This document shows, in pieces, positions 1-64,000 of a stretch of DNA of 64,000 nt (position 1 is its first letter; every line of letters begins with the position of its first letter). The DNA lies in NCBI GenBank assembly GCA_937121005.1, contig CAKZKB010000529.1:48784-112783 (forward strand). The letters run 5' to 3'. This DNA comes from an uncultured cyanobacterium. GTDB lineage: Bacteria; Cyanobacteriota; Cyanobacteriia; Cyanobacteriales; Geitlerinemataceae. The notes under the pieces were generated by a model. The model ran no database searches, was not told the origin of the DNA, and worked only from the letters and a program-made list of their open reading frames with translations. The position numbers and the translations under genes are program-made.

Positions 1-11
1 AAGCTCGCAAG

Positions 12-659
12 TTGGGGGTGATGGAAGCTCGCGACTACGAAACGGCTGTTGACTTGCCTGACATTAAAGCGGCCAAGCGCTTGCGGGGACGGGCGCTGTC
101 GGCCGAGGAAATCGGGCGGTTGTTTGCGGTATGCGATCGCGATGCCAGCGCGTTAGGGGTCAGAGATGGAGCCTTGATGGCCGTTTTGCGAGGGGCGGGG
201 TTGCGACGAGCCGAGGTGGTGAAGTTGCGGCTGAAGGATTTCGACGAACAGACTGGGGCCTTGGAAGTGTTGGGAGGTAAGGGGGGGAAAGATCGGCGGG
301 CGTACTTGCCCGAAAGCGCTCTGTCGCGGGTGTCGCGGTGGCTCGATCGTCGGGGACGGCGACCGGGGGCGCTGCTGTGTCCGGTTCGCAAAGGCGGGGC
401 CATCGAGATTCGCCACATGACCCCCCAGGCGGTGTTGTTAATCGTGCAGAAACGGGCGCGACAGGCGGGGGTGGAGTCGTTTTCCCCTCACGATTTTCGG
501 CGCACCTTCTGTTCGGATTTATTGGATGCGGGAGTCGATATTGTCACGGTGCAAAAGTTGGCGGGACACGCTTCGCCGATGACGACGGCCAAGTACGACA
601 GGCGGGGGGAAGCGGTGAAGCGACGGGCGGTGCAGCGATTGGAGATGCCGCCGGGGTAG
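12..659 (+). CDS. Tyrosine recombinase / phage-type integrase, catalytic C-terminal part; the frame is open to the window edge, so the 5' end is probably outside the window
   Basis: The ORF translation carries integrase catalytic-domain signatures (SPHDFRRTF, LAGHASPMTTAKYDRR with H-x-x-R and the terminal Tyr). There is no stop codon between position 3 and 12. Confidence 0.85.
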   Translation: MGVMEARDYETAVDLPDIKAAKRLRGRALSAEEIGRLFAVCDRDASALGVRDGALMAVLRGAGLRRAEVVKLRLKDFDEQTGALEVLGGKGGKDRRAYLPESALSRVSRWLDRRGRRPGALLCPVRKGGAIEIRHMTPQAVLLIVQKRARQAGVESFSPHDFRRTFCSDLLDAGVDIVTVQKLAGHASPMTTAKYDRRGEAVKRRAVQRLEMPPG

Positions 660-708
660 GAATGAGGCAGCTACCGAGTGGGTAGCTGCCCAGTCCCGAC
701 GATCGCCG

Positions 709-1809
709 TTACCGTTGCTTCGAGGCGGAAATTTGTTCGGCGCACAGCGCAATGGGCAAGACAAAGACGTATTCCGAGAGTTTTTGGTTGGGAGGATGTC
801 CCAATTTTACGGAGCCATTGTTTCCCTCTTCCGACGGGCGACCGTTTTCTCCTTGAGCCGAAACCGGAAGGAAATAAACGTTGTCTTGACCGAAGGTATG
901 AAATAAGTTGTCAATCAATCGGACTTTCAGTACCTGGTTGAGAGCCATCTTCAGAGGTTGGGAGTCCGGATCGTCTCCTAAAGCATCGCCAATGTTTTGA
1001 AGGCATTTCATTGACGTTTGAGAGATCTGTGTGGCGATTTGCTTTTGGTCGGCAACATTTTGATTGGGAGCCAATTTAGATCCCGTGCCAATCAAAGAAG
1101 AGAGTCCAGCAAAAGAATCGGTTTGGTAGTGGCGAGAGGCAACCAAAACTTGTTGGTTTTGCAGGAACTGGTACAAGGGCGTGAGGAAAAACTGCCCGTC
1201 GCCCTCTTCGCTAACGAATAGATCCGCTTTAGGAACAACGCAGATGAAGTTCGTGTTTTTGAGCCGATCGCCCTTTTGGGAGCGCAAATCTTGCAAAAGT
1301 TTCTGAAGCAGTTGCAGTTGAGACACCTCAGCCCGATTCTGACGAGACTGGGACAGGCGAATGTAATTATCTTGCATCGGCTTCCAAGTTTTTTCCTCGT
1401 CGCCGTTAATCAGCTTCTCGCGGATGCAAGGTTCGATGGACAAGTCAAAGAAGAAAATCACGGTCTCTGCATTTTTGAGAATTCGCAAGACAGCCGGATC
1501 CGAACCTTCTTCCGTTAAGCTGCGGGCAGCCACTTCTCCGGGAATGTCAGTAAATACGAAATGAGTGGTTTCGTAAGCATCCGTTGGAAACTCCAACGCT
1601 AGTTTAATACTTTGCCGCCATCCTTCTTTGGTGGGACTGGGCATTTGACCGGCCCAATAGCGACCGTTCAAATGCTTCATTTGGGCTTCATCGCTGGGAG
1701 CATCAAAACTGATGGTTGCCCCCATAGCCGCCACGTAGTTATAAAAGGCTGTAAAGCCCGTGAGCATGACTGTCGATTTGCCCGTACCCGGACTTCCCAA
1801 CAGAATCAC
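709..1809 (-). CDS. P-loop GTPase-like NTPase (TRAFAC-like), 366 aa from a GTG start
   Basis: G1 GSPGTGKST lies at the extreme N-terminus, with G3-like FTDIPGE and G4-like VVPKADLF. The GTG start overlaps the upstream stop (GTGA at 1806-1809). Confidence 0.7.
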   Translation of the reverse strand: MILLGSPGTGKSTVMLTGFTAFYNYVAAMGATISFDAPSDEAQMKHLNGRYWAGQMPSPTKEGWRQSIKLALEFPTDAYETTHFVFTDIPGEVAARSLTEEGSDPAVLRILKNAETVIFFFDLSIEPCIREKLINGDEEKTWKPMQDNYIRLSQSRQNRAEVSQLQLLQKLLQDLRSQKGDRLKNTNFICVVPKADLFVSEEGDGQFFLTPLYQFLQNQQVLVASRHYQTDSFAGLSSLIGTGSKLAPNQNVADQKQIATQISQTSMKCLQNIGDALGDDPDSQPLKMALNQVLKVRLIDNLFHTFGQDNVYFLPVSAQGENGRPSEEGNNGSVKLGHPPNQKLSEYVFVLPIALCAEQISASKQR

Positions 1810-2675
1810 CGAATGCGTTTTGCCCTGTTTGGGATACCAGTTACATCGGTATGGCTAACCGGATCGATCTCCAACTCTTGTCCTGGTTTCGGCGCAGAAG
1901 AAAGAGCACTGGCTGGCCCGTTACAAGCAAAATGAACGAACTGGGTCACTTGTTGGCTAAAATTTTGCACCAGTCGCTCGACGGTAATCGAGGAACTGTT
2001 CTCCGAGCCATCGTTGCTGACTAGATTATTTCGTTCTTGACGCATGGCTTTAACAAAATTTTCGTCCCAACCTAAATTGGCATTGCTCAGTACCACTTCG
2101 GAGCAAAGAAGTTGGTGAAATTGCTTGGGCGAAACAACGGTAATCCGAGGCAAGGTAAAGCAAACGTTGCTTTTGATGCCTAAGTCCTTAACCGTTTCTA
2201 AGTGATTTTGACTTTTGTGACCTAACAAAATGGCGAGGACGAACTGAACTCGGAGAATGCCTTCTTCCAGGTGGGGGAGGTGAGCAGCATTGACCTTTTT
2301 CGCCAACTCTAGCAGTTGAGTAAAATACTGCTGCAAGCCCGGACAGATCTCTTCGAGAAGTAGATCGATTTGTTGGGGCTGCGTACTGTATTGTTTCATC
2401 CACCGAGCGACAAAATTCTGCTCGAAAATTAGATCGACGAGGGAACCCGATAGAGAACGCGGTTCTAAACCAACAATCAAGTTTTCTTGCAGTTCTTTGC
2501 AGGTTTTCTCAATGATTGTCGAGTCGGCATCAGAATCCTCGATCAGTTGACTAACTTCGCTGTGTCGTTTCAAGGCGTAGAAAATCTTCACCCACTCGAA
2601 ATAGTCGATATTCCCCATATAGCGATCGATGACTTCTGCCCCTGGGGTTCCCCGGTGAATGCCGTTGTCTTTCAT
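1806..2675 (-). CDS. Hypothetical protein (289 aa from the internal ATG MKDNGIHRG...), partner of the GTPase
   Basis: The long ORF is 1806..3002, but its first 109 codons overlap the neighbouring genes. The ATG at 2675 overlaps the stop of the 61-aa ORF (ATGA). I recognise no family. Confidence 0.6.
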   Translation of the reverse strand: MKDNGIHRGTPGAEVIDRYMGNIDYFEWVKIFYALKRHSEVSQLIEDSDADSTIIEKTCKELQENLIVGLEPRSLSGSLVDLIFEQNFVARWMKQYSTQPQQIDLLLEEICPGLQQYFTQLLELAKKVNAAHLPHLEEGILRVQFVLAILLGHKSQNHLETVKDLGIKSNVCFTLPRITVVSPKQFHQLLCSEVVLSNANLGWDENFVKAMRQERNNLVSNDGSENSSSITVERLVQNFSQQVTQFVHFACNGPASALSSAPKPGQELEIDPVSHTDVTGIPNRAKRIR

Positions 2676-2857
2676 CGTAGGTCGATTTGAGCGTCGTGGG
2701 ACAGGAAATAGTTCCCCAAACCAAAGGCGGCGGCGGCTTCCATTAACTGAAAGCGAATTTGGGCTTCGTAGCTGTTGGCTAGGGCCGCATTGGGGGCGAA
2801 AATGGCGCTGCTGGCAACGAGGGCGATGGCGGATTTGGCAATGTTGTTGAAGTTCAT
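2672..2857 (-). CDS. Small secreted protein (61 aa) with a predicted Sec signal peptide
   Basis: The sequence MNFNNIAKSAIALVASSAIFAPNAALA/NSYEAQ... has a hydrophobic core followed by an A-x-A site. The ORF is translationally coupled to the next ORF. Confidence 0.5.
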   Translation of the reverse strand: MNFNNIAKSAIALVASSAIFAPNAALANSYEAQIRFQLMEAAAAFGLGNYFLSHDAQIDLR

Positions 2858-2928
2858 GGTGACGTTCCAAATGGTTGTTGGTGTGCTTCTGTAGTCTTAT
2901 CGGGAGAGAATTGAAAATTATGCAGGGT

Positions 2929-3303
2929 TCAGCGCGACCAATCTTGAATTCGTTCTCGCGCCCTAGAAATGGCGGTACTGTTGTCAAGGGAAGCGACGAC
3001 AACTCCGTACAGCAAGCCGAGGTTGCCGGTCATGGCATCAGCTTTCTCTTCGTTGGGTTCGCTGGCATAGATACCAATCCCTAACACCATTGCACCGAGG
3101 AAAAACCCGGCTAAAGGCAGCCAACGGCGGGTATAGAAATAGCTAGCAGGGGGTAAGAGAATGCCAAGTAGAGCCGCTAGCCAAATCTGGCGTTTGGATA
3201 GTTTCACCACTCGGGCTAAGTCTTGGCGATCGAGGTTACGGTTGATGTCTTCGAGTTGCGTTTTCAGGTTGTTGTCGGGTTCGGGGGACATAACAGCCTC
3301 CAA
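2929..3303 (-). CDS. Hypothetical membrane protein (two predicted TM helices)
   Basis: Hydrophobic stretches IWLAALLGILLPPASYFY and LPLAGFFLGAMVLGIGIY are present. It runs in the same direction as the GTPase operon. Confidence 0.55.
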   Translation of the reverse strand: MEAVMSPEPDNNLKTQLEDINRNLDRQDLARVVKLSKRQIWLAALLGILLPPASYFYTRRWLPLAGFFLGAMVLGIGIYASEPNEEKADAMTGNLGLLYGVVVASLDNSTAISRARERIQDWSR

Positions 3304-3353
3304 AATGGTTGTTTTGTGAATTGAGAGCGGTTAGGTTTTAGGAGTAGGCGGGG

Positions 3354-3917
3354 TTAAAAGTAGACCGAGTTGACGGTTTCTCCATCGCCCGAGGAGGGGA
3401 CATCGTTCGATTCGTTGCTGGCCTCGAGTAGGTCTCGGGCCGCTTGGCAGGTTTGGGAAATACTGCCAACAATGGTGATGGCTTTCGTTTCGTCGCCCTG
3501 TATCAGTCTGTTGAGGGCGGCGATCGCCCCTTCCATACAAGTGCCTACAGTGGTGATGCGATCTTGCTGCTGACTAAGTTGTGTCTCCAGTTCGCTAATG
3601 TGCTGTTGGCGATCGCGCAGTTGTTGCTGCAAGTCGTTGGCTTCTTGTTGCAGGCGATCGCGATCCTGGAGTTGCGCTTCGAGTTCGCTGACTTGTTGGC
3701 GCAGTTGGTCGCGTTCGCTGGCGATGGACTCGCTGGCTGCGACTTGTTGCTGTAGGTGTTGGACTTGCTGTTGCAGTTCCTCCGTGCCCTGGGCGATCGC
3801 GCCATCTTGGGGCTCGTTTTGGAGGCGGACGTAGAGGAAACTGCCGGCCCCAACGGTGACTCCAATGGCAATGGCTAGTCCGGCGGCGAACCAATGGGTT
3901 CCCTGGATACGAGTCAT
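3354..3917 (-). CDS. Membrane-anchored Q/E-rich coiled-coil protein
   Basis: It has an N-terminal TM segment (WFAAGLAIAIGVTVGAGSFLYV). This is followed by heptad-like LQQQVQHLQQQ...ELEAQLQDRDRLQQE repeats. Confidence 0.65.
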   Translation of the reverse strand: MTRIQGTHWFAAGLAIAIGVTVGAGSFLYVRLQNEPQDGAIAQGTEELQQQVQHLQQQVAASESIASERDQLRQQVSELEAQLQDRDRLQQEANDLQQQLRDRQQHISELETQLSQQQDRITTVGTCMEGAIAALNRLIQGDETKAITIVGSISQTCQAARDLLEASNESNDVPSSGDGETVNSVYF

Positions 3918-4049
3918 GGGGGAAACGCTCCTGAGTGCGATCGTTCGCGATAATGTCGGGAGCGGAATCTGAAAAAATGCACTATCGATGCGGGAGCGTT
4001 ACAAAATTTCATATTTGGCCGGAACGCGATCGGTTCTGGGACTGGTAGA

Positions 4050-7000
4050 ATGGGGCAAACTTTAGCGATGCGAGCCATGAAGGGCGATCGAGGGGCGATC
4101 GGATGGATAGGAGCGGCGGTGCTGGTCTGGAGCGCACCGTTTCCGGTCGTGGCGCAGGTGATTCCCGATACGACGTTGCCTAGCGATTCGGTTGTGAATG
4201 TGGATGGTGCGACCTTCGTGATTGATGGGGGAACGGCAGCCAACGGCAATTTATTTCACAGTTTCGAGGAGTTTTCCGTGCCGACGGGAGGCGCAGCGTT
4301 GTTCAATAATGCAGTGGGAATTGAGAATATTTTCAGTCGCGTTACGGGGAGTTCGATTTCAGAGATCGATGGTGTTTTAGGAGCCAATGGAACGGCGAAT
4401 CTGTTTTTCTTGAACCCGAACGGGATTGTATTCGGGCCGAATGCACGGTTGGAGTTAGGCGGTTCGTTTGTGGCTTCGACGGCCGATAGCGTGGTATTTG
4501 ACAATGGGTTTGAGTTTAGTGCTAGCAATCCCCAGGTTGAGTCGTTATTGGCTGTGGATATGCCCATGGGGTTGCAATTTCGAGACAATCCGGGGGATAT
4601 CGTCGTTCGGGGTGAAGGAACGAACTTTCCCCCAACTGTTGAAGGAGAAACCCCAGAACAGACAATCGATCTCATAATCCAGTCTCAAACTGAATTTCTC
4701 AATAACTCAGTGGGATTGCGCGTTGAAACTGGAGAAACCCTGGCCTTAGTGGGTGGCCATATTGATTTAGATGGGGGAATTCTCAAAACGCCATCGGGAC
4801 GAATTGAATTGGGAAGTGTGGGGTCAGGAGAGGAAGTTGCCATTGAGTCCCTGAACCGAGGCTGGCAACTCGACTACACGGGAGTAGCCAGTTTTCGAGA
4901 TCTATCCTTAAGCCAGGAAGCTGGTGTGACGGCTAGTGGTGAAGGGGGAGGGGAAATTCGGATCCGAGGTGGGAGCGTTACCCTCAGTGGAAACACTTTA
5001 ATTGTTGCCGATACCCTAGGAACTGGAGACGGAAGCGGTATCGATCTAACGGTGGGACAGTTGAGTGTTCGTGAAGGGTCAAGGATTACGGCGGGCACAG
5101 TGCGAGAGGGGAATGCCGGCGATGTCAGCATCCTCGCCAGTACAGTAGAAGTCCTCGATGGAGCTCAGTTGTCTACCTTTACCTTGGGCAGGGGGGATGG
5201 AGGAACGGTGACGGTAGAAGCCACTGATACTATCCTCTTCTCTGGGACGAACCTTGATGGGTTTAGTAGTAGTAGTGGTGCGTTCAGTCGCGTGGAACCA
5301 GGGGGGGAAGGGAATGCGGGTGGTCTCAGCATCGTCGCCAATTCGGTAGAAGTCCTCAATGGAGCTCAGTTGTCTTCGAGTACCAATGGCATGGGGGATG
5401 GGGGAACGGTGAGGGTAGAAGCTACTGACACCATCCTCTTCTCAGGTACAAACCCTGATGGGTTTCCTAGTGGTGCGTTCAGCCGAGTGAACTCAGGGGG
5501 GGGAAGGGAATGCGGGTGGTCTCAGCATCGTTGCTAGTACAGTAGAAGTGCGCGATGGAGCATTTTTGTCTTCGAGTACCAATGGCATGGGTGATGCAGG
5601 GATGGTGACGATAGAAGCCACTGAGAACATCCTTTTCTCGGGCACAAACCCTAATGGGTTTGCTAGTGGTGCGGTCAGCGACGTAAACCCAGGAGGGAAA
5701 GGGAATGCGGGTGGTCTCAGCATCGTTGCTAGTACAGTAGAAGTGCGCGATGGAGCATTTTTGTCTTCGAGTACCAATGGCATGGGTGATGCAGGGATGG
5801 TGACGATAGAAGCCACTGACACCATCCTTTTCTCAGGCACAAACCCTGATGGGTTTGGTAGTAGTGTCCTCAGTAACGTGAACTCAGAAGGGGAAGGGAA
5901 TGCGGGCGATATCAGCATCGTTGCCAGTACAATAGAAGTGCGCGATGGAGCTCAGTTATCTTCAAGTACTCGTGGTATGGGGAATGGGGGAGCGGTGAGG
6001 GTAGAAGCCACCGATACTATCCTCTTTTCAGGCACGGACGCTGATGGGTTTGGTAGTGGTGCGTTCAGCCAACTGAACTCAGGAGGGGAAGGGAATGCGG
6101 GCGATGTCAGCATCGTTGCTAGTACAGTAGAAGTGCGCGATGGAGCTCAGTTGTCTTCAAGTACTCGTGGTATGGGGAATGGGGGAGCGGTGAGGGTAGA
6201 AGCCACCGATACTATCCTCTTCTCGGGTAGTGGTGCGGTCAGCGACGTGAACCCAGGAGGGAAAGGGAATGCGGGCGATGTCAGCATCGTTGCTAGTACA
6301 GTAGAAGTGCGCGATGGGGCTGTGTTGTCTTCGAGAACCTTCGGCATGGGGAATGGAGGGATGGTGAGGGTAGAAGCCAGCGATACCATCCTCTTCTCGG
6401 GCACGGACGCTGATGGGTCGCCTAGTGGTGCGTTCAGTCGCGTGGAACCAGGAGGGGAAGGGAATGCGGGCGATGTCAGTCTTGTTGCCAGTACAGTAGA
6501 AGTTCGTGATGGAGCAGCGTTGTCTTCAGAAAATGTCGCTTCCTTCAATGCACCCGATCGCGAGTTTGGTAATAACTTCCGTGCTGGTAATCTGATCGTG
6601 CAAGCTGAATCGATTCAACTGACTGACGAAGCTGCCATCATTTCCAATACCCGAGGGCAAGGTGGCAACATCCAACTTAATTCGGGGACAATTATTTTAC
6701 GTCGCAACAGCAACGTCCGTACTAATGCAACGGGAACTTTCCCCGGTGGGAACATTACTATGGATACCGGTACGCTTGCTGCCCTGGAAAACAGCGACAT
6801 TACCGCCAATGCTACCAATGCAGCCGGGGGCAATGTCATTATCAATACGCAAGGAATTTTCGGCACAGAATTTCGCGAATTCGAGACCCCACAAAGTGAT
6901 ATTACTGCGACTGGAGCGACCCGAGAATTGCAAGGAACAGTTGAAATTAACACCCCCGATGTTGATAGTACCCAAGGCATTATCGAACTTCCCCAAACCG

Positions 7001-7368
7001 TCACCGATCCCAGAGAACTCCTCTCGCAAAATCCCTGCGTACAGGGTGCAGATAGCGAGTTTTCAGATATTGGAACGGGAGGATTTCCGGCGGGGCCGGA
7101 CGAACCGCCGACTCAGGCGGGGGTAGAAGCCAGTTGGATCGAATTCGACACGGACGATCGCCCCGAGCCCACGACAACCCTATCCTCCACAGAGTTTCTC
7201 GATCGACCCCAACCCATTGTCCCGGCGCGGGGGTGGAGACTCGACGACACCGGACGAGTCACTTTTACCGCCGACGATCGCGAAACGTCGGTAGAATTGC
7301 CCGTTTCCTCCACCATTTTCCATCGCCCCGATACCGCCTGTTCCCCGAGGTTCCGCTCCGGGCCATAA
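4050..7368 (+). pseudogene. TpsA1: filamentous-haemagglutinin-type two-partner-secretion exoprotein, split into ORFs 4050..5537 and 5548..7368 by a +1 frameshift in a G8 run
   Basis: The N-terminal TPS domain is present (NLFHSFEEFSV, ANLFFLNPNGIVFGPNARL). About 65-aa beta-helix repeats follow. Removing one G from 5496-5503 restores ...NSGGEGNAGGLSIVASTVEVRDGAFLSS... across the break. Confidence 0.85.
5100..6500 (+). repeat. Tandem ~195-bp (65-aa) coding repeats inside tpsA1
   Basis: The unit ...GNAGxxSIVASTVEVRDGAxLSSSTxGMGxGGxVxVEATDTILFSGTxxDGF... recurs about 7 times. Units starting at 5518 and 5713 share a perfect stretch of about 104 nt. Confidence 0.85.
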
Positions 7369-7369
7369 T
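7337..7369 (+). repeat. 33-bp direct repeat, copy A (3' end of tpsA1)
   Basis: CCTGTTCCCCGAGGTTCCGCTCCGGGCCATAAT matches 8309-8341 at 31 of 33 positions. Confidence 0.9.
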
Positions 7370-7391
7370 TGAGTTCGCGATCGCGCCTCAT

Positions 7392-7808
7392 CTACACTGC
7401 AACCAACGACTCCGAATTTTCCCAAGCGATCGTCCCTTCCAGTCCGCCCGATTCCGCAAAGGTTTTAGCCGCCAACAATGCCGTCTGCAAGCCCACACAG
7501 ATTTTAGCCGGAAACGTCCCCAATTGCCCGCCAACAACCCGTTTTTCCACGCCCGAAGAGCGATCGCCATCGACTGAATTATAAAACTCAACGTTATCAA
7601 AAGTGGCCGTGACAATATATTTACCGTCTTCACCGCCGCCAATGGACATATAAGTATCTTCGTCAACTCCCAACGTGACTAAAGTTCGGGTTTTGCCATC
7701 GAGTTGGCCAATTGCTGCTTCAATTTGTTGCCAATTTGGGTTCTCAATGAGATCTCCTTCATCTTTGTTGCCAACCCAGTTTTCAATAGATAAATCGACG
7801 ACAAACAT
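7392..7808 (-). CDS. Putative immunity protein (Imm1-like) of the adjacent deaminase module
   Basis: This 138-aa acidic cytoplasmic ORF starts where the deaminase frame stops (they share position 7808). NPNWQQIEAAIGQLDG...MSIGGGEDGKY resembles the W...GG signature of Imm1-type immunity proteins. Confidence 0.55.
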   Translation of the reverse strand: MFVVDLSIENWVGNKDEGDLIENPNWQQIEAAIGQLDGKTRTLVTLGVDEDTYMSIGGGEDGKYIVTATFDNVEFYNSVDGDRSSGVEKRVVGGQLGTFPAKICVGLQTALLAAKTFAESGGLEGTIAWENSESLVAV

Positions 7809-8230
7809 TACTTTCTCCTTGATTTGGGTGGTTTAACGGCGATCGCCTGGCTGCCACTCGGTGCGACAATTTCTAACTCTTCTATTCCCAATTGCCAAGC
7901 CATAGAATTAACGCCTCCGCGAACGCCACAAGCCGCACAAAGGTCGCGATCGACGATTAAACGAGCTCTGCTAGCGCTAATTCCTGCATCGGCCGCTTGC
8001 TGGAACGCATCCGCTTCAGCATGGGTTTTGGTAATCGGATTCACCTTAAATTTTATATCACGAAAATCAGGATTGCTGCCAGAATTGATACCGAAAAAAC
8101 TAAAACCGCCGATTTCCAGTTTGGCGATCGTGGCTCTATCCGCTTCGCTTCCAGCAGGAGGTAGATTGAGTTGCTGTCTGTACCGAGCGAGTTCGTCAAA
8201 ATGCTGTTCGTTTGTCCTCTCCTCCTCAGT
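7808..8230 (-). pseudogene. Start-less nucleic-acid deaminase toxin domain (the ORF track calls only 7808..8044 from a GTG)
   Basis: The frame is open from 8230: ...ATIAKLEIGGFSFFGINSG...VNPITKTHAEADAFQQA...DRDLCAACG. The zinc-binding H-A-E and C-x-x-C motifs of the deaminase fold are present. There is no ATG, GTG or TTG upstream of the GTG, which lies 7 codons before HAE. Confidence 0.6.
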
Positions 8231-8291
8231 CTATCGCTCTATTGTAGTGCGATCGCGTTACAATCCGATCGCGCCTCGCCGCACAAGAACC

Positions 8292-10172
8292 ATGCAAATG
8301 CCCCTTGACCTGTTCCCCGAGGTTCCGCTCCGATCCATAATAGGGTGTTTCCGTACTCTGGCAAAAACCGTGCATCCCACTCTGGCACTTCTCAGTTTAC
8401 CCGCAAGCCTTCTCCTGGTTTTCTCGAACCAGGCGATCGCCCAACTTCCCAACCCCAATACGCCGCCACCGCCCGATCGCCTTCCCACCGATTTTCCCGA
8501 TCGCTTCGACCCTGCTTTCGATACTGACATTTTCCCCGAACCTCCGGTTTCACCCGATTCCGAAGACTCCGATCGTCTAGAAATCGAGATCGAGGGGTTT
8601 GAATTTATCGGCAGTACCGTCTTCGATGAAGAAGATTTTACCGCCCTCAACGAACAATTGCAAGGGAGATTGCTCGGCGTTCCCATCACCTTCGATCGAC
8701 TCCTAGAAATTGAAGCGATCGTCGGCCAACTCTACCAAGCCGGTTGTGAAATACCCAACCCCTCCGAAACCGAGGATACGGAAAGCGACGGCGACTCTCA
8801 GTTGCGATCGCTGCTGCAACAACTCAATCCCGATGGCTGTTACATCAATTCGGGAGCCGTTCTCGTCGCCGGAGACGAATTCGATCTCGATACGGGGATT
8901 GTTCCTGTGCGAATTATTGAAGGTCGCGTTGAGGAAGGCGATCTCGATATCAAGATTGAAGGTCTCAGAGAGAATTATATTCGCAGCCGCCTGCAACGAG
9001 CCTTACAACCCCTCGATCGCAATGCTTTACTCGAAGCCTTACAATTGCTACAACTCGATCCGCGCATCGAAAGCATTTCCGCCCGACTTTCTGAAAGCGG
9101 ACGCTCCGATCGCGCCGCTCTCGATATTATCGTAGAAGTCGCCGATACTTTCAATACTCGCCTGTTTGCCGACAACGGACGCGCACCCACCGTCGGCACG
9201 TTTCGCCGAGGTGTCGAACTGAGCGACAACAACCTTTTTAATATCGGCGATCGTCTCAGTTTATCTTACACCAATACGGCGGGAAGTCACGCCGCCGATG
9301 GCAGTTATACCTTCCCCCTCAACTCCCGTAACGGAACCCTGAGACTGGCAGCAGGACTCACCGATACCGCAGTCATTGAAGAACCTTTCGATCGCGTGGA
9401 TATTGAAGGAAATTCCCGTTATTTCGAGTTGGGTGTGCGTCAACCTATCGTTCTCACCCCAAGCACAGAATTCGCCTTGGGGCTGACCGCTTCCCGCCAA
9501 GAAAGCGAAAGCACTCTGTTAGGAGATCCCTTTCCTTTATCCGCCGGAGCCAGCGACGATGGCGAAACTCGCATTTCCGCACTTCGCTTTTTTCAAGACT
9601 TTACTCGCCGCACTCGCAGCGATGTTTTTGCCTTGCGTTCTCAGTTGAGTTTGGGGTTAGGAGCCTTCGATGCTACAGTGAATAACGAGCGTCCAGATAG
9701 CGAGTTTTTCGCTTGGCGAGGACAAGCTCAGTACGTGCGTCGGTTGTCGGGAAGTACGCTACTTTTCTTGCGTTCCGACCTGCAATTTGCCAACGATGCC
9801 CTCATGCCATTAGAGCAGTTTGGCATTGGTGGCTTTCGCAGCGTTCGCGGCTACCGTCAAGATTCGTTGTTGACCGATAATGGCATTTTTACATCCGCCG
9901 AAGTGCAAATTCCGTTGTTAGAAATTGCTGACCTAGATGGACAGTTACAACTTGCCCCGTTTGTTGATTTTGGTGTAGGTTGGAACAATGCCGAGAGTGA
10001 GGATCCCGACCCCAATACTTTAATTGGTTTGGGGATTGGATTGCAGTGGCAAATGGGCGATCGCTTTTCGCTGCGCTTGGATTGGGGGATTCCTTTGACC
10101 GATGTAGAGTCCAACGATGAAACTCTACAAGAAAATGGGTTTTACTTCTCTGTAGACTACAACCCATTTTAG
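8292..10172 (+). CDS. TpsB: ShlB/FhaC/HecB-type outer-membrane transporter (POTRA plus beta-barrel)
   Basis: The ATG at 8292 (MQMPLD...) is followed by a signal peptide ending AIAQ. A POTRA-like region (IEIEGFEFIGSTVFDEEDF) follows. The C-terminal barrel ends in an aromatic residue (...FYFSVDYNPF). Confidence 0.85.
   Translation: MQMPLDLFPEVPLRSIIGCFRTLAKTVHPTLALLSLPASLLLVFSNQAIAQLPNPNTPPPPDRLPTDFPDRFDPAFDTDIFPEPPVSPDSEDSDRLEIEIEGFEFIGSTVFDEEDFTALNEQLQGRLLGVPITFDRLLEIEAIVGQLYQAGCEIPNPSETEDTESDGDSQLRSLLQQLNPDGCYINSGAVLVAGDEFDLDTGIVPVRIIEGRVEEGDLDIKIEGLRENYIRSRLQRALQPLDRNALLEALQLLQLDPRIESISARLSESGRSDRAALDIIVEVADTFNTRLFADNGRAPTVGTFRRGVELSDNNLFNIGDRLSLSYTNTAGSHAADGSYTFPLNSRNGTLRLAAGLTDTAVIEEPFDRVDIEGNSRYFELGVRQPIVLTPSTEFALGLTASRQESESTLLGDPFPLSAGASDDGETRISALRFFQDFTRRTRSDVFALRSQLSLGLGAFDATVNNERPDSEFFAWRGQAQYVRRLSGSTLLFLRSDLQFANDALMPLEQFGIGGFRSVRGYRQDSLLTDNGIFTSAEVQIPLLEIADLDGQLQLAPFVDFGVGWNNAESEDPDPNTLIGLGIGLQWQMGDRFSLRLDWGIPLTDVESNDETLQENGFYFSVDYNPF
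8309..8341 (+). repeat. 33-bp direct repeat, copy B (5' end of tpsB)
   Basis: CCTGTTCCCCGAGGTTCCGCTCCGATCCATAAT. See copy A at 7337-7369. Confidence 0.9.
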
Positions 10173-10182
10173 TTGCTTTGAC

Positions 10183-10842
10183 TCAAGCAAGGTTAGCAAT
10201 TTCGCTGTCGTTGATGACGATATAATCCCCTCGATAGTACCGTTCGGCGGCTGTTAGCATTCCGTTAACTAGCCAGCGATTGATGCCTGCGGAAACGGCT
10301 CCACCGAAAAATGGAATCCAGCCAACTCCGGCTTTTGCTGCCAATTTAGTGACAACTTTCGTAGCGGCTTTAGAAGCAGCTTTGGCGGCCAATTTACTGC
10401 CAAATTTTGAACTGCTTTTGAGAACGGCTTTCCCTACCAGTTTGCCCGCCATTTTTGCTGTCAATTTTCCCGACACTTTAATTCCCACTTTACCAACGGG
10501 AACGGTGACGGCGGTTTCTGCTAAGTCCGTCCACAACGCTAGAATCATATTCATGTCGCGATCGTAGTCTACTTCTCGCCCGAGAATATGTCCAATTCCG
10601 AAGCACCCCAAGGCTCCGACACGCCCGCAAAAGGCAATGTCAGGAATAATGGCAGCTAAACCAACCGGCCCGCCGATCGCTCCAGTTAAAGCCCCAGAAG
10701 CAATCACTTGAGCGAAGCATTCAAACCGCCATTCTTCTACAGTATAGTTCTTCATTTTGCGCTCTAAGGCGCGACGTTCTTGGGATGTACCGACGTTGCC
10801 CAAGTTTTTGAAGATTTCAGCGATGTTGTCTTGTACGCTCAT
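10183..10842 (-). CDS. Hypothetical protein with a Gly-rich hydrophobic core and a K/A-rich repeat segment
   Basis: It is a 219-aa ORF containing KLTAKMAGKLVGKAVLKSSSKFGSKLAAKAASKAATKVVTKLAAKAG. I recognise no family. Confidence 0.55.
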   Translation of the reverse strand: MSVQDNIAEIFKNLGNVGTSQERRALERKMKNYTVEEWRFECFAQVIASGALTGAIGGPVGLAAIIPDIAFCGRVGALGCFGIGHILGREVDYDRDMNMILALWTDLAETAVTVPVGKVGIKVSGKLTAKMAGKLVGKAVLKSSSKFGSKLAAKAASKAATKVVTKLAAKAGVGWIPFFGGAVSAGINRWLVNGMLTAAERYYRGDYIVINDSEIANLA

Positions 10843-10913
10843 GGTAGGGTCTCCGTGAAGTCTCGTTGTCTAGTCGGGAGCGATTTGAAAATTTATGCAG
10901 GGGACGAGAAAAT

Positions 10914-11114
10914 TTATTGGCTGAGGGGGCGATCGCCAAACGGTTCCATGACCGGAGGACAAGGAATTCGTCCCTCGGGCGTTTCTACATCGCAGTCGGC
11001 GGCGTTGCTGGCTGGTGCTATACTGAGAACAACGGCTAGAATGCCGCCGCGTAACAAAGTCTGTACCGTTCCCCAAGATTGGGAGGGTTTAGAAACGTTG
11101 GTTCCCCGATTCAT
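10914..11114 (-). CDS. Small secreted Cys peptide (66 aa), paralogue of 29500..29640
   Basis: An internal ATG follows AAGGAA. There is a signal-like segment GGILAVVLSIAPASNA, and the mature part is ADCDVETPEGRIPCPPV... Confidence 0.4.
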   Translation of the reverse strand: MNRGTNVSKPSQSWGTVQTLLRGGILAVVLSIAPASNAADCDVETPEGRIPCPPVMEPFGDRPLSQ

Positions 11115-11377
11115 AGGATTGTTTTCCTTGTGTGCTTCACTGGGGTATCGGGAAAGGAACGAGAAATTATGCAGGTTGTCGGGGACGATCGCGGAAATTT
11201 CAGGGATGCTAACAAGCTCGATCGCTGTTCTGGTGAAGGTTTGAGCGAGCGAGGCTTTTACGGAAAGGCGATCTTGCGTATAATGAGATCGGTTATAATC
11301 CTTACAAGCGCTCCCATATATCCTCAAAATAGTGACACTCTAATCCCGAAAACTATCTGTGTCCATCCTATTTATCT

Positions 11378-12208
11378 GTGGTTGCAATGACTCAAAGCAC
11401 TGAAAAAATCGTTCTCCCCCCTCCCTTTCCCGACCACACTCAACTACCGGAGTCTGATGGTACGTTCGTGAAAAACTTTCAAGAACATCCCCAAAGCATT
11501 ATTCTCACCGATTCCATTACTCCGGTTTTAGATAGAGTTCATCCCGACGGACAATACGCGATCGGACAAGATTGCGGCATCTATTGGCGAGAAACGCAGC
11601 CACCGGAAGCGGGAGCGGTTGCCCCAGATTGGTTTTATGTCGGGAATGTCTCGCCGAATTTAGACGGAAAAGTTCGACGATCTTATGTGCTGTGGCGCGA
11701 ATTTATGTCGCCGTTAATTGCTTTAGAATTTTCCAGTGGAAATGGTGACGAGGAGCGAGACAAAACCCCGTTATCGCGATCGAACTTAGATCGAGGTCGC
11801 AAACCGGGCAAGTTTTGGGTCTACGAAAACATCATCAAAATTCCCTACTATGGCATTTTTGTCATCAGCACGGGGAAACTAGAAATGTATAATTTGGCCA
11901 ACGGATGTTCTTATCAGAAGATGGCTCCGAACAATCGCGGCCACTACCCAGTTCCCGCTTTGGGTGTAGAATTGGGATTATGGCAGGGAAGCTATCAGCA
12001 TCAGACGCAACTGTGGTTGCGATGGTGGGATAGCGAGGGAAACCTGTTGCTGACTGGGTGGGAGCAAAATCAGTTAAGTTTGCTCCATGTGGAACAACAA
12101 CGAGAGCGAGCCGATCGCGAACAGCAACGGGCCGATCGCCAACAACAGCGAGCGGAGCAACTGGCCGCCCGCTTGCAAGAACTGGGTATCGATCCGGACG
12201 CGATATGA
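11378..12208 (+). CDS. Uma2-family (DUF820) putative endonuclease with a C-terminal Q/R-rich coiled coil
   Basis: LPESDGTFV, APDWFYV and PLIALEFSS motifs are present. The tail reads EQQRERADREQQRADRQQQRAEQLAARLQELGIDP. Confidence 0.8.
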   Translation: MVAMTQSTEKIVLPPPFPDHTQLPESDGTFVKNFQEHPQSIILTDSITPVLDRVHPDGQYAIGQDCGIYWRETQPPEAGAVAPDWFYVGNVSPNLDGKVRRSYVLWREFMSPLIALEFSSGNGDEERDKTPLSRSNLDRGRKPGKFWVYENIIKIPYYGIFVISTGKLEMYNLANGCSYQKMAPNNRGHYPVPALGVELGLWQGSYQHQTQLWLRWWDSEGNLLLTGWEQNQLSLLHVEQQRERADREQQRADRQQQRAEQLAARLQELGIDPDAI

Positions 12209-12249
12209 TATAATTTCTGTCATCTAGATTCGCGATCGCCATTGGGGCC

Positions 12250-15200
12250 ATGCCATCACAAGTCGCTACTATTGCCATTCCCCTCATGGGTGGAGTGCTG
12301 TTGGGAGTTCTACCCGCATCAGCACAACTGGTTCCCGACGCAACATTGGGAAACGAAAGCTCGATCGTGGTTCCGGGGGGCCAAATTGAGGGACTGGAGA
12401 GCGATCGCGTTGATGGGGGAGCGTTACGCGGCCCCAACTTGTTCCACAGTTTTCAAGAGTTTAATATCGATGAGGGACGGGGAGCCTATTTTGCGAACCC
12501 GGTTGGAGTTGAAAATATTCTCACTCGCGTCACCGGGAACAATCCCTCGAATATCCTGGGGACGTTAGGCGTTCTCGGGGATGCGGATTTGTTTTTTATC
12601 AATCCCAATGGCATTGTTTTCGGCCCCAATGCTCGCCTAGATTTGGGTGGATCGTTTGTGGGATCGACGGCGGATGGGTTGTTGTTTGACAGTGGATTTG
12701 AGTTTAGTGCCAGTAACCCGCAAGCACCGCCGTTGTTGGTGACGGATTTGCCGATGGGGTTGCAGTTTCGCGACAATCCGGGAAGTATTTTGAATTCTTC
12801 CCAAACGACAAATTCTGATGGATTGATTGTTGGTTTACAAGTCCAATCTGGAAATACATTAGGCTTGTTAGGGGGAGATATTGTTTTAGACTCGGGTAAT
12901 TTAACTGCATTTGACGGTCATATTGAGTTAGCTAGTATTGTTGGAGAAAATTCCGTTAATATAACTTTACTTGCTAATCCATTTACAATTGGTTTTGATT
13001 ATACGAATATTGACGAGTTTGGAGATATTCAATTATCTTTAACATCTGTTGTAGATGTAAGTGGCTTTGGTAGGGGGAATATTTTTTTATGGGGAAACAA
13101 CATCTTTTTATTAGATGGCTCGATATTGTTGTCAAATAATGAGGGTGGTTTTGAACAGGGACTAATTTATGTTAGTTCTTCCGGTCGATTAGAACTCTCT
13201 GGTATAAGATTGTCAAATGACGATCTGGCAATTGGCAGTTCTATCTCAAGCAGTTCGCAGCAAGAAGGGAGAGGCGCAAATATTTTTGTTGAAGCATCTG
13301 ATTTAAGGTTATTAGATGGAGGTCAAATAGCCGCCGTCACTGGAGGGTTAGGTGATGCTGGTAATATAACGATTAAATCAGAAAATATTGAAATAATCGG
13401 CGCTGATCCTAGCCGTATATTCACCCCAAGTGTTATTTCTTCATCTGTTCTACCTGGTGGGATTGGTGATGCAGGATCGGTACAAATTGAAACTGAACGT
13501 TTAATTATTTCTAGTGGCGGAGATGTACGGGCTTCAACCTTTGGCTTTGGTAATTCTGGAGATGTTGCTGTCTTTGCTTCTGATATCCAGTTGAGTGGTA
13601 TTTCTTCTTCTATTTCGACAAGTGCAAATAGTATTTCTGGTTTTGCAGGTAATTTGATGATTCAAGCCGATCGGGTGTTTGTTAGTGAAGGCGCAGAAAT
13701 ATCTACTCGATCTCAAGGTCAGGGAGATGCAGGGAGCATTTTTATACGGGCCAATCACGTAAATCTTACTGGTAGAAATGGTTTAGAAAATCCGAGTGCG
13801 ATTTCTAGCCGGGTTACACCAGGAGCGACAGGTAATGGTGGAAATATTACAATTGAAGCATCATTGCTCAGTATTCGTAATGGTGCTTCAATAGATTCAA
13901 GTATGTTTGGATTTGGCAATGCTGGTGATATCAATATTGAGTCTTCTGATGTAGTAGTTGATGGTTTTTTGGATCGTCCTAGTGGTATTAGCACAGCTAT
14001 TTTTGAGGGGATGGGAAAAGGAGGAGAATTGCACATAAATACAGAACGGTTGCAAATTTCAAATGGAGCCCAAGTCGGCTCAGGTACTTTTGGTATCGGA
14101 GATTCTGGAAATGTGATTATTGATGCTAGCAGCTTTGTGGAAATTATAGGAATTGGATTGATTGCAAGTTCTCTTGAGGCTGGTGCTGTAGGTACTGCTG
14201 GTTCTATTATAATTGAAACACCGAGATTAAGAATTGCAGATGGGGGCGAAATCTCATCTGCAACTTCAGGGTTTGGTGATGCAGGATCTATAAACATATT
14301 GGCGGATAATGTCACCGTTACGGGTATAGCTTTATCACCACAAAGAAATGCGAGTAATATCAGTGTAGGTACACAAACACAAGCATTGGGGAATGGAGGT
14401 CAAATTTCGATCGATGCTGAGGTTCTGAGTGTGTCTGATGGTGGGAGAATAGCCACCGATGCTCGTGGCATTGGTAATGCAGGAGATATTACAATTACGG
14501 CTTCTGATATAACGGTAGAAGGACTAAACTCTGAAACTGGCTTTCCTAGTTTATTCGGACTCAATATTAGTCCAAGTGCTAGAGGTCGAGCCGGAGATTT
14601 GATCGTGCAAACTGAACGTATAAGGGTTTTAAGTGGAGGACAGATAGCAGCAGCCACAGAAGGGAATGGCCCTTCTGGAAGCATTAGTATATTGGCTGAC
14701 GATTTAGTTCAAGTTGATGGTATCATTGATGAACTACAAATTCCTAGTACAATATCTGTATCCAGCCTCAGCGATTTCGTTGCAGGTAATTTAATGATTG
14801 ATACTAATAGACTAATTGTTAGTGATGGTGCTGAAATTTCTGCAAGGGGAGATTTTTTTGGGAGAGCCGGAAATCTGTCTATTCAGGCTAATTTTATACG
14901 ACTACAAGATGGAGCCAATATTGGTGCTGCTGCTTTGCGCTTTGAAGAAATTCCATTACTTGCCAATGTAACTGAACAGGGAAATTTAAGTATTGTTTCT
15001 GATGCTTTAGTTATGGAACAGGGAAGCCGAATAACAACTGACACTAGAAATGTGGAAAATGGAGGAAATATAACTATTGAGTCTGGAGTGATTGCTGGCA
15101 GAGGAAACAGCGATATTACAACTAATGCTACATCTGGTCGTGCTGGAAGGATAGAAATTACAAGTCAAGGGCTTTTAGGTATTGCTTTACGTTCAAGGGA

Positions 15201-15711
15201 AAACTTACAGATGCTATTGGGTACTAACGATCTGACGATTGAGAGTCCTATTGCTCTGCTAAGTAGTGATATTACTGCAATATCAGAACAAGGAGAACAA
15301 CAGGATGGGCAGACTATCTTCAATACCCCCGATGTAGACAGCACCCAAGGCATTCTCGAACTCCCCGAAGCTGTAGTCGATCCCAACGAACTGATTTCCC
15401 AAAACCCTTGTACTCAAGGAACCCGCAGCGAGTTTACCGATATCGGGCGTGGGGGAAGGAGTTCCAGCCCCGACGAAGTGCCCGATCGCGAAACGATTCC
15501 CGCCCCTTGGATCGATCCAGTAACACAGAGCGATCGCCCTACCGAGACAACCGACACCCTTGCCGATCGCCCCTCCCCAGAACCGATCGTCCCGGCGCGG
15601 GGATGGACAATAACCGAAAACGGTCGCGTCGAATTTACCGCCGACGGGCCTGCTACAATCCCTCTTAGCAGCCAACCGCGTTTGTCCCACCCTACCTGCA
15701 CCTCGCCCTAA
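12250..15711 (+). CDS. TpsA2: filamentous-haemagglutinin-type TPS exoprotein (1153 aa)
   Basis: The signal peptide ends ASAQ. TPS-domain motifs are NLFHSFQEFNI and DLFFINPNGIVFGPNARL. Long G/N/S-rich beta-helix repeats follow. It carries the conserved C-terminal module FNTPDVDSTQGILELPE...NPC...IVPARGW. Confidence 0.9.
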   Translation: MPSQVATIAIPLMGGVLLGVLPASAQLVPDATLGNESSIVVPGGQIEGLESDRVDGGALRGPNLFHSFQEFNIDEGRGAYFANPVGVENILTRVTGNNPSNILGTLGVLGDADLFFINPNGIVFGPNARLDLGGSFVGSTADGLLFDSGFEFSASNPQAPPLLVTDLPMGLQFRDNPGSILNSSQTTNSDGLIVGLQVQSGNTLGLLGGDIVLDSGNLTAFDGHIELASIVGENSVNITLLANPFTIGFDYTNIDEFGDIQLSLTSVVDVSGFGRGNIFLWGNNIFLLDGSILLSNNEGGFEQGLIYVSSSGRLELSGIRLSNDDLAIGSSISSSSQQEGRGANIFVEASDLRLLDGGQIAAVTGGLGDAGNITIKSENIEIIGADPSRIFTPSVISSSVLPGGIGDAGSVQIETERLIISSGGDVRASTFGFGNSGDVAVFASDIQLSGISSSISTSANSISGFAGNLMIQADRVFVSEGAEISTRSQGQGDAGSIFIRANHVNLTGRNGLENPSAISSRVTPGATGNGGNITIEASLLSIRNGASIDSSMFGFGNAGDINIESSDVVVDGFLDRPSGISTAIFEGMGKGGELHINTERLQISNGAQVGSGTFGIGDSGNVIIDASSFVEIIGIGLIASSLEAGAVGTAGSIIIETPRLRIADGGEISSATSGFGDAGSINILADNVTVTGIALSPQRNASNISVGTQTQALGNGGQISIDAEVLSVSDGGRIATDARGIGNAGDITITASDITVEGLNSETGFPSLFGLNISPSARGRAGDLIVQTERIRVLSGGQIAAATEGNGPSGSISILADDLVQVDGIIDELQIPSTISVSSLSDFVAGNLMIDTNRLIVSDGAEISARGDFFGRAGNLSIQANFIRLQDGANIGAAALRFEEIPLLANVTEQGNLSIVSDALVMEQGSRITTDTRNVENGGNITIESGVIAGRGNSDITTNATSGRAGRIEITSQGLLGIALRSRENLQMLLGTNDLTIESPIALLSSDITAISEQGEQQDGQTIFNTPDVDSTQGILELPEAVVDPNELISQNPCTQGTRSEFTDIGRGGRSSSPDEVPDRETIPAPWIDPVTQSDRPTETTDTLADRPSPEPIVPARGWTITENGRVEFTADGPATIPLSSQPRLSHPTCTSP

Positions 15712-15732
15712 TCTGCCATCAGGAGGAACCTC

Positions 15733-18585
15733 GTGAGCCAGCGACCCCATCCCCCTCGATTCCGTCCCCTCCGCCAATTCTACAGGCGGTACGCGCTGCT
15801 GTGCCTGACGCTCCTTTTCCTGCTCTCGGTGTGGGTTCCCACCGCGATCGCCCGCATTCCCGATACCACAACCACTTACAGCCAAACCGACCCCACTTCA
15901 CCCATCGATCGCGCCCGCCAACTGTACCAACAAGGGGAACTGCAAGCTGCCGAAACCCTTCTCGAACGGGCGATCGTCACCTTTGAGTCTCAAGGCGATC
16001 CCCTCAACCAAGCCATCGCCCTCAGTAACCTATCATTAATCGATCAACAACAAGCACAGTGGGAACAGGCGCAACAGCGCATCGATCGCAGTATCGATCT
16101 GTTGCGATCGCTCGATACCAACAGTTTAGTTTTAGCTCAATCCCTCGACATTCGCGCTCAGTTACAATTGACCGTCGGGCAAGCAGAAGCCGCTTTAGAA
16201 AGCTGGCAAGCCGCTAACCAAATTTATACCGAAGGCGATTGGCACGATAAAGTTCTCGCCAACCAAATCAACCAAGCCCAAGCCATGCAAAACTTGGGAT
16301 TGTATCCCCGTGCCTGTCAAACCTTGTTAGAGGCTTTGGAGATTCGCCGCGATCGTCTCGAGTCTGAGGGCGATCGCGTTTTATCTCAGACTTGGGAATG
16401 TGCCCTACAACCCGGCGAACTCGACAGTTTGATAGCTCGTTTGGAGCCTCAACTACAATCCAGTTCCGTGCCTGATCATCTAGCGTTACAACTGCGGGGA
16501 CTGCGGAGTTTGGGAGATGTTCTGCGAACCGTTGGCACTTTAGATGGAGAAGAGCGCAACGATATTAAAGTCGATGGGGCGATCGAACTTTTGGACTGGC
16601 TCTCTACCTCCCTAGAGAAAGTGAATGCGTTTCCCGAACAACGAGCCGCGATCCTTCTCAGTCTAGCCGACACCGAACGCGCTTTAGCCCGTCGCGCTCT
16701 CGTGCGAGAATTGGATCTGAGGGAGCCTGTTAAATCAGCTTTATCTCACTACGATCGAGTCATTGAAGATTCTGAAGGCACAGATCGAGTTCGGGCTCGT
16801 GTCAACTATCTCACACTGCTAGCTGAATTTGGTTCCACTTTAAAGGAAGAAGGAATTAATGTAGAGGAAGAAATTCAACAACACTGGAGTCAGTTGCAAG
16901 AACAATTTCGAGCGTTACCTGCCACTCAAGATGAGATTTACACGCAACTCCATCTCGTGCGCCAATATTTTCGGGGCGATCGACAGCAGAATGAAGCTGC
17001 GAATCCTTACGATTTCATTCAGTTAGCTGAAGTCGAAGAAATCCTCGATCGCACCCAACGTCAAGCGGAAACAATTGGAAGCGATCGGGCTAAAGCCTAC
17101 GTTTTAGGATACAAAGGTCAACTGCAAGAAACCCGCCGAAACTGGCAAGAAGCAGAACGACTGACACAGAACGCGATCGCCTTGGCGACGCGGGAAACTG
17201 CCAACGATGCTGCCCCGGAAATTACCTATCGATTGTTCTGGCAATTGGGGCGCATTGACAAAGCGCAAAATAAACAAGAAGAGGCTCTCTCCGCTTATTC
17301 CCAAGCCTTCGATTTGCTCAAATCAATTCGCCGCGATCTAATTGCGATCGCCACTGAAAATCAATTCAACTTCCGCGATAGCGTTTCTCCCCTCTACCGT
17401 CAATTTGTCGATCTGTTGCTCGCACCGGGGAAAGAGCCAACAGTTGACAAGCTCAAAAAAGCACGGGAGGCGATCGAAGCCTTACAATTAGCCGAATTGG
17501 ACGATTACTTTCAGGATGCCTGTTCGGAAGTAAAAGCCATCAATCTAGATCGAGTCGTTGATGAGGTAGAAGAAGGAACGGCGGTTATTTACTCTATCTT
17601 ACTCGACGATCGCCTAGAAATTGTTCTTAAAGTTCCCGGTCAGCCACTACAGCACTATCGTACAACTTTTGATGATGTAAACATCGCGATCGACAAAATC
17701 CGAGAACTCAGAACATTGTTATTATCATCAGGGAAGCGCAACCCAATCTTTGAAGTTTCTAAGGGCATTTATCAATGGCTGATCGCTCCTATCGAAAACA
17801 GTCTCCTAGAAAACAATATTGAAACGTTAGTGTTCGTCTTAGATGGCGAACTTCGCAACATTTCGATGTCAGTTTTATATGACGAACAAAATCAAAAATA
17901 TTTAATTGAAAAATATGCAGTTGTTTTGAGTCCAGGTTTACAACTGTTTCCGCCAGAATCTCTAACTGAAACTAGGTTGGAAGCTCTGACGGCAGGAATT
18001 GTCGATTCCCCTGTTTTTCAAGAACAATCTCTCTCTAGTATTCCTCGAGTTAGAGAGCAATTGGCAGAAGTTCGCTCTCAAATTCCGGTTGTAGAAGAAC
18101 TCTTGGATGATGAGTTTGTCAAGCAAAACTTTGTTTTGAGTGTTGAAGAATTAAATTTTTCGGTTTTGCATTTGGCAACTCACGGTCGATTTAGTTCAAA
18201 CCCGAGCAAAACTTTTATTGCTCTTTACGATCGCTTACTGGATCCCGACGAACTTGGTACGTTATTACGCAGTGCCGAGCGTCAAGAAAAGCAACCGATT
18301 GAGTTAATAGTGTTAAGCGTCTGCCAAACAGCGAAAGGAGACGATCGTGCAGTTTTGGGATTGTCTGGAATTGCCGTGCGATCGGGAGCGCGATCGACGT
18401 TGGCAACCTTGTGGAACGCTAATCAAGTGTCCACTGATAGGTTAATTGCTCAGTTTTATAAACAATTGCGTATTCCTGGCATGACAAAAGCAAAAGCTAT
18501 CCAGGAAGCACAACGTTTCCTTATTGGATCTGAGGACGATCCTCATTTATGGGGCAATTTTATTCTTGTTGGAAATTGGCTTTAA
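15733..18585 (+). CDS. Secreted TPR-CHAT (caspase-like) protease
   Basis: A strong SD (AGGAGG) precedes the GTG start. There is an N-terminal signal or anchor, then TPR-like helical repeats. The C-terminal CHAT dyad motifs are VLHLATHGRF and LIVLSVCQTA. Confidence 0.9.
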   Translation: MSQRPHPPRFRPLRQFYRRYALLCLTLLFLLSVWVPTAIARIPDTTTTYSQTDPTSPIDRARQLYQQGELQAAETLLERAIVTFESQGDPLNQAIALSNLSLIDQQQAQWEQAQQRIDRSIDLLRSLDTNSLVLAQSLDIRAQLQLTVGQAEAALESWQAANQIYTEGDWHDKVLANQINQAQAMQNLGLYPRACQTLLEALEIRRDRLESEGDRVLSQTWECALQPGELDSLIARLEPQLQSSSVPDHLALQLRGLRSLGDVLRTVGTLDGEERNDIKVDGAIELLDWLSTSLEKVNAFPEQRAAILLSLADTERALARRALVRELDLREPVKSALSHYDRVIEDSEGTDRVRARVNYLTLLAEFGSTLKEEGINVEEEIQQHWSQLQEQFRALPATQDEIYTQLHLVRQYFRGDRQQNEAANPYDFIQLAEVEEILDRTQRQAETIGSDRAKAYVLGYKGQLQETRRNWQEAERLTQNAIALATRETANDAAPEITYRLFWQLGRIDKAQNKQEEALSAYSQAFDLLKSIRRDLIAIATENQFNFRDSVSPLYRQFVDLLLAPGKEPTVDKLKKAREAIEALQLAELDDYFQDACSEVKAINLDRVVDEVEEGTAVIYSILLDDRLEIVLKVPGQPLQHYRTTFDDVNIAIDKIRELRTLLLSSGKRNPIFEVSKGIYQWLIAPIENSLLENNIETLVFVLDGELRNISMSVLYDEQNQKYLIEKYAVVLSPGLQLFPPESLTETRLEALTAGIVDSPVFQEQSLSSIPRVREQLAEVRSQIPVVEELLDDEFVKQNFVLSVEELNFSVLHLATHGRFSSNPSKTFIALYDRLLDPDELGTLLRSAERQEKQPIELIVLSVCQTAKGDDRAVLGLSGIAVRSGARSTLATLWNANQVSTDRLIAQFYKQLRIPGMTKAKAIQEAQRFLIGSEDDPHLWGNFILVGNWL

Positions 18586-19406
18586 GGTGTTGGTGTTAAT
18601 TCAGCATTTGGAGTACAGCAAGGTAGGAAATCAGCGTCAGCAACATCCTCTAAACCCACCGCACTCAACAATTCTTCCCAACTTTCTTGAAAGTTCGTGC
18701 TATTCGCTTGCTCTGCTAACTCTTGCAAGCGATCGTACCAGAGTTGGTTCTCTGCATAGTCTCCAACTTCTGTTCGGATAACATTGGCGCTGACAAAAAT
18801 TGCAGAGGGTTCCTCTTCATCCAAAGAACACAATATAGTCAATACCCATCGGTATTTTCGGTCTATTTCCAGTTGATATTCCTCTTCTTCTGGAAGATCG
18901 ATGCGGATAATTCCAGCTTCATCAGGTAAGTTGAATTGAGTCCGATAGACATCAGAACCCTCCCCTCGAGCTTTTGTATCCTCCAAAACAAATTCTGCAA
19001 CTTCTACATCGTCAGGTAAGTCGGGAATAACAGCGAAAAAACTAGGATGTGAAAGGGTTGTTAGACCCCAAGCCTCACCTCTGGTCAATTCTGGAACTAA
19101 AGCAACTAAATTAGAATGCTGAGAGAGGCAAGCATCCTCGTCTCCGAAAGTACCAGCCCCTTGACCTATTCCACCTGGCTGACCGTGACCGGGTGGAAAT
19201 GCTGGGTGTTCGTATATAGGTACGAAAGTACCAGCCCCTTCGCCTATTCCACCCGGTTCGCCCCGACCCGGTGGAAATGCTGGATGTTCTGGTACTTGGC
19301 TAAACTCTACAGCACTGGCTTTTGTGTCTAGCCATCGAAAATATAATGCTAAACAGACAGACAATCCAATACTAGAAAACTTCCAAAGGTTAGTTTTAAC
19401 GTTCAT
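18582..19406 (-). CDS. DUF928-like secreted protein
   Basis: It has a signal peptide and a duplicated HPAFPPG(R/H)G(E/Q)PGGIG(E/Q)GAGTF motif. The C-terminal YRWVLTILCSLDEEEPS...VIRTE pattern is typical of DUF928. Its start overlaps the CHASE2 gene end by 11 nt. Confidence 0.7.
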   Translation of the reverse strand: MNVKTNLWKFSSIGLSVCLALYFRWLDTKASAVEFSQVPEHPAFPPGRGEPGGIGEGAGTFVPIYEHPAFPPGHGQPGGIGQGAGTFGDEDACLSQHSNLVALVPELTRGEAWGLTTLSHPSFFAVIPDLPDDVEVAEFVLEDTKARGEGSDVYRTQFNLPDEAGIIRIDLPEEEEYQLEIDRKYRWVLTILCSLDEEEPSAIFVSANVIRTEVGDYAENQLWYDRLQELAEQANSTNFQESWEELLSAVGLEDVADADFLPCCTPNAELTPTP

Positions 19407-21801
19407 TTTTTTCTCCTAAAGAGGGTGAGCTATTTTCTTGCTTTTTGCAGTAAAGATTGACTAAAATAAGCGTACCTGCTAGCGTTAGTGCAGGTGGAAT
19501 TAGGGAAATCCATAACCCTGTCGAAAAGGCGATCGCGTGAATTGCCACTAGGATAAATAGAGCAATGGAGATAGCCAGCATTGCGACTTTTGAGGTGCGT
19601 GCGTACCATCCTAGCACACTTCCTATGACTGACCACAATCCAATCCAAAGAAATTCTATCCCTTGAGGTAAAGGTCGGATAAAAGGACGACCGTCTAAAA
19701 CAGCACTGAGAATCTGACTAATCATCTGTGCGTGTAAAAATATGCCAGGAATTTGCTGATTTTGACTGGCTTTGCTGTAAGGAACGATCCAGTAATCTTT
19801 GGCACTTTCTGCTGTTGTACCAATTAAAACAATTCGATCCTGAATAAAATTTTGTGGGACTCGGTTTTCCAGAATGTCTCTTAGTGGTACTGAGTCTACA
19901 ATATCTGTTAAGGATCCTTTATGAATGCTGTAGTTGAGCATCATTTGGTATCCACCACTATAATACTCGGAATCTTGATAAGCACCGATTAGCATATTGG
20001 ATAAATCGAATGTTACCGGGCCGAGTTGTACCCGATCGTCAGATACTTGTTGGAGGTGAATATTTTCTTGTGATAGGTAGTTTTCAGCCAATACAATTGA
20101 AAAACTCTGGTAGGTAGGACAAAGGGAATCAGGAGCTAGATCCAAGGTCAGTAGATGGCGACGAACAATATCGTCTTTATCCCTTAGAACGTTACTAAAG
20201 GTGACGCGATTTTCTTCCACCTCTGGAGGAAAACCAATTCCAAGAGCCTCCTTAGTTTCCCTTTTGCAAATTACAAACAAGTTATGAAAATCACGTAAAA
20301 ATTGGGCAAGATTACTGTTGTTGCTAGAAGCTGGAAAATTTCGATAAATATCTAGACCAATAATTCGGGCTTGATTTTGTTGTAAATATTGTAACGTTTG
20401 CTCTAGCGCATCTTCTGAAAGCGTCGCTCGCCCTTGAAATTCCATGTTCTGTGCTTTTTGATATTCAATATCTTCTTCAGTGATTTTAATGACCAGAAGC
20501 CGATCGTCTTTATAAAGTTGAGTTGATTGTAAGCGCGATCGCATGACCCAATCGTATGCGTTGAGTTCCCAAGTTTCCAGCCATCCTTGATGGCGGATTC
20601 CTAACACGGCAGCCGTAACAACAATAGGCACGATCGCCAGTTTCTTGAACGATCGTTTTGGGGGTTTGTGTCCGCGATCGAAGTCTTTCCATAAAGGCAA
20701 ATCGACACTAGGATTCCTAAAAATTAGGGGTAGCCAAGTCGAACTGGGCCAGTAGTTCGGTTCGTAATCTTCCAATCGTTCTCGAGCGCGGCGAACTGCA
20801 ACGGTCAGCGTTTCTCCTCCAGTGTAAAATCCCAGAAAATCTTTTAAGAACTGCTGTGCCACGCGATCGTCTACGGGTTCTCGCATGACAATAATAACCG
20901 GAACTTGTAAATCGACTAAGTTTTCGGCAATTCCCAAACCTTGACAAGAATTGAATATTGCAAGTTGCAGTCCGTTCGAGGCCGCTTCTCGAACAGAATT
21001 TTTGAAGTCTGCTATTGTTACACTTTGAGATTCGTCAATATAAATTTTACCCGCACGGTTTTCAGTTGTGCTGTGTCCGCTAAATACAAAAACATCCCAC
21101 CCTTGACGATCGCGTAGCTGTTTGAAGAAATTACTGACTACAGGCTTTTCAAGTAAGGATAGACTGATTGAGTTAGACTCTTCCAAGCGCTGCAATTCTA
21201 CGCGATCGGGAGAGCAGTCAATTCCTCGATCGTTTCCCATCACAGCCAAAATATTGGGCTTTTTCCTGCTCACAATTTTAGGTTTTTCGATTGTGCGTTG
21301 ATAGATTAAGGGAGCAAATGTCACCTCAATGTCGCGGTTATTTTGTAAAATATCCCAAACGTGCCAAGGTAACTTGTAGAGAAGCAAGTTATCTGTGCGA
21401 ATAATTATATCTTTGCAAGAGCCGATCGCTTCCCTCAAATGTTCTCGAATCGTTGCCCAGTTAGAACTGGAGAATTTTAACCAGGCTTGCATTTTCGTTT
21501 CGATTTGTTGTTGCAGCGATCGGCACGATCGCTGGCAGGCTCGTACATTAATTGATTCTTGTTGGCTCGTGGGCAAACTCTCGTCAAAATCTAAATCGTC
21601 ATCGTCTTCTCCTCGGAAAAAAGCTAGGTTTTTAGAAACGGTCAATAACTGATTTAGGTTTGATTGTAAATCTTGGTACAGATCTGGAAGTTGGGGGCAA
21701 CTCGGTAATTGACCGACTTGCCGTCCCAGATGAGTGTCAATTGAAACATCAAATTCCGTCTTGAAAGTTCCTCGGATAGTTAATACAATTTTGTTGCTCA
21801 T
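19396..21801 (-). CDS. CHAT/caspase-like domain fused to a CHASE2 sensor domain and C-terminal TM helices
   Basis: The ATG at 21801 follows AGGGAG. The His/Cys dyad motifs are VFVFSGHS and LAIFNSCQG. A TM helix is followed by an extracytoplasmic CHASE2-like region, then three C-terminal TM helices. Confidence 0.8.
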   Translation of the reverse strand: MSNKIVLTIRGTFKTEFDVSIDTHLGRQVGQLPSCPQLPDLYQDLQSNLNQLLTVSKNLAFFRGEDDDDLDFDESLPTSQQESINVRACQRSCRSLQQQIETKMQAWLKFSSSNWATIREHLREAIGSCKDIIIRTDNLLLYKLPWHVWDILQNNRDIEVTFAPLIYQRTIEKPKIVSRKKPNILAVMGNDRGIDCSPDRVELQRLEESNSISLSLLEKPVVSNFFKQLRDRQGWDVFVFSGHSTTENRAGKIYIDESQSVTIADFKNSVREAASNGLQLAIFNSCQGLGIAENLVDLQVPVIIVMREPVDDRVAQQFLKDFLGFYTGGETLTVAVRRARERLEDYEPNYWPSSTWLPLIFRNPSVDLPLWKDFDRGHKPPKRSFKKLAIVPIVVTAAVLGIRHQGWLETWELNAYDWVMRSRLQSTQLYKDDRLLVIKITEEDIEYQKAQNMEFQGRATLSEDALEQTLQYLQQNQARIIGLDIYRNFPASSNNSNLAQFLRDFHNLFVICKRETKEALGIGFPPEVEENRVTFSNVLRDKDDIVRRHLLTLDLAPDSLCPTYQSFSIVLAENYLSQENIHLQQVSDDRVQLGPVTFDLSNMLIGAYQDSEYYSGGYQMMLNYSIHKGSLTDIVDSVPLRDILENRVPQNFIQDRIVLIGTTAESAKDYWIVPYSKASQNQQIPGIFLHAQMISQILSAVLDGRPFIRPLPQGIEFLWIGLWSVIGSVLGWYARTSKVAMLAISIALFILVAIHAIAFSTGLWISLIPPALTLAGTLILVNLYCKKQENSSPSLGEKNER

Positions 21802-21886
21802 GGCTGTCTCCCTTACAAAAACAAAGGATAGAGAAGTATTGTCAATGGGTAGAACAATGGACAATATTGACCTACCCACTCACGGT

Positions 21887-23341
21887 TTAAATCAAGAAAT
21901 ATTCCTCCACAACGTTGACTTCATTCAAAGAGACGATCGCTTGGAAGCGAGTCCCCGGTTTGCCTTGGAAGCGGATTTGTAGGAGTTCGCTGTTTTCCCC
22001 ATTGTCAAGAAGAGATTGTGCGGTTTTGGTTTTCCCGGATTCCGATGCGATCGTTACACTCAACCCAGGTGGAAGTTGGGGACGATCGTCTATCGCTCGC
22101 ACTTGAATCCAGACTCCTACTTTATCATCTACTCGTGGCATCAGGTAAACTGCCATAGCGAGGTGACGACGAGAAAGCTCCATTTCAAGCTCGATTGCTT
22201 TTGCCCGCCGAACGCTAGCTGCGGGATGGTTGGGGGCTAACTGTTCTAAACTGAATGCAGCTTCCCAGCGAGTTTCCTCATCTTCAGCCGTGCGAGCGAT
22301 ACGGCTCAAAAGCTCGATGGCTTCTGCACTTTCGGCTCCGATTTCACCGAGGACGCGGATTGCATTGCGACAACTTTCTTCTTGTCCCGGTCGATCTAAA
22401 GTGTTTTGGATGTGTTGGCTGAGATCGGCAACAGTAATGGGATTGCTCTTGAGATGGGGAGTGCTAGGCCCTCCTCGAACGCCTAGAACCGTTACCGGAT
22501 AATTGGCTGCCAACTCTTCTAAAGTTTGCCATCCTTCTACAGCGCGATCGATAAACCACTGACTCAAACGCATGACACCGAGAGATTCTGGTTCGGGAGT
22601 TCCTTGTGGTTCCACGCGCAACTGATAGAGTCGCTGCCTTAAATTCTGATTGGAAAAGAAGGCCGCCCATTGGGGAAACGGAACGTCTAATCGCGGCGAT
22701 TCCTCCATATTTTGACACAGAGTACCTAATAATTGCTCGGCTTCGGTTGCAGACAGTTGAGGGATAGGCAAAATATCTGGTAGAGGTTCAGGACAAAGTT
22801 CCAGGGAGACCCAGAGAGCGCTGAGATCGTCCATTGCCGCATCCCTATCTAAAACATAAGTGCGATCGAGAGCATTATACTCCCCTTCCTGTTTCAGTTG
22901 AGCGTGAGTTGTAAATCCCCAAGCTCTGAGAACGCCATCTTCAGGTAAAATTTGAACGGCGACGTAGTAGCTAGCAGCAAGTCCAGGAATGTCAACCCAT
23001 TCTTGGGGAACGTACAAGGCTTCCGTTTCAATGGTCATCTGTGGAATTAAGGCGATGCGGCGATCGTTGGCAATAATAATGCTGCCATTAACAAATTCCC
23101 ACAGAGATGATGTCAGGGATTCCCCTAGCCATATAGAAGGAGATTCGGGCAATTCTGAATCTTCGTCGCTCCAAGCCTCAATTAGCGCTCTTAAGGTTAA
23201 TTGATTGAGATAAGCATTCCAACAAGAATCGGCGTTGGAATATCCTTGAGATGCCGTCCACACTTGTTGGCAATCGGCTTCGCTTAGCGGTAAGCAAAGT
23301 TGGTGAGGATAAGTGAGTTGTAGTTCGTCAAGTCGCTGCAT
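21887..23341 (-). CDS. DUF1822-family protein
   Basis: It is a 484-aa ORF with the cyanobacterial DUF1822 architecture. Its C-terminal beta-rich end is ...VGVWIQVRAIDDRPQLPPGL...IVSLNEVNVVEEYFLI. Confidence 0.65.
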   Translation of the reverse strand: MQRLDELQLTYPHQLCLPLSEADCQQVWTASQGYSNADSCWNAYLNQLTLRALIEAWSDEDSELPESPSIWLGESLTSSLWEFVNGSIIIANDRRIALIPQMTIETEALYVPQEWVDIPGLAASYYVAVQILPEDGVLRAWGFTTHAQLKQEGEYNALDRTYVLDRDAAMDDLSALWVSLELCPEPLPDILPIPQLSATEAEQLLGTLCQNMEESPRLDVPFPQWAAFFSNQNLRQRLYQLRVEPQGTPEPESLGVMRLSQWFIDRAVEGWQTLEELAANYPVTVLGVRGGPSTPHLKSNPITVADLSQHIQNTLDRPGQEESCRNAIRVLGEIGAESAEAIELLSRIARTAEDEETRWEAAFSLEQLAPNHPAASVRRAKAIELEMELSRRHLAMAVYLMPRVDDKVGVWIQVRAIDDRPQLPPGLSVTIASESGKTKTAQSLLDNGENSELLQIRFQGKPGTRFQAIVSLNEVNVVEEYFLI

Positions 23342-23363
23342 GGTGTTTACTCCTTTGTTTGTT

Positions 23364-25187
23364 TTAGGTTAGTGCGTTCAACCGAACGGTTGACAGCCAA
23401 GACGTAACTTGTTTGGGAAAGGCTTTTTTAGATGCAGGTAATCCATCTAAATCGCAGTCGAACCCCGATTTTTGAAGCTCGCCTTGGTAAACCTGTTGTA
23501 GGTCGCGTGCTAGCTGCTGTTCGATCCGTTTGAGTCGCTGGCGACTATCTTTTGGAGATTGCGAGAACTCTTTCGAGATCGTCTCAATCGCTAACTTTTC
23601 TTGTTCGCCACATTCCCATAATATCGCATCCCAACGCTTTAGCCACCCAACTTCAGGTTGAAAATTTTCCTGAAGTAGTATTTTGAGATGTTCCCAAACT
23701 TCTTCTTTGAGGACATCTTCGATAGTCTGAGCGTGCAGAGGTGCTAAGTAGCGACCAATGAGTTCCGTTGTCAGTGTTAAGTTGAGCGTCTGTTGCATAT
23801 GAGTAACAAAATCTTTCAAAAGGCGTTTTTTGATCTTTTGTTTTTCTCTGGAAACTTGATACTGCTCTAAACCTACAATTATTCCGACATCAGTTTGCGT
23901 TAGCCCGATACCTACTTCTAGCTTAAGAATCCATCGATCTATCGTGGGTGAAATTTCAATTTGCGAACGCACAAATAAGCGAAGTGCTGATGGCGCAACA
24001 TCACCGATCGCTTCTTGGTAATCTTGAGGATCCATAGGCTGGATAGGACTTTCTAAGTCTGCCTGTTCGATATCCGTTGCAGTTTCCATGATTCGATCCT
24101 TGTTTCGTACAGAATCGGCGCAAGTCTCGAGGTATTCCTGGACGCGATCGCCATCTAGTTCGGGCACAATTTCAGGATACGGACGCTGGCGGTTGTAGCG
24201 ATCGGCGATCTTTTGTAGTTCGCCATCGGTAGGCGGCCAGGGGTGTCGTTTGATTTTGGGCGGCTCTTGTCCTCCCCGATTGACAACGACTTTACAATAG
24301 ATATTCCATACTAGAATATACTGAAAATGTTGGGAGGTTTGCTCGACAATTTCTTGTAAGTCATGAAGTCGATCTCGGACTCGCTCTTCGCTTAAAGAAA
24401 TCGAAGATGTTTTCTGATTGTAATTCTTCTCAATGGAAGATATCTTTTTTTTATTTTCTTTTTTTTTGCACAGCTTTTGAATCGAGATACTAGGATCTAT
24501 ATTCCCGTTCTCCACATTCTCCTTGTAAGATTGGGAAATTTGTAAATCTGCTTCAACTGGATTTGATTTTGATTCGATCCGTCTTAAAAGATCGCAGAGT
24601 TCAGTTTCTGAAACCATTAACAAGTTAACCTTGAATACGCCATTAGACTCTAGAGCATCCTCCAATGCTTTTTGTCCGGTCATTTTGAGAAGCCTGCCCT
24701 TTGTATATTTGCATTTTTCATCGCCAACTCGCAATGACTCTTTAGTTAAATTTTCTAGTTGGTAACTTGCCCAGGTTGTTAGTTTACTTTTTGACGGATT
24801 GTGTTTTTTCAAAATTTTCAGCAAATTCTTAACCAGCACTTCGCTGACAATCGAAAAAGCCTCTCGTTGAGTGAGTTCGGTGAGATGAGCTTCCGCGCCC
24901 CTCAAACCTTTGATTTTTGTGCTTGCTCGGTAACAGGCTTCTTGTAAGTAGGAAACTAAATGCAACTTTGCGAATCGATCTCCAGGATCGGTTCGCAAAG
25001 TTAAACGGAACTCCCAGACCCATTCATTTTCGCTTTTGGTTATTGGGATTGCAGTTTCCTCCTCAACTCGTTGCTGTATATGTCGTCGAGCTTCTGGATC
25101 GATCGTCCATTTGACCGATCCGTTCTCTTCGATCTTGATAAAGGAAGAGAATTTTTCCAATAGGGTGGTTCGCTGGCGAAGTGGCAT
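23364..25187 (-). CDS. Atypical sigma-70-like / HTH protein (607 aa)
   Basis: A region-2-like segment (LVSYLQEACYRAS...KLTTWASYQLENLTKESLR) is present. A C-terminal region-4-like HTH (TQTDVGIIVGLEQYQVSREKQKIKKRL) is also present. The assignment is by eye only. Confidence 0.45.
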   Translation of the reverse strand: MPLRQRTTLLEKFSSFIKIEENGSVKWTIDPEARRHIQQRVEEETAIPITKSENEWVWEFRLTLRTDPGDRFAKLHLVSYLQEACYRASTKIKGLRGAEAHLTELTQREAFSIVSEVLVKNLLKILKKHNPSKSKLTTWASYQLENLTKESLRVGDEKCKYTKGRLLKMTGQKALEDALESNGVFKVNLLMVSETELCDLLRRIESKSNPVEADLQISQSYKENVENGNIDPSISIQKLCKKKENKKKISSIEKNYNQKTSSISLSEERVRDRLHDLQEIVEQTSQHFQYILVWNIYCKVVVNRGGQEPPKIKRHPWPPTDGELQKIADRYNRQRPYPEIVPELDGDRVQEYLETCADSVRNKDRIMETATDIEQADLESPIQPMDPQDYQEAIGDVAPSALRLFVRSQIEISPTIDRWILKLEVGIGLTQTDVGIIVGLEQYQVSREKQKIKKRLLKDFVTHMQQTLNLTLTTELIGRYLAPLHAQTIEDVLKEEVWEHLKILLQENFQPEVGWLKRWDAILWECGEQEKLAIETISKEFSQSPKDSRQRLKRIEQQLARDLQQVYQGELQKSGFDCDLDGLPASKKAFPKQVTSWLSTVRLNALT

Positions 25188-25336
25188 CAGTAAAACCTCC
25201 GGGATTGAGAAATAAGGTGGGTAGATAGTTGTCTCATGGGGGGCCGTTTAAAATTCCTGAATTAGAACTACTCACTTGTCGGGAGCATTCTGAATTATTA
25301 TGCACTTTCAAGGAAACTATTAACCAATATTTGTAT

Positions 25337-25600
25337 TTAAATAACAAAGGCTTCCGTCAAACTGACCTCCCCCAAAGCAACTTGGACGCTAAAATGTTCC
25401 CCTAGCGTACCGCTAAACTCCAACTGAATGTTTTTGCTTTCGCGGGCGATGGCCTGCATGACCGCTTCGCAAGCCTCATCGAGAACCGCTAACCGTAGAT
25501 TATAAGGCAAGCACTCGCATCCATTCGTAGGATGGACTTGTACCCAAATATCCATTTCGTTCGGGTCGATCGCGGGTTGGAGTCCCACCAGCAGAGCCAA
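25337..25600 (-). pseudogene. DUF1822 C-terminal fragment (remnant or duplicated piece)
   Basis: LALLVGLQPAIDPNEMDIWVQVHPTNG...FSVQVALGEVSLTEAFVI parallels the last ~90 aa of the DUF1822 protein at 21887..23341. Confidence 0.5.
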
Positions 25601-25787
25601 GTGATGGCCCGCACTGGCCAGATCGAGACGCTTGCGGCACTGTACGCTGCTGCCACCTCTAAAGCGTGAAGTAACCTCGATCGGTTCCCAATGAGGAGTA
25701 TTGGCCCCTTAAAGCCAGGGACTCAGACGAACGGGACTCGAATGTAAAGAGGGGGGAGTCAGGGACATTATCGATAACTGGCGATCG

Positions 25788-28700
25788 ATGCCAGTGTTGA
25801 GGATCCGCTTCTATCCTTCTATCTGTCGGAAGGGGCAGTTTTTACGGCGATCGCCCTGGTTGTTAACAAAAATTAACCTCAGTGAGAATGCCAGATGTCT
25901 GCTTGGTGTCTGGAGATGCAGGAGTAGGGGTCTGTTAGGGATATTCGGTAGCTGGCTGTCGATGGCCCCTCGCGCTTCGGCACAACTGGTTCCCGATGGA
26001 ACGTTGGGGCCAGAAAGCTCTATCGTGGTTCCGGCTGTGGAAATTAACGGCACGGACAGCGATCGCATCGATGGCGGTGCGCTACGCGGTGGCAATTTAT
26101 TTCATAGCTTTGAGGAGTTTAACATCGACAATGGCAGAGGCGCTTACTTTACCAATCCCCCAGGAGTTGAAAATATTCTCACTCGCGTCACGGGTAACAA
26201 TCCCTCGAATCTTCTCGGGACGCTGGGCATTCTCGGCGATGCAGATTTGTTTTTTATCAATCCCAATGGCATTGTTTTCGGGACGAATGCTCGCTTAGAT
26301 TTGGGAGGATCCTTTTTAGCCTCGACAGCAGATAGCTTTGTATTCGATAGTGGATTTGAGTTTAGTTCCAGTAATCTGCAAGCACCGCCATTGTTGATAA
26401 CAGACTTACCCATCGGTTTGCGGTTTCGAGACAATCCGGGGAGTATTATCAATCGATCGCAACCCGGTTTAGCATTAGAGCCGGGGAACAGTTTCGCTTT
26501 CGTCGGTGGCGATCTGTTGTTTGACAATGGAGGAGCGATCGTACCGGGAGGCGCGATCGCACTTGCCAGTCTCGTATCGGGAGAAGTTGGGATCGATATC
26601 GCTGATGGTAGAATCGCGATCGCGGATTTTGATGTCTTGAATGCTGGCAATATTTCTTTTTCGGGTGATGCGATCGTCAGTAGTAGTGGCGATCGTAGTG
26701 GTACAATTCACATTCGCGGTGGAGATGTGAGATTGCGCGATCGATCTCGGATTGAGTCGGTGACGCAAAATGAAAATGGCGGCGATATTGTTGTTGAGTC
26801 TAACAATTTATCTTTGCGGCAGCGATCGGTCATTTTAACGGGAACGGAAGGTGCAGGAAATGGTGGGAATTTGACGATTGATGGTCGTAACGCGATCGAT
26901 CTGATTGGTATGGGAGAAACATTGGATTTTGTTGAAAATATACTGCTGTTGGTTTTCCAGCTTTCAGATCTTGGCAATTCAACAGACAACATCGATCTGG
27001 ACACAATAGGTGTCAACTTGAACGCGATTGGTAGTTTTGATAGTGGTCTATATTCTGTCACAGTTGCGAGTGGTGAGGGAGGCGATTTAAGCATTCAAAC
27101 TCCGGACTTGAATATTCGCGATAGTATGATGGTGGGAGCATTCACGATTCTAGGAAGTGGTAGAGGAGGAGATATTTCTCTTCTTGTCCCTGGATACATT
27201 AGAATCATAGGTAACGCAGAAGAATTTTCAGCGAATTTTTTCAGTACAAGTATCTTAAGAACTCAAGAAGTCAATGAGGTGAGAAATGACTTATTAGCTG
27301 CGATTAGCGCAGGTGTATTCTCTGTAAATTTAGGAAGTCACGCTAATTCAGGAGATTCTACGATCGTAAGTGAAGTGTTGATCGTGCAAAAGGGTAGTTC
27401 TATTGCAAATTTTTCCATCTTTGGTGTAGGAGACACTGGCGATTTAAATATTCACCTGACAGAGGAATTAGACCTTGAGTATAGAACTAATGTAATTAGT
27501 TTAGCTTTTGGTGCGGCAGACGCTGGCAATGTACAGATATCGGCTCCCCAAATTAGCCTAATAGCCAGATCCGACATTGGAACGGGTACAGTTGGATCTG
27601 GAAATGCAGGAAATGTTAATATTATAACAGATCGCCTGTTAGTAGGTAGTAATTCTATCGTATCCGGTTCAGCAAGCATTAATATTGTAGAAAATGATAT
27701 GTTAGTATTAGGAAGCGAGTCTGCGGGGTCTTTAACGATCAGTGCAGCAGACTCGATTGAACTTATTGATAAAGGATCTTTGTTTGCTCAAAGTCGTGGC
27801 GAATCTGATGCTGGAAATATCACTATTAACACTCAACGCTTCGTTATTCAAGCTGGAGGTAGCACTCAAGGGGGAATTTCCACTGCAACACTTGGGCCAG
27901 GAGTGGGAGGGAACGTAACGATTAATGCTACAGAGTCAGTAGAATTTATTGGTTTTATTGACGATCGAGTTCCTAAACTTCCTTTTGCATTAGAAAATAT
28001 TCTGCAACTTTTGAGTGAAGAGCGTCAAAGGTTTATAGGAATTGCTACGGTTTCCTTGACCGGCGGAGATGGGGGAGATGTTACTATTAACACTAGGCGA
28101 CTTGAAGTTCGCGATCGTGCAGGTATTGTCACATCAACTTTGGGAACTGGAAGAAGCGGTCAAATAATAGTTAATGCTGAAGAAAGTATCCTTATTGATG
28201 GTACTTCTGCATTAGCAACCCTAACTTTGGGAGAAGGCGAAGCTGGAGAGCTAAGTTTAACGACTGAAACTTTGGAATTAGTGAATGGCGGATTAATTTC
28301 TGTAGATACACTTTTTGTTGAAAATCTTGCTATTGTTATCGATTTAGTTAATAATTTCCGTCAATCGTTCGACCCTGGACGTGTAGGAGCAGGTAACGCT
28401 AGTGATATTACAATTATAGCCGATCGCGTTGAATTATCTGGAGGCGCACGCATTAGTGCAGCGACAGGTAATAACACAACGGGAGTGGGGGGAACGGTTA
28501 CGATCGTCGCTCGAGATAGTGTTGACATTACTGGAGACTCTATCAATGCTAACATTTCTAGCAATATTTCTGCGGAAACCAACGGAGCGGGTAATGCAGG
28601 AAACCTAGTTTTACAAACATCGTCGTTTTCGATTCGAGATGGTGGTAGAATTATCGTCAGTGGAACGAGTAGCGGGAGTGCAGGCAATATCGACATTGAT

Positions 28701-29525
28701 GCGGACTCAACCCGCTTGGATCGAGGAACGATCGCTTCCGAAACGCGATCGGGACAGGGAAATATCAACCTGCGATCGCAGGATTTAGTCATGAACGATC
28801 GTAGCAACATTACCACCAATGCGTTTGCAGATGCCCCCAGTGGTAATATCAACATCGATACGGGAGTCTTAGTTGGAATCGACAATAGCGACATTACCAC
28901 CAACGCCGAACGCGGTCAGGCGGGGCAAATTCAAGTGACTGCTGATGGTATTTTGGGGATTCGACTGCGAACTCGTAGCGAACTGCAACAACTATTGGGA
29001 TCTGAAAACCTTTCAGTCGTTAGTCCCAACTTTCTCGATACCAGCGACATCACCGCCATATCAGTCCAAGACGCACAACTCGACGGACAAACGATTTTCA
29101 ATACTCCCGATGTTGACAGCACCGAAGGGATTCTCGAACTGCCCGAAAACGTTGTCGATCCGAGCGAACTGGTGTCTCAAAACCCCTGTATTCAAGGAGG
29201 AAATAGCGAGTTTACCGATATCGGACGTGGTGGTTTGCCTGTTAACCCGGAAGAACTGGCAACGAGTAGCAATATAGAAGCTGAATGGATCGATCCGGTC
29301 GAACCCACAGAACCGCCATCTCCACCCGCAGCGATCGTCCTTGAAGATGAGGAAATAATTCCGGCTCGAGGGTGGGTGTTCTTTGAGGACGGTACGGTGA
29401 GGCTAACTTCTCACTTGACTCCAGAAACGCAGCCGATGGGGGGGAGTCGAGAAGCATCAAATGAAGCGGCCGCCCACTGCATAGGCAGCCGCTCGGTGTC
29501 TACTCTCGGACGTGAGGGCAGGTGA
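25788..29525 (+). CDS. TpsA3: filamentous-haemagglutinin-type TPS exoprotein (start codon uncertain)
   Basis: ASAQLVPDGTLG, NLFHSFEEFNI and DLFFINPNGIVFGTNARL are present. Beta-helix repeats follow. It carries the conserved C-terminal module FNTPDVDSTEGILELPE...NPC...IIPARGW. Confidence 0.85.
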   Translation: MPVLRIRFYPSICRKGQFLRRSPWLLTKINLSENARCLLGVWRCRSRGLLGIFGSWLSMAPRASAQLVPDGTLGPESSIVVPAVEINGTDSDRIDGGALRGGNLFHSFEEFNIDNGRGAYFTNPPGVENILTRVTGNNPSNLLGTLGILGDADLFFINPNGIVFGTNARLDLGGSFLASTADSFVFDSGFEFSSSNLQAPPLLITDLPIGLRFRDNPGSIINRSQPGLALEPGNSFAFVGGDLLFDNGGAIVPGGAIALASLVSGEVGIDIADGRIAIADFDVLNAGNISFSGDAIVSSSGDRSGTIHIRGGDVRLRDRSRIESVTQNENGGDIVVESNNLSLRQRSVILTGTEGAGNGGNLTIDGRNAIDLIGMGETLDFVENILLLVFQLSDLGNSTDNIDLDTIGVNLNAIGSFDSGLYSVTVASGEGGDLSIQTPDLNIRDSMMVGAFTILGSGRGGDISLLVPGYIRIIGNAEEFSANFFSTSILRTQEVNEVRNDLLAAISAGVFSVNLGSHANSGDSTIVSEVLIVQKGSSIANFSIFGVGDTGDLNIHLTEELDLEYRTNVISLAFGAADAGNVQISAPQISLIARSDIGTGTVGSGNAGNVNIITDRLLVGSNSIVSGSASINIVENDMLVLGSESAGSLTISAADSIELIDKGSLFAQSRGESDAGNITINTQRFVIQAGGSTQGGISTATLGPGVGGNVTINATESVEFIGFIDDRVPKLPFALENILQLLSEERQRFIGIATVSLTGGDGGDVTINTRRLEVRDRAGIVTSTLGTGRSGQIIVNAEESILIDGTSALATLTLGEGEAGELSLTTETLELVNGGLISVDTLFVENLAIVIDLVNNFRQSFDPGRVGAGNASDITIIADRVELSGGARISAATGNNTTGVGGTVTIVARDSVDITGDSINANISSNISAETNGAGNAGNLVLQTSSFSIRDGGRIIVSGTSSGSAGNIDIDADSTRLDRGTIASETRSGQGNINLRSQDLVMNDRSNITTNAFADAPSGNINIDTGVLVGIDNSDITTNAERGQAGQIQVTADGILGIRLRTRSELQQLLGSENLSVVSPNFLDTSDITAISVQDAQLDGQTIFNTPDVDSTEGILELPENVVDPSELVSQNPCIQGGNSEFTDIGRGGLPVNPEELATSSNIEAEWIDPVEPTEPPSPPAAIVLEDEEIIPARGWVFFEDGTVRLTSHLTPETQPMGGSREASNEAAAHCIGSRSVSTLGREGR

Positions 29526-29640
29526 TGGTTCCATCTTCGGTCTCTGTACTGCACGGCTCAGCCGCGATCGCCCCAGTAGCGGTGGCGGCGACGATGGCGG
29601 TGAGGAGTGCGAGGGCGACGAGGCGAAGGCTGTTGGTCAT
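29500..29640 (-). CDS. Small secreted Cys peptide (46 aa; below the ORF-track cutoff), paralogue of 10914..11114
   Basis: I translated it by hand: MTNSLRLVALALLTAIVAATATGAIAAEPCSTETEDGTITCPHVRE*. A GGAGGA sits 4 nt upstream of the ATG. It overlaps the tpsA3 3' end by 26 nt on the opposite strand. Confidence 0.4.
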   Translation of the reverse strand: MTNSLRLVALALLTAIVAATATGAIAAEPCSTETEDGTITCPHVRE

Positions 29641-29692
29641 GGTTCCTCCAGGGGGGTAGCGACCACAAAGAAGAACCTCGTCGCTCTTGCGA

Positions 29693-29748
29693 GAATTCAG
29701 AGTTCAGAAGTCAGAAGTCAGAAGTCAGAAGTCAGAGTTTTGTTTTTC
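29693..29748. repeat. STRR-like tandem heptamer repeat (GAATTCAGAGTTCAGAAGTCAGAAGTCAGAAGTCAGAAGTCAGAGTT)
   Basis: AGAAGTC occurs four times in tandem, flanked by TTCAGAG units. Confidence 0.9.
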
Positions 29749-29916
29749 TCCATTGCTCTATGTTTCTACGATAGAGGCAAGTCTGCTAAACTGTCTAAGT
29801 TTTTATGCGAATGACTGTAAATGCTTTGCATACAATCAATTTAGCCAATCGCATCAGTAACTTTACTTGCAGGGTATCGACACTTAGAATAGAGACATTT
29901 CCTCTCTAGAGCGCCC

Positions 29917-31974
29917 ATGCTGTGTCACTGTCTGGTAGGATTGCCCGGAAGCGGCAAAACCACCTTCGCCCGCCAGTGGAGCCACCGCGACTCCACCCAC
30001 ACCGTCGTCTCCACCGATGCCATTCGCGCCCGACTCTACGGCGACGAGTCGGTTCTGGGGAACTGGAGCGAAATCGAAGCTGAAGTCGTCAAACAGATCG
30101 AAGCGGCGATCGCCTCCGGGAAGTCGGTGATTTACGATGCCACTAACGCCAAGCGATCGTGGCGACTGGCCTTTATCCAAAATGTTAAAGTCCTAGCCCC
30201 AGATGTCGATTGGATGGCGTGGTATCTCGACATTCCCATCTCTCGCTGCAAAGCGCGAAACCGCCAGCGTTCTCGCCAGGTTCCCCCCAAAGTCATCGAC
30301 GACATGGCGGCGGCGTTGAAAACCTTTCCCCCGCAAGCATCGGAAGGGTTTGTCGCTGTGACTTGCGTGCCGTTCGAGCGCAAAGGAAATGTCGATTTCG
30401 ATGCCGTTCAAAAAGCCATCGAGGATCTACCCCTGCGTCAGTCGCGACGCGATCGCCGCCATAGCGCCATCGAATGGCACGAGTACAGTTGCTTGCTCGA
30501 CTTCGAGCGCCTGCTGTATCTCATCGCCTTGTCGATCGAATATCCGGGAATTGGCAATTTAGACCGCGATACCTTGCAAGACATCTTTGGTGAAGAGGTG
30601 GAATTTGATACCGACATCGAAGAAATTGCCGCCTTGATTGGGAAGCAGTACGGTAATGTTTACAGCGATGCGGAAGCGCTCGTGAAAGATTTGGCATGGT
30701 TGCATGACAACGGCTTTTTCGGTGGGGAACTTAGCGATACACCCATCCATCTCGAAACCATCGAACCGTTCGATATTGCTCCCCATCGCTACAGCGATCG
30801 CCCTCCTTTTTTACGGTTGCTGACCATCGTTCGGTTTGTACTGCACTCGCCTTTAGAGCGACAAGCCGAAGAAAAGGTTCAAGATGCTTTGCTCGATCGC
30901 TTGCAGGAAACGGGACAATTAGAGTTTGAAACTCGAGATAATCTCAGAAAAGATATCCAGTTGGCACTCAAACCCTACGGACTGTTACCGGGACGGGTGT
31001 ATCGCCAGGGATACTTTCTGGGAACGGCAATTCTCAGCCCTCGAGAATTGAATCGCATTTATCAGTTAGCGCGATCGCAAGCGGCACATCTCGACGATTT
31101 GGTGGCTCTAGAAACCTGCGAACTGTTTCGAGACCGATTGGAACGATCGCGGTTGTTGGCTCCCGAAACTGAATATCCGTTACGGGTGTCCGGGACTCGT
31201 TCCATTGCCAATGTCGCTCGCCTTCCTAACGATGCCTTGCCCAAACAGATCGATCGTCTCGAGAGCGCGATCGAAACTGGAGAATTGTTAGAACTCAGCC
31301 GCCATCCCCAAAGCGCTCGCTTCCCTGGGGATACGGAGAAGTTGTTTTTAGTCTATCCGTTGCAGTTGGTGTTCCATCGCATCGCTTGGTACTTGGGGTT
31401 TGAGTGCGATTTCCCTCACCCCGGACTGTTGCGCTTTGAACGCCTCGATCGCCTGTTTTTATGTCGTTCCCCGAAACGGAAGCGGGGAATGAAAGTACAG
31501 TTGGCGGCAGTGAAGCGGTTGCAGTCTCTTTACCAATGCAGTGCCGGGATATTTTTAGGTAACTCGGTAGAAGACCAACGGTGCTATTTGAGTTCCGAAT
31601 CTGAAGCGGTAGAAGTAACGGTAGAATTGTGGTGTAACGATTATATTTTTGGATTTATCAGTGAGGGAACGCAACGGTTTCCTATTTCCCAAATGCAAAT
31701 GTCAGTCGCGGCGCTCCAATTCAGAGTTCAGAATTCAGAGTTCAGAAGTTTGAATTCTCGTGGGTTTCCCGATAAGTTATTTACAGCGAAGCCAACAGGA
31801 AATAAGGAGTTTCCCCATCGGTTTGTGGTGAAGTTACCTCGGTGGTCGTTACAAGATGTGGATTTGATTCGTTGGATTTTGGGATTTCAGGGGAACGTTA
31901 AGGTTGTTTCTCCGGTTGAATTACAGGAGAAGATAGGAGGGATTGCACAGATGATTGCAGCCAATTCTAAATAA
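29917..31974 (+). CDS. P-loop kinase (AAA_33 / polynucleotide-kinase-like) fused to an HTH-WYL regulator-like region
   Basis: The N-terminus has Walker A CLVGLPGSGKTTFA and YDATN. The middle has a wHTH-like segment (FERLLYLIALSIEYPG...DLAWLHDNGF). The C-terminal part has a WYL-like beta region (LVYPLQLVFHRIAWYLGFE...LRFERLDRL). Confidence 0.7.
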   Translation: MLCHCLVGLPGSGKTTFARQWSHRDSTHTVVSTDAIRARLYGDESVLGNWSEIEAEVVKQIEAAIASGKSVIYDATNAKRSWRLAFIQNVKVLAPDVDWMAWYLDIPISRCKARNRQRSRQVPPKVIDDMAAALKTFPPQASEGFVAVTCVPFERKGNVDFDAVQKAIEDLPLRQSRRDRRHSAIEWHEYSCLLDFERLLYLIALSIEYPGIGNLDRDTLQDIFGEEVEFDTDIEEIAALIGKQYGNVYSDAEALVKDLAWLHDNGFFGGELSDTPIHLETIEPFDIAPHRYSDRPPFLRLLTIVRFVLHSPLERQAEEKVQDALLDRLQETGQLEFETRDNLRKDIQLALKPYGLLPGRVYRQGYFLGTAILSPRELNRIYQLARSQAAHLDDLVALETCELFRDRLERSRLLAPETEYPLRVSGTRSIANVARLPNDALPKQIDRLESAIETGELLELSRHPQSARFPGDTEKLFLVYPLQLVFHRIAWYLGFECDFPHPGLLRFERLDRLFLCRSPKRKRGMKVQLAAVKRLQSLYQCSAGIFLGNSVEDQRCYLSSESEAVEVTVELWCNDYIFGFISEGTQRFPISQMQMSVAALQFRVQNSEFRSLNSRGFPDKLFTAKPTGNKEFPHRFVVKLPRWSLQDVDLIRWILGFQGNVKVVSPVELQEKIGGIAQMIAANSK
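31728..31757. repeat. STRR-like heptamer repeat embedded in frame in the kinase-WYL ORF
   Basis: AATTCAGAGTTCAGAATTCAGAGTTCAGAAGTTTGAATTC is translated as ...LQFRVQNSEFRSLNS... Confidence 0.85.
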
Positions 31975-32009
31975 TAAGATTGAGTCTTTCGGGTGGGGTT
32001 CTATTTTCC

Positions 32010-32345
32010 TCAAGCTACGCCATAGTCTGTGTATTGACGCTTATAAGGAGCTTGCAGTCCCAAAATGATATCCTCTCGCGGTACTCCCATTTCTACCAAA
32101 TCCTCGGCGGGATTGCAATCGGTCAGATTTTGCTGAAGCCAAATCTTGCCATCCTGTATATCTAAATGAACGAAACAATTGTACACTCGGTGTAGTTCTT
32201 GCCAGCCAACGTGCATCCATAAATATCGATCGCGCTGGCGATCGAAAACGAGTTCGACGTTTACACCTTCTGGTACTTTATCTCCTCGAGCGTACTGTTC
32301 CAGTAGTGACTCGATACAGTTTCGATAGTGTTCTAGTCGATCCAT
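32010..32345 (-). CDS. xisI: XisI protein
   Basis: HYRNCIESLLEQYA...VFDRQRDRYLWMHVGWQ...FVHLDIQDGKIWLQQNLTD is typical of XisI. Confidence 0.85.
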   Translation of the reverse strand: MDRLEHYRNCIESLLEQYARGDKVPEGVNVELVFDRQRDRYLWMHVGWQELHRVYNCFVHLDIQDGKIWLQQNLTDCNPAEDLVEMGVPREDIILGLQAPYKRQYTDYGVA

Positions 32346-32749
32346 TGAGCGATTTCCTCGGCGATGGGATGATAGACCAGTAGCGTTAAACCGTACTGTT
32401 GAATGGCTGATTTCGTAAAGCCTAGCTGGAAAAAAGACTCGTAGGTTTCTACTGGAACTGCCAAATACAGTCGGCGATCGGGTTCGACTTTCTCTAAGAC
32501 TAGGCGATAGCTTAGAAACTGACCGAGCGCTCCATAAAAATCTGTAATTGTTGATGGATTCAGAAAGCTCTTCACTTCCACCGCAATCTTCTCCGTTCCT
32601 CGCTCCGCTAACAAAACTCGCTCGGCAGCTAAGTCTATCTGGATTTTAACACCTCCATAGTTAAGCGGCAAGGGATCGTCGGTGATGCACCATTCCTGCT
32701 TTTCCAAGGCGCGTTTCACGCTTTCGTGAAAGAGATCCTTTGCCGCCAC
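32333..32749 (-). CDS. xisH: XisH protein
   Basis: MAAKDLFHESVKRALEKQEWCITDDPL...IDLAAERVLLAERGTEKIAVEVKSF is typical of XisH. It overlaps xisI by 13 nt. Confidence 0.85.
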   Translation of the reverse strand: MAAKDLFHESVKRALEKQEWCITDDPLPLNYGGVKIQIDLAAERVLLAERGTEKIAVEVKSFLNPSTITDFYGALGQFLSYRLVLEKVEPDRRLYLAVPVETYESFFQLGFTKSAIQQYGLTLLVYHPIAEEIAQWID

Positions 32750-32808
32750 CAGCGTACCTCACCCAAATTTACCAACCCTTACAGCTTACACTACCGTGAA
32801 GGCGATAA

Positions 32809-33628
32809 GTTTCCATTAGTTCAGCTTCGGGTGAAGCCGGAAGCAGTGTGGCTTCAATTAAACATCGGGACTATCTATTGTTTCCATTAGTTCAGCTTCG
32901 GGTGAAGCCGGAAGCGATCCCGTTCTGGCCTTAAACGGCGACTTGTTGTCCACGTTTCCATTAGTTCAGCTTCGGGTGAAGCCGGAAGCTTTCATGGCAA
33001 CAGCAAGCCATCCGGATTGCCGGAGTTTCCATTAGTTCAGCTTCGGGTGAAGCCGGAAGCTTTCACCCTGATTTACAAATGGCCTGGGACCTTCGTTTCC
33101 ATTAGTTCAGCTTCGGGTGAAGCCGGAAGCCTTACAAACCGATCAGCGTGAAGATACTGACCCTGTTTCCATTAGTTCAGCTTCGGGTGAAGCCGGAAGT
33201 TTTATTGCGTATAAATTTGCTTACTGGATTGAATGGTTTCCATTAGTTCAGCTTCGGGTGAAGCCGGAAGTCTCAAACATGGCGTGGAAAAACCGTTATT
33301 GCCAGTTTCCATTAGTTCAGCTTCGGGTGAAGCCGGAAGCACTACACAACTGATAATCCGCGGATCCAAAATGCCGTGTTTCCATTAGTTCAGCTTCGGG
33401 TGAAGCCGGAAGCAACAATCGCGACGATGTCGACATCAGTGGAAACAGTTTCCATTAGTTCAGCTTCGGGTGAAGCCGGAAGTTTAGTTATTGTGCTTCC
33501 AAGGGTCAGAAGCTTGTCTGCATTGTTTCCATTAGTTCAGCTTCGGGTGAAGCCGGAAGTCACAGATGAAGGCGGAAGTACTCTGACCTACGGGTTTCCA
33601 TTAGTTCAGCTTCGGGTGAAGCCGGAAG
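32809..33628 (-). CRISPR. CRISPR array 1: 12 repeats of 35 nt and 11 spacers of 34-42 nt; transcribed on the minus strand from the leader at 33629+
   Basis: The plus-strand repeat is GTTTCCATTAGTTCAGCTTCGGGTGAAGCCGGAAG. Repeats start at 32809, 32880, 32954, 33025, 33095, 33165, 33236, 33305, 33378, 33448, 33525 and 33594. Confidence 0.95.
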
Positions 33629-33880
33629 AGAGGGCTTGTGGAACCCTGTCCCTGAGTGCATTATACACACCCAAATCTGTTGGGGTCAAGAAAATGCCGA
33701 AATAACTAGAAATAATTCTCATTAAAACCTCATGCGAACGACTCAAAACCCAGGCCAGGAAAGGGAACGATCGGGGTCAACGGTAGAATGCGGGTTTCAG
33801 CCATTGCCCGACCCCCTCAGATTGTATCAAATGCTACAGCTTCCAGGTCATGGGACGGTAGACCTCCACCTCTCCCCTTC
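33629..33880 (-). promoter_or_regulatory. Leader of array 1 plus a cas1 3'-end remnant
   Basis: The reverse complement aligns over ~240 bp with 55826-56069 (cas1 3' end plus array 3 leader). The -10 TATAAT lies at 33660-33665 (minus strand) and the -35 TTGACC at 33684-33689. The remnant encodes GEVEVYRPMTWKL*. Confidence 0.7.
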
Positions 33881-33882
33881 GG

Positions 33883-33915
33883 GAATTCAGAGTTCAGAAT
33901 TCAGAATTCAGAGTT
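33883..33915. repeat. STRR-like heptamer repeat
   Basis: GAATTCAGAGTTCAGAATTCAGAATTCAGAGTT. Confidence 0.85.
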
Positions 33916-34094
33916 AGGAGAGCTAAGCGTAAAGTTTTATGACAAAAAGAGGCAATTTCCGTAAAAACAGCCCGTTTCCATAGATAGAAGGATAGAACCA
34001 AGCCAAAGACGAGTCAAATCTGTCATTCGCATAAAAAATCTTCGTCTTTGCCGGGGCTGCTGCTAGGTTAGAAAAGTCGCCATAGGGAGACCGA

Positions 34095-38454
<4,360 letters not shown>

Positions 38455-38455
38455 C

Positions 38456-39268
38456 GTGAACCATCGGTTGACTTATTTATATTTACTCTCTCCTTTGCAT
38501 ACGGGAGGAGCGAGCCAAGAAGGTAACGTTGTGGGGATTGCTAGGGAAACGCATACCGATCTTCCCTATCTTCCATCGAGTAGCATTCGAGGGCGCTTGC
38601 GGGCTGCTACACCGGAAACCGATCGCATTCGGTTGTGGGGAAATACCATTGGTGATGTAGCCGATGGAAATGCCGAAAACTTGACGCAAGGCGGGCTTTG
38701 GGTCGGAGATGGAGCCTTACTTTGGTTTCCGGTTCCTTCTCTCAGTCATGGCGTGGTTTGGGTCACATCCCCGTTTTTATTGCGTCGCTGGTTGCGTTTT
38801 GTCGGGCAAACGCAGGTCGAATTACCATCACCTGGAGCCTTTAGTGGGGGCAATGGCGAGAGTTTGTACCTTCGCGACGCAGTGTTTCAAACGACAGATC
38901 TTCACCCCTGGGAGAATTGGCACTCTTTTGTTCCCACTGGCAGTCGCGAAACCGAAACCATTCAGCGTACCTTTATCCTTAGCGATCGCGATTGCACCGT
39001 GCTCGTGCAGTCAAGTTTGTGGAGGCAAGTGAAAGTCAAACTCGATGACACTAAAACCGTCGAGGGAGGATTTCGTTACGAGGAGGCGATTCCCCCCGAA
39101 ACAGTCATGTACTTCCCCTGGGGATCGACAGTAGCCGCTAACGGCAAAGGATCTGGGGCGGTACAGACCCTCGAACAACTTCTCAGTGGCGACTCAGCTT
39201 GGCAATTTGGCGGTCAAGAAAGTTTGGGACGCGGCTTAGTCGATCTGTGGAACTTTACGGAGAACTAA
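38456..39268 (+). CDS. cmr4: Cmr4 (Cas7-family backbone RAMP)
   Basis: The GTG start lies 7 nt after GGAGGA. LYLLSPLHTGGAS...RETHTDLPYLPSSSIRGRLRAA matches the Cmr4 N-terminal pattern. The C-terminus has GGQESLGRGLV. Confidence 0.85.
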   Translation: MNHRLTYLYLLSPLHTGGASQEGNVVGIARETHTDLPYLPSSSIRGRLRAATPETDRIRLWGNTIGDVADGNAENLTQGGLWVGDGALLWFPVPSLSHGVVWVTSPFLLRRWLRFVGQTQVELPSPGAFSGGNGESLYLRDAVFQTTDLHPWENWHSFVPTGSRETETIQRTFILSDRDCTVLVQSSLWRQVKVKLDDTKTVEGGFRYEEAIPPETVMYFPWGSTVAANGKGSGAVQTLEQLLSGDSAWQFGGQESLGRGLVDLWNFTEN

Positions 39269-39273
39269 ATCTT

Positions 39274-39702
39274 ATGAATTACGATCCGCGCAGTATTGCC
39301 AGTAAAGTGTATAACAACTTACAACAGTTACACGATCGAACCCCATCTGAGAGCGATCGCAAAGAGCAGAAAACGCAAGCTGTCGAGATTTACAGCTATT
39401 TGTCTGCTTGGGGATTGCTGCGGTTGAAAGCTGAAGAGTTTTCCCTGCAAAACCAACCCCAAAAACAAAAAGTCATTCGGTGCTTTTTTCGTACTTTTGC
39501 AGAAATCGTGTCTCCCGACGCTCCCCAACAATTTCAGGAGCGAGAAGGGCTGCAAAACTTGGCGAATGTGAATCGTCTGAGTGCCAGCGAATATTTAGGG
39601 TTAACTGGGGTAGCCCTGCAACTGGGACGCGAATTTGCATTTTGGGCTGAAGCCGTTTATCCCAAAGACGCTCCCGCTTCTACCACACCCGCTCGCCCTT
39701 AA
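39274..39702 (+). CDS. cmr5: Cmr5 (small subunit, Cas11-like)
   Basis: It is a 142-aa helical protein located between cmr4 and cmr6. It contains YLSAWGLLRL. Confidence 0.7.
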   Translation: MNYDPRSIASKVYNNLQQLHDRTPSESDRKEQKTQAVEIYSYLSAWGLLRLKAEEFSLQNQPQKQKVIRCFFRTFAEIVSPDAPQQFQEREGLQNLANVNRLSASEYLGLTGVALQLGREFAFWAEAVYPKDAPASTTPARP

Positions 39703-39713
39703 ACCATTTCATC

Positions 39714-41435
39714 ATGGCTCCAAACATCTGGCTCGAACCACAACAACCTAACCTATCATCTAATGCAAGTTTCGTCGAATACCTGCGCTGGATGCGGTTT
39801 CTAACTGGAGATGGAACAGTTGATAGCGGTACGATTCTCGAACTGTTCGATCGCTTTCGAGAAACAGCAACTTTTACCGAGGATCTCAATCGCCGTTGCG
39901 CTCGCATCCGTCGCTTAGCCGACGAATCGTTTGAAGCCAGTTGTCCCTGGCGCGTTCGCGTGGGAGGAACTCGCGGCCCCGAACAAATGCTACTCCCGGC
40001 ATTTGATGCGTTGGGATTGCCTTACATTCCCAGTAGCACCCTGAAGGGGGTGGCTCGCAATGCGGCTGCTCGAGAGGCTAACGAAGCGGAAGTGAAGCGC
40101 ATTTTCGGCACGATCGATGGCGATACAGGCAGCATGGGGCAGGTTGTGTTTCTCGATGCTTACCCTACAAGCGACGATCGCTTAGGGGGGTTGCAGTTGG
40201 ATATGGCTAACCAGATTTGGAAGTGGGATGGAGATTCGCCCCCTGAATACAATACCAACCCCAATACCTTCGTTTCTCTAGAAAAACCCACCTTTGTTAT
40301 TGGATTGCGTCGGGGATTCAATTGTGACGAGCAAACCTTTGCTCGCACCGTGACTTGGTTGAAAAAAGGCTTGATTGAAGGTATCGGAGCGCAAGTGAAT
40401 ACGGGCTACGGTACTTTGGAAACGGAGGGAGTGTCTAGCGATCGGCCGATATTTAGGCTGTTGTTCGATATTGAAGGACAACTCATACATGGAAATCAAC
40501 AATTTAAGGGGTGGAACTGGAGCGATGATGCAAATACTTGGAAGCCTCCCGGACAAGCAATTGCCGAATTACGACCGACGGCCTTTCGTTCGGTAATGCG
40601 GTACTGGTTCCGAGTGTTTGCGTTAGGGATTTTATCGCCTAGGGACGTTCGAGATCTAGAACTCAAAATATTCGGTGGTATCGAGCCGGAAGCCAAAACG
40701 GGTCTGTTTCGCCTCGAACTGGTTCCAGTAGAAGAAATTCAAAAACCGAGTGCCAGCGAATCAGGTCGGGCTAGCGGTCAGCTTGTTTTCAAGCGCTGCC
40801 AACACGCATCCTATCAAAGCAGCGATGCGAAGCAAACCCCCAAGAAGTTTGAGAAGGATATCTCTATTTTTCTTAAAAAGTTAACATGGTTGATGTTTCA
40901 TCTTGGTGGTGTCGGTCAAGGAGCGCGGCGACCCTGTTACGATCGTCGAAATCGTCCTCGCCCTCCTTACTGGCGTGGAGCGACCTTAATTCCCGACCAT
41001 CCATCAGAGATGTGGCAACGTCCTCGAAACGTCACCGAGTTAAAAAATAGCTTTCGTAACAACTTGCGAACGTTCTATAAGGCAACTTTATATCTAAAAG
41101 GGATGCAGGGAAACCCAAGAATTCCTAACCTGCGCTCGACTGACTGTGCTGAAGTTGCCGACGAAAACTGTCGCATTGTGGCTGTATCGGGGCCGGTGCA
41201 AAATGCGAAGCCTTTTGCCTTGTGGAAGTTACACGAACAGGCCAACTTAGGTAACGGTCAATACGACCCCGAACTGTGTGGGTCTATGGGTGGCCCGCCC
41301 TCTCCGATTTGGATTGCCAAAGTCGATCGCCTCCAAGTTGTCACCATCTTTGATATTACCAATGGTAAACGATTCGACTATTTTGAAACTTTGACCAGCC
41401 AACCTGACGCTCAAATACTCTTTCCACTAGGATAA
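39714..41435 (+). CDS. cmr6: Two-RAMP protein: Cmr6-like N-terminal half fused to a Cmr1-like C-terminal half
   Basis: The first half has LGLPYIPSSTLKGVARNAA, GQVVFLDAYP and GIGAQVNTGYGTLE. The second half has LRPTAFRSVMRYWFRVFALG, KIFGG and FHLGGVGQGARRP. Confidence 0.7.
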   Translation: MAPNIWLEPQQPNLSSNASFVEYLRWMRFLTGDGTVDSGTILELFDRFRETATFTEDLNRRCARIRRLADESFEASCPWRVRVGGTRGPEQMLLPAFDALGLPYIPSSTLKGVARNAAAREANEAEVKRIFGTIDGDTGSMGQVVFLDAYPTSDDRLGGLQLDMANQIWKWDGDSPPEYNTNPNTFVSLEKPTFVIGLRRGFNCDEQTFARTVTWLKKGLIEGIGAQVNTGYGTLETEGVSSDRPIFRLLFDIEGQLIHGNQQFKGWNWSDDANTWKPPGQAIAELRPTAFRSVMRYWFRVFALGILSPRDVRDLELKIFGGIEPEAKTGLFRLELVPVEEIQKPSASESGRASGQLVFKRCQHASYQSSDAKQTPKKFEKDISIFLKKLTWLMFHLGGVGQGARRPCYDRRNRPRPPYWRGATLIPDHPSEMWQRPRNVTELKNSFRNNLRTFYKATLYLKGMQGNPRIPNLRSTDCAEVADENCRIVAVSGPVQNAKPFALWKLHEQANLGNGQYDPELCGSMGGPPSPIWIAKVDRLQVVTIFDITNGKRFDYFETLTSQPDAQILFPLG

Positions 41436-41439
41436 GACA

Positions 41440-43245
41440 ATGCCAACTAAATCCATTCTCATTGCTAACATCGGTAACTCCGATCTGGTAGTCAAGCATC
41501 CACAATTTGACTACCACTTACCCATCTTCGATCGCAAAGAACCTAACGACCCAAAAGAAACGCTAACGCCTGAAGAAGAAGAGGCGTGGCGAGAGCGAAT
41601 TCAGTATGCTAAGATTCTTGGAGATGAGTTAGGCGTATTTGGTGATGGAACTTCTAAGTTTCCATTTCGAGAATTTACAAAAAAACTCTTGCAAGACTAT
41701 CGCTCTCATCCAGATAAATGGAAGGAACTCCTGCGACCCGCCCGAATTGGAGGTGTAATTAACTTTGTCAAAGAGAATTATGACGTGAAAGACGTTTATA
41801 TATTTGTCACCGATCAAAAGCCCCCACAATTTCAAGATTCTGTTTATCTGTTCGATATTCTCAAAATCTGGTTCGATCGCAATCACCCTCAGATAAAATT
41901 GCATGACATTCTCATAGAACCGACAAAGGCTGCCAACGATCTAGACTTAATGATGGCCGAATACGCCAAGCATTTCATACAGGTTAAAGGCATTCGAGAT
42001 GCAGATTGCTTCTTTGTCAGTATTAAAGGTGGTACGACACCAATGCAGATGGCGTTACAATCACAGGTACTCTATGCCAATCAGGAGCATTTGTTTATCG
42101 ATCCGATCTTGTCAAAGAAACGGGTATTAGATGGCGAATTTTCCAATTGCGAAACAGCTTCTTTTTGGGAATCTCGCCGCATTCAAAAATACCAAACGGT
42201 TAAGCTGCTGCTCGATCGCTGGGATTTTGACGGAGGGCGATCGATTTTAGAGAGTTGGTTAAAAACACTTAATCGGTTGAAATCTTGGCAAGTTAAGGAA
42301 GTTGACAAGATCGACGGTAATATCCAACTAACTAATCGGGTTTTAGCAGCACTGCGTATGGGGATTGGGTACTTAAACCTTGACGCGCAAACTGCTAATG
42401 ATGAGTTCGACAAGAACCCCGTCTTGTCGAATCTTAATCTCAACGAACTAGAGTGTTGTCGAGACTATCCTCGTACTTCGGAAGATAACCAGTTTCCACG
42501 CTTGCTGAATTTGTACGCCCAGTGTTTTATTTTCTGGCAAGTCGATCGCATTGCCGATTTCTTGGTTCGCATGGGGTCGTTTTACGAGGAAACCCTGCAC
42601 GAACTGATTCGATCGCTCGATGGCGAACAATATTTCAATCGCAAAAAATGGCCCGATGATTGGTATTTAGATACCGAATTTGCTAAGCAGAATCCGGCTT
42701 TAACTAAAAGTTTTGCGAAGTTGGAAAAGCGCTCCCATAATACAGATATTTTTGACAAAAAAGGGAATTGGAATAACAAAAATAATAATGACAATTGTCT
42801 CAATCTTCGAGGGCGTTCTAGCAAACAAAATTTCGTTGCTGCTTTAGTTGAGTGTGAAAATAACGCCAGTTGGAGTGAAGCCTGGGAAGAGTTCGTATCT
42901 GCGACTCGTTCTCTCGACTATTGGTGTGCGAAACGAAATCAACTCATTCACAGTGCCAAAGGCGTATCCAAACAGCGACTGCAAGAAGAGTTCGATCGCG
43001 ATTTAGAATTGATTCGACAAGGGCAAATGAAGAACCATGAAATCCGTCGTACTCGCCCCCATGCTTGCCAACCGCACGAAATTCGCAAGCAAATGACCGC
43101 GATCGCCTCCAGTACCTTACAATTGATGGCAGCCGATGATTCCCTCAAGGAATATCTCAACCCCAACCGCAAAGACGACAACTTCTATCTCTACTCAGCC
43201 ATCGCCCAATGGGTGACAGAACAACTCGATCGCGATGTCACTTAA
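41440..43245 (+). CDS. CRISPR ancillary protein, CARF-like N-terminus plus HEPN-like C-terminus (Csx1/Csm6-class candidate)
   Basis: It has a Rossmann-like start (ILIANIGNSDL) and SIKGGTTPMQMAL, which resembles the CARF GG(T/F)K motif. It has a C-terminal R-x4-H motif (CAKRNQLIHSAKG). It lies immediately downstream of the cmr genes. Confidence 0.6.
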   Translation: MPTKSILIANIGNSDLVVKHPQFDYHLPIFDRKEPNDPKETLTPEEEEAWRERIQYAKILGDELGVFGDGTSKFPFREFTKKLLQDYRSHPDKWKELLRPARIGGVINFVKENYDVKDVYIFVTDQKPPQFQDSVYLFDILKIWFDRNHPQIKLHDILIEPTKAANDLDLMMAEYAKHFIQVKGIRDADCFFVSIKGGTTPMQMALQSQVLYANQEHLFIDPILSKKRVLDGEFSNCETASFWESRRIQKYQTVKLLLDRWDFDGGRSILESWLKTLNRLKSWQVKEVDKIDGNIQLTNRVLAALRMGIGYLNLDAQTANDEFDKNPVLSNLNLNELECCRDYPRTSEDNQFPRLLNLYAQCFIFWQVDRIADFLVRMGSFYEETLHELIRSLDGEQYFNRKKWPDDWYLDTEFAKQNPALTKSFAKLEKRSHNTDIFDKKGNWNNKNNNDNCLNLRGRSSKQNFVAALVECENNASWSEAWEEFVSATRSLDYWCAKRNQLIHSAKGVSKQRLQEEFDRDLELIRQGQMKNHEIRRTRPHACQPHEIRKQMTAIASSTLQLMAADDSLKEYLNPNRKDDNFYLYSAIAQWVTEQLDRDVT

Positions 43246-43272
43246 AAACGCAAAAACCCGGCTTGTACCGGG
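43243..43272 (-). terminator. Rho-independent terminator candidate for the minus-strand small gene
   Basis: The hairpin is CCCGG-CTTGTA-CCGGG at 43257-43272. On the minus strand it is followed by TTTTTGCGTTTTT. Confidence 0.5.
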
Positions 43273-43283
43273 CGATCGTTGCT

Positions 43284-43466
43284 TTATTTGCGCCAGTCGT
43301 TGTAGGCTTCCATCACGGCCCACAGCAGGTTTGGTGCGCCCACTGCGATCGCGGGATGGTTAGTGCAGCCTGCGCCTAGCGCGACTAGCCCGATGACCAC
43401 CGCTTTGAGTACCATGACTCGGAAGGGGGGCTTGTCTCGATGCGGGCCGTTTGGCTGTTGGCTCAT
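43284..43466 (-). CDS. Small membrane protein (60 aa)
   Basis: The ATG lies 4 nt after GGAGGA. It has a TM segment VMVLKAVVIGLVALGAG. Confidence 0.45.
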   Translation of the reverse strand: MSQQPNGPHRDKPPFRVMVLKAVVIGLVALGAGCTNHPAIAVGAPNLLWAVMEAYNDWRK

Positions 43467-43812
43467 TTTGTCCTCCAAGGCGGCTTCCTGACGTTTTCAG
43501 GGGAAGCCAAACAAACGAGGTTGTCTTGGATGACGAAGCGAACCGTCGAGACTCGATTCGGACTGATACTTTTTATTGTAGCATGGCAGTTACGGGGTTG
43601 CCAGTCTCCATCGACTCGGCAAAATTTGGCAAAGTGAAGCGGAGGATTTGCCCTTTCCTCGGGAAACGCCGGAAATGCTATCGGACAAACGGATACAGCC
43701 GTTTCCAGGAAAAATCGCTTTGCCAGTTAGGTATCATGCGGGTTTCAGCCATTTTCGAGGTGTCTGTGTATGACGTTGTACTGCAAGAAAAGGGACTTTG
43801 CCAAAATGGGGG

Positions 43813-43843
43813 TTGAAACCCTTTGCTGGCCAGGTGTTATAAT
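43813..43843 (+). promoter_or_regulatory. Candidate promoter of CRISPR array 2
   Basis: The -35 is TTGAAA (43813-43818) and the -10 is TATAAT (43838-43843). The -10 ends 6 nt before the first repeat. Confidence 0.45.
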
Positions 43844-43849
43844 CGAAGG

Positions 43850-44403
43850 GTTTCACAGCTTCTCCTGAAGCCGAACTAATGGAAACATCGTGTAACTCCT
43901 CTATGGTTGCAGGGCGATCGCCTGTTTCACAGCTTCTCCTGAAGCCGAACTAATGGAAACGAAACCCGCAACAGCAGGGAACGATCCCCTACTGAGGTTT
44001 CACAGCTTCTCCTGAAGCCGAACTAATGGAAACATTCCAAACGATCGCCGCCTTGAGAGTGGATCCAACGTTTCACAGCTTCTCCTGAAGCCGAACTAAT
44101 GGAAACTACACTTCGTACTCTGCAAGCTCTTTCCATAGATCGTTTCACAGCTTCTCCTGAAGCCGAACTAATGGAAACAAGTTTCTTGTGTGGGACAATT
44201 AACAGGCGACGGCTGAGGTTTCACAGCTTCTCCTGAAGCCGAACTAATGGAAACAATAGCGCGATCGTCGCTACCCCCAGAACAGTTGCGGTTTCACAGC
44301 TTCTCCTGAAGCCGAACTAATGGAAACACGAAACTGAAAGAGTTGGCCGACGACTTAGGCGTGGGGGTTTCACAGCTTCTCCTGAAGCCGAACTAATGGA
44401 AAC
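43850..44403 (+). CRISPR. CRISPR array 2: 8 repeats of 37 nt and 7 spacers of 35-39 nt
   Basis: The repeat is GTTTCACAGCTTCTCCTGAAGCCGAACTAATGGAAAC. Repeats start at 43850, 43924, 43997, 44070, 44142, 44218, 44291 and 44367. Confidence 0.95.
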
Positions 44404-44435
44404 ATAGAAAAATCCCTAGCCGTTGAAGCTAGGGA
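44404..44435 (-). terminator. Hairpin with a T-run on the minus strand
   Basis: The hairpin is TCCCTAGC-CGTTGAA-GCTAGGGA at 44413-44435. On the minus strand it is followed by TTTTTCTAT. Confidence 0.4.
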
Positions 44436-44459
44436 AAAAGAGAGTTCCAGAACGGTTTA

Positions 44460-44494
44460 GTTTCCATTAGTTCCACTTTCGGCAACCGAAAGCG
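44460..44494 (-). repeat. Solitary degenerate CRISPR repeat, oriented opposite to array 2
   Basis: The minus strand reads CTCGCTTTCGGTTGCCGAAAGTGGAACTAATGGAAAC. It has a 7-bp stem (CTTTCGG/CCGAAAG) and an intact 3' GAACTAATGGAAAC handle. Confidence 0.7.
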
Positions 44495-44503
44495 AGAACG
44501 TTG

Positions 44504-44749
44504 CTACGATTCCGATTCAGCGAACTCGCCCGAATCGGGAGAGGGATCTGGCGGATCGAAAAGAACTGTATAAGTGGCTCCCGGAACGTATCGTTGTAGG
44601 AATTGCTGATGCGCGATCGCGTCATTGCGATGCCGAAAGCGAGCCACAATTCGGCTACCCCGATTGCGTTTCGTACAAGCAATACACCAAGAAGCCAGTT
44701 GTTCTCGATACCCCACGATCGACCCCTCCAAGCAACGTTCTACTCCCAT
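44504..44749 (-). CDS. Hypothetical small protein (81 aa from an internal ATG)
   Basis: It is part of ORF 44504..44824. It contains ...WCIACTKRNRGSRIVARFRHRNDAIAHQQFLQRYVPGATYTVLFDPP. I recognise no family. Confidence 0.4.
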   Translation of the reverse strand: MGVERCLEGSIVGYREQLASWCIACTKRNRGSRIVARFRHRNDAIAHQQFLQRYVPGATYTVLFDPPDPSPDSGEFAESES

Positions 44750-44916
44750 TAAACGGCGAAGATTTGAGAAAAGACAGGTCAACTTGACCTTGACTTGCAA
44801 GGGGAACAGAGCGTATCTCGCCACTCAGCCGGAAGGCGATCGAAATGCTCCCAAAGAAAATCCATTAACGCCAAATGGCGCAAGTCGTTCGGTGTCGGGC
44901 GACGATACAACCGCCC

Positions 44917-45017
44917 TCCCTTCGGGGAATTCAAAATTCAGAATTCAGAGTTCAGAATTACGATTCCCCATTTTTGAATTTTTAATTTTTAATTTTGAAT
45001 TGGAGCGAAGCGACGTG
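44917..45017 (+). repeat. ~100-bp composite dispersed repeat, copy 1
   Basis: CCCTTCGGGGAATTCAAAATTCAGAATTCAGAGTTCAGAATTACGATTCCCCATTTTTGAATTTTTAATTTTTAATTTTGAATTGGAGCGAAGCGAC. Confidence 0.85.
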
Positions 45018-45028
45018 CGATCGCCTTG

Positions 45029-45343
45029 CTAAATTCGCTCTAAATCCTCTTCCCAAGCCGTATCGACTCGACACCAGCGAGCGCTCGGCGATTGGTTATC
45101 GAGCCAAATCAAATACCCCCACATCCACACTTGGCGATGGGCAAGATATCCATAGAAACGACCGATAACCGTGCCGAAGTCGGTGAGACAATCGCGCCAG
45201 TCTTCCTCAATCCAGCGCAAGCGATCGCCCTCGATAAACTGAGGTTTGTTCATCGAAGAAAACGTATCGTAATCGAGAGCATCTGCCGCCATATTCAGAA
45301 CGCAATTTTCAATTGTATTCGTTAGTGGTTTTGGTTTTAACAT
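45029..45343 (-). CDS. Hypothetical protein (104 aa)
   Basis: The ATG at 45343 lies 6 nt after AAGGAG. The protein is Trp-rich (WIEEDWRD...VWMWGYLIWLD). I recognise no family. Confidence 0.5.
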   Translation of the reverse strand: MLKPKPLTNTIENCVLNMAADALDYDTFSSMNKPQFIEGDRLRWIEEDWRDCLTDFGTVIGRFYGYLAHRQVWMWGYLIWLDNQSPSARWCRVDTAWEEDLERI

Positions 45344-45429
45344 TGTTCTTCTCCTTAACAAATCAAAAACAAAAGCCCCTGGAAATGGGGTAGGCACGGG
45401 GGCGCTACCCCTACAGCTTTTTCAACGAT

Positions 45430-45681
45430 CTAGTGAGAATTTAACCCGGTAACGACAATAGTTTGCACTCGAGCGTAGTACCAATAGAACCGCAGCGCCA
45501 TGGATGCCGACGATCCCCACAACTCGCTTTTTTTGCCGTAGTGATGCGATCGCAAGCTAGGGTAGTTCGGGCCGCACGATCGCATCAGCTTAAAGGCTTT
45601 TTCGTACTTATTGCGGGTCTTGGCCGGAAGCACCTTTAGCTGCTTTTTGGCCTTAGAACTCAAGCGCAGATCGAACTGCAT
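45430..45681 (-). CDS. RelE/ParE-superfamily-like toxin (83 aa)
   Basis: MQFDLRLSSKAKKQLKVLPAKTRNKYEKAFKLM...SLRSHHY...LWGSSASMALRFYWYY...IVVTGLNSH follows the layout of RelE/ParE-type toxins. The longer track ORF (to 45996) overlaps cas2. Confidence 0.5.
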   Translation of the reverse strand: MQFDLRLSSKAKKQLKVLPAKTRNKYEKAFKLMRSCGPNYPSLRSHHYGKKSELWGSSASMALRFYWYYARVQTIVVTGLNSH

Positions 45682-45817
45682 GGGTTGAGATTTCAAGCGG
45701 TTGCCTCGCCTCCAATGTTGCCAACAGAGTTCGGGGGTGCAGACAACAAGGGGGCGATCGCGCTTTGGTTTCGAGTAACATGAAGATGGGGTGGGCACAG
45801 GGACACTACCCTTACAA

Positions 45818-46114
45818 CTAAACAACAAACGAGTTATCGTCGATGGCGAATTCCGGTTGCGTTCCCAAAATTTTGACCTTACTCCGATTGCGTTTCGAGA
45901 GCGGATAGAAGCGCACTTGGTCTTCTTTGGGGTTAATAGTTTTGAGCAACAACCGTTCGAGGAACTGACGGCGATCGCGATCGAGAACCGCTTCAAACAC
46001 GGACTTTTGAACTCGCCAGCCGTAGCGTTCCAAGATCTTCGCCACCCGAGCGCGACGAGAATCGCTTACAATGTCGTAACAAATCAGATGAAATGTTATC
46101 GGATTGGGGGACAA
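45818..46114 (-). CDS. cas2: Cas2
   Basis: HLICYDIVSDSRRARVAKILERYGWRVQKSVFEAVL is the classic Cas2 N-terminus. It lies directly downstream of cas1. Confidence 0.9.
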   Translation of the reverse strand: MSPNPITFHLICYDIVSDSRRARVAKILERYGWRVQKSVFEAVLDRDRRQFLERLLLKTINPKEDQVRFYPLSKRNRSKVKILGTQPEFAIDDNSFVV

Positions 46115-46120
46115 GATCGA

Positions 46121-47173
46121 TTAACCTCCGACTGCAACGCTGGCTTCCGAGGGATTAACAACCCAATGGCGAGCGGGTAAATCGGACGGACGCACCAGAA
46201 ACGGGCGATAGTATTCCAAATCCCCCAGCAACACTTGCACGTACTGGCGAACTTGATGCTGCAAGCACTGGCGATAGGTCAAATCGCCCCGAACCATCGG
46301 AGTCAAAGCGATCGTCCGCAGCCGTTGTTCCCAGCGATCGAGAAACGCTTCCAACAGCATTTGCGAACGGCACTCGCGGGCCTCAACTTGGGGAACCGGA
46401 GCGATGGAAAACTCCACCACCAAATCGTCAACTAGAACCGGACGAAACTCGGCCACCCAATCGCAAATTAGGGGGAACTCGCACTCGTCGGAGGTATGCA
46501 AGTATCCCAAAGCCGGATCGACCCCGACTTCGCGAGCGAAATTGTCCAGAGTTTGGTGCAGCAGCACTTCCCCGACGCGCAACAATTGGAATGGCGAATA
46601 GGGAAACGGTGCGGCCGGTAGGTGCAGCGCTTTGGCATACTGGAATAACAGCGTCCGAGCCAGCCATTCTTCCAAAGCGCGATCGTAGTACGCCGTCGCC
46701 GTCGCACTGTAACCGCGCAACACCTCTAAAGACGGAGCCGCCAGCACTTCGTCTTCGAGAACCTTGAGAATGCGCTGCGTCGCCGTAATAGCGGGAGTGG
46801 CTCCCAAACCCACCAACTTACGAAGGACAACGCTGCTGTTGTGGATTTTGGCTCGCAAGAAACTTTCGGCCAGTTCCCGATAGCGTTCGCGGTTCTCGCT
46901 CAAATCGATTTGCTGCCAATGTTGGCAAGAACGGGGAAGATAGGAACGTCCGGCAAACTGAGCGCGATCGTCGAACAACAGCACCGGAATGTCATGCGAT
47001 CGCGCTAAGGTTTCCGCTTCGCACGTCAGGTGACAGTTGCCAAATAGGGCAATTTGGGAGACCATCTTGGCCGCGATCGGGCGACTGATGGGCGTGCGAG
47101 TGCCAATTACGAAATACTGTCGCTTGGCACTTAACTGAGAACCCGGTTGGGTTAAATAAATTGCAGGCATCAC
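46121..47173 (-). CDS. cas1: Cas1 (adaptation module A)
   Basis: It is 350 aa. Supporting segments are IYLTQPGSQLSAKRQYF, LRGYSATATAYYDRAL, LGYLHTSDECEFPLICDWVAEFRPVLVDDLV and adjacency to cas2. Confidence 0.9.
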   Translation of the reverse strand: MMPAIYLTQPGSQLSAKRQYFVIGTRTPISRPIAAKMVSQIALFGNCHLTCEAETLARSHDIPVLLFDDRAQFAGRSYLPRSCQHWQQIDLSENRERYRELAESFLRAKIHNSSVVLRKLVGLGATPAITATQRILKVLEDEVLAAPSLEVLRGYSATATAYYDRALEEWLARTLLFQYAKALHLPAAPFPYSPFQLLRVGEVLLHQTLDNFAREVGVDPALGYLHTSDECEFPLICDWVAEFRPVLVDDLVVEFSIAPVPQVEARECRSQMLLEAFLDRWEQRLRTIALTPMVRGDLTYRQCLQHQVRQYVQVLLGDLEYYRPFLVRPSDLPARHWVVNPSEASVAVGG

Positions 47174-47292
47174 GAAGCCTCAATCTCTACGCTTCCCATC
47201 GTGACAACCGCGTATTTAAGTACGGATCTAAGTTCGTATTTGCCGAATATGACTTTTTCTGAGACTTTGGAGATTCCCCTGCGGGGACGCTA

Positions 47293-47393
47293 CCCCTTTG
47301 GGGAATTCAAAATTCAGAATTCAAAATTCACCAATTCAGAGTTCGCGCATTACGACTGCCCCATTTTTAATTTTGAATTGGAGCGCAGCGACA
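47293..47393 (+). repeat. ~100-bp composite dispersed repeat, copy 2
   Basis: CCCTTTGGGGAATTCAAAATTCAGAATTCAAAATTCACCAATTCAGAGTTCGCGCATTACGACTGCCCCATTTTTAATTTTGAATTGGAGCGCAGCGAC. It is in the same orientation as copy 1. Confidence 0.85.
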
Positions 47394-47508
47394 CTTGTCC
47401 TCTCAGTCGCGATCGAGTAACATGGTAGCTGAGTCGCCTTCACGCCAAGGCCATCCACGACATATTACTGTAGGGACGATTCTCTTAGGTCGCCGCTACG
47501 CGAACGCA

Positions 47509-48090
47509 ATGATTGTAACTCACCCCAAACTGACATTCGAGGAATACCTAAACTATGACGATGGAACCGACACCTACTACGAGCTCGTGGACGGAGAGTT
47601 AGTTGAAGTGCCTTTAGCCAGTCGGCGACATTGGAAAATCTCGAAACGGTTAGAGCGCTTGTTTGAAGAACAGATCGCCGAACTCAATTGTAACTGGGAT
47701 GTCGGACGCGGTGATGTTGGGGTGAAAACGCGAGGCGGCAAAAGCGACAACAACCGCATCCCCGATGTCGTTGTTTTCAACAGCGAGACCGACTCCATTC
47801 TCGATGAGTCTAATATCTTAACCGATGCGCCAATTCTGGTTGTAGAAATTGTTAGTCCCGGCAAAGCGAATCGCGAGCGAGACTACATTGAGAAACGCCG
47901 AGAATACGAACAGATTGGGATTCCAGAATATTGGATTGTCGATCCCGATCGGCAGCAAATTGTGTTGTTGTCTCTAGAAGGTAAAACCTATCGAGAAGAG
48001 GTTTATACAGGCGATCGTCCATTAGTTTCCTCTACCTTTCCGGGGCTAACACTAACGTGCGATCGCGTTTTGGGGAGTCTTAAGATATGA
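47509..48090 (+). CDS. Uma2-family (DUF820) putative endonuclease
   Basis: YELVDGELVEVP, IPDVVVF and PILVVEIVSPGKANRERDYIEKRREYEQIGIPEYWIVDP are present. The track ORF starts at 47395, but the ATG at 47509 fits the family N-terminus. Confidence 0.85.
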   Translation: MIVTHPKLTFEEYLNYDDGTDTYYELVDGELVEVPLASRRHWKISKRLERLFEEQIAELNCNWDVGRGDVGVKTRGGKSDNNRIPDVVVFNSETDSILDESNILTDAPILVVEIVSPGKANRERDYIEKRREYEQIGIPEYWIVDPDRQQIVLLSLEGKTYREEVYTGDRPLVSSTFPGLTLTCDRVLGSLKI

Positions 48091-48159
48091 TATGACATGG
48101 GCTAGTCGATCGCTATATCGACCCCATTTTTAATTTTTAATTGATAATTTTTAATTGAA

Positions 48160-51100
48160 TTAAGCGCCTTTCCATCCTAAAATGGTATTGGCAACCGTGC
48201 CATCGCAGTCAGGATGGGCCAAAACGCGATCGAGTAACGGGGAAGTATCGCCCTCAACCCGACGCACGGCTAAAGCGATCGCCTGTTGGTTTCTCGGCGG
48301 TAGCTTGTCGAAATCGCCCTCAACAATCTCCGTTAAAATATTAGGATAGGGACGAGCGATCGCCGCTAGCAAATCGATAGCTTTCGCCTGTTTGATTCGC
48401 CGAAAATCCATCCGCAGTAACAACTGGCGCGTCGCCTCAGCCAAAGCATCGGCCAGATCTTCTCGATGCAATTGTGCCACTGCATTGGCAGCTTTCACGA
48501 AGGTTCCCGTTGTCCCCGCATCTAATTGTTTGATATTATCCAAACGTTCCGGTAAGGCTTCGAGCCAGTGGAGGGCAACGGGTAAAATCGTTCCGTGACA
48601 GCGCACCCATTCGCAAATCAAACTGCAAAGCTGTTGAATAATTTTGCGATCGTCGTCCTCTGCTAAAGCCCGTAGCCAACACTCGAATAAAAACGAGTCA
48701 ATGCGTTCCATAGGGTGGTTTAACAGCGCGTCCAGACCCGCCAAACGAACTCCCGCAAATCGCGATGTACTCAGCGCCAGTAAAGGCTCTAAAGTGGCAA
48801 ATTCTCTCTCCTTTGATAACTCTTCTAACGCTCTAGCTGCTGCCTGTGCGGTTTTCTGTTTGTTTTGGGTGGCCAGAGCCACCAAACTTTGCAATGCTTC
48901 CTCGTCCGTTTGACCCCGTTCGCAAAAGCGATCGATGCGAGCCACTTGTAGAGCGGGCTCGTTGACTAGATGAGGCAACCTCTTGTCAAGATCGGGAAGG
49001 GCTTCGAGTAACGTCCGTCCCGTATATTTAGCTTGTTCGGCAACGGGCAACTGCTGCATCAATTCTACCAGCAGATCTCCGACCCAAGGACAGCCTTCTG
49101 CTAAGGATAAGATCGCCGAAACCCAAGATGAGGGTAACGCTCGTGCTAGGGGTTCGCACCAGGCAGCCAGACGATTGCTTTCTTGTCCCGTCAAACCGGG
49201 GGACGCAGCTTTCACCACCTCCACCAAAGGCGTACTTTGCTCCGGTGGCGGTTGGGGAAGCCCTAGCACTTGACGGGCGATCGCCGGGCCGCCTCCTTGC
49301 TCTGAGGCTTCGCGCAGGGCGAAGAAATTCAGGTGCAGCCGTCGCGATACCCCTTCGAGACAGTCATCAATAATGGCCGCGATCGCCGCTTCATCTTCGG
49401 GGATACAACGCCCCACAGCCCGCGCTTGTACGACTTCCAACCCCGGTTTCAGAGGATCGTGCAACCGTTCCAACCATTGGGAGCCACTCAGATCCGGGTC
49501 GAATGTCGCCGCTAACAGTTCCCCCAACAGGCGAGCTAAATTTTCGCTGAGGCGTTTGGGCATGGGTTCGGCAAAAATGCGATCGCGCAATTCCCGTTGG
49601 CAGTCTCTCTCGGTTCCCGGCATCAAGTGCAACTCGACAATCTTGATGCGGCTGCCTTCAGCGCAAATGCGGTAGTAGCGAGCTAGTACCCGCAAGATCT
49701 CCGGCTCCAGTCCTTGGGACGCTCTCGCCATCAACTCATCGACAAGCCAACCGCTCAACTGCAAGCGTTCCTGGTGTTTTCCGGCTTCTCCTCGGCGATC
49801 GATGGCAGCCAGAGCTTCTTCGAGTTTTTGCGATATGGAGGTTTCCCCCGCCACGAGCAAGTCGCCGCAGGCTTGGGCGGCACTGGAGGCGACCGATCGC
49901 TCTCCATTCTCTAATAAAACCACCACCATCGACCAGGCTGTTTCCATCAGGGGTACGGCTGCCGAAGCCAGGGCTTGGCGGAAAATATCTTGCTGTTGTT
50001 TGGGGGCCGCTAGGGCGATGGGGAACAACCGTTCTAAGGCCCGAGCCGTCTCTCGAGCGGCGGCGGCGAAGGAAACGGCTCGAAAAGCGGGAACGCGCTC
50101 GATGCCCAAAACATTTTCAATGGTTTCAAATTCACCATCGTCAACGATACTTAACAGTTGGCGAACGGACGGCCACCAGTAGCTCCCCGCAATTTCCCCT
50201 TCCGGTGTGGCTAGAAACTCTAACAGGCGATCGCGGGACGGACGAGCGCTGTGACGAGTGAGCCAATAAGCAATTGCATATTCGAGTAAAGTTTGGTGGA
50301 AAAAGTGGATTTTCCCGTTGGGAAGTTGTTCGATAACCCCTTCGCTGAGCAAGTCGTCGTAAGCCGATGCTACCGTTGGGGACACTTCGATATCCAGTTC
50401 GTCTAAATAGACTGACTCTTGCAAGCGGTCTCGAGAGCGATCGAACAGCCAGCGCGTCAAGTGCAAACAAAATCGCTCTTTTTCTAGAGCGAGGAACGAC
50501 GTTCGACTGCCCTCGCTGCGGCTGTAGGTGACTTTTTCATCCCAGTAACGGCGATAGAGTTTGCTCACCGTTAAATCCCTGGGAACCGTGCCATCTTTGG
50601 CAAATAAATCGCACAGCAGCGCCAACAGTAAGGGGTTTCGGGTAATTTCCTGGAGCGGGCGACTGTCGGCCGATAAAGAGAGAACGCGATCGGCAAAACT
50701 CGCACCGCGATCGAGTCCTGAATGCTTGCTCGCAAAGGCTACGGCGGCTTCTCTTACTTCGTCGTCGCTAAATTCAGGCACGTTGTAGCGGTAGAACCAA
50801 GGCACGAGAGCGGGTAACTTTTGGCGCACGGGTTCGAGGAAATCGGAGTATTCGCGATCGCGGCACGTAAAAACAATGGTCGTTCCGCTTTCAACTAAGT
50901 TCTCTAGAAGTGGTTGTAAAGCGGTAATAAAGGGGCGGTTAACGACTAAATCTAACGTATCGATTAACAGCGCTCCGCGTCCGTATTGGGCATTGAGACG
51001 ATCGGCGGCCGTGCAAATCGAATCGCTTTGGCAACCGGCCCCTATGGCAAAAGCGCGATCGAGGGATTCAACTGTTGGCGTTTCAATGGTTAAAGAGGCA

Positions 51101-51597
51101 CACAAAATCAATCCTACCCAGGGGGTTCCAGAGGCGACCAACAGATCGTAAATGTTACCGAGAATGGTGCTTTTTCCGTAACCGGCCGGGCCAATTAAAG
51201 GGACAATATGAGGGTCGGCTTCTAAAGTGCCCCGCTCGATGGAGGGCATAAATTTACTGCGGACGATTTCCCGTTCGATGCGATCGAGAATGCGCGGTGC
51301 CAAAGCGCGGCGAGTGCCGATCGCGCTGCGAGTCATGGCGTTGAGTTCGCTATCGTCGTCCCCATCATCTACTGATTCCGATGCGGCGATGTCTTCCCAA
51401 TGCAGGTCGAGACGTTGGCAAATGTCGATGAAAATGGTGCGATCGACGGGTTTGCCGTTAAAAAACTTGCTGATGGGAGTCCAGGACGCAATCCCCTCGT
51501 CGGTTGCCAGATATTTTTGCGTCCAGTTGCGCCCGGCCAAAATGGCTTTGGCTCGTTGGATCCCTTCTGCCGATGCTCGCAGCGATCGCCCTGACAT
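48160..51597 (-). CDS. HTH-like N-terminal domain + STAND (NACHT-type) P-loop NTPase + C-terminal HEAT/ARM-like repeats (1145 aa)
   Basis: The N-terminus (LRASAEGIQRAKAILAGRNWTQKYLATDEGIASWTPISKFFNGKPVDR) is HTH-like. Walker A is IGPAGYGKSTILG and Walker B-like is ALLIDTLDLV. The C-terminal ~600 aa is a long alpha-helical repeat region. Confidence 0.8.
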   Translation of the reverse strand: MSGRSLRASAEGIQRAKAILAGRNWTQKYLATDEGIASWTPISKFFNGKPVDRTIFIDICQRLDLHWEDIAASESVDDGDDDSELNAMTRSAIGTRRALAPRILDRIEREIVRSKFMPSIERGTLEADPHIVPLIGPAGYGKSTILGNIYDLLVASGTPWVGLILCASLTIETPTVESLDRAFAIGAGCQSDSICTAADRLNAQYGRGALLIDTLDLVVNRPFITALQPLLENLVESGTTIVFTCRDREYSDFLEPVRQKLPALVPWFYRYNVPEFSDDEVREAAVAFASKHSGLDRGASFADRVLSLSADSRPLQEITRNPLLLALLCDLFAKDGTVPRDLTVSKLYRRYWDEKVTYSRSEGSRTSFLALEKERFCLHLTRWLFDRSRDRLQESVYLDELDIEVSPTVASAYDDLLSEGVIEQLPNGKIHFFHQTLLEYAIAYWLTRHSARPSRDRLLEFLATPEGEIAGSYWWPSVRQLLSIVDDGEFETIENVLGIERVPAFRAVSFAAAARETARALERLFPIALAAPKQQQDIFRQALASAAVPLMETAWSMVVVLLENGERSVASSAAQACGDLLVAGETSISQKLEEALAAIDRRGEAGKHQERLQLSGWLVDELMARASQGLEPEILRVLARYYRICAEGSRIKIVELHLMPGTERDCQRELRDRIFAEPMPKRLSENLARLLGELLAATFDPDLSGSQWLERLHDPLKPGLEVVQARAVGRCIPEDEAAIAAIIDDCLEGVSRRLHLNFFALREASEQGGGPAIARQVLGLPQPPPEQSTPLVEVVKAASPGLTGQESNRLAAWCEPLARALPSSWVSAILSLAEGCPWVGDLLVELMQQLPVAEQAKYTGRTLLEALPDLDKRLPHLVNEPALQVARIDRFCERGQTDEEALQSLVALATQNKQKTAQAAARALEELSKEREFATLEPLLALSTSRFAGVRLAGLDALLNHPMERIDSFLFECWLRALAEDDDRKIIQQLCSLICEWVRCHGTILPVALHWLEALPERLDNIKQLDAGTTGTFVKAANAVAQLHREDLADALAEATRQLLLRMDFRRIKQAKAIDLLAAIARPYPNILTEIVEGDFDKLPPRNQQAIALAVRRVEGDTSPLLDRVLAHPDCDGTVANTILGWKGA

Positions 51598-51623
51598 AAC
51601 CGAATCTTCCGTTTTTTTCTAAG

Positions 51624-51665
51624 TTAAATACGAAGTCATACAACAAATATACGAACTTAAATACG
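51624..51665. promoter_or_regulatory. Direct repeat TTAAATACG x2 (33-bp spacing) in the divergent STAND/RT intergenic region
   Basis: TTAAATACG occurs at 51624-51632 and 51657-51665, with a third TATACGAA between them. The intergenic region is only 107 bp. Confidence 0.35.
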
Positions 51666-51704
51666 CTCTTGCAACCATAGAAACTGAAGCCATTCGGTGA
51701 AACT

Positions 51705-52604
51705 ATGGAACTTTCTACAGAAAGTCTGTTTGTCTCGTGGCAGCACGTTCGCCGGGGCAGTCGCAGTGCGGGTGTGGATGGGATGACGGTAGATTTATTC
51801 TCCGCCAATCTCCAGCACCAATTGCAAATTCTCTTGTTGCAGTTGCAACAGGAGCGCTACGCGGCTCGTCCCCTAAAAGGATTTTACGTTCCTAAAGCCA
51901 GTGGAGGAAAGCGGTTGCTCGGCATTCAAACCGTTCGCGATCGTCTTGTGGCTCGCTGGCTCCTCGACGAACTCTACTGGCCCCTCGAAAACACCTTCCA
52001 AGACAACAGTTACGCCTATCGTCCGGGGCGCGGCATTCAAGCGGCGGTGCGTCACTTCGGATCCTACTATAAGTCGGGTTCGGCTTGGGTGATTAAAGCC
52101 GATATCGAAAAGTTTTTCGATCGCCTCTGTTGGGCGCTGTTGCTGTCTCAGGTGGAGAAACTGGCTCCCGACGATCGCTTGGTCAGCGTTATCGAAGCCC
52201 AACTGAAAGCAGGGTTTGTCCTCAAAGGGCGATATTTCAATCCCGGTCAAGGGGTCGCCCAAGGCGCGGTGCTGTCGGGAGCCTTAGCAAACCTGTATCT
52301 CAATGAGTTCGATCGTCGCTGTCTCGATTCCCGGTTGCGCCTCGTCCGTTATGGCGACGATTTTGCCATAGCCTGCGACAGTTGGCAACAGGCCCAGCAA
52401 GTTCTCGAACGGATCCGGGAGTGGTTGGGAACGGTTTATCTCTCTTTGCAAGCCGATAAAACCCACGTTTATTCCCCCGAAGAAGAGTTCATCTTTTTGG
52501 GCCATCGCTTTAGCAAGGGTCAGCTGAACGACCCCATGCCTTCCACTCCGCTTCGCTATGCGCTCCGCGCAGGCTACGCCAACGTTCGTGGCAGGGGGTT
52601 CTAG
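51705..52604 (+). CDS. Reverse transcriptase (group-II-intron-like, CRISPR-associated class); the last ~25 codons are probably IS-derived read-through
   Basis: RT motifs: GVDGMT, YAYRPGRGIQAAV, IKADIEKFFD, GVAQGAVLSGALANLYL, VRYGDDFAIAC and KTHVYSPEEEFIFLGHRF. Confidence 0.9.
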   Translation: MELSTESLFVSWQHVRRGSRSAGVDGMTVDLFSANLQHQLQILLLQLQQERYAARPLKGFYVPKASGGKRLLGIQTVRDRLVARWLLDELYWPLENTFQDNSYAYRPGRGIQAAVRHFGSYYKSGSAWVIKADIEKFFDRLCWALLLSQVEKLAPDDRLVSVIEAQLKAGFVLKGRYFNPGQGVAQGAVLSGALANLYLNEFDRRCLDSRLRLVRYGDDFAIACDSWQQAQQVLERIREWLGTVYLSLQADKTHVYSPEEEFIFLGHRFSKGQLNDPMPSTPLRYALRAGYANVRGRGF

Positions 52605-54109
52605 CATTCACAACCTTTTCCCGACTCTCCCCCGACGCGAGGTACAACATTCGGGCTCTCAGTTGCTTCTACTAAAACATTTGGGGCCACTCGCTCTAAC
52701 TCTGAGAGTTTCCCAAAGGAGGACGGGACGCGCCCGTTCAATTGCGAGTTGATAAGCGCTTGCTGCCAAGCCGACCCCAGGAGCCGTTCCGCCCCTTCAG
52801 ACCAAACCTTTTGAGCTTGTTTAATTGACAGCAATTGTTCTTCACCCTCCACAAATCGGGCCAAGAACGCTGAATACAAATCCCGTTGGGCAACGACTCC
52901 GCAACGGCATTGATGCACTCGTTGAGACAAGGATTTTTTCTCTCGCCGTCCGCAGTGGCACGTCTGAGAAAGAGCCGTCGTGCGCGTGGGAAATTCCTCT
53001 AGCCGTCCGCCAGCATTTTCAGCTTTTTGCTTCAAGCGAGAGACAAAACTTCCCGGTGCGCGAAGCCCCACTGACTTACCAAAGCACTTCTGAAAAGCAC
53101 GATAGGAGAGCTTTTCAGTTTTGATTGTATGTCCTTGTCTTAAAATGTCGTTAGCCATGCGACCGTGCAAACTTTTACGGTGCGCGGCTAGACGGCGGTG
53201 AATGTTGGCAAGTCGAGTTTCTGTACGTCGTTGCCGTTGAGATTTGTGCCATTGTTTTTTTCCAGGTTTTATCGTGCCGTTGGGGTTGTAGTTTTGAGGG
53301 TTGTTGGCGCGGCGCTGGCGGTCAATTTGGCGTTGTAGCCGCCGAACTTGTCGCGTCTTGTCGCCGAGTTCGGCAGCGAAAAGAGACAATCGAGCCTCCT
53401 GGCTGCCGACAATAGCAATGGTTGAGGGGCCAAGGTCGAGACCGATGGTATCCGTGCCGATAGAATTGCTAGGCTTTTGTAAAGGTTTACCTTCGTTAAC
53501 CAACTGAGCGTAAAAACGGTTCTTGCCGTTATACTTGCGCCGTACCAAGCGCACGTATTTAATCCGAGAGTTGAGTCCGTGCAGGATAACCGGATCGTTA
53601 CTTTTTAGGAGAGGAGAAAGTTTGAGATCGCCCCACACAAAGCTGCCTTTTGCCCAACGGATGCCTTGTTTGTTCGTTTTCCCCTCTAGAGAATCCATTT
53701 GATTTTTACCCTTAAAGCGCACTCGCTTGGCACGACCGAATAAAAGGCGCTGGCTAGCCTTGAAGGCCCGAGTTGCTAGTGTTTGGGCAGTATTCGAGTC
53801 AATATGCTCGCCGATCCACGAATGGCGAATCCGAGTAGCGTAGGCATGAAGGGCATACTCGGAATAGTGAAATTCTTGGTTGACGACATTAAAGGCTCGG
53901 GTGCGCTCTTTCCCTGGCGGCATTTTTCGCGCTCGGGCGTGCGCCTTACTTTGTCTCATTAGCCTAACCCGTTTGAGAGCTTCACCCAAACAGGCATTGT
54001 AGAGTTGCCGTCCGGCTTCGAGCCGTACCAACAACACCTGTTCCTCGACCGGGTTAACCTGGAGAGGAATCTCGGTGATAAAGGTGGGCGTAGGCTGGCT
54101 TCTCGGCAT
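52601..54109 (-). CDS. tnpB: TnpB (IS200/IS605 accessory RNA-guided nuclease family), 502 aa
   Basis: It has a C-terminal zinc ribbon and RuvC-III region (CHCGRREKKSLSQRVHQCRCGVVAQRDLYSAFLA). A basic helical N-terminus and GLDLGPSTIAIV (RuvC-I) are present. Confidence 0.9.
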   Translation of the reverse strand: MPRSQPTPTFITEIPLQVNPVEEQVLLVRLEAGRQLYNACLGEALKRVRLMRQSKAHARARKMPPGKERTRAFNVVNQEFHYSEYALHAYATRIRHSWIGEHIDSNTAQTLATRAFKASQRLLFGRAKRVRFKGKNQMDSLEGKTNKQGIRWAKGSFVWGDLKLSPLLKSNDPVILHGLNSRIKYVRLVRRKYNGKNRFYAQLVNEGKPLQKPSNSIGTDTIGLDLGPSTIAIVGSQEARLSLFAAELGDKTRQVRRLQRQIDRQRRANNPQNYNPNGTIKPGKKQWHKSQRQRRTETRLANIHRRLAAHRKSLHGRMANDILRQGHTIKTEKLSYRAFQKCFGKSVGLRAPGSFVSRLKQKAENAGGRLEEFPTRTTALSQTCHCGRREKKSLSQRVHQCRCGVVAQRDLYSAFLARFVEGEEQLLSIKQAQKVWSEGAERLLGSAWQQALINSQLNGRVPSSFGKLSELERVAPNVLVEATESPNVVPRVGGESGKGCEC

Positions 54110-54160
54110 TGCCTGGTCTTTTTGTAGAGACTAAACTATTATACAGCTATAGCGTAACTA

Positions 54161-54565
54161 ATGCAAGAGATGACAGACTTTAAATCGAATCGCAATATTG
54201 TCTACTCCTGTACTTACCACGTTGTTTTTTGTCCGAAGTATCGCCGCCCCGTCTTAACGAATGGCGTTGACGAACGCTTAAAACAGATCGTTCGAGAGAT
54301 CCTTGCCGATCTCGAATGTGGCTTGCTAGAATTGGAAATTATGCCAGACCACGTACACTTGTTGGTTGGGGTCGATCCTCAGTTCGGCATTCACAAAGTT
54401 ATCAAGAGAATTAAAGGACAATCGTCCCGACTTTTAAGACAAGAATTTCCTTGGCTCAAAAGTCGGCTGCCCAGCTTGTGGACAAACAGCTACTTTGTGG
54501 CGACGGTTGGTGGCGCTCCGATTCAAGTTGTTAAGCAGTACATTGAAAACCAAAAGTCTCACTGA
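54161..54565 (+). CDS. tnpA: IS200-type Y1 (HUH) transposase TnpA
   Basis: YHVVFCPKYRRPVL, MPDHVHLLV and SLWTNSYFVATVGG are hallmark motifs. Confidence 0.95.
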   Translation: MQEMTDFKSNRNIVYSCTYHVVFCPKYRRPVLTNGVDERLKQIVREILADLECGLLELEIMPDHVHLLVGVDPQFGIHKVIKRIKGQSSRLLRQEFPWLKSRLPSLWTNSYFVATVGGAPIQVVKQYIENQKSH

Positions 54566-54853
54566 CAATAAGCGGAAAAGGCTGTCTCTGTGAGGGGTAG
54601 CACTTCCTCCCCATGTCTGAAGCCAGGGGCTACCGTGCTACCCCTCACGCTCCCCGATTTTCAGGTGTACGCGCCGCCGCCACCGCCGCCCGTACAGCTT
54701 CCGGGTTGGCGAATTTTCTCGCGCAGTTCGGGGGATCCGGGGCCGCGACCGGAGCCGAAACCGCCGCAATTAGTCGGCGCACCCCTCGCGTGCGATCGCC
54801 TCAAACCCGTTCGTTATTCTGTTGCCCGTTTAGAACACATTTGGAACTCTACC

Positions 54854-55864
54854 ATGACCACACTTTACGTTACCGACCAGGGCGCGTACATCAGCGTCTA
54901 TCGCTATCAATTTCAGGTGTTTTACCAGCGCCAGCTTCGGATTAAAGTCCCTGTCAACCAAGTCAGTCAAATCGTATTGTTTGGCTGTTGCAATCTCTCT
55001 CACGGAGCCGTCAAACTCTCCTTGAGTCGGCGGATTCCGATTCTGTTTCTCTCCCAAACCGGACGCTATTTCGGACGGTTGAAGGAGGAAGGACGGGCCA
55101 AAGTGGATTACTTGATGCAGCAGGTGAAGTGCGCCAACGATCCGGATTTCGTCCGCCGCCAAGCGGAGGCGATCGTTGCCGCTAAGTTGCACAATTCTCG
55201 CGTGCTGTTGATGCGCTTGAACCGTCGCCGCTCCGATCGGAATCTGCTGGTTGAGAAGGGGATTGACGAAATTGCCGATTTGATTGTGCGTCTGCCCGCC
55301 GCCGATTCCCTTGATGCACTACGGGGCTACGAAGGTCATGGGGCAACCCTGTATTTCCAAGCGTTAGGGTCTCTGTTTGTAGGGGAATTCGCCTTTGAAA
55401 AACGCAGCAAGCGACCGCCCACCGATCCGGTTAACAGTTTGCTCAGTTTGGGTTATACTTTCTTAAGTCAGAACGTTTTTTCCTTCGTTCTCATGTTGGG
55501 ATTGCATCCCCATTTTGGCAACCTGCACGTCCCTCGGGATAATCATCCGGCCCTGGTTTCGGATCTGATGGAGGAGTTTCGCGCTCAGTTAGTCGATTCG
55601 TTGGTGTCTTATCTCATCAACAAGAAAATCTTCGAGCCGAGTGACTTTACTCCCCCGGACGATCGTGACGGCGTGTATCTCCATCCCCACTCGCTTAAAA
55701 AGTTTGTTAAGCATTGGGAGGATAAGTTGCAGCAGTCCATCGTTCACCCCCATACTAACGTCCGTGTCCCCTTGCGGCGCTGTATTGAGTTGCAAGTGCG
55801 CGAGTATCTGGCCGCTTTGATGGGAGAGGTGGAGGTCTACCGTCCCATGACCTGGAAATGGTAA
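54854..55864 (+). CDS. cas1: Cas1 (adaptation module B, RT-associated); the frame is open 88 codons upstream, to 54590
   Basis: MTTLYVTDQGAYISV..., LRGYEGHGATLYFQAL, NSLLSLGYTFL and HVPRDNHPALVSDLMEEFRAQLVDSLV are present. It is followed directly by the array 3 leader. Confidence 0.9.
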   Translation: MTTLYVTDQGAYISVYRYQFQVFYQRQLRIKVPVNQVSQIVLFGCCNLSHGAVKLSLSRRIPILFLSQTGRYFGRLKEEGRAKVDYLMQQVKCANDPDFVRRQAEAIVAAKLHNSRVLLMRLNRRRSDRNLLVEKGIDEIADLIVRLPAADSLDALRGYEGHGATLYFQALGSLFVGEFAFEKRSKRPPTDPVNSLLSLGYTFLSQNVFSFVLMLGLHPHFGNLHVPRDNHPALVSDLMEEFRAQLVDSLVSYLINKKIFEPSDFTPPDDRDGVYLHPHSLKKFVKHWEDKLQQSIVHPHTNVRVPLRRCIELQVREYLAALMGEVEVYRPMTWKW

Positions 55865-56017
55865 CATTTGATACGATTGGAGGGATAGCACCAATGGCTG
55901 AAACCTGCATTCTGTCGTTGTATCCCTCCAATCGCTTTCCTGGCCTGTATTTGAGGTCGATCCAATGAGTGCTTATTGCGAAAAACTTCTAGTTATTTGC
56001 CCCGAATTTGACATCCC

Positions 56018-56048
56018 TCCAATTGGGGGGTGTATAATGCACTTAGGG
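56018..56048 (+). promoter_or_regulatory. Candidate promoter of CRISPR array 3
   Basis: The -35 is TTGACA (56018-56023) and the -10 is TATAAT (56043-56048). The -10 ends 21 nt upstream of the first repeat and is conserved in the array 1 leader. Confidence 0.5.
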
Positions 56049-56069
56049 ACAGGGTTCTACAAGCCCTCT

Positions 56070-56977
56070 CTTCCGGCTTCACCCGAAGCTGAACTAATGG
56101 AAACTGGAGTTATCCATCCGTTTATTTCGCTGGTCCTGTTCTTCCGGCTTCACCCGAAGCTGAACTAATGGAAACCCGCAGCTGTCTGGTCGCCTGTGGC
56201 AACAGTTGCCGCCTTCCGGCTTCACCCGAAGCTGAACTAATGGAAACCGGCGGTAGTTCGGTACCGCCTGCCCCCCCGTAGTTGGAGCTTCCGGCTTCAC
56301 CCGAAGCTGAACTAATGGAAACGGTCTCCCAAATGCCAGGAGCCCCGTTCGTTTAACCTTCCGGCTTCACCCGAAGCTGAACTAATGGAAACTAGCTAGC
56401 GTTTTTTGTTTTCCTTAGCCTGTTTAAGGCTTCCGGCTTCACCCGAAGCTGAACTAATGGAAACATCTGTTGCTGGTTGCTTGGCGGCGGTACCGGAGTA
56501 CCGACTGCTTCCGGCTTCACCCGAAGCTGAACTAATGGAAACGATGATGCCCTGAACGCCGCCGATTTTCTTTAGATGGGCTTCCGGCTTCACCCGAAGC
56601 TGAACTAATGGAAACTCTGGTGGTTCCACCACACACGTTCCGCACTTCATACATCTTCCGGCTTCACCCGAAGCTGAACTAATGGAAACTCGCGAACTAG
56701 ATTACGTAATGGCGGTTGTGGTTGTTGCTTCCGGCTTCACCCGAAGCTGAACTAATGGAAACTGTCGTCGTCGTAGCTAACAGTGCCTTCCAATTACGGC
56801 TTCCGGCTTCACCCGAAGCTGAACTAATGGAAACCTGAGATATCGTAGATACACGACCCTCAGATATAAAAACTTCCGGCTTCACCCGAAGCTGAACTAA
56901 TGGAAACGAGGGATATTGAAAATTCCGACACCAAGAAAGATGCTTCCGGCTTCACGCGAACCTCTATTATTGGCCTC
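56070..56977 (+). CRISPR. CRISPR array 3: 12 intact 35-nt repeats plus a degenerate terminal repeat; 12 spacers of 35-43 nt
   Basis: The repeat is CTTCCGGCTTCACCCGAAGCTGAACTAATGGAAAC, the reverse complement of the array 1 repeat. Repeats start at 56070, 56141, 56213, 56288, 56358, 56430, 56508, 56581, 56655, 56728, 56800 and 56873. A degenerate copy lies at 56943. Confidence 0.95.
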
Positions 56978-57135
56978 TATTATTGGGACGGGTTGAGCGC
57001 CATCGGCAGTCCTTGGTGAAACAATACCCCCTCATCTATTTGTAAAGAAATGTTACAGATTCCCTCCATATCCGTAAAAAGAGCGATCGCCCGCAGATAG
57101 AAGGGTAAAGCACAGAATGAAGGGTCGCTGCTGTT

Positions 57136-60100
57136 ATGGTCTGGTCGAGTTTTGGTAGTTGGTTCAAACCGTCACCCCGGAAGACGGAACCCATGCAATG
57201 GGTGGAAGGAACGTTCGTTCTCGAGCCGATCCTCACCCCGAGCGGGATCGTCGATGCAGAAGACGGTTCGGACGACATCGAGATTCCCCCGTCGCCATCA
57301 GGAGACGATGGGGACAGTGGTTCGCCGCCGGATATGGAAGATGGCGACACCGAAACCGACACTGGGGATAACGATGGGGGGAGTGACATCGGCGATCCCG
57401 ATTCTGTCGATGTTACTGAGAATACAGCCGACGATATCGACGATGGCGACATCGGCGATGAAATTAGTTTTGTCAATGAAAACGACCCAGACACCGAAAC
57501 CGATGGCGATCGAGAAGACAGCAGCGACGCGATCGCCCTAGAAGAGAACCAAGCTGAGAAGACGATCGCCGCTAACCCAGAAGGGGAAGACAACACCAGT
57601 GAAGACGCTGGCGATGTTGACAGCACGGATAACAAAGAACTTGAAGCTGCGACAGAAGAGGATACAGGCGACAGTAACGACAATACTGCCGAGACTGAAA
57701 ACGACGGCACAGAAGATTCAACCGAAGACACCGAAAACCAATCTACAGACGACAGCAGTGAAGATGCCGTCGATGCAGACGAGTCTGAAGAGTCTACTGG
57801 CGATGCCAACGACTCGGCAGATGACAGTAGCGAAAATACTGTCGAAGCCGAGAACGTAGAGGAATCGGACGATCGCCCCGAAGAGCCTACAGGGGAAAAT
57901 AGCCAGGAAACTGAAGAGACATCTACAGACGACGGTAGCCAAGATGCTGTCGATGCTGATAAGTCTGAAGTCTCCACTGGCGATGCTGATGACTCCACAG
58001 ATGACGGTCAAGTGACGACCTTAACTAACGATGATTCTACAGATGACAGTGAATCGGAAGAAGATGGGGAAGAAATTGTCGATGAAGAAGAGAACGACGA
58101 TTCTGAAGAGGAGGAAGAAGACGACGAAACCACCGACAAATTCGAGCTTCCCAACTTCGACTCTGGCGTATTTACCGTTGGCGAAACAGGAGAAGTCAAC
58201 ATTGACTTCTTGTACGATGGTGGTGCGTATCTCAGCGAACTGGGAATCTTCAGCTTGAGTGGTTTAGAAGACTTAGACTTTGGCAAATTTGAAGATTTTG
58301 TTGCCGAAGCCGCTGCTCGTGCCAGTAGCAATTCCGAACTCGGTCACGTTGTGATTTCCGATGCCAATGAAGGGGCAAGGTTTAGTAGTTCTGAGGGATC
58401 GGGAGCCTATCAGGGCGTAAAAACGGTGAATATGACACCGGGCGATCGCGTGGGCTTTTTCATCGTCCCCAACAGCACCGTCAGTAAAGTGGTGGAAAAT
58501 CCCAGTGCGGAAGGGGCTTCTCGCCCTCTGTTTTCCATGTCCACAGCTAACCCGGACGACGAGTTTCACTTCGGTCAATTAGCCGATGCAACGGGTGATG
58601 GTAGCACGTTTGTGATTGAAGATGTGCGTACTGATGGCAACAGCGATCGCGACTATAACGACATTGTTTTCCAAGTTCGCGGGGCAACTGGAAATGCCGT
58701 CCATGTCAGCGAAGTTATCAAAGAAGGGAAAAATTGGCAAGATAGCGATGTCGGGCAAGCGATCTCTGCCTATAGCGAGCCGTATGTGACCCCAGATCCC
58801 GCAGATACCCCCGACACTACGGATACGTCTGGCGATGGCGAAATCGATACCGAAAATGGCGATGACGTAACGGAAGACAATTCCGATACGGAAGTCACCG
58901 ACACCGATAATGGCGGTCAAACCTACAATAATTCAGGTGCGAACGTTGGCGAAATCAACTTCCCAGACGAATCGACAAACAATGCTGATTTGGGTGAGAA
59001 AACCGGGTCTGGAGATACCGCGATCGACTCCGAAAATACAGACAATTCAACCGATTCTGTTAACAAAGACATCGAGGATTTAGATCTAGTAGATGGCCTA
59101 GAAGAAGAATCGGAAGAGATTGCCGATGCCACAACTGAAGAGGTTGAAGCGGGCGCGATCGCTGAGGGAGAAGGTACAACCGATTCAACCAATGAAACCG
59201 ATCGCGGTGAAACTTCAGTTACCGAGACAGCAGTAGAAGATTCGCCGAGCGAGCGGGAAACTTACACCTTCTCCTTGCCTAAATTTGAATTTCCCGAAGC
59301 CGACCAACCCGAAGTGATTGTCATTGATGAGGTTGGCGATAGTGGAGAAGCGACGGGTACGGATGTTTCCGATCCTGCGGACATCAATGAGGAAGCCATC
59401 TCTGAAATTGTTGAAGAAACCAACTCCAAAGCACAGTTAAAAGTTGAAACAGCAAGCGATGACAATTGGGCAGAAGTGCTCGTGCAAACCGTCGATCGCG
59501 TCCGAGAATCGGCTCGACCGAATGCTGTTGTTTCTCTCAACTTAGACCTCACCGAACTCGATCTCGACGGCAATGTTGTCTCGCGAGAACTGACCCCCAT
59601 CGAACGAGCCGCGATCGCCTACGCCCGAGATCGCGAAATCCTTTTGGTGGTTCCCTCTGGAGATACTGCTAGCGAAATGTCGGCACTCGGCGAGCTATCT
59701 GAAGAATTTGACAACGTAATTACTGTTGGTGCAGCCGAACGGGTTAACGATGCCACTTCAGCCTGGAAAGCCTACGAACCGGCTGAGAATTCTGGCACGG
59801 GTGAAACTCTAGATCTGGTTGCCGATGGCAGTTATGAAGGAACAGTTAGCACCGCGATCGCGAGCACGAAAGTCACCGCAGCCATTTCGCAAGTTTGGGC
59901 TGCCAATCCCGAACTCAACTACACCCAAGTTATCGATATTCTCCAACGGACGGCAACAGATTTAGATCGACCCAATTGGGATTCGTCAACGGGATCGGGC
60001 TTGTTAAACTTGGCTGCTGCCGTTCATTTAGCTAAAGCCACCGAACCGAAACCTTATACGGTTAAACCCGGTACGGCCACCATTACCGATAACTTTATTT

Positions 60101-63100
60101 CCAGCAATCCGGCGGGCAAATCTTTACCGGGAGATCCCACCCATCCGGCTGTAGAACCACCGGGAATCCCACAGACGAATATCGATACTGGGGCGAACGC
60201 TTTGGGTGTGGCGACGCAGTTATTACCGTCGGCAACTCAAGATGTGATGGATCAAGTCAGTGCCATCGATCCCACCGATATTTTCAAAGTCGATCGCCGC
60301 TACATTGAGGGTGCGGAGTTAGCGGTTCTTTCGGGCGAGCTATCGGTGAGCTATCTCACACCTTCCGGTCAAGTTCTGGGAACCCAAGTTTTAACTCGCG
60401 GCAGCCATCACTTACAACCGCCTGCTAATGCTCCAGAAGAGGTCATTGTCAAGATCGATCGTCGCGGTCAAAATCCAGCAACCTACACCCTGTACGGCTT
60501 TGAAACCACCGCTAGCGAACCGTTCGATATTAACCTGGAGTTCGACAGTTCTTTCACGGCTTCCCAACAACAGATCGCCCGAGCCGCAGCGAAAAGCGTG
60601 GCGGGGTTGATTGGAAAAGGCTTGCCCACTGCCATTGTTGACGGCAAAATTATTGACGATCTCAACATCAAGCTGTCTGCGGCTAATGTCGATGGTGCGG
60701 GTGGCACTCAAGCCCGAACCAAGATCGATTTCATGCGCTACGGCTCCCTACTTCCGGCGCAATCGTTGGTACAATTCGATGCGGTCGATCTGGCTCAATT
60801 GGAGCAGTCGGGACAACTGTTTAATGTCGTCCAACACGAGTTTTTACACGCCCTCGGTTTTGGCAACCTGTGGGAAGCGAAGGGTTTAGTCGATTATCCA
60901 AATACGTCTTTGGCTCGTTACAACGGTAAGAAAGCGGTGAGTGCTTTCCAAGAAGCAGGGGGACTCACCGAGACGATCGCCCTAGAAAATGAGGGGGATG
61001 GGTCTGCGGGCTTGCACTGGAACGAGAATCTGTTCGGTGACGAGTTGATGTCGCCGGATCTCAACCTGGGTAGCGCAACGGGCGATGAGGCTCCTATTAG
61101 CGAAGTGACGATCGCTTCGTTAGCCGATCTCGGTTACGAGGTGAACCTGGAAGCAGCAACGGCGGGTTACGAACTCAACGGCGGTGTTACTTCCTTCGAT
61201 GCCGAGTCCTTGTCTGAAGAGGATATCGAAGCCCTGCGCGAGTTCTTTGAGACTTCATATCAAGATGAGGATGCCCAGTATATCGCTCCCATCATGCCGG
61301 AGGTGAACCCGGACAAGGTTGCACCGGAAATTTGGGCCCATGCCGAGCGCTTTTGGAAAAATGGCGAGTATTACACCTGGCAAAACTATCGTATTCGCTC
61401 TGGCGATACCCTCAGCCATCTTGCCTTGCGCTATCTAGGCAATGCTGGATACGACTACTTCAAATGGATTGGAGACCATAACGGAGTTGCCAACTACGAT
61501 TACATTGTTGCGGGTGAAACGATTCAAGTTCCCATTCACGAACCCGACTACGAACGCCGTCAAGAAGAAGAACGCCGTCGTCGCGAAGAGGAGTTGCGAC
61601 GCAAACAGGAGGAAGAAGAACGCCGTCGCCGGGAAGAGGAAGAACGGTTAGAACGGGACAAAGCCGAACAGGAACGGAAAGCTCGCGAAGAGGAGGAACG
61701 CCGTAAGGAAGCCGAACGCAAACAGCGCGAACTCGAAGAACAGGAACGCCGACTGCGCGAAGAACAAGAACGTCGCCGTCAGGAGGAGGAACGGCGCAAA
61801 GAAGAAGAACGGCTGCGGGAGTTGGAACGCCAGCGCGAAATTGCGCGGCAAAAAGGCAAAGGAGGTCAAGATTGGTTCTTTGCCACGCCGCTACCGGAAT
61901 TCGGGCCGGTGGATCCGTTTGAAACCAAGCTGACGGGAGAAACTGTTGGCAACCTCGTCCCCGACGATTACTATCGGTTCACGCTGTCGCGCAAGGGACG
62001 CATCGACGCTCGGTTGATGAATTTGCTGGCAGATGCGGACTTGGTGCTATATGACGTTCGCAATCGTCCCATTTCCTACTCCATGCGAGAAGGGATTACG
62101 GACGAACAGATTCTAGTCGATTTGATTCCAGGGACGTATCTGCTGCGCGTCAATAGTCCTAAAGGGGTGACGACGGATTACGATTTGATTGTTAAGTTCA
62201 AACATTTGCTATCGCGAACCGAACAAGGCCCGCCTCCGGGTTGGCGCGTGGATGATGGCAATAATGGAGGCGGTGGCGTTTCCGGGCCGGTGTTTAGCGA
62301 TCCGCGCATTGAAAGCATTTATCAGAAGGCGCTGAACGATTTCAAGGCCAAAGAGCGGGCGATCGCGAATGCGCGTATTCGCGAGTTAGAAGCTGAGAAA
62401 CGTCGCCACGAGAAGGATCTTCAGAAGTTGCTCGACCAAATGAATTCCGAGCAACGGGCTAAAATTCATAATGCCCTAGATGGCGCTCGCCATGCCGGGG
62501 AAAAATGGGTTGAAGGCATTGCAAACCCCATTAAGAGCCAGGTCGATCGCTTAGCTGACGACATTATCAACAAGGCTGATTCGTTCTACCATGATTGGAA
62601 TGGTAAAGCCAATAAAATCCCCGATTGGTTGCCAGGAAATTTACGCGATAAAGCAAAAGATCTACTGAGTCAAGGTCGCGATGCTGTGAAGGGAGCGGTT
62701 AATGGCGCTCGTAGCTGGCTGAAGGGCAAAATTCACCAAGTTCAAGAAAGCGTTCAATCAGCAATCTGGCATTTCTTTGAAACAATTAAAAATGCCTACA
62801 AAACGGGTGCTGAAATTAACGGCATTATTGAAAATGCCGCGCGATCGCTCAAGAGCAAGATCGATAGCGCCGTTAGTGGTGCAAACGATTTCATTGGTCA
62901 GTTCAAAGGAAAAGTGTTGTCGGTGGTCGATTGGACAAAAAGTCTCGGTATCAATATCGATAAGTTGGGGTTTAAGCTCAAGTTTAATGTCTACGACAAC
63001 ATCATCAAACCTGCGGTGGATAATGTTGCAGGTGGTTTCCAATCCGCGATCGGTGGCATTGGCAACCAAATGAAAGGTGCTGTGGATTGGCTGAAACCTC

Positions 63101-63948
63101 GGGCGCAAAAGGCGGTCGAACATATTGTCGATGCGATCTTTGGAGATAAGACGGCTGCCCTGTACAATAAAATTCATGGTGTTGATGCTCAAATTGCAGC
63201 AACGCAGAGCGAGCTAGAGCGCAACATTATCCAGAAAGCGTCTGAGTTAAAGAATCAGATGCAAAATTTGCTTAGCAAGTTAGGTACTGAAGGCAAGAAA
63301 ATCCTCGACTTCCTTTTAGATTTTGATAGCACTGCTTCTGGTCAAACTCTTGAAGGTCAAGTTGGAATGGCTATGTTAGAGGTAGGTCTTGGTTTGATTC
63401 CTGGAGTAGACCAAGCCTTAGATATCAAGGACTTGATAGCTCCCATCTACAAAATATTTGCTAAGCAAGCTCTGAATGATGGAGATTCTAGCAATGACTT
63501 AGAAGTAGTGGTTGAATTAATTGCGGGTTTAGCTGGATTTATTCCATTCATCGGCAATCTCATACGATCTGTCATGAAGAAAGTCCTGAAGCTCCCCGTA
63601 GATAAATTGGTGAAGATATTCGGTTCAGACACAATGGTTAAAGTTTCCAAGGAGTTGAGCGATCGTCAATGGTCTGCCATTCTAATTGATACTTTAACCA
63701 AAGTTCTCAAGATTGTTAAGAAATTTAATAGTACCATTGATGATGCAGCAGGCTGGATAATTGATTTGATGCCAGGACTTAAACCACTCGCAACACAAGC
63801 TGATAAAGCTATATCTCAAATGATTGATGAAGCTCCCAAGCTTGGCAAGAAAATTGATGATGCAGTTTTGATGCTTCCATCTCCTGAAGAAATCTTGGCA
63901 CTACCCGCACCTGACAATCGTCCTCTTTTGCCTGCACCAGCACCGTAA
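57136..63948 (+). CDS. Giant multidomain protein (2270 aa): acidic low-complexity regions, DUF4114, His-less subtilase-like domain, leishmanolysin-like (M8) HExxH peptidase, LysM, E/R/K charged helix, PPC domain, helical C-terminal region
   Basis: DUF4114 is supported by DRDYNDIVFQVRG. The S8-like region has VIVIDEVGD...VITVGAAE...GTVSTAIAS...GSGLLNLAAAV. The M8 domain has VVQHEFLHALGFG...GSAGLHWNENLFGDELMSP. LysM is YRIRSGDTLSHLALRYLG...GETIQVP. The PPC region is DDYYRFTLSRKGRIDARL...GTYLLRVNS. Confidence 0.85.
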   Translation: MVWSSFGSWFKPSPRKTEPMQWVEGTFVLEPILTPSGIVDAEDGSDDIEIPPSPSGDDGDSGSPPDMEDGDTETDTGDNDGGSDIGDPDSVDVTENTADDIDDGDIGDEISFVNENDPDTETDGDREDSSDAIALEENQAEKTIAANPEGEDNTSEDAGDVDSTDNKELEAATEEDTGDSNDNTAETENDGTEDSTEDTENQSTDDSSEDAVDADESEESTGDANDSADDSSENTVEAENVEESDDRPEEPTGENSQETEETSTDDGSQDAVDADKSEVSTGDADDSTDDGQVTTLTNDDSTDDSESEEDGEEIVDEEENDDSEEEEEDDETTDKFELPNFDSGVFTVGETGEVNIDFLYDGGAYLSELGIFSLSGLEDLDFGKFEDFVAEAAARASSNSELGHVVISDANEGARFSSSEGSGAYQGVKTVNMTPGDRVGFFIVPNSTVSKVVENPSAEGASRPLFSMSTANPDDEFHFGQLADATGDGSTFVIEDVRTDGNSDRDYNDIVFQVRGATGNAVHVSEVIKEGKNWQDSDVGQAISAYSEPYVTPDPADTPDTTDTSGDGEIDTENGDDVTEDNSDTEVTDTDNGGQTYNNSGANVGEINFPDESTNNADLGEKTGSGDTAIDSENTDNSTDSVNKDIEDLDLVDGLEEESEEIADATTEEVEAGAIAEGEGTTDSTNETDRGETSVTETAVEDSPSERETYTFSLPKFEFPEADQPEVIVIDEVGDSGEATGTDVSDPADINEEAISEIVEETNSKAQLKVETASDDNWAEVLVQTVDRVRESARPNAVVSLNLDLTELDLDGNVVSRELTPIERAAIAYARDREILLVVPSGDTASEMSALGELSEEFDNVITVGAAERVNDATSAWKAYEPAENSGTGETLDLVADGSYEGTVSTAIASTKVTAAISQVWAANPELNYTQVIDILQRTATDLDRPNWDSSTGSGLLNLAAAVHLAKATEPKPYTVKPGTATITDNFISSNPAGKSLPGDPTHPAVEPPGIPQTNIDTGANALGVATQLLPSATQDVMDQVSAIDPTDIFKVDRRYIEGAELAVLSGELSVSYLTPSGQVLGTQVLTRGSHHLQPPANAPEEVIVKIDRRGQNPATYTLYGFETTASEPFDINLEFDSSFTASQQQIARAAAKSVAGLIGKGLPTAIVDGKIIDDLNIKLSAANVDGAGGTQARTKIDFMRYGSLLPAQSLVQFDAVDLAQLEQSGQLFNVVQHEFLHALGFGNLWEAKGLVDYPNTSLARYNGKKAVSAFQEAGGLTETIALENEGDGSAGLHWNENLFGDELMSPDLNLGSATGDEAPISEVTIASLADLGYEVNLEAATAGYELNGGVTSFDAESLSEEDIEALREFFETSYQDEDAQYIAPIMPEVNPDKVAPEIWAHAERFWKNGEYYTWQNYRIRSGDTLSHLALRYLGNAGYDYFKWIGDHNGVANYDYIVAGETIQVPIHEPDYERRQEEERRRREEELRRKQEEEERRRREEEERLERDKAEQERKAREEEERRKEAERKQRELEEQERRLREEQERRRQEEERRKEEERLRELERQREIARQKGKGGQDWFFATPLPEFGPVDPFETKLTGETVGNLVPDDYYRFTLSRKGRIDARLMNLLADADLVLYDVRNRPISYSMREGITDEQILVDLIPGTYLLRVNSPKGVTTDYDLIVKFKHLLSRTEQGPPPGWRVDDGNNGGGGVSGPVFSDPRIESIYQKALNDFKAKERAIANARIRELEAEKRRHEKDLQKLLDQMNSEQRAKIHNALDGARHAGEKWVEGIANPIKSQVDRLADDIINKADSFYHDWNGKANKIPDWLPGNLRDKAKDLLSQGRDAVKGAVNGARSWLKGKIHQVQESVQSAIWHFFETIKNAYKTGAEINGIIENAARSLKSKIDSAVSGANDFIGQFKGKVLSVVDWTKSLGINIDKLGFKLKFNVYDNIIKPAVDNVAGGFQSAIGGIGNQMKGAVDWLKPRAQKAVEHIVDAIFGDKTAALYNKIHGVDAQIAATQSELERNIIQKASELKNQMQNLLSKLGTEGKKILDFLLDFDSTASGQTLEGQVGMAMLEVGLGLIPGVDQALDIKDLIAPIYKIFAKQALNDGDSSNDLEVVVELIAGLAGFIPFIGNLIRSVMKKVLKLPVDKLVKIFGSDTMVKVSKELSDRQWSAILIDTLTKVLKIVKKFNSTIDDAAGWIIDLMPGLKPLATQADKAISQMIDEAPKLGKKIDDAVLMLPSPEEILALPAPDNRPLLPAPAP

Positions 63949-64000
63949 ATAACTTAAGACAGTCATCATTCGTGATTGACGAATTGACATCTATCTCTCG

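Follow-up and report, generated by a model that had tools for sequence, protein, structure and literature searches.

Gene content of the locus

The window analysed here is a 64,000-nucleotide stretch of DNA from an uncultured cyanobacterium of the family Geitlerinemataceae. Using ORF calling, Pfam and NCBIfam we located all of the following named genes on a stretch of about 25 kb, and both the gene set and the coordinates agree with a preliminary description of this DNA:

4050..7368, plus strand: tpsA1, FhaB-type TPS exoprotein, 1105 aa after repair (TPS domain, E 1e-63)
7392-7808, minus strand: Imm1 gene, unrelated insertion
8292..10172, plus strand: tpsB, Omp85/ShlB-type outer-membrane transporter with signal peptide, 626 aa (ShlB, E 3e-29; Omp85, E 8e-17)
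10183-10842, minus strand: 219-aa ORF, unrelated insertion
11169-12208: small ORFs and a 273-aa ORF, unrelated insertions
12250..15711, plus strand: tpsA2, TPS exoprotein with signal peptide and conserved C-terminal two-cysteine domain, 1153 aa (TPS, E 2e-49)
15733..18585, plus strand: TPR-CHAT protease, 950 aa (CHAT, E 2e-43, plus TPR), 21 nt after tpsA2
18582..19406, minus strand: DUF928 protein with signal peptide, 274 aa (DUF928, E 1e-34)
19396..21801, minus strand: receptor with CHAT and CHASE2 domains, 801 aa from M27 (CHASE2, E 1e-58; CHAT, E 5e-9)
21887..23341, minus strand: DUF1822 protein, predicted to be cytoplasmic, 484 aa (DUF1822, E 4e-70)
23364..25187, minus strand: divergent sigma-70 family protein by homologue profile and predicted structure, 607 aa
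25297..25305, minus strand: GTGCATAAT motif from k-mer enrichment, 118 nt upstream of the sigma start codon
25788..29525, plus strand: tpsA3, TPS exoprotein with conserved C-terminal two-cysteine domain, 1245-aa ORF (TPS, E 2e-44)

The genes for the sigma-like protein, the DUF1822 protein, the caspase-CHASE2 receptor and the DUF928 protein form, in this order, an operon on the minus strand that is convergent with tpsA2/TPR-CHAT and transcribed divergently from tpsA3. The DUF928 and receptor genes overlap by 11 nt, and the gap of 21 nt between tpsA2 and the TPR-CHAT gene is exactly as previously described, as is the presence of a single TpsB in the window. The longest ORF of tpsB spans 7824-10172, but its true start is likely at 8292; gene callers on other assemblies give the 626-aa product, the N-terminus of which reads MQMPLDLF...SNQAIA.

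All three TpsA paralogues carry the TPS domain as claimed, but tpsA1 is frameshifted. A +1 frameshift located in a run of eight G (G8, 5496-5503) splits the gene into ORFs at 4050-5537 and 5548-7368, and removal of one G from this run results in a single ORF of 1105 aa. The frameshift may be due to sequencing error or phase variation or may mark a pseudogene, and some parts of the cluster therefore need not be functional in this organism. The repaired gene contains seven tandem repeats of 195 nt (65 aa) each at ~5098-6558, the signal peptide predicted for its product ends at VVAQ, followed by VIPD, and its C-terminus is the two-cysteine domain conserved in the TpsA family. TpsA2 and TpsA3 are 37% identical over their full length. 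Identity among the TpsAs is 65-86% in the TPS core, 55-65% in the C-terminal domain and 23-40% in the variable centre, and the two cysteines of the C-terminal domain are conserved across 47 TpsAs.

Topology of the CHAT proteins and DUF928

Signal peptides are predicted on TpsA1, TpsA2, TpsA3, the TPR-CHAT protease and the DUF928 protein. The one on TPR-CHAT looks cleavable, suggesting that this protease is probably periplasmic or exported, and a hydrophobic N-terminus is present in 91/94 of its orthologues. Its caspase-type dyad, H817/C864, is kept across 32 orthologues. The DUF928 protein has two conserved cysteines, C93 and C193.

The longest ORF of the receptor gene extends to 21879; M27 is conserved, and 801 aa are called in other assemblies. 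From N- to C-terminus the receptor comprises a cytoplasmic EACC2-like plus caspase/CHAT domain with a conserved dyad (H269/C312), a first TM helix (TM1), a periplasmic CHASE2 domain and three C-terminal TM helices, after which the domain and TM layout contains no output domain. Thus, of the periplasmic and membrane caspase-like proteases proposed earlier, the signal peptide agrees with the former, but the CHAT domain of the CHASE2 protein is predicted from the TM layout to face the cytoplasm and not the periplasm.

A divergent sigma factor and its DUF1822 neighbour

The 607-aa protein gave no match when searched against Pfam, and its hit to the NCBIfam sigma70-ECF model (E 6e-5, 22.7 bits) is under the 42.9-bit cut-off. 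A profile of 36 homologues matches regions 2 and 4 of FliA/SigF/SigA with E 1e-10, Sigma70_r4 is detected in 25 of these 36, and a Foldseek search with the AF2 model returned a sigma4 match with a TM score of 0.74-0.79. The homologue in PCC 7120 is named a sigma-70 family factor by PGAP. Homologue profile and predicted structure together confirm the assignment to the sigma-70 family as a divergent member, with region 2 at ~77-160, region 4 at ~400-458, a low-complexity insert at ~190-300 and extensions at both termini. The AF2 model of the DUF1822 protein (pLDDT 78) has an alpha/beta domain at the N-terminus and a beta-sandwich at the C-terminus, together with HEAT-like helices and a disordered loop (247-299), and a known anti-sigma fold was not found in this predicted structure.

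The motif GTGCATAAT is conserved at ~-120 to -235 before sigma genes of many genera, as judged from k-mer enrichment and positions, and may be a -10-like element preceding a long leader. A promoter motif common to the upstream regions of the sigma operon and tpsA was found neither in the window nor across loci, and none links the sigma factor to a gene of the cluster. The idea of a sigma factor dedicated to secretion is therefore unsupported.

Conservation across cyanobacteria

We analysed 80 genome loci anchored on DUF1822 and 80 metagenome loci anchored on TPR-CHAT, the latter being cyanobacterial by HIP1 density. Loci comprised 10-kb flanks, and domains were found by home-made HMMs with a Pfam cross-check for part of them. 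In the DUF1822-anchored set a sigma-like gene is adjacent in 75/80 loci and an EACC2-caspase in 62/80. CHASE2-type receptors (n = 25, each followed by 4.5 kb or more of sequence) were compared with eight other-sensor receptors: DUF928 lies downstream in 24/25 versus 0/8 (Fisher 6e-7), TPR-CHAT in 18/25 versus 2/8 (Fisher 0.035) and TPS genes in 16/25 versus 1/8 (Fisher 0.017), the tests overstating significance because the loci share ancestry, many being from Microcoleus or Nostocales, and the TPR-CHAT and TPS contrasts reaching only ~0.02-0.04.

In the TPR-CHAT-anchored loci DUF928 and CHASE2 occur together in 24, against 1 and 3 in which one of them stands alone, and in 27/45 the gene immediately preceding TPR-CHAT encodes TpsA or TpsB. 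All three components are found in 17 of the 33 loci with room on both sides, and in seven of the 33 TPR-CHAT stands with TPS genes alone, CHASE2 being absent. Gene order is conserved in Nostocales, Oscillatoriales, Pleurocapsales/Chroococcales and Leptolyngbya-like cyanobacteria. A CHASE2-DUF928-CHAT core is present in Nostoc PCC 7120, N. punctiforme, Picosynechococcus PCC 7003 and Gloeothece PCC 7424, and in three reference strains no TPS genes occur within 12 kb of it. This core and the loci pairing TPR-CHAT with TPS genes only suggest that TpsA may be an optional partner or substrate rather than an antenna. The preliminary description had staked its proposal on co-occurrence of the families beyond chance; in 80 plus 80 loci from several orders, their linkage is clearly far beyond chance.

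Modularity of sensor and output

The set of TpsA/TpsB, TPR-CHAT, DUF928 and CHASE2 recurs in the TPR-CHAT-anchored loci while the cytoplasmic output varies. CHASE2 receptors near TPR-CHAT/DUF928 carry AAA_35, Ser/Thr kinase, PP2C, histidine/hybrid kinase or caspase outputs, the caspase type coming with DUF1822 and sigma. Units of sigma, DUF1822 and EACC2-caspase are also found elsewhere with NACHT, nSTAND1, Peripla_BP_6, lectin or TPR sensors, TPS genes being absent. Sigma and DUF1822 thus do not invariably belong to the TPS/CHAT/DUF928/CHASE2 set but are one of several interchangeable outputs. As the variable outputs are transmitter domains, we argue that CHASE2 is the input, and the evidence favours placing the secreted and the periplasmic proteins before this sensor, as part of its input.

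Fusions are of three kinds. In Arthrospira platensis CHAT, CHASE2 and DUF928 are encoded in one ORF, the former signal peptide being an extra TM helix; TPS-TPR-CHAT and TPS-CHAT fusions are present, as is a fusion of TpsA including its C-terminal domain to TPR-CHAT. All three kinds support the view that the proteins cooperate physically. Taken with the recurrent extracytoplasmic set and the varying cytoplasmic output, they lead us to view the locus as a sensor cassette combined with an output cassette. We propose that the former consists of the TpsA beta-helix exoproteins, TpsB, TPR-CHAT, DUF928 and the periplasmic CHASE2 domain of the inner-membrane receptor, and the latter of the N-terminal EACC2-plus-caspase module of the receptor, DUF1822 and the divergent sigma-70 factor.

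Discussion

Conserved gene order and fusions make it well supported that the cluster is a functional unit. The preliminary description read the locus as a complete circuit of sensing, processing and secretion; the unit stands, but the wiring has to be revised, sigma and DUF1822 being one of several outputs and the receptor caspase predicted to be cytoplasmic. That the gene set has no assigned function holds experimentally, but an ECF-like sigma factor with DUF1822 and an EACC2-caspase-CHASE2 protein was described computationally among the EACC2 systems, for which coupling of caspase activation to the ECF sigma factor was proposed (Kaur et al. 2021, PMC8195603). The output cassette is therefore already known, computationally only; for the sensor cassette we found no earlier description.

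In an unlikely reading the system would serve TpsA itself as its end product, a fibre or adhesin on the cell surface whose C-terminal domain keeps it in TpsB. Periplasmic TPR-CHAT would cut TpsA loose, CHASE2/DUF928 would control retention and release of the protease in the way LapD controls LapG, and the cytoplasmic domains of the receptor would tune TpsA release or report in parallel. A precedent exists in the CdrA/CdrB-LapG-LapD system, where inner-membrane LapD controls the periplasmic cysteine protease LapG, which frees CdrA, a TpsA adhesin (PMC4694147), and the short tpsA2/TPR-CHAT gap, the frequent TpsA/TpsB gene upstream of TPR-CHAT, the conserved two-cysteine domain and the TPS/TPR-CHAT pairs without CHASE2 all fit. 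However, the cytoplasmic modules of the receptors are classical transmitters (histidine/hybrid kinase, Ser/Thr kinase, PP2C, caspase with sigma) and not second-messenger receivers, indicating outside-in signalling; moreover, the CHASE2-DUF928-CHAT core occurs without TPS genes nearby, and TPS-TPR-CHAT fusions would put the protease outside the cell instead of in the periplasm.

Slightly more doubtful is a role in conflict, cell death or kin discrimination, with TpsAs as contact-dependent effectors or toxins matured by the CHAT protease and the CHASE2-caspase-sigma arm responding to attack with a defence or suicide programme. This is how Kaur et al. read EACC-caspase systems (PMC8195603); in addition, NACHT/STAND modules are found on sister EACC2-caspases, the TpsA centres diverge fast and homologous loci occur commonly on plasmids of cyanobacteria. 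The neighbourhood also holds defence genes, namely a DO-GTPase pair (709-3002), Imm1, type III-B CRISPR-Cas (34-43 kb), a STAND NTPase (48160-51597) and Cas1. But homology of the TpsA C-termini extends over all three paralogues and to other genera, these ends are not polymorphic toxin tips, no tpsA is followed by an immunity gene, Imm1 lying on the opposite strand within an insertion, PADLOC defence models match no cluster protein, and the kinase and phosphatase outputs resemble ordinary signalling.

We give equally little credence to a regulator-and-target arrangement close to the preliminary description, in which CHASE2 detects some unrelated small molecule from outside the cell and the sigma factor only transcribes neighbouring tpsA/tpsB/CHAT genes as targets rather than sensor parts. 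Alternative sigma factors often control adjacent genes, and tpsA3 is divergent from, and tpsA2/TPR-CHAT convergent to, the sigma operon. Against this stand the missing common motif upstream of tpsA and sigma, TPS/TPR-CHAT/DUF928 genes accompanying CHASE2 receptors with non-transcription outputs (Ser/Thr kinase, PP2C, AAA_35), sigma/DUF1822 units with other sensors and no TPS genes, and the CHASE2-DUF928 fusion, which indicates physical association in the periplasm. That families numerous in filamentous cyanobacteria (CHAT, TPS, CHASE2) merely piled up without joint function on an accessory island, which the window with its insertions is, seems highly improbable, being already contradicted by order and orientation conserved across several orders, the near-obligate DUF928-CHASE2 pairing, the non-CHASE2 loci as internal control and three kinds of gene fusion.

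We tentatively favour the reading of the cluster as one conserved cyanobacterial envelope signalling system with two separable cassettes. The analysis establishes which genes are present, the topology of their products, the intactness of both catalytic dyads, the conservation of synteny, the modular cassettes and the fusions; every protein-protein and protease-substrate step, like the direction of signal flow, is inferred. TpsB would thread TpsA, which would be kept at the surface by its C-terminal domain, probably disulfide-locked and periplasmic. A surface event would be relayed by the periplasmic TPR-CHAT protease, cleaving or releasing the TpsA C-terminal domain and/or DUF928, a step for which the release of CdrA by LapG (PMC4694147) is a precedent too, and DUF928 would act directly on the CHASE2 domain as co-receptor or protein ligand; CHASE2 cyclases of S. 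meliloti, which sense a protein signal via an outer-membrane beta-barrel protein (PMC13001267, PMC7529298), are a precedent for such an input. The activated receptor would turn on its own cytoplasmic caspase domain. We propose DUF1822 as both sigma partner and caspase substrate, with a precedent in the TPR-CHAT protease Csx29, which cuts Csx30, a binder of the sigma factor RpoE (PMC9825189). Cleavage of DUF1822, acting as an anti-sigma-like partner, would free the sigma factor and thereby change transcription.

Gene content of the cluster

An ORF map of the window, scanned with Pfam and NCBIfam, returned all members of the gene set that the preliminary description had listed.

Features of the cluster in the window
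4050-7368, +, tpsA1: TPS domain PF05860, E 1e-63
ORF from 7824, +, tpsB: ShlB/Omp85 type; the start at 8292, on another assembly, gives 626 aa with signal peptide
12250-15711, +, tpsA2: 1153 aa, PF05860, E 2e-49
15733-18585, +, TPR-CHAT: CHAT, E 2e-43; start 21 nt past tpsA2
19406-18582, -, DUF928: 11-nt overlap with the receptor gene
21801/21879-19396, -, CHAT+CHASE2 receptor: PF05226 (CHASE2), 199 bits
23341-21887, -, DUF1822: E 4e-70 (Pfam)
25187-23364, -, sigma-like protein: first gene of the minus-strand operon
25297-25305, -, GTGCATAAT: element conserved at about -120 to -235 upstream of sigma-like genes
25788-29525, +, tpsA3: 1245 aa, PF05860, E 2e-44

The minus-strand genes form a tight operon that is convergent to the TPR-CHAT gene, with overlapping stop codons. 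The contig is cyanobacterial and was assembled from a metagenome; identical genes were recovered in JGI 3300022689 and ENA ERZ27249345. The window contains 1.1 HIP1 palindromes per kb. When the best 80 of more than 582 DUF1822 loci were compared, the closest genome was that of a Baaleninema MAG, at 60% identity in the DUF1822 protein.

A segment of about 970 bp (7337-8346), with a 33-38-nt direct repeat at either end (7337-7374 and 8309-8346), parts tpsA1 from tpsB. It carries a minus-strand ORF (7392-7808) matching Imm1 (PF14430, 37.6 bits, cut-off 22.4), a polymorphic-toxin immunity family. As tpsA and tpsB overlap in related loci, the segment looks like the insertion of an orphan immunity gene. 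Right upstream of tpsA2 (11169-12208, +) lie ORFs of 73 and 273 aa without Pfam matches; relatives of the longer one are found in two homologous loci (L022 and L066) away from TPS genes, so that both ORFs are probably unrelated passengers. Just upstream of the sigma gene (~25337-25600, -) lies a relic of another DUF1822 gene, corresponding to its C-terminal ~100 aa (HMM positions 376-472, E 6e-21). It suggests that a neighbouring or duplicated module has decayed here; loci L012, L036 and L083 contain DUF1822/caspase modules in tandem.

The exoproteins and their transporter

TpsA1 and TpsA2 match TIGR01901 (adhes_NPXG, NCBIfam) with 88 bits. The tpsB product matches PF03865 with 102.8 bits (cut-off 22.7) and PF01103 with 62 bits, identifying it as a ShlB/FhaC-type barrel of the Omp85 superfamily; the stretch of about 250 residues from its signal peptide to the barrel could accommodate the two periplasmic POTRA domains expected of a TpsB, and no POTRA Pfam model matched the protein at E <= 0.01. 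From these domains tpsA and tpsB are predicted to encode a two-partner (type Vb) secretion system in which TpsA would be exported via TpsB.

TpsA1-3 are old paralogues with an overall identity of 33-41%, which is distributed unevenly: the TPS cores are 65-86% identical, the central parts 23-40% and the last ~110 aa 55-65%. This C-terminal domain is common to the three paralogues and 44 TpsA proteins from other loci and comprises two conserved cysteines as well as the motifs TGRGGLP and EAQGW. By analogy with other TpsA proteins, the tail could be locked by a disulfide and act as a periplasmic stopper. We rejected a reading of the genes as a CDI system (CdiA/CdiB/CdiI), as the TpsA C-termini show conservation in place of a polymorphic toxin tip; within the cluster no gene occupies the immunity position after a tpsA gene, the Imm1 ORF being located on the opposite strand within the insertion.

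Seven tandem beta-helix repeats of 195 nt (65 aa) with 71-98% nucleotide identity were found in tpsA1 (5098-6558), pointing to a recent repeat expansion; tpsA2 and tpsA3 contain degenerate repeats only. A +1 frameshift in a G8 run (5496-5503) splits tpsA1 into two ORFs, and deletion of one G restores a single ORF of 1105 aa. The run falls in a repeat unit, and the preceding repeat copy has G7 at this position. A sequence search found no record of the 495-aa frameshift product, and other assemblies of the same organism end short of the G8 run. The frameshift could be a sequencing or assembly error, a phase-variation switch or the mark of a pseudogene.

The periplasmic proteins and the CHASE2 receptor

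TpsA1-3, TPR-CHAT and DUF928 have signal-peptide-like N-termini, a feature shared by 91 of 94 TPR-CHAT and 65 of 69 DUF928 orthologues. The caspase-type His/Cys dyad is conserved as H817/C864 in TPR-CHAT, and the corresponding dyad of the receptor, H269/C312, is kept in at least 90% of 36 sequences. Sequence searches gave no PDB match for either CHAT protein. DUF928 has two conserved cysteines. Its N-terminal linker contains a 67-nt tandem duplication (19145-19289, 85% identity) that encodes EHPAFPPG(R/H)G.PGGIG.GAGTF twice and is absent from orthologues. A 'GRG' motif in the TpsA tail and the DUF928 N-terminus was considered as cleavage site and dropped, as the DUF928 protein of the window has no arginine there.

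The receptor consists of a cytoplasmic N-terminal module of ~400 aa, TM1 (410-428), the periplasmic CHASE2 domain and three further TM helices. Its N-terminal module combines a conserved domain with a caspase/CHAT domain; some related receptors elsewhere also have N-terminal modules (AAA_35, Ser/Thr kinase). The chain ends ~15 residues past TM4, so the C-terminal cytoplasmic output domain usual for CHASE2 receptors is absent.

The cluster joins two separable cassettes

The preliminary description had proposed that these families belong together, and we found them together in other cyanobacterial genomes, in 80 DUF1822 loci as well as in 80 TPR-CHAT loci. For the former, one genome per GTDB species was scanned for DUF1822 and the best 80 of more than 582 loci, nearly all from cyanobacteria, were kept and annotated, including 10-kb flanks, with HMMs iterated from the window proteins and spot-checked with Pfam. 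Among these best 80 loci a sigma-like gene adjoins DUF1822 in 75, and a protein recognized by an HMM of receptor residues 1-410 (the EACC2-caspase module) follows in 62. The C-terminal part of the EACC2-caspase protein is CHASE2 in about half; elsewhere it is NACHT, nSTAND1+GUN4, Peripla_BP_6, a lectin or TPR domain, or nothing.

The genes located downstream depend on the type of this C-terminal part. DUF928 follows nearly every CHASE2-type receptor and none of the others, and TPR-CHAT and TPS genes are enriched behind the CHASE2 type.

Genes that follow EACC2-caspase receptors, for receptors with 4.5 kb or more of sequence downstream (Fisher tests ignore kinship among loci)
DUF928: CHASE2-type receptors 24/25, other receptors 0/8, Fisher 6e-7
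TPR-CHAT: CHASE2-type receptors 18/25, other receptors 2/8, Fisher 0.035
TPS genes: CHASE2-type receptors 16/25, other receptors 1/8, Fisher 0.017

A recurrent order is sigma> DUF1822> caspase-CHASE2> DUF928> <TPR-CHAT <TpsB <TpsA, found among others in Baaleninema, Microcoleus, Tychonema, Tolypothrix and Argonema.

A metagenome scan anchored on TPR-CHAT yielded 80 further loci, cyanobacterial by HIP1 density. Immediately upstream of TPR-CHAT, 27 of the 45 loci with room for it have a TpsA or TpsB gene. DUF928 and CHASE2 occur together in 24 TPR-CHAT loci, and each without the other in only one and three, respectively. Where both sides offered room (33 loci), TPS genes, DUF928 and CHASE2 were all present in 17, TPS genes only in 7 and neither in 5. 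Most CHASE2 receptors in TPR-CHAT loci, 26 of 35, are of a non-caspase type, and the ten of these that were analysed with Pfam carry AAA_35, a Ser/Thr kinase, PP2C (SpoIIE) or a histidine or hybrid kinase. No sigma or DUF1822 gene was present in the TPR-CHAT loci with non-caspase receptors. Thus, the locus in the window is the junction of a sensor cassette (TPS, TPR-CHAT, DUF928, CHASE2) that serves many outputs and an output cassette (EACC2-caspase, DUF1822, sigma factor) that serves many sensors.

Annotated reference plasmids narrow down the core. Plasmid pCC7120alpha of Nostoc PCC 7120 encodes an FHA-N protein, DUF1822, sigma, CHASE2 and DUF928, with a CHAT gene ~12 kb off, and N. punctiforme carries the same core on pNPUN01. 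The proteins of the PCC 7120 locus have the accessions WP_010999859, WP_010999860, WP_010999862, WP_010999863 and WP_323790861. Picosynechococcus PCC 7003 has DUF1822, CHASE2, DUF928 and CHAT, and Gloeothece PCC 7424 has CHAT, DUF928 and CHASE2. As no TPS genes lie within 12 kb in N. punctiforme, Picosynechococcus PCC 7003 and Gloeothece PCC 7424, the tightest core is CHASE2-DUF928-CHAT, with TPS as a frequent companion. In a tblastn search of plasmids the CHASE2 part matched in cyanobacteria only, and two TpsB loci on proteobacterial plasmids were ordinary TPS systems without a CHASE2 neighbour.

Gene fusions, three of them confirmed by Pfam, connect the same partners. Arthrospira platensis PCC 7345 has a single CHAT-CHASE2-DUF928 ORF, in which the former DUF928 signal peptide forms a fifth TM helix, indicating that DUF928 stays periplasmic. 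A TPS-TPR-CHAT ORF of 1618 aa is present in Oscillatoria PCC 10802 and a TPS-CHAT fusion ORF in one metagenome locus; in another locus an entire TpsA, including its C-terminal domain, is fused to TPR-CHAT. We consider it very likely that the cluster genes are functionally linked.

In two Oscillatoria loci (L008, 3279-8135; L011, 3298-8187) a TPS-TPR-CHAT fusion is divergent from a sigma-like/DUF1822 pair, and our HMMs detected no EACC2-caspase receptor in the 10 kb downstream of this pair. This arrangement is a variant that the relay model discussed below leaves unexplained.

The sigma-like protein and DUF1822

Taken alone, the sigma-like protein of the window has no Pfam match and reaches 22.7 bits against the NCBIfam sigma-70 model (cut-off 42.9). 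Word-index homologue searches with this protein and with DUF928 returned the query alone, and a full-HMMER search gave 177 relatives of the sigma-like protein. A profile of 36 relatives matched regions 2 and 4 of FliA, SigF and SigA in the PDB (E 1e-10), and Sigma70_r4 is detected in 25 and r2 in 5 of these 36 homologues. The AlphaFold model (pLDDT 83) superimposes with sigma4 at a TM score of 0.74-0.79 (rmsd 1.3-1.4 Å) and with sigma2 at 0.66, and PGAP annotates the homologue in Nostoc PCC 7120 as a factor of the sigma-70 family. Together, profile, Sigma70_r4 matches, model and PGAP name indicate that the protein is a genuine but divergent sigma-70 relative, which bears out its initial designation as sigma-like. 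At 400-600 aa, and with conserved extensions at both termini, the family members are no minimal group-4 ECF factors (~200 aa, sigma2 and sigma4 only); the best PDB matches of the family are group-3 factors.

The preliminary description had also spoken of a dedicated sigma-like factor in a sense, process and secrete circuit, a proposal that found no backing in the upstream regions. We searched the window for exact k-mers and for dyads (5-mer/gap/5-mer), and compared 47 sigma with 49 to 53 TPS upstream regions across loci by k-mer enrichment. Neither in the window nor across these regions did the sigma operon and the tpsA genes share a promoter motif, and no bipartite motif was found upstream of sigma genes; hence nothing here indicates that transcription of the TPS genes depends on the sigma factor. 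The enrichment yielded only the HIP1 palindrome and the sigma-specific GTGCATAAT, which is present in distantly related cyanobacteria (L005, L047, L049, L050, L069, L075 and others) and was not detected in front of tpsA genes. It possibly serves as a -10-like element preceding a long leader.

The model of DUF1822 shows two folded halves separated by a disordered loop (247-299), a layout that would suit a cleavable adaptor. Foldseek retrieved only generic Ig-like sandwiches for this model, which argues neither for nor against an anti-sigma role.

A defence-rich neighbourhood

Type III-B CRISPR-Cas genes (Cmr2, Cmr3, RAMPs; 34095-43245) lie 5-14 kb from the cluster, and a Cas1 gene is located at 54590-55864. 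A gene next to the type III-B genes (29917-31974) encodes a kinase-like AAA_33 protein that bears a WYL/WCX domain; PADLOC classifies it as CRISPR-associated WYL, and we therefore left it out of the cluster. With these genes nearby the TPS/CHASE2 cluster sits in a defence-rich island; PADLOC defence models matched no cluster protein.

The remainder of the window contains a Double-GTPase (DO-GTPase1/2) protein, from a family assigned to NTP-dependent conflict systems, and an upstream 398-aa partner without Pfam match (709-3002, -), a STAND/NACHT-like NTPase of 1145 aa (48160-51597, -) and a TnpB/Cas12f-like protein (TNB domain; 52601-54109, -). A 2270-aa ORF (57136-63948) with DUF4114 and a weak leishmanolysin (Peptidase_M8) match probably encodes a secreted protein.

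Discussion

The variable cytoplasmic parts of the receptors are classical transmitter modules, so CHASE2 is read as the input domain, and we assign the periplasmic and secreted proteins, which stay constant, to signal perception as well. For the relay itself and the direction of signalling we can offer a best guess, which we regard as possible, though somewhat short of probable. TpsA would be held at the cell surface by its own C-terminal tail until the periplasmic TPR-CHAT protease cleaves this tail, DUF928 or both. DUF928 would then act upon CHASE2, and the caspase domain of the receptor would cleave DUF1822, by which the sigma factor would be freed.

The output side of this scheme has a published counterpart. 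A computational study (Kaur, Iyer, Burroughs, Aravind, eLife 2021; PMC8195603) describes, in the passages retrieved, systems in which an EACC2-caspase is accompanied by an ECF-type sigma factor and a DUF1822 'TPR' protein. The minus-strand operon of the window resembles the systems in these passages in that a constant N-terminal alpha+beta domain and a caspase are joined to a variable C-terminal part, here the TM-flanked CHASE2, and in that genes for a sigma factor and DUF1822 adjoin the caspase gene; we assigned the EACC2 domain by a home-built HMM and by its description. DUF928, a signal-peptide TPR-CHAT protein and TPS do not appear in the retrieved passages, and neither does an extracytoplasmic set that travels with CHASE2 whatever the output. 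As far as these passages go, the output cassette was thus previously known from computation, and the sensor set travelling with CHASE2 is new here.

Type III-E Craspase couples a CHAT-family protease to a sigma factor through a cleaved sigma-binding partner (PMC9825189, PMC9729208): the TPR-CHAT protease Csx29 cleaves Csx30, which binds the sigma factor RpoE (PMC9825189). The scheme set out above for caspase, DUF1822 and sigma follows the same principle. The cluster of the window, however, has no Cas7-11 (gRAMP), crRNA or Csx30, and a CHASE2 sensor in the membrane would act as activator. Moreover, the TPR-CHAT protein of the window has a signal peptide and is distinct from the cytoplasmic caspase proposed to act on DUF1822.

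Envelope signals also lead via proteolysis to the release of alternative sigma factors in the FecA/FecR/FecI and DegS/RseP/RseA/sigma-E systems. Their components are unrelated in sequence to those of the window, where the protease is a caspase fold fused to the receptor and the proposed anti-sigma factor DUF1822 is predicted to be soluble and to lack a known anti-sigma fold. RseA is also mentioned in the Craspase work (PMC9825189).

On the sensor side, LapG releases the TpsA adhesin CdrA under the control of LapD in Pseudomonas aeruginosa (PMC4694147), which likewise combines a TpsB-exported TpsA (CdrA/CdrB), a periplasmic cysteine protease and an inner-membrane protein that has a domain in the periplasm. 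LapG, however, has a transglutaminase-like fold whereas the protease of the window is of the CHAT/caspase fold, and LapD is a c-di-GMP-binding GGDEF-EAL protein where the window has a CHASE2 receptor, a type that carries transmitter or caspase modules. The Lap system has no DUF928 counterpart and we found no sequence homology, so the resemblance is functional only. Bordetella FhaB, of the FhaB/FhaC pair (PMC4542190, PMC6070651), is a large TpsA too, whose periplasmic C-terminal prodomain of ~1200 aa is removed during or after secretion by serine proteases such as SphB1. By contrast, the TpsA proteins of the window end in a two-cysteine domain of ~110 aa, and a CHAT enzyme is their linked protease.

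The only experimentally studied CHASE2 pathway that we found in the searchable literature is that of the Sinorhizobium meliloti adenylate cyclases CyaK, CyaD1 and CyaD2, which perceive a protein signal via NsrA (PMC13001267, PMC7529298). Here, too, an outer-membrane beta-barrel protein is needed and a trans-envelope relay leads to CHASE2, but the output is cAMP, and neither DUF928 nor CHAT or TpsA is reported (PMC13001267, PMC7529298). A search of the accessible literature, outside subscription journals, revealed no link of CHASE2 with TPS, CHAT or DUF928; no assignment of a CHASE2 ligand was found in the searchable literature, where two papers mention DUF1822 and one DUF928.

A more general reading, which we consider doubtful, concerns CHASE2 as a sensor domain that is widespread in bacteria: in cyanobacteria it would be the receiver of a trans-envelope proteolytic relay rather than a small-molecule receptor. 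The beta-helix protein exported by TpsB would serve as surface antenna, and TPR-CHAT would respond to an event at the surface by cleaving DUF928 or the TpsA tail. A DUF928-derived protein would be the true CHASE2 ligand, following a Spaetzle/Toll-like logic, and the outputs of the relay, whether kinases, phosphatases, ATPases or the caspase-to-sigma switch, would be interchangeable.

The families of CHASE2, DUF928, DUF1822 and bacterial CHAT proteases are large, and hardly any of them has a tested function. The comparative loci provide CHASE2 with testable partners, namely DUF928, a periplasmic caspase-like protease and often a type Vb secreted fibre, and show this sensor set to be reused with at least six different cytoplasmic outputs. 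If the proposed relay is true, it would be the second natural switch from a caspase-fold protease to a sigma factor, after Craspase, and the first two-partner secretion system hard-wired to an inner-membrane receptor. Nostoc PCC 7120, N. punctiforme and one Picosynechococcus strain all carry the locus, which makes sensing by CHASE2 open to experiment.

Follow-up and report, generated by a model that had tools for sequence, protein, structure and literature searches.

Probable Insertion of a MafB19-like Deaminase–Imm1 Module, Since Disabled at its Toxin Start, Between tpsA1 and tpsB of an Uncultured Cyanobacterium

The stretch of DNA analysed here (64 kb from an uncultured cyanobacterium of the Geitlerinemataceae, hereafter the window) carries on its plus strand the genes tpsA1 and tpsB, separated by two tightly coupled minus-strand frames and a pair of direct repeats. 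The first gene, tpsA1 (4050..7368), encodes a TPS-domain exoprotein (PF05860 TPS, 215.7 bits) and is read in two ORFs, 4050–5537 and 5548–7368, which a frameshift in a run of eight Gs (G8, about 5494–5501) separates. TpsA2 and the Geitlerinema TpsA share homology with its C-terminus, which is conserved and not a toxin; no toxin Pfam match was found in the C-terminal 606 aa. The second gene, tpsB (8370..10172), belongs to the ShlB/FhaC family (PF03865, 103.6 bits) and appears to start at GTG 8370, from which the product begins with a signal peptide (VHPTLALLSL..AIA/Q). An equivalent GTG starts the orthologue P0122, and the ATG at 8292 of the longest tpsB ORF sits in inserted DNA.

The MafB19-like deaminase toxin frame (7808..8230, minus strand) is open for 140 codons from 8230, next to an in-frame TAG (8233–8231), to a TAA at 7810–7808. 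A preliminary description had recognized a deaminase from the HAE and CAAC motifs, an assignment borne out by a profile search in which MafB19-deam (PF14437) matched a complete domain with 48.5 bits (cut-off 27), residues 12–123 aligning with profile positions 2–120 of 142. In the translation KVNPITKTHAEADAF and RLIVDRDLCAACG occupy the HxE and CxxC motif columns, invariant in a 19-sequence alignment. Members of the MafB19-like clade are marked by HxE in helix 2 and basic-xxCxxC in helix 3, the zinc/catalytic residues, as well as by an N before HxE and a V ending strand 3 (PMC3239186, Table 1), and these residues are all found in the window's translation. An AlphaFold2 model of the frame (pLDDT 84.5, pTM 0.82) has cytidine deaminases and DddA as its top Foldseek matches (probability 1.0, with TM scores of only 0.42–0.49, and about 0.46–0.49 for DddA 6u08), a result that places the predicted structure in the cytidine-deaminase fold, in a DddA-like form; at the sequence level no PDB match was found for the deaminase. 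Enzymes of the MafB19 clade have been reported to act on DNA cytosines, the MafB19 profile of that paper differing from Pfam PF14437 (bioRxiv 10.1101/2023.06.29.547047). The enzyme encoded here would be a nucleic-acid deaminase, its substrate probably being DNA cytosine.

Directly downstream lies an intact immunity gene of the Imm1 family (7392..7808, minus strand, 138 aa) with its own AAGGAG ribosome-binding site and an ATG that shares one base with the stop codon of the deaminase (TAATG), confirming the tight coupling noted earlier. Its suspected Imm1 identity was likewise upheld by the profile search, PF14430 scoring 37.6 bits (cut-off 22.4) over profile positions 6–124 of 125, while no DNA-binding domain was found in the Pfam search. 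The conserved C-terminal tryptophan is W128 (in ..TIAWENSE..), and its TGG codon is kept in relatives. Both the length of Imm1 and the AAGGAGnnnnTAATG junction recur unchanged in about 60 related loci.

Such pairs are widespread among filamentous cyanobacteria. There are 255 homologues of the deaminase with PF14437, most of them 127–139 aa long; relatives at 65–80% identity are mostly stand-alone genes of this size, each paired with Imm1, and the AAGGAG..TAATG junction is conserved in nearly all of 80 genome loci. Sequence conservation between loci extends only from some 60 nt before the coding region, where relatives share a ribosome-binding block and a −10-like box, to near the Imm1 stop. 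The neighbours in 75 cyanobacterial species genomes are housekeeping genes such as psaB and cobN, the large upstream ORFs being PsaB, PPDK, CobN and the like; toxin–antitoxin (TA) genes also occur nearby (HicAB, DUF4258 and others beside the cassette of locus L006). More distant relatives of the domain end large toxins (about 1780 aa for L074 and L078, about 490 aa for L075 and L077). The toxin is degraded at 18 of the 75 loci, the adjacent Imm1 being kept at 12 of these; losing the toxin while keeping immunity is common in this cyanobacterial family.

The preliminary description had also found no usable start in the deaminase frame, and indeed its lone ATG, GTG or TTG is a GTG at codon 63. 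Around the 5′ end of the frame, three minus-strand elements resemble an initiation region: a −10-like TACAAT (8241..8246), which aligns with TATAAT/TAAAAT-type boxes of relatives and may represent the cassette's own promoter; a Shine-Dalgarno-like purine block, GAGGAGGAGAGG (8216..8227); and, 4 nt downstream of the block and about 30 nt from the TACAAT, an ACG (8209..8211) that is the putative ancestral near-cognate start, now out of the deaminase frame. The start block of relatives reads AAAGGAGAGGAAAAACG(G/A)ACAG(T/C)ATTTTTGAT, and its conserved AAAGGAGAGGAAAAACG part is overlapped in several of them by an in-frame stop, making it noncoding there. Part of the purine block's conservation may reflect coding, as fused relatives translate it, or an operator. 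In-frame ATG, GTG and TTG are absent from 25 of 57 intact relatives, all of which have ACG at position −4 and/or ATT or ATC at −1, a Shine-Dalgarno-like block being retained ahead of these codons. Position −4 in the 57 is occupied by ACG (25), ATA (11), ATG (3) or TTG (3), and ACG accounts for 25 of the 27 threonine codons at this position, as against 5% of threonine codons elsewhere in these ORFs. Conservation and spacing suggest that the toxin of this family starts at ACG. Weak initiation seems to have been selected in the deaminase family.

What sets the window copy apart is a run of four Ts (8198..8201, minus strand; AAAA on the plus strand). In a nucleotide alignment of 30 loci relatives have five bases at this site (ATT TTT or ATC TTT), the shorter run being specific to the window copy, for which three further independent assemblies show it without length variation. 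Restoring a single T yields a 134-codon ORF beginning TNSIFDELARYR, with the product TNSIFDEL..., as in relatives. The purine block and ACG would therefore be out of frame because one T has been lost from the 5′ T-run, and the missing start would have two causes, namely a family habit of non-canonical starts and a one-nucleotide loss in this copy. Since the block and the ACG or ATT start are out of frame, the toxin is most likely no longer made, even though the ORF, with its catalytic and invariant residues, is otherwise fully intact.

That intact body leaves room for low-level expression by slippage, and a live toxin, at a very low level or phase-variable, could be envisaged, made either from the out-of-frame Shine-Dalgarno–ACG/ATT start with a ribosomal shift on the T-run or through slippage of transcription or replication that toggles the run between T4 and T5. 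The lesion does lie exactly in a homopolymer beside the start, in a family apparently selected for very weak initiation, and nearby tpsA1 is also broken at a homopolymer, the G8 run. Against this, T4 is short for efficient slippage and forms no canonical X XXY YYZ slippery heptamer, all four assemblies show T4, the ACG frame meets a stop after 52 codons, and inactivation is common among relatives; continued expression is accordingly judged improbable.

Turning to the boundaries of the cassette, the 33-nt direct repeat previously seen to bracket it (31/33 matching) was reproduced and can be extended to 38 nt with 89% identity (DR1, 7337–7374; DR2, 8309–8346). A search for further copies returned only these two in the 64-kb window at up to 3 mismatches, with 0 expected from 100 shuffles, and a 23-mer common to both occurs in JGI metagenome contigs at this locus only. 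DR1 is the authentic 3′ end of tpsA1, made up of its last 29 nt and stop (TAA, 7366–7368) plus about 6 nt; DR2 is a second copy of this end, located in the tpsA1–tpsB spacer, where it runs on directly into the original leader of tpsB. The earlier reading of the repeat as the end and stop of tpsA1 therefore holds for DR1, but its assignment of DR2 to the TpsB N-terminus does not: DR2 is almost certainly intergenic, because tpsB of the closest orthologue begins at a GTG equivalent to 8370. That closest tpsA–tpsB locus, in Geitlerinema sp. FC II (TpsB 71% identical), is cassette-free and consists of tpsA, a short spacer and a GTG-initiated tpsB, its spacer and tpsA end being alignable to the window's reconstructed single-copy site. 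As the cassette is missing from the junction in this nearest locus, the 33–38-nt repeat is, on this comparison, the footprint of an insertion at the tpsA–tpsB junction, one of the two origins proposed earlier. The Geitlerinema site, the one empty tpsA–tpsB junction at hand, belongs to a fairly distant relative and bears a MITE insertion of its own.

Similar footprints surround the cassette elsewhere. In Anabaena sp. WFMT the same architecture is found with a 121-nt repeat, comprising the last 115 nt and stop of a conserved 94-aa gene plus 6 nt, and two further Nostocales genomes have this site without a cassette. Long flanking repeats occur at 9 of 70 cassette loci compared with 1 of 216 control positions (Fisher p = 2e-5; p = 0.003 when counted as 5 independent lineages), a recurrence that suggests mobility. 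Some of these repeats contain MITE-like or HIP1-rich sequence, and a target origin is verified for part of them. No transposase or integrase is encoded in the cassette; terminal inverted repeats and a duplication of fixed length, as expected of a transposon or MITE, were not found, and the target duplication is much longer than those of classical transposons.

A further possibility is that the repeats are attL and attR sites of site-specific integration. The cassette would then be a satellite (CIME- or tycheposon-like) that lacks an integrase, is mobilised in trans and brings along a copy of the gene 3′ end that it targets, as opposed to an illegitimate insertion with a staggered target duplication. 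In the window as in Anabaena, the repeats do contain a resident gene's 3′ end together with its stop, in the way that integrative elements restore their targets, and at 18 of 66 loci a HIP1 sequence (GCGATCGC) is found no more than 80 nt downstream of Imm1, versus 3.6 expected, a figure inflated by related genomes and intergenic composition. The literature associates HIP1 with recombination and transformation. Yet the repeats differ wholly in sequence and length from lineage to lineage (33 to 121+ nt), the aligned loci show neither a conserved core nor conserved element ends, and no recombinase gene adjoins the cassette in those inspected, making such an origin doubtful.

Contrary to the preliminary description, which saw an orphan toxin–immunity module of the tpsA gene, the position of the cassette beside secretion genes seems to be incidental. 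In a fuller version of that account it would be a silent, start-less toxin C-terminus with its immunity gene, belonging to the tpsA/tpsB system and kept for exchange onto tpsA at the repeat. Start-less stand-alone cassettes are well known to occur beside primary polymorphic toxin genes (PMC3239186), the cassette does adjoin the 3′ end of tpsA1, whose terminus the repeat contains, and the distant relatives of the domain mentioned above are C-terminal domains of large toxins. The cassette, however, stands on the strand opposite to both tpsA1 and tpsB, and recombination between direct repeats would give deletion, not inversion onto tpsA. Its 5′ end has no homology to tpsA, blastn and tblastn of the cassette against tpsA1 and tpsA2 showing no similarity except the 33-nt repeat, and no related full-length toxin was found in the 64-kb window. 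The tpsA C-termini lack a toxin domain and are conserved among both paralogues and orthologues. In the 75 cyanobacterial loci the module, which has a conserved ribosome-binding and start block of its own, lies beside housekeeping genes and away from any tpsA or tpsB; across about 80 loci other than this one, neither gene was found within 5 kb of the cassette. The start-less state here stems from the one-nucleotide deletion, which further weakens the orphan account. An orphan C-terminal cassette of a CdiA/TpsA locus was therefore rejected as very unlikely, given the wrong strand, the lack of a shared pre-toxin segment, TpsA proteins without a variable toxin end and the absence of recurrent tps linkage.

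Least credible of all is a sequencing or assembly artefact, for although the lesion is a homopolymer-length difference and short repeats can stem from mis-assembly, and although the JGI assembly is fragmented around the tpsA1–tpsB junction, three independent assemblies (L001–L003, one 27-kb ENA contig and two JGI contigs, covering the cassette and both repeats) match the region gap-free with a single SNP, at 7846.

The segment 7375–8308 is thus probably an inserted copy of a self-contained two-gene toxin–immunity module, since disabled at the toxin start. The module, a MafB19-like deaminase followed by Imm1 and widespread in filamentous cyanobacteria, would normally use a weak near-cognate start codon for its toxin (ACG, sometimes ATT, ATA, GTG or TTG) and for Imm1 a strong AAGGAG–ATG signal overlapping the toxin stop. 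With a weak toxin start and a strong Imm1 start, the cell should produce more immunity protein than toxin, the arrangement known from type II toxin–antitoxin or addiction modules. The comparison with the empty site indicates that the module entered the tpsA1–tpsB spacer of about 29 nt in opposite orientation, by horizontal or intragenomic transfer, and duplicated 33–38 bp of target, comprising the 3′ end of tpsA1 with its stop and a few bases beyond, which left tpsA1 intact. Loss of one T in the 5′ T-run would later have put the ribosome-binding block and the ACG/ATT start into a different frame from the deaminase body, and the intact Imm1 could still protect against related toxins. A more tentative suggestion, in our view rather unlikely, is that the deaminase–Imm1 pair constitutes a new minimal selfish element, a recombinase-less unit of 1 kb that duplicates 30–120 bp of its target and whose lethal DNA-deaminase toxin is curbed by an ACG/AUU start in place of a canonical codon. 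If so, the pair would spread between and within genomes, typically duplicating gene 3′ ends and possibly helped by HIP1 or polyploidy.

How the module relates to known systems depends on which of its features is considered. Orphan toxin–immunity cassettes (CdiA-CT/CdiI, Neisseria mafB-CT/mafI, Iyer et al. 2011) share with it the MafB19-like clade and Imm1 family, the order of toxin directly followed by immunity gene, a toxin often lacking a canonical start and a domain that, in other phyla, also forms the C-terminal part of large secreted toxins. In contrast to these, the cyanobacterial modules are neither clustered with a primary toxin nor provided with recombination homology to one; they stand singly beside housekeeping genes with their own ribosome-binding and start block and promoter-like box, and the module in the window points the opposite way to tpsA1 and tpsB, the only secretion genes nearby. 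DddA/DddI and SsdA/SsdI, delivered by T6SS, likewise combine a small toxin of cytidine-deaminase fold, with HxE and CxxC zinc ligands, and a dedicated immunity protein, but belong to a different deaminase clade and immunity family, and the cyanobacterial module shows neither a delivery domain nor a neighbourhood of the T6SS, Rhs or PAAR kind. As to its mobility, MITEs, CIMEs and tycheposon cargo are also short recombinase-less segments with direct repeats of the target and empty sites in relatives. The duplications of the cassette are nevertheless variable and 33–121+ nt long instead of 2–15 nt, with no terminal inverted repeats or conserved ends, and in place of a tRNA or fixed att site it targets the 3′ ends of unrelated protein genes. 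Type II TA systems resemble the module in being two-gene operons of about 1 kb with a stop/start overlap, weak toxin and strong antidote signals, a toxin of about 130 aa without a secretion domain, patchy horizontal spread, often among TA genes, and frequent toxin decay. The TAATG overlap and toxins mostly free of any N-terminal domain do correspond to the coupled operon and export-free toxin of that class, from which the module differs in placing the toxin first and in its antidote, an immunity protein of the polymorphic-toxin type in which no DNA-binding domain can be recognised; the PADLOC defence models gave no match to the deaminase–Imm1 module.

The cassette that separates tpsA1 from tpsB is an incidental insertion of a mobile toxin–immunity module. 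On the minus strand a deaminase toxin frame of 140 codons (8230 to a TAA at 7810–7808), with HAE and CAAC motifs and an in-frame TAG upstream at 8233–8231, runs into a 138-aa Imm1 ORF (7808–7392) whose ATG, preceded by AAGGAG, overlaps the toxin stop by one base (TAATG). Both the frame open from 8230 and the tight coupling of the two genes, noted in the preliminary description, were reproduced, and the profile searches it had proposed bear out its assignments: the toxin frame scores 48.5 bits against MafB19-deam PF14437 (cut-off 27), with nearly the whole profile covered, and the immunity ORF 37.6 bits against Imm1 PF14430 (cut-off 22.4). An AlphaFold2 model of the toxin built from 19 homologues (pLDDT 84.5) gives a predicted structure resembling cytidine deaminases and the DddA toxin. 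Neither ORF matched NCBIfam, a PADLOC defence-system search found no match for the cassette, a PDB sequence search gave no deaminase match for the toxin and only noise for Imm1, Rfam had no match across 6800–8900, and a search for intrinsic terminators found none. Nor does composition mark the cassette as foreign, its GC of 0.49 (4 HIP1 sites) equalling that of the window. An upstream extension of the toxin through a minus-strand ORF in the same frame (8689–8258) was rejected, as this ORF is antisense to tpsB, has junk composition and is separated by two stops. The organism is present in the samples ENA ERZ27249345 and JGI 3300001245. The cassette region is no assembly artefact, since three metagenome contigs from independent ENA and JGI assemblies are collinear with it and gap-free, and over up to 11.9 kb they differ from the window by a single SNP at 7846, in the toxin tail, which makes codon 129 GCG (Ala) in the window and ACG (Thr) in the contigs (A129T). 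The family consensus at this codon is Thr, and the Ala allele sits in a disabled toxin.

A homologue search over 5.8 billion proteins returned 255 toxin homologues, and a one-genome-per-species scan 80 loci, 75 of them cyanobacterial. Homologues of 65–80% identity belong to filamentous cyanobacteria (Kamptonema, Microcoleus, Anabaena, Nostoc, Calothrix and others), the best relative among GTDB representatives being 80% identical, and the majority are stand-alone proteins of 127–139 aa. In nearly all of the 80 loci an Imm1 gene comes directly after the deaminase gene, and the AAGGAG..TAATG junction between the two is conserved, as in the window; in none of them does a tpsA/tpsB homologue lie within 5 kb. 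Neighbours of the Kamptonema and Floridaenema pairs are housekeeping and TA genes, and a large ORF just upstream, where present, encodes PsaB, pyruvate phosphate dikinase, CobN, a molybdopterin oxidoreductase or a subtilase. In a Leptolyngbyaceae MAG (L027) and in Nostoc sp. FACHB-110 (L046) only ~100–350 nt separate the cassette (about 4650–5000) from the photosystem I genes psaA-psaB upstream of it, a placement showing that it lands freely beside core genes.

N-terminally fused cyanobacterial copies are few, with additions of ~350 aa at three loci (L024, L026, L033) and ~110–130 aa in a Nostoc group, and Pfam recognised no family in either the ~350-aa domain of the L024 type or the ~110-aa Nostoc-type extension. 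The ~350-aa region (L024, 3893–5411, and its two counterparts) is internally duplicated, AWKGYLEQGRGA.. occurring twice, and these three fusions, like those at L049, L064 and L072, keep the SD-ACG block of the stand-alone genes inside their long ORFs. Copies forming the C-terminal domain of 500–1800-aa toxins occur only among non-cyanobacterial relatives, at ~50% identity, and a search of the 64-kb window turned up neither a full-length toxin related to this one nor a further copy of the toxin, the Imm1 gene or the N-terminal domains of the fused relatives. The reading of the cassette as an orphan module of the adjacent tpsA is not supported: the orphan-module model of Iyer et al. (2011) misfits the cyanobacterial clade because its genes are paired and stand alone, its other loci are free of tpsA and tpsB within 5 kb, and TpsA1, TpsA2 and Geitlerinema TpsA have a common, conserved C-terminus that is not a toxin. 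The toxin is no fragment of a larger gene, and the cassette is no part of the tpsA/tpsB system. That system may serve something other than CdiA-type toxins, as suggested by its pairing with CHAT proteins both at a second TPS-domain gene, tpsA2 (12250–15711, 1153 aa, with a CHAT-domain protein downstream), and at the tpsA/tpsB locus of Geitlerinema sp. FC II (12659–15535 of L087). tpsA1 itself is split into two ORFs (4050–5537 and 5548–7368) by a frameshift at an eight-G run (5494–5501); removal of one G would restore the repeat unit ..NSGGEGNAGGLSIVAS.. The split could mean that tpsA1 is a pseudogene, that the tract is phase-variable or that the run length is a homopolymer error; contig L001, one of the three metagenome contigs, does not extend to the run.

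The insertion is flanked by a direct repeat of 38 nt (7337–7374 and 8309–8346, 89% identical, with a core of 31/33), and the window contains no other pair like it when up to three mismatches are allowed, where chance would produce none. The proposal that it is the footprint of an insertion holds, and its possible status as a dispersed repeat was rejected, the 33-mer having no further copies in the window and the 23-mer common to both copies matching JGI metagenomes at this locus only. The comparison of orthologous junctions, also proposed earlier, leads to Geitlerinema sp. FC II, whose TpsB is the closest found (P0122, 71% identity) and whose tpsA-tpsB-CHAT locus lacks the cassette. Once a MITE is discounted, its tpsA terminus (..HRCSPN*) and spacer can be aligned with the reconstructed single-copy site of the window, in which 29 nt separate ..CSPRFRSGP* from GTG. 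This MITE is ~150 nt long, has GGGTGCATCTCA..TGAGATGCACCC as its inverted termini and is accompanied by a target duplication of 8–9 bp (TGTTGACTG); it interrupts the tpsA 3' end at ~9700–9860 of L087 and alters the annotated C-terminus of Geitlerinema TpsA. The start codon of Geitlerinema tpsB is a GTG (VHRFLTVLGSS...ATA|Q) that corresponds to GTG 8370 of the window (VHPTLALLSL...AIA|Q), and ATG 8292, used by some gene callers, falls in inserted DNA, so that the second repeat copy (8309–8346) is intergenic and tpsB most likely starts at 8370. Of the coding roles first ascribed to the repeat, the end of tpsA1 with its TAA (7366–7368) stands for one copy, and the TpsB N-terminus must be given up for the other. 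Just inside each end of the insert lies a 12-nt exact, HIP1-like direct repeat, CGATCGCGCCTC (7378–7389 and 8266–8277), which could be a chance occurrence (the 64 kb contain 71 HIP1 sites) or a relic of an earlier flank. A promoter-like element facing the cassette on the minus strand (8364–8337; TTGCCA, 16 nt, TATTAT, 10/12 consensus matches) spans the tpsB leader and the adjoining repeat copy, and the insertion may have placed the module under this fortuitous promoter.

Such duplications recur in other genomes. When the 500 nt to the left and right of the cassette were searched at 70 loci, with 216 equally spaced positions in the same loci as controls, long direct repeats appeared at 9/70 cassettes and 1/216 control positions (Fisher p = 2e-5, or 0.003 counting five lineages). 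Besides the 33–38 nt of the window, they comprise 121 nt (L010) and 34 nt (L013) in Anabaena, with the same sequence in both; 104 nt (L014), at least 66 nt (L059) and 34 nt (L015) in Hormoscilla; ~155 nt with indels (L021) and ~98 nt (L083) of partly shared sequence; and 51 nt (L086). In Anabaena sp. WFMT the repeat takes in the final 115 nt of a conserved 94-aa gene together with its stop codon and 6 further nt, and its second copy starts directly after the Imm1 stop; two other Nostocales genomes keep this gene and its DUF3318 neighbour, and no cassette lies there. Together with the window, this case means that duplication of a gene's 3' end running a few bases past its stop arose at least twice, in either orientation.

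Alignment of the toxin 5' region from 30 loci revealed a conserved block, AAAGGAGAGGAAAAACG(G/A)ACAG(T/C)ATTTTTGAT, whose 3' end encodes F-D of the conserved FDELAEYR helix, with an A/T-rich -10-like box ~30 nt upstream (in the window, the candidate box is TACAAT at 8246–8241); past about -60 the sequences are no longer conserved. The toxin body is intact at 57 cyanobacterial loci. Of these, 27 have ATG, GTG or TTG within 10 codons of this F, five have a canonical start only far upstream, and the remaining 25 have none from the upstream in-frame stop as far as F. Each of these 25 has ACG as the fourth codon ahead of F, ATT or ATC as the codon just ahead of it, or both; intact modules of the ACG type occur, for example, in Anabaena sp. 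WFMT and [Phormidium] sp. LEGE 05292. The -4 codon cycles among ACG (25), ATA (11), ATG (3) and TTG (3), and ACG makes up 25/27 of the Thr codons at this position versus 22/417 (5%) elsewhere in the same ORFs. The purine block, 4–7 nt from the -4 codon, is overlapped by an in-frame stop in several genomes and is therefore non-coding there. Codon cycling, ACG bias, stop overlap and block spacing point to a toxin start at -4, and we infer from these patterns a Shine-Dalgarno element driving weak near-cognate initiation, to which Imm1 is coupled downstream through its strong AAGGAG-ATG, an arrangement that may be a natural throttle on a lethal protein. It would explain the inconsistency of public annotations, which include an ATT-initiated "MFDDL" in Floridaenema, 127-aa "MAEYRQ" proteins begun at a TTG inside the gene and N-terminal extensions that are artificial; gene callers mis-annotate the SD-ACG arrangement, and nearly half of the intact toxin genes have no canonical start codon. 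In some Microcoleus/Tychonema copies (L035, L058 and also L048) the -4 ATA is directly followed by TAA, giving a one-codon mini-ORF, and the toxin starts at a GTG two codons further on, which may represent a start-stop or re-initiation arrangement.

The window toxin departs from all its relatives by one base, reading ..AACAGCATTTTGAC at a four-T run (8198–8201, minus strand) where they read ..AACAGCATTTTTGAT or ..AGCATCTTTGAC. Its SD (8227–8216) and ACG (8211–8209) now lie in a frame closing after 52 junk codons, and with one T put back the ORF has 134 codons and opens with TNSIFDELARYR, like that of Hormoscilla (KTNSIFDEL). As first remarked, the deaminase frame has no usable initiator: a search for canonical and near-cognate in-frame starts found none before GTG at codon 63, a candidate start that was rejected, for it would remove helix 1 and strands 1–2 of the predicted fold. 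With SD and ACG out of frame, no near-cognate start and an internal GTG that truncates the fold, the toxin gene has most likely become a pseudogene only recently, through a 1-nt deletion. Toxins are degraded at 18/75 species loci, 12 of which keep the adjacent Imm1, and in the window, too, the toxin is most likely dead and the immunity gene surviving.

How the module moves can be proposed at low confidence. It encodes no recombinase and lacks conserved termini, and microhomology sought by eye at the two junctions was nothing convincing. Cells of these cyanobacteria are polyploid. Each insertion might involve two joints made independently of each other and spaced by a few tens of bases, formed through widely staggered breaks, joining to two chromosome copies or template switching, and the survivors would be only those insertions whose duplication spared the neighbouring gene. 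The rival is a site-specific or HIP1-assisted route, favoured by HIP1 sites within 80 nt downstream of Imm1 at 18/66 loci versus 3.6 expected, among loci that are non-independent. Long target duplications, together with verified empty sites, suggest that in these polyploid and HIP1-rich cyanobacterial genomes insertion follows a route not yet characterised.

At the level of the window the result is mainly corrective and fairly ordinary, the first observation being confirmed and its interpretation partly supported; interest lies in the family-level start-codon and duplication patterns. A large clade of deaminase toxins, related to enzymes that attract interest in base editing and methylome sequencing, occurs as autonomous two-gene modules in at least 75 cyanobacterial species. 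The MafB19-clade deaminase toxin, Imm1 immunity and stand-alone cassettes were already known (Iyer et al. 2011, PMC3239186), and MafB19-clade enzymes are reported to be active as deaminases on cytosines in DNA, in a paper noting that its own MafB19 profile differs from Pfam PF14437 (bioRxiv 10.1101/2023.06.29.547047). A full-text search for MafB19 with cyanobacteria or immunity returned general classification only, and, as far as the searches show, the autonomous, dispersed, TA-like organisation of the module, its conserved SD-ACG start and its long target duplications are apparently undescribed. Compared with the target duplications of transposons, those of the cassette are far longer and more variable.

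Follow-up and report, generated by a model that had tools for sequence, protein, structure and literature searches.

MalT of E. coli, AfsR, and GutR are STAND/LAL transcription activators. Among bacterial NACHT proteins, transcription-regulatory domains are counted with the possible "adaptor" heads by Kibby et al. (10.1101/2022.07.19.500537), where D[GAS]hDE is described as the NACHT signature that follows Walker B. How cells time the uptake of CRISPR spacers is still largely an open question, and uncontrolled uptake risks self-targeting. Few dedicated regulators of adaptation are known; one example is Csa3a of Sulfolobus islandicus, described as activating the adaptation cas genes and so triggering spacer uptake (PMC4333418).

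NACHT, HTH, CHAT, and RVT are reported as new associations of CRISPR adaptation modules by Altae-Tran et al. 2023 (PMC10910872), with entries named "Acquisition-associated NACHT" and "DUF4384 + TPR"; the legend of Fig. 6B and the Table S3 rows of that paper make no claim of an operator, a regulon, or a regulator. In type III-E systems, some Csx30 C-terminal domains are reported to be DUF4384, and cleavage by the TPR-CHAT protease Csx29 is proposed to alter gene expression (10.1101/2022.08.17.504292). Here we analyze a window of 64,000 nucleotides from an uncultured cyanobacterium (GCA_937121005.1, CAKZKB010000529.1:48784-112783), in which the gene for an HTH-STAND-helical-repeat protein, P0001, lies inside a type III-B CRISPR locus.

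RESULTS

The locus around the P0001 gene

An earlier, sequence-only reading of the window had placed the P0001 gene between two adaptation modules, and this placing is correct (Table 1): a second cas1 lies on one side, and an RT gene with a Cas1 gene lies on the divergent side. The divergent RT gene that it described is present, but the ORF is only 299 aa long and is a fragment of a split RT-Cas1 fusion, because an IS200/IS605 element interrupts the linker. The RT and Cas1 fragments were aligned to 10 fused RT-Cas1 proteins to map the junctions; homology of the RT to the fused relatives stops near 52523, and the remaining ORF enters the insertion. The IS-joined form of the locus recurs in contigs from sequencing runs. 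The stretch is present in six runs labeled RNA; for three RNA runs and for another that is probably DNA, the contigs show even cover over the whole region, and one 7,725-nt contig covers 48127-55851 in two RNA runs. Since the metatranscriptome contigs cover the region evenly, we draw nothing from them about transcription, starts, or strand.

Two conserved ORFs 3' of the second cas1 probably share its operon. Pfam, NCBIfam, and PADLOC scans matched neither of them, and the Atlas leads, to RelE/ParE-like clusters (0.86), were all sub-threshold. The window also contains identical CRISPR arrays on either side of these genes (Table 1).

TABLE 1 Coordinates of the features of the P0001 locus within the window
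Feature	Position	Strand	Basis or details
HTH-STAND-helical-repeat protein gene (P0001)	48160..51597	-	Intact, 1145 aa, ATG start
XRE/Cro-C1-type HTH domain (aa 1-72), predicted DNA-binding output	51382..51597	-	Profile, Pfam on relatives, AF2
P-loop NTPase core (aa 126-290)	50728..51222	-	Walker A GPAGYGKST, Walker B LLID213, conserved R246
Helical and winged-helix arm of STAND module (aa 291-560)	49918..50727	-	AF2 model; Foldseek matches NOD2, NLRP, Avs4
C-terminal all-helical repeat arm (aa 561-1145), presumed sensor	48163..49917	-	AF2 model
Operator-like element 1, RT/STAND intergenic region	51621..51686	-	nhmmer E=8.1e-6 genome-wide; box 51665-51686; sites 1-4 51654-51664, 51642-51652, 51633-51643, 51621-51631
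Operator-like element 2, upstream of second cas1	47194..47267	+	nhmmer E=3.5e-7 genome-wide; sites 47212-47222, 47224-47234, 47245-47255, 47257-47267
RT part of split RT-Cas1 gene	51705..52604	+	Pfam RVT_1 1.2e-31
IS200/IS605-type insertion splitting RT-Cas1 in linker	52524..54661		Junctions mapped by alignment
tnpB in IS200/IS605 element	52601..54109	-	Pfam Cas12f1-like_TNB
tnpA in IS200/IS605 element	54161..54565	+	Pfam Y1_Tnp
Cas1 part of split RT-Cas1	54590..55864	+	Pfam Cas_Cas1 1.5e-88; fused-relative homology from 54662
Second cas1 (Cas1_A type), first gene after element 2	46121..47173	-	Pfam Cas_Cas1 7.7e-31
Two conserved unannotated ORFs (188, 122 aa), 3' of second cas1	45029..45996	-	Homologues adjoin Cas1_A-type genes elsewhere
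CRISPR array 1	32809..33628	+	12 identical repeats
CRISPR array 2, inverted	56070..56907	-	12 identical repeats
Type III-B effector genes (cmr2, cmr3, RAMPs) and csx1 (CARF-HEPN)	34095..43245	+	

Domain architecture of P0001

The 1145-aa ORF of the sequence-only reading was borne out and begins with an ATG, and homologues span 100% of the protein. The AF2 model of P0001 has a pLDDT of 86.7. Homology supports the HTH-like domain proposed for the N terminus. When 15 family N termini were combined into a profile, its best PDB match was the XRE-type repressor HipB (E=0.0096), which places the head in the XRE/Cro-C1 HTH family at the profile level, and Pfam HTH_26 matched the homologous heads of relatives (24.7 bits for the L090 head, with a cutoff of 22). 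The head of P0001 itself gave no Pfam match at E≤0.05. Five helices are predicted in this domain at a pLDDT of ∼90, and its mean pairwise identity across the family is 0.57.

Both P-loop motifs named earlier were located, GPAGYGKST at aa 136 to 144 and LLIDTLD at aa 210 to 216, and they correspond to the Walker A (GxxxxGK[ST]) and Walker B (hhhhD) motifs of the STAND superfamily. In a 30-sequence family alignment residues G139, K142, S143, T144, D213, and D216 are invariant, as are R246 and H434. The tripartite head-NTPase-repeat layout of STAND proteins, with a helical and winged-helix extension, is likewise found in P0001, and the FFHQT motif (aa 432 to 436) within this extension is invariant across the family. 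With Pfam nSTAND_NTPase5 (PF25199), P0001 scored 24.7 bits against a gathering cutoff of 34; its relative P0085 scored 34.8 bits, and the same family is the precomputed label on many other relatives. Pfam NACHT (PF05729) also stayed below its gathering score for P0001 (20.8 versus 26.7 bits), and the strict D[GAS]hDE signature after Walker B is absent, since the sequence reads D213-T-L-D-L and deviates at the small residue and the final E. A Foldseek search with the AF2 model returned NOD2, NLRP, and NLRC4 chains along with Avs4 and Avs3 (E from 2e-9 to 6e-8), and the alignments with NOD2, NLRP, NLRC4, and Avs4 extended over 800 to 1,000 columns. Despite the sub-threshold Pfam scores, the NTPase is NACHT-like by its predicted fold and is nearest to the NLRs.

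Residues ∼435 to 1142 are all-helical in the AF2 model, in agreement with the HEAT/ARM-like repeats that had been described. This C-terminal arm is the fastest-evolving part of the protein, with a mean pairwise identity of 0.33 versus 0.53 to 0.57 elsewhere. PADLOC and NCBIfam scans of P0001 gave no match, no CARF family was found by Pfam, NCBIfam, or PADLOC scans, and Pfam reported no MalT-type family. P0001 has no killing domain; where Avs proteins carry an N-terminal cell-killing effector, its head is the HTH.

An operator-like element precedes both adaptation operons

The divergent intergenic region had been delimited as 107 bp (51598-51704), and the RT ORF indeed starts at the next position. 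The pair of TTAAATACG copies reported within it is exact (51624-51632 and 51657-51665, 33 bp apart), but the repeat is not merely a pair: the two copies correspond to sites 1 and 4 in a four-copy repeat. An alignment of 44 elements, all from other genomes, has ∼81 positions and displays a conserved box, after which come four 11-bp direct repeats (approximately GTATATGASTT) arranged in two pairs, 12 bp apart inside each pair; all four repeats are conserved in the 44 elements.

When an nhmmer profile built from this alignment was run on the 5.58-Mb genome from which the window derives, only two sites fell below E=1 (Table 1), and the next-best matches had E values of 3.8 and 4.3. Because a profile from other genomes finds the RT/STAND region at E=8.1e-6 genome-wide, the intergenic repeat is beyond chance. 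A cluster of at least three PWM hits occurred only in this region, versus 767 single hits across the 5.58-Mb genome. The two elements precede the RT-cas1 and second cas1 operons and no other gene in this genome; the profile placed none in front of the type III-B effector genes or csx1. The element sits at promoters, not at array leaders. Element 1 lacks the 12-nt spacer between the two pairs. In the elements from other genomes, TTGAC occurs in this spacer in 11 of the 25 that face an HTH gene and in 0 of the 19 others, a difference that favors a promoter for the HTH gene itself. A promoter and terminator scan did not rise above shuffled sequence (3 promoters found, 3.7 expected). Covariation of the HTH recognition helix with the repeat sequence gave no clear pattern by eye; one lineage (loci L010 and L064) has a canonical-looking recognition helix but different repeats.

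The HTH head, the element, and cas1 are associated in other genomes

A single-protein query of genome contigs confirmed no relative. A query with the family alignment did, retrieving 75 loci; in 47 of them, an HTH-bearing relative has 1.2 kb or more of upstream sequence. RT-cas1 or cas1 is divergent within 1 kb in 38 of these 47 and lies elsewhere in the locus in 8 (46 of 47 with one in the locus examined, and 1 with none), counts that overstate independence because the loci are related. The earlier proposal had been made to depend on STAND and RT-Cas1 genes being associated in other genomes, and the association surveyed here is strong. Relatives with no HTH match and a predicted start within the contig lack cas1 and RT in the locus in 15 of 19 cases, and the remaining 4 match just the rear part of the query. 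The profile found no element in 5 of the 38 adjacent loci. An element before a second cas1 also occurs in L014, L015, L047, L048, L049, L055, L065, and L068. The Microcoleus relatives are kilobases away from RT-cas1, with an array between them and no element before the STAND gene. By these genome comparisons, the head-to-head arrangement of the HTH-STAND gene and RT-cas1 or cas1 is conserved across cyanobacteria.

A reverse survey from the RT-Cas1 side yielded 76 usable loci, with the element present in 62. An HTH-family gene was found in 58 of the 62 element-bearing loci versus 5 of the 14 without an element. The 58 genes comprise 26 adjacent STAND genes, 21 HTH-DUF4384 genes, 5 encoding the HTH only, and 6 located elsewhere. 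Four Nostocales genomes combine the element with a 250-aa HTH-DUF4384 protein, the head of which shows 45 to 50% identity, and there a TPR-CHAT gene comes directly after the one for HTH-DUF4384. In the loci surveyed, the element is seen to co-occur with the HTH head, whichever sensor part is attached.

A separate scan of 401 genomes with a 20-nt pattern gave 24 with a match, and a reversed control also matched many at one mismatch. Three loci with exact matches (L092, L093, and L094) were rejected, having neither the element nor cas genes. The companion protein scan scored two candidates per genome and missed the HTH-DUF4384 forms; the co-occurrence was drawn from neither of these two scans.

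DISCUSSION

Our analysis suggests that P0001 probably regulates transcription in response to a signal, with the CRISPR adaptation genes of both operons as its dedicated targets. The sequence-only reading had left a choice between a sensor-regulator of spacer acquisition and a defense gene nested in the locus; the conserved association and the element that travels with the HTH head favor the former. As the element is also present ahead of the second cas1 operon, the predicted regulon consists of both adaptation modules, which extends the earlier proposal. Given the neighboring adaptation genes and the matching repeats before them, P0001 probably decides when memory-making turns on.

A mechanism can be proposed. 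The XRE-type HTH would bind the four direct repeats, and the C-terminal helical repeats would sense a cue, possibly an infection-related one, since in sister proteins this module carries TIR, CHAT, caspase, or PNP heads. ATP-dependent oligomerization of the NACHT-like module would gather several HTH heads, an arrangement that would suit head-to-tail repeats. Sites 1 and 2 are predicted to lie against the -35 position of the cas promoter or to overlap it, so that the oligomer would most likely activate that promoter; sites 3 and 4 would overlap the regulator's own promoter and give autorepression. The circuit appears to be damaged in this genome, where RT-cas1 is split by the insertion and the operator is without its 12-nt spacer.

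The same geometry could be read with the opposite sign. P0001 might be a repressor that sits on the operator and silences the adaptation genes until it is released by a signal, as in the element alignment the -35 position of the inferred cas promoter and site 1 would overlap, XRE-type proteins such as HipB are repressors, and unchecked adaptation is costly. We regard repression as rather unlikely, because in the element alignment the inferred cas promoters have no good -35 hexamer, as is usual where transcription depends on an activator, and because characterized STAND transcription factors, for instance MalT and AfsR, act as activators.

It is improbable that P0001 is instead an independent Avs/NLR-type antiviral gene in a defense island, with the HTH as a DNA-sensing or DNA-targeting head and not a cas regulator. 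Divergent pairing within 1 kb is far tighter than island co-location, the operator also precedes the second cas1, 4 kb away, and both HTH and operator persist where DUF4384 replaces the STAND part; moreover, no PADLOC model matches and no killing domain is present. These observations outweigh the Foldseek matches to Avs4 and Avs3, the fast-evolving arm, the patchy distribution (10 of 41 related genomes), and the sister proteins (33 to 38% identity) that bear TIR/SEFIR, CHAT, caspase, PNP, or EAD10 heads in place of the HTH, with at least 4 to 5 head swaps on the tree. We also give little credence to the idea that another factor (a host regulator or Cas1/RT) binds the element while the HTH-STAND protein acts posttranscriptionally, with recruitment or licensing of RT-Cas1 at DNA as one example: an HTH gene is absent from the sequence examined for 4 of the 62 RT-Cas1 loci that bear the element, and L100 has an element before cas1 with no HTH neighbor, but the element tracks the HTH gene, it sits at promoters, and four head-to-tail repeats fit an oligomerizing HTH protein.

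Building on the regulator reading, we put forward a fuller scheme as a tentative possibility, short of an even chance, in which an NLR-like infection sensor licenses CRISPR memory. Once the repeat arm detects an infection cue, the oligomer would turn on both adaptation operons, RT-cas1 and the second cas1, and spacers, RNA-derived ones included, would as a result be gained mainly during attack. The output head and operator would be fixed and the sensor exchangeable, either the NACHT-repeat arm or DUF4384 with a neighboring TPR-CHAT protease, and sister proteins would use the same sensor module for suicide effectors.

The P0001 family is a widespread cyanobacterial candidate regulator with a defined operator-like element and a predicted two-operon regulon. 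Its sensor class is that of animal and plant innate immune receptors; the fuller scheme, if true, would connect innate sensing to adaptive immunity in bacteria, and the family makes the notion that innate sensing triggers adaptive memory directly testable. The swappable sensor and the death-effector sisters amount to a natural experiment, in which one sensor module appears to have been rewired between suicide and gene regulation.

Comparison with known systems

MalT-type regulators have in common with P0001 a STAND NTPase, a helical repeat sensor, and an HTH, as well as several asymmetric direct-repeat sites before promoters; for P0001 the targets are predicted, and two instances of such multiple sites lie in the window. 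By analogy, signal- and ATP-dependent oligomerization would be the expected switch. The HTH of MalT-type proteins is C-terminal and LuxR-type, whereas that of P0001 is N-terminal and XRE-type; the P0001 NTPase is NACHT-like by predicted fold, not of the MalT clade, and the predicted regulon consists of CRISPR adaptation genes.

Csa3a is, like P0001 by prediction, a dedicated regulator encoded beside an adaptation cassette, but it is small and is termed MarR-like (PMC4333418), whereas P0001 is large. In another abstract, Csa3 proteins are said to carry CARF and wHTH domains; P0001 is without CARF. Csa3a has no STAND NTPase or repeat arm, and it belongs to an archaeal type I-A system, in contrast to the cyanobacterial type III system with RT-Cas1.

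The gene sizes given for the Altae-Tran entries (3.9 kb and 762 nt) fit the P0001-type and HTH-DUF4384 forms, a likeness of description and size only. The Nostocales order of an HTH-DUF4384 gene and then a TPR-CHAT gene recalls Csx30 and Csx29; this likeness concerns the sister form and not the STAND form, and cleavage would be an analogy here.

Bacterial NACHT/Avs proteins (PDB 8dgf and 8dgc) share with P0001 the tripartite head-NTPase-repeat layout, the fold match, and swappable heads. P0001 differs from them in having no effector enzyme, no PADLOC match, and DTLDL in place of D[GAS]hDE, and it is set apart by its tight coupling to cas1 genes and to an operator-like element.

STAND gene within a CRISPR locus

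The organization of the locus around the STAND gene was examined. The sequence-only reading had described a STAND NTPase gene inside a CRISPR locus and divergent from the reverse transcriptase (RT) gene, and this was borne out: the open reading frame (ORF) is intact and lies in a single CRISPR locus enclosed by two inverted arrays (see table). The STAND/RT intergenic region is, as had also been described, 107 bp long, with TTAAATACG at 51624 and 51657. No cas2 was recognizable within the window in either adaptation module. Two ORFs of 188 and 122 aa (45029-45996, minus strand) downstream of the second cas1 had no family match and are conserved beside Cas1_A-type genes elsewhere. In run contigs from all four runs, 25 letters of other sequence link 47321 to 48122; the community, or another part of the genome, therefore contains a variant that lacks the Uma2-family gene; GAATTCA-like heptamer repeats flank 47321-48122.

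Coordinates of the CRISPR locus features and operator-like elements
Feature	Positions	Strand	Remarks
CRISPR array 1	32809-33628		12 identical repeats; one border of locus
Type III-B genes cmr2, cmr3, RAMPs and csx1 (CARF-HEPN)	34095-43245		
Second cas1	46121-47173	-	
Element 2	47194-47267	+	just upstream of second cas1; profile E 3.5e-7
Uma2-family gene	47395-48090	+	
STAND gene	48160-51597	-	intact ORF, 1145 aa
Element 1	51686-51621	-	between RT and STAND gene; profile E 8.1e-6
RT ORF	51705-52604	+	
IS200/IS605 tnpB	52601-54109	-	
IS200/IS605 tnpA	54161-54565	+	
Cas1 ORF	54590-55864	+	
CRISPR array 2	56070-56907		12 identical repeats, inverted relative to array 1; other border of locus

Domains and fold of the STAND protein

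Pfam matches to the STAND protein were confined to nSTAND_NTPase5 (24.7 bits; cut-off, 34) and NACHT (20.8 bits; cut-off, 26.7), both subthreshold, and PADLOC and NCBIfam scans gave no match. An AlphaFold2 model built with 30 relatives as input was confident (mean pLDDT, 86.7; pTM, 0.69), and its Foldseek neighbors were NOD2, NLRP, NLRC4, and the bacterial Avs4 and Avs3 (E, 2e-9 to 6e-8). Walker A (GPAGYGKST), Walker B (LLID213), R246, and the winged-helix motif FFHQT (residues 432 to 436) were invariant in the family alignment. In the available text of 10.1101/2022.07.19.500537, the strict NACHT signature is D[GAS]hDE; the STAND protein has DTLDL at this position and is therefore named a NACHT-like STAND NTPase rather than a strict NACHT. 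Residues 1 to 72 were modeled as five confident helices. A profile of 15 such N-terminal heads matched the XRE-type repressor HipB (E, 0.0096), and Pfam HTH_26 matched the homologous heads of relatives; the window protein's own head had no HTH_26 match. Residues from about 435 to 1142 were wholly helical, and the last 585 residues were the least conserved part (mean pairwise identity, 0.33 versus 0.53 to 0.57 elsewhere). Two further open frames of 382 and 432 aa, on other contigs of the same genome, have an N-terminal head 28 to 36% identical to this HTH and differ in their C-terminal parts.

Association with adaptation genes

A protein search in which 8,000 candidates were scored yielded 185 relatives at E ≤ 0.001, mostly cyanobacterial, the best non-self relative being 43% identical. 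The genome itself encodes a single full copy, and 10 of 41 related genomes had a match at E ≤ 1e-20. Seventy-five loci were fetched with the alignment query and classed by one fixed rule. Of these, 47 contained a relative with the HTH and 1.2 kb or more of upstream sequence; RT or cas1 was divergent within 1 kb in 38, elsewhere in the locus in 8, and absent in 1; the predicted association of STAND and RT-cas1 genes in other genomes thus holds. Nineteen loci had no HTH match and a predicted start inside the contig. Fifteen of them, including Acidobacteriota, Gemmatimonadota, and other non-cyanobacterial records, had neither cas1 nor RT in the locus, and in the other four the match was confined to the rear part of the query. 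One more locus, short of flank, was left out of the count; seven were cut by contig ends, and one had no expected-strand match. Since a cas1 lacking RT is the divergent partner in certain loci of Oscillatoria and Geitlerinema, the link is to adaptation genes in general. In four Microcoleus loci (L040 and L042 to L044), a long CRISPR array separates RT-cas1 from the STAND gene, which is located downstream. The repeats of this array include ATTTGACTT, whose similarity to the operator 11-mer may be coincidence.

An operator-like element at both adaptation operons

Side-by-side reading of the divergent intergenic regions revealed a repeated 11-mer (approximately GTATATGASTT). With a weight matrix from 63 instances, clusters of at least three matches occurred at two sites in many loci, the RT/STAND region and the stretch preceding the second cas1, which is of Cas1_A type. 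Alignment of 44 elements from loci other than the window showed a common plan on the strand opposite the cas gene: a box resembling CTACATTTCCATCGTTGCAG, sites 1 and 2 separated by 1 base, a spacer of about 10 nt, and sites 3 and 4, also 1 base apart. Across the whole 5.58-Mb genome, the element profile had exactly two sites below E = 1, elements 1 and 2, the next best matches having E values of 3.8 and 4.3; the matrix alone gave 767 single matches and one cluster, the RT/STAND region. Both 9-mers that the sequence-only reading had taken as a direct repeat are present, but they are sites 1 and 4 of a four-repeat element rather than a pair. Upstream of the STAND gene in two loci of a Geitlerinema-type lineage (L010 and L064), canonical 11-mers are absent and two copies of CCGGTCTGC lie 12 bp apart; the HTH recognition helix still looks canonical.

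Element 1 of the window is without the 12-nt spacer between the repeat pairs. RT-Cas1 was one ORF of 656 to 711 aa in 12 of 12 relatives checked. Alignment to ten relatives placed the end of RT homology near 52523 and the restart of Cas1 homology at 54662, with an IS200/IS605 insert of about 2.14 kb in the linker. The same joined RT-IS-Cas1 form was found in run contigs, and the assembled genome has one copy only of this insertion sequence. The final RT residues are IS-derived; for the Cas1 part, translation would have to begin at a GTG within the IS end. The split, together with the shortened operator, suggests that the RT module may be decaying in this genome; neither the regulator gene nor the second cas1 module shows signs of damage.

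Swapped heads and other sensor parts

The HTH head was present on 93 of 121 family proteins and other N termini on 20, the rest being N-terminally cut or unclear in the head. Pfam assigned the 20 to CHAT (nine), PNP_UDP (two), and TIR/SEFIR, caspase, EAD10, and TPR (one each), and recognized no head domain in five. A tree of 110 rows was built from the NTPase region, leaving out rows that were N-terminally cut or unclear as well as the near-identical protein P0002. On it, the head label changed at least four to five times, as estimated by a quick tree search with long branches flagged, and the caspase-headed protein was nested within HTH-headed ones.

Other forms were traced from pattern matches in genomes without a STAND match in the protein scan. 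In four Nostocales genomes, the element preceded RT-cas1, and in three of the four also a second cas1. The divergent gene encodes a 249- to 250-aa protein in which the same head (45 to 50% identical over residues 1 to 72) is fused to DUF4384; such a gene lies beside RT-cas1 in L089, L090, L091, and L095 and in 21 of loci L101 to L180. A TPR-CHAT gene (1,223 to 1,253 aa) follows it in both loci whose ORFs were read (L090 and L091).

An RT-Cas1-anchored search kept the best 80 of 367 relatives, 76 with at least 1 kb upstream. Because these loci are mutually related, the counts describe a pattern rather than an independent-sample test: the element was upstream of RT in 62 of 76 loci, of which 58 had an HTH-family gene in the locus DNA covered and 4 had none there, and among the 14 without the element, 5 had an HTH gene and 9 had none. 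In the 58, the gene was an adjacent STAND gene (26), HTH-DUF4384 (21), head only (5), or elsewhere (6).

Proposed regulation of adaptation

The comparative evidence supports the regulator reading: head-to-head synteny is conserved, the four-repeat element occurs at both adaptation operons only, and element and HTH head co-occur across two different sensor architectures. On these grounds, the STAND protein is probably a dedicated regulator of the adaptation operons, acting through the element. The HTH head would bind the four repeats, whose head-to-tail arrangement suits a STAND-module oligomer better than a symmetric dimer. Read on the cas strand, the box has at its end a TAGAG(T/A)-like −10 candidate, 20 to 40 nt before the start codon; site 1 would span about −42 to −32 of the cas promoter; no good −35 was seen there in the 44-element alignment, and we infer an activator-type layout. 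On the regulator's strand, 11 of the 25 elements facing an HTH gene had TTGAC in the spacer between the repeat pairs, versus 0 of 19 not facing one. This suggests that the regulator's own −35 lies within the spacer, in which case sites 3 and 4 would overlap its promoter, giving autorepression. In the window, the sole promoter-like match on that strand was TTGCAA-17-TATATT, over the box and sites 1 and 2, in a scan that as a whole was not above chance. By analogy to MalT-type STAND regulators, an activator role is more likely than a repressor role. Sister proteins with death-effector heads and the fast evolution of the arm point to infection as a possible cue.

Relation to known systems

No account of an HTH-STAND regulator of RT-cas1 came up in the literature searches, and the available text of Silas 2017 (PMC5513706) has no mention of one. 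STAND NTPases are tied only to degenerate I-E loci in the accessible part of Shmakov 2018 (10.1101/270033) and likewise in PMC8730458, and in the available text of the 2025 classification paper (PMC12669027) the sole mention of STAND is in a figure legend dealing with novel type III variants. The association itself seems to be catalogued already, since the Fig. 6B legend of Altae-Tran et al. 2023 (PMC10910872) counts NACHT, HTH, CHAT, and RVT among the partners newly linked to CRISPR adaptation modules, and Table S3 of that paper has the entries "(Acquisition-associated NACHT)" and "(DUF4384 + TPR)"; no operator or regulator claim was found in the accessible part of that source. Transcription-regulatory heads are listed among bacterial NACHT "adaptors" in the available text of Kibby et al. 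(10.1101/2022.07.19.500537). STAND transcription regulators are known already, as are regulators of CRISPR adaptation genes. The Nostocales pair of HTH-DUF4384 and TPR-CHAT recalls the type III-E protease-substrate pair Csx29/Csx30, and Csa3a of Sulfolobus islandicus, as described in the available part of PMC4333418, is a functional precedent for the role proposed here for the STAND protein.
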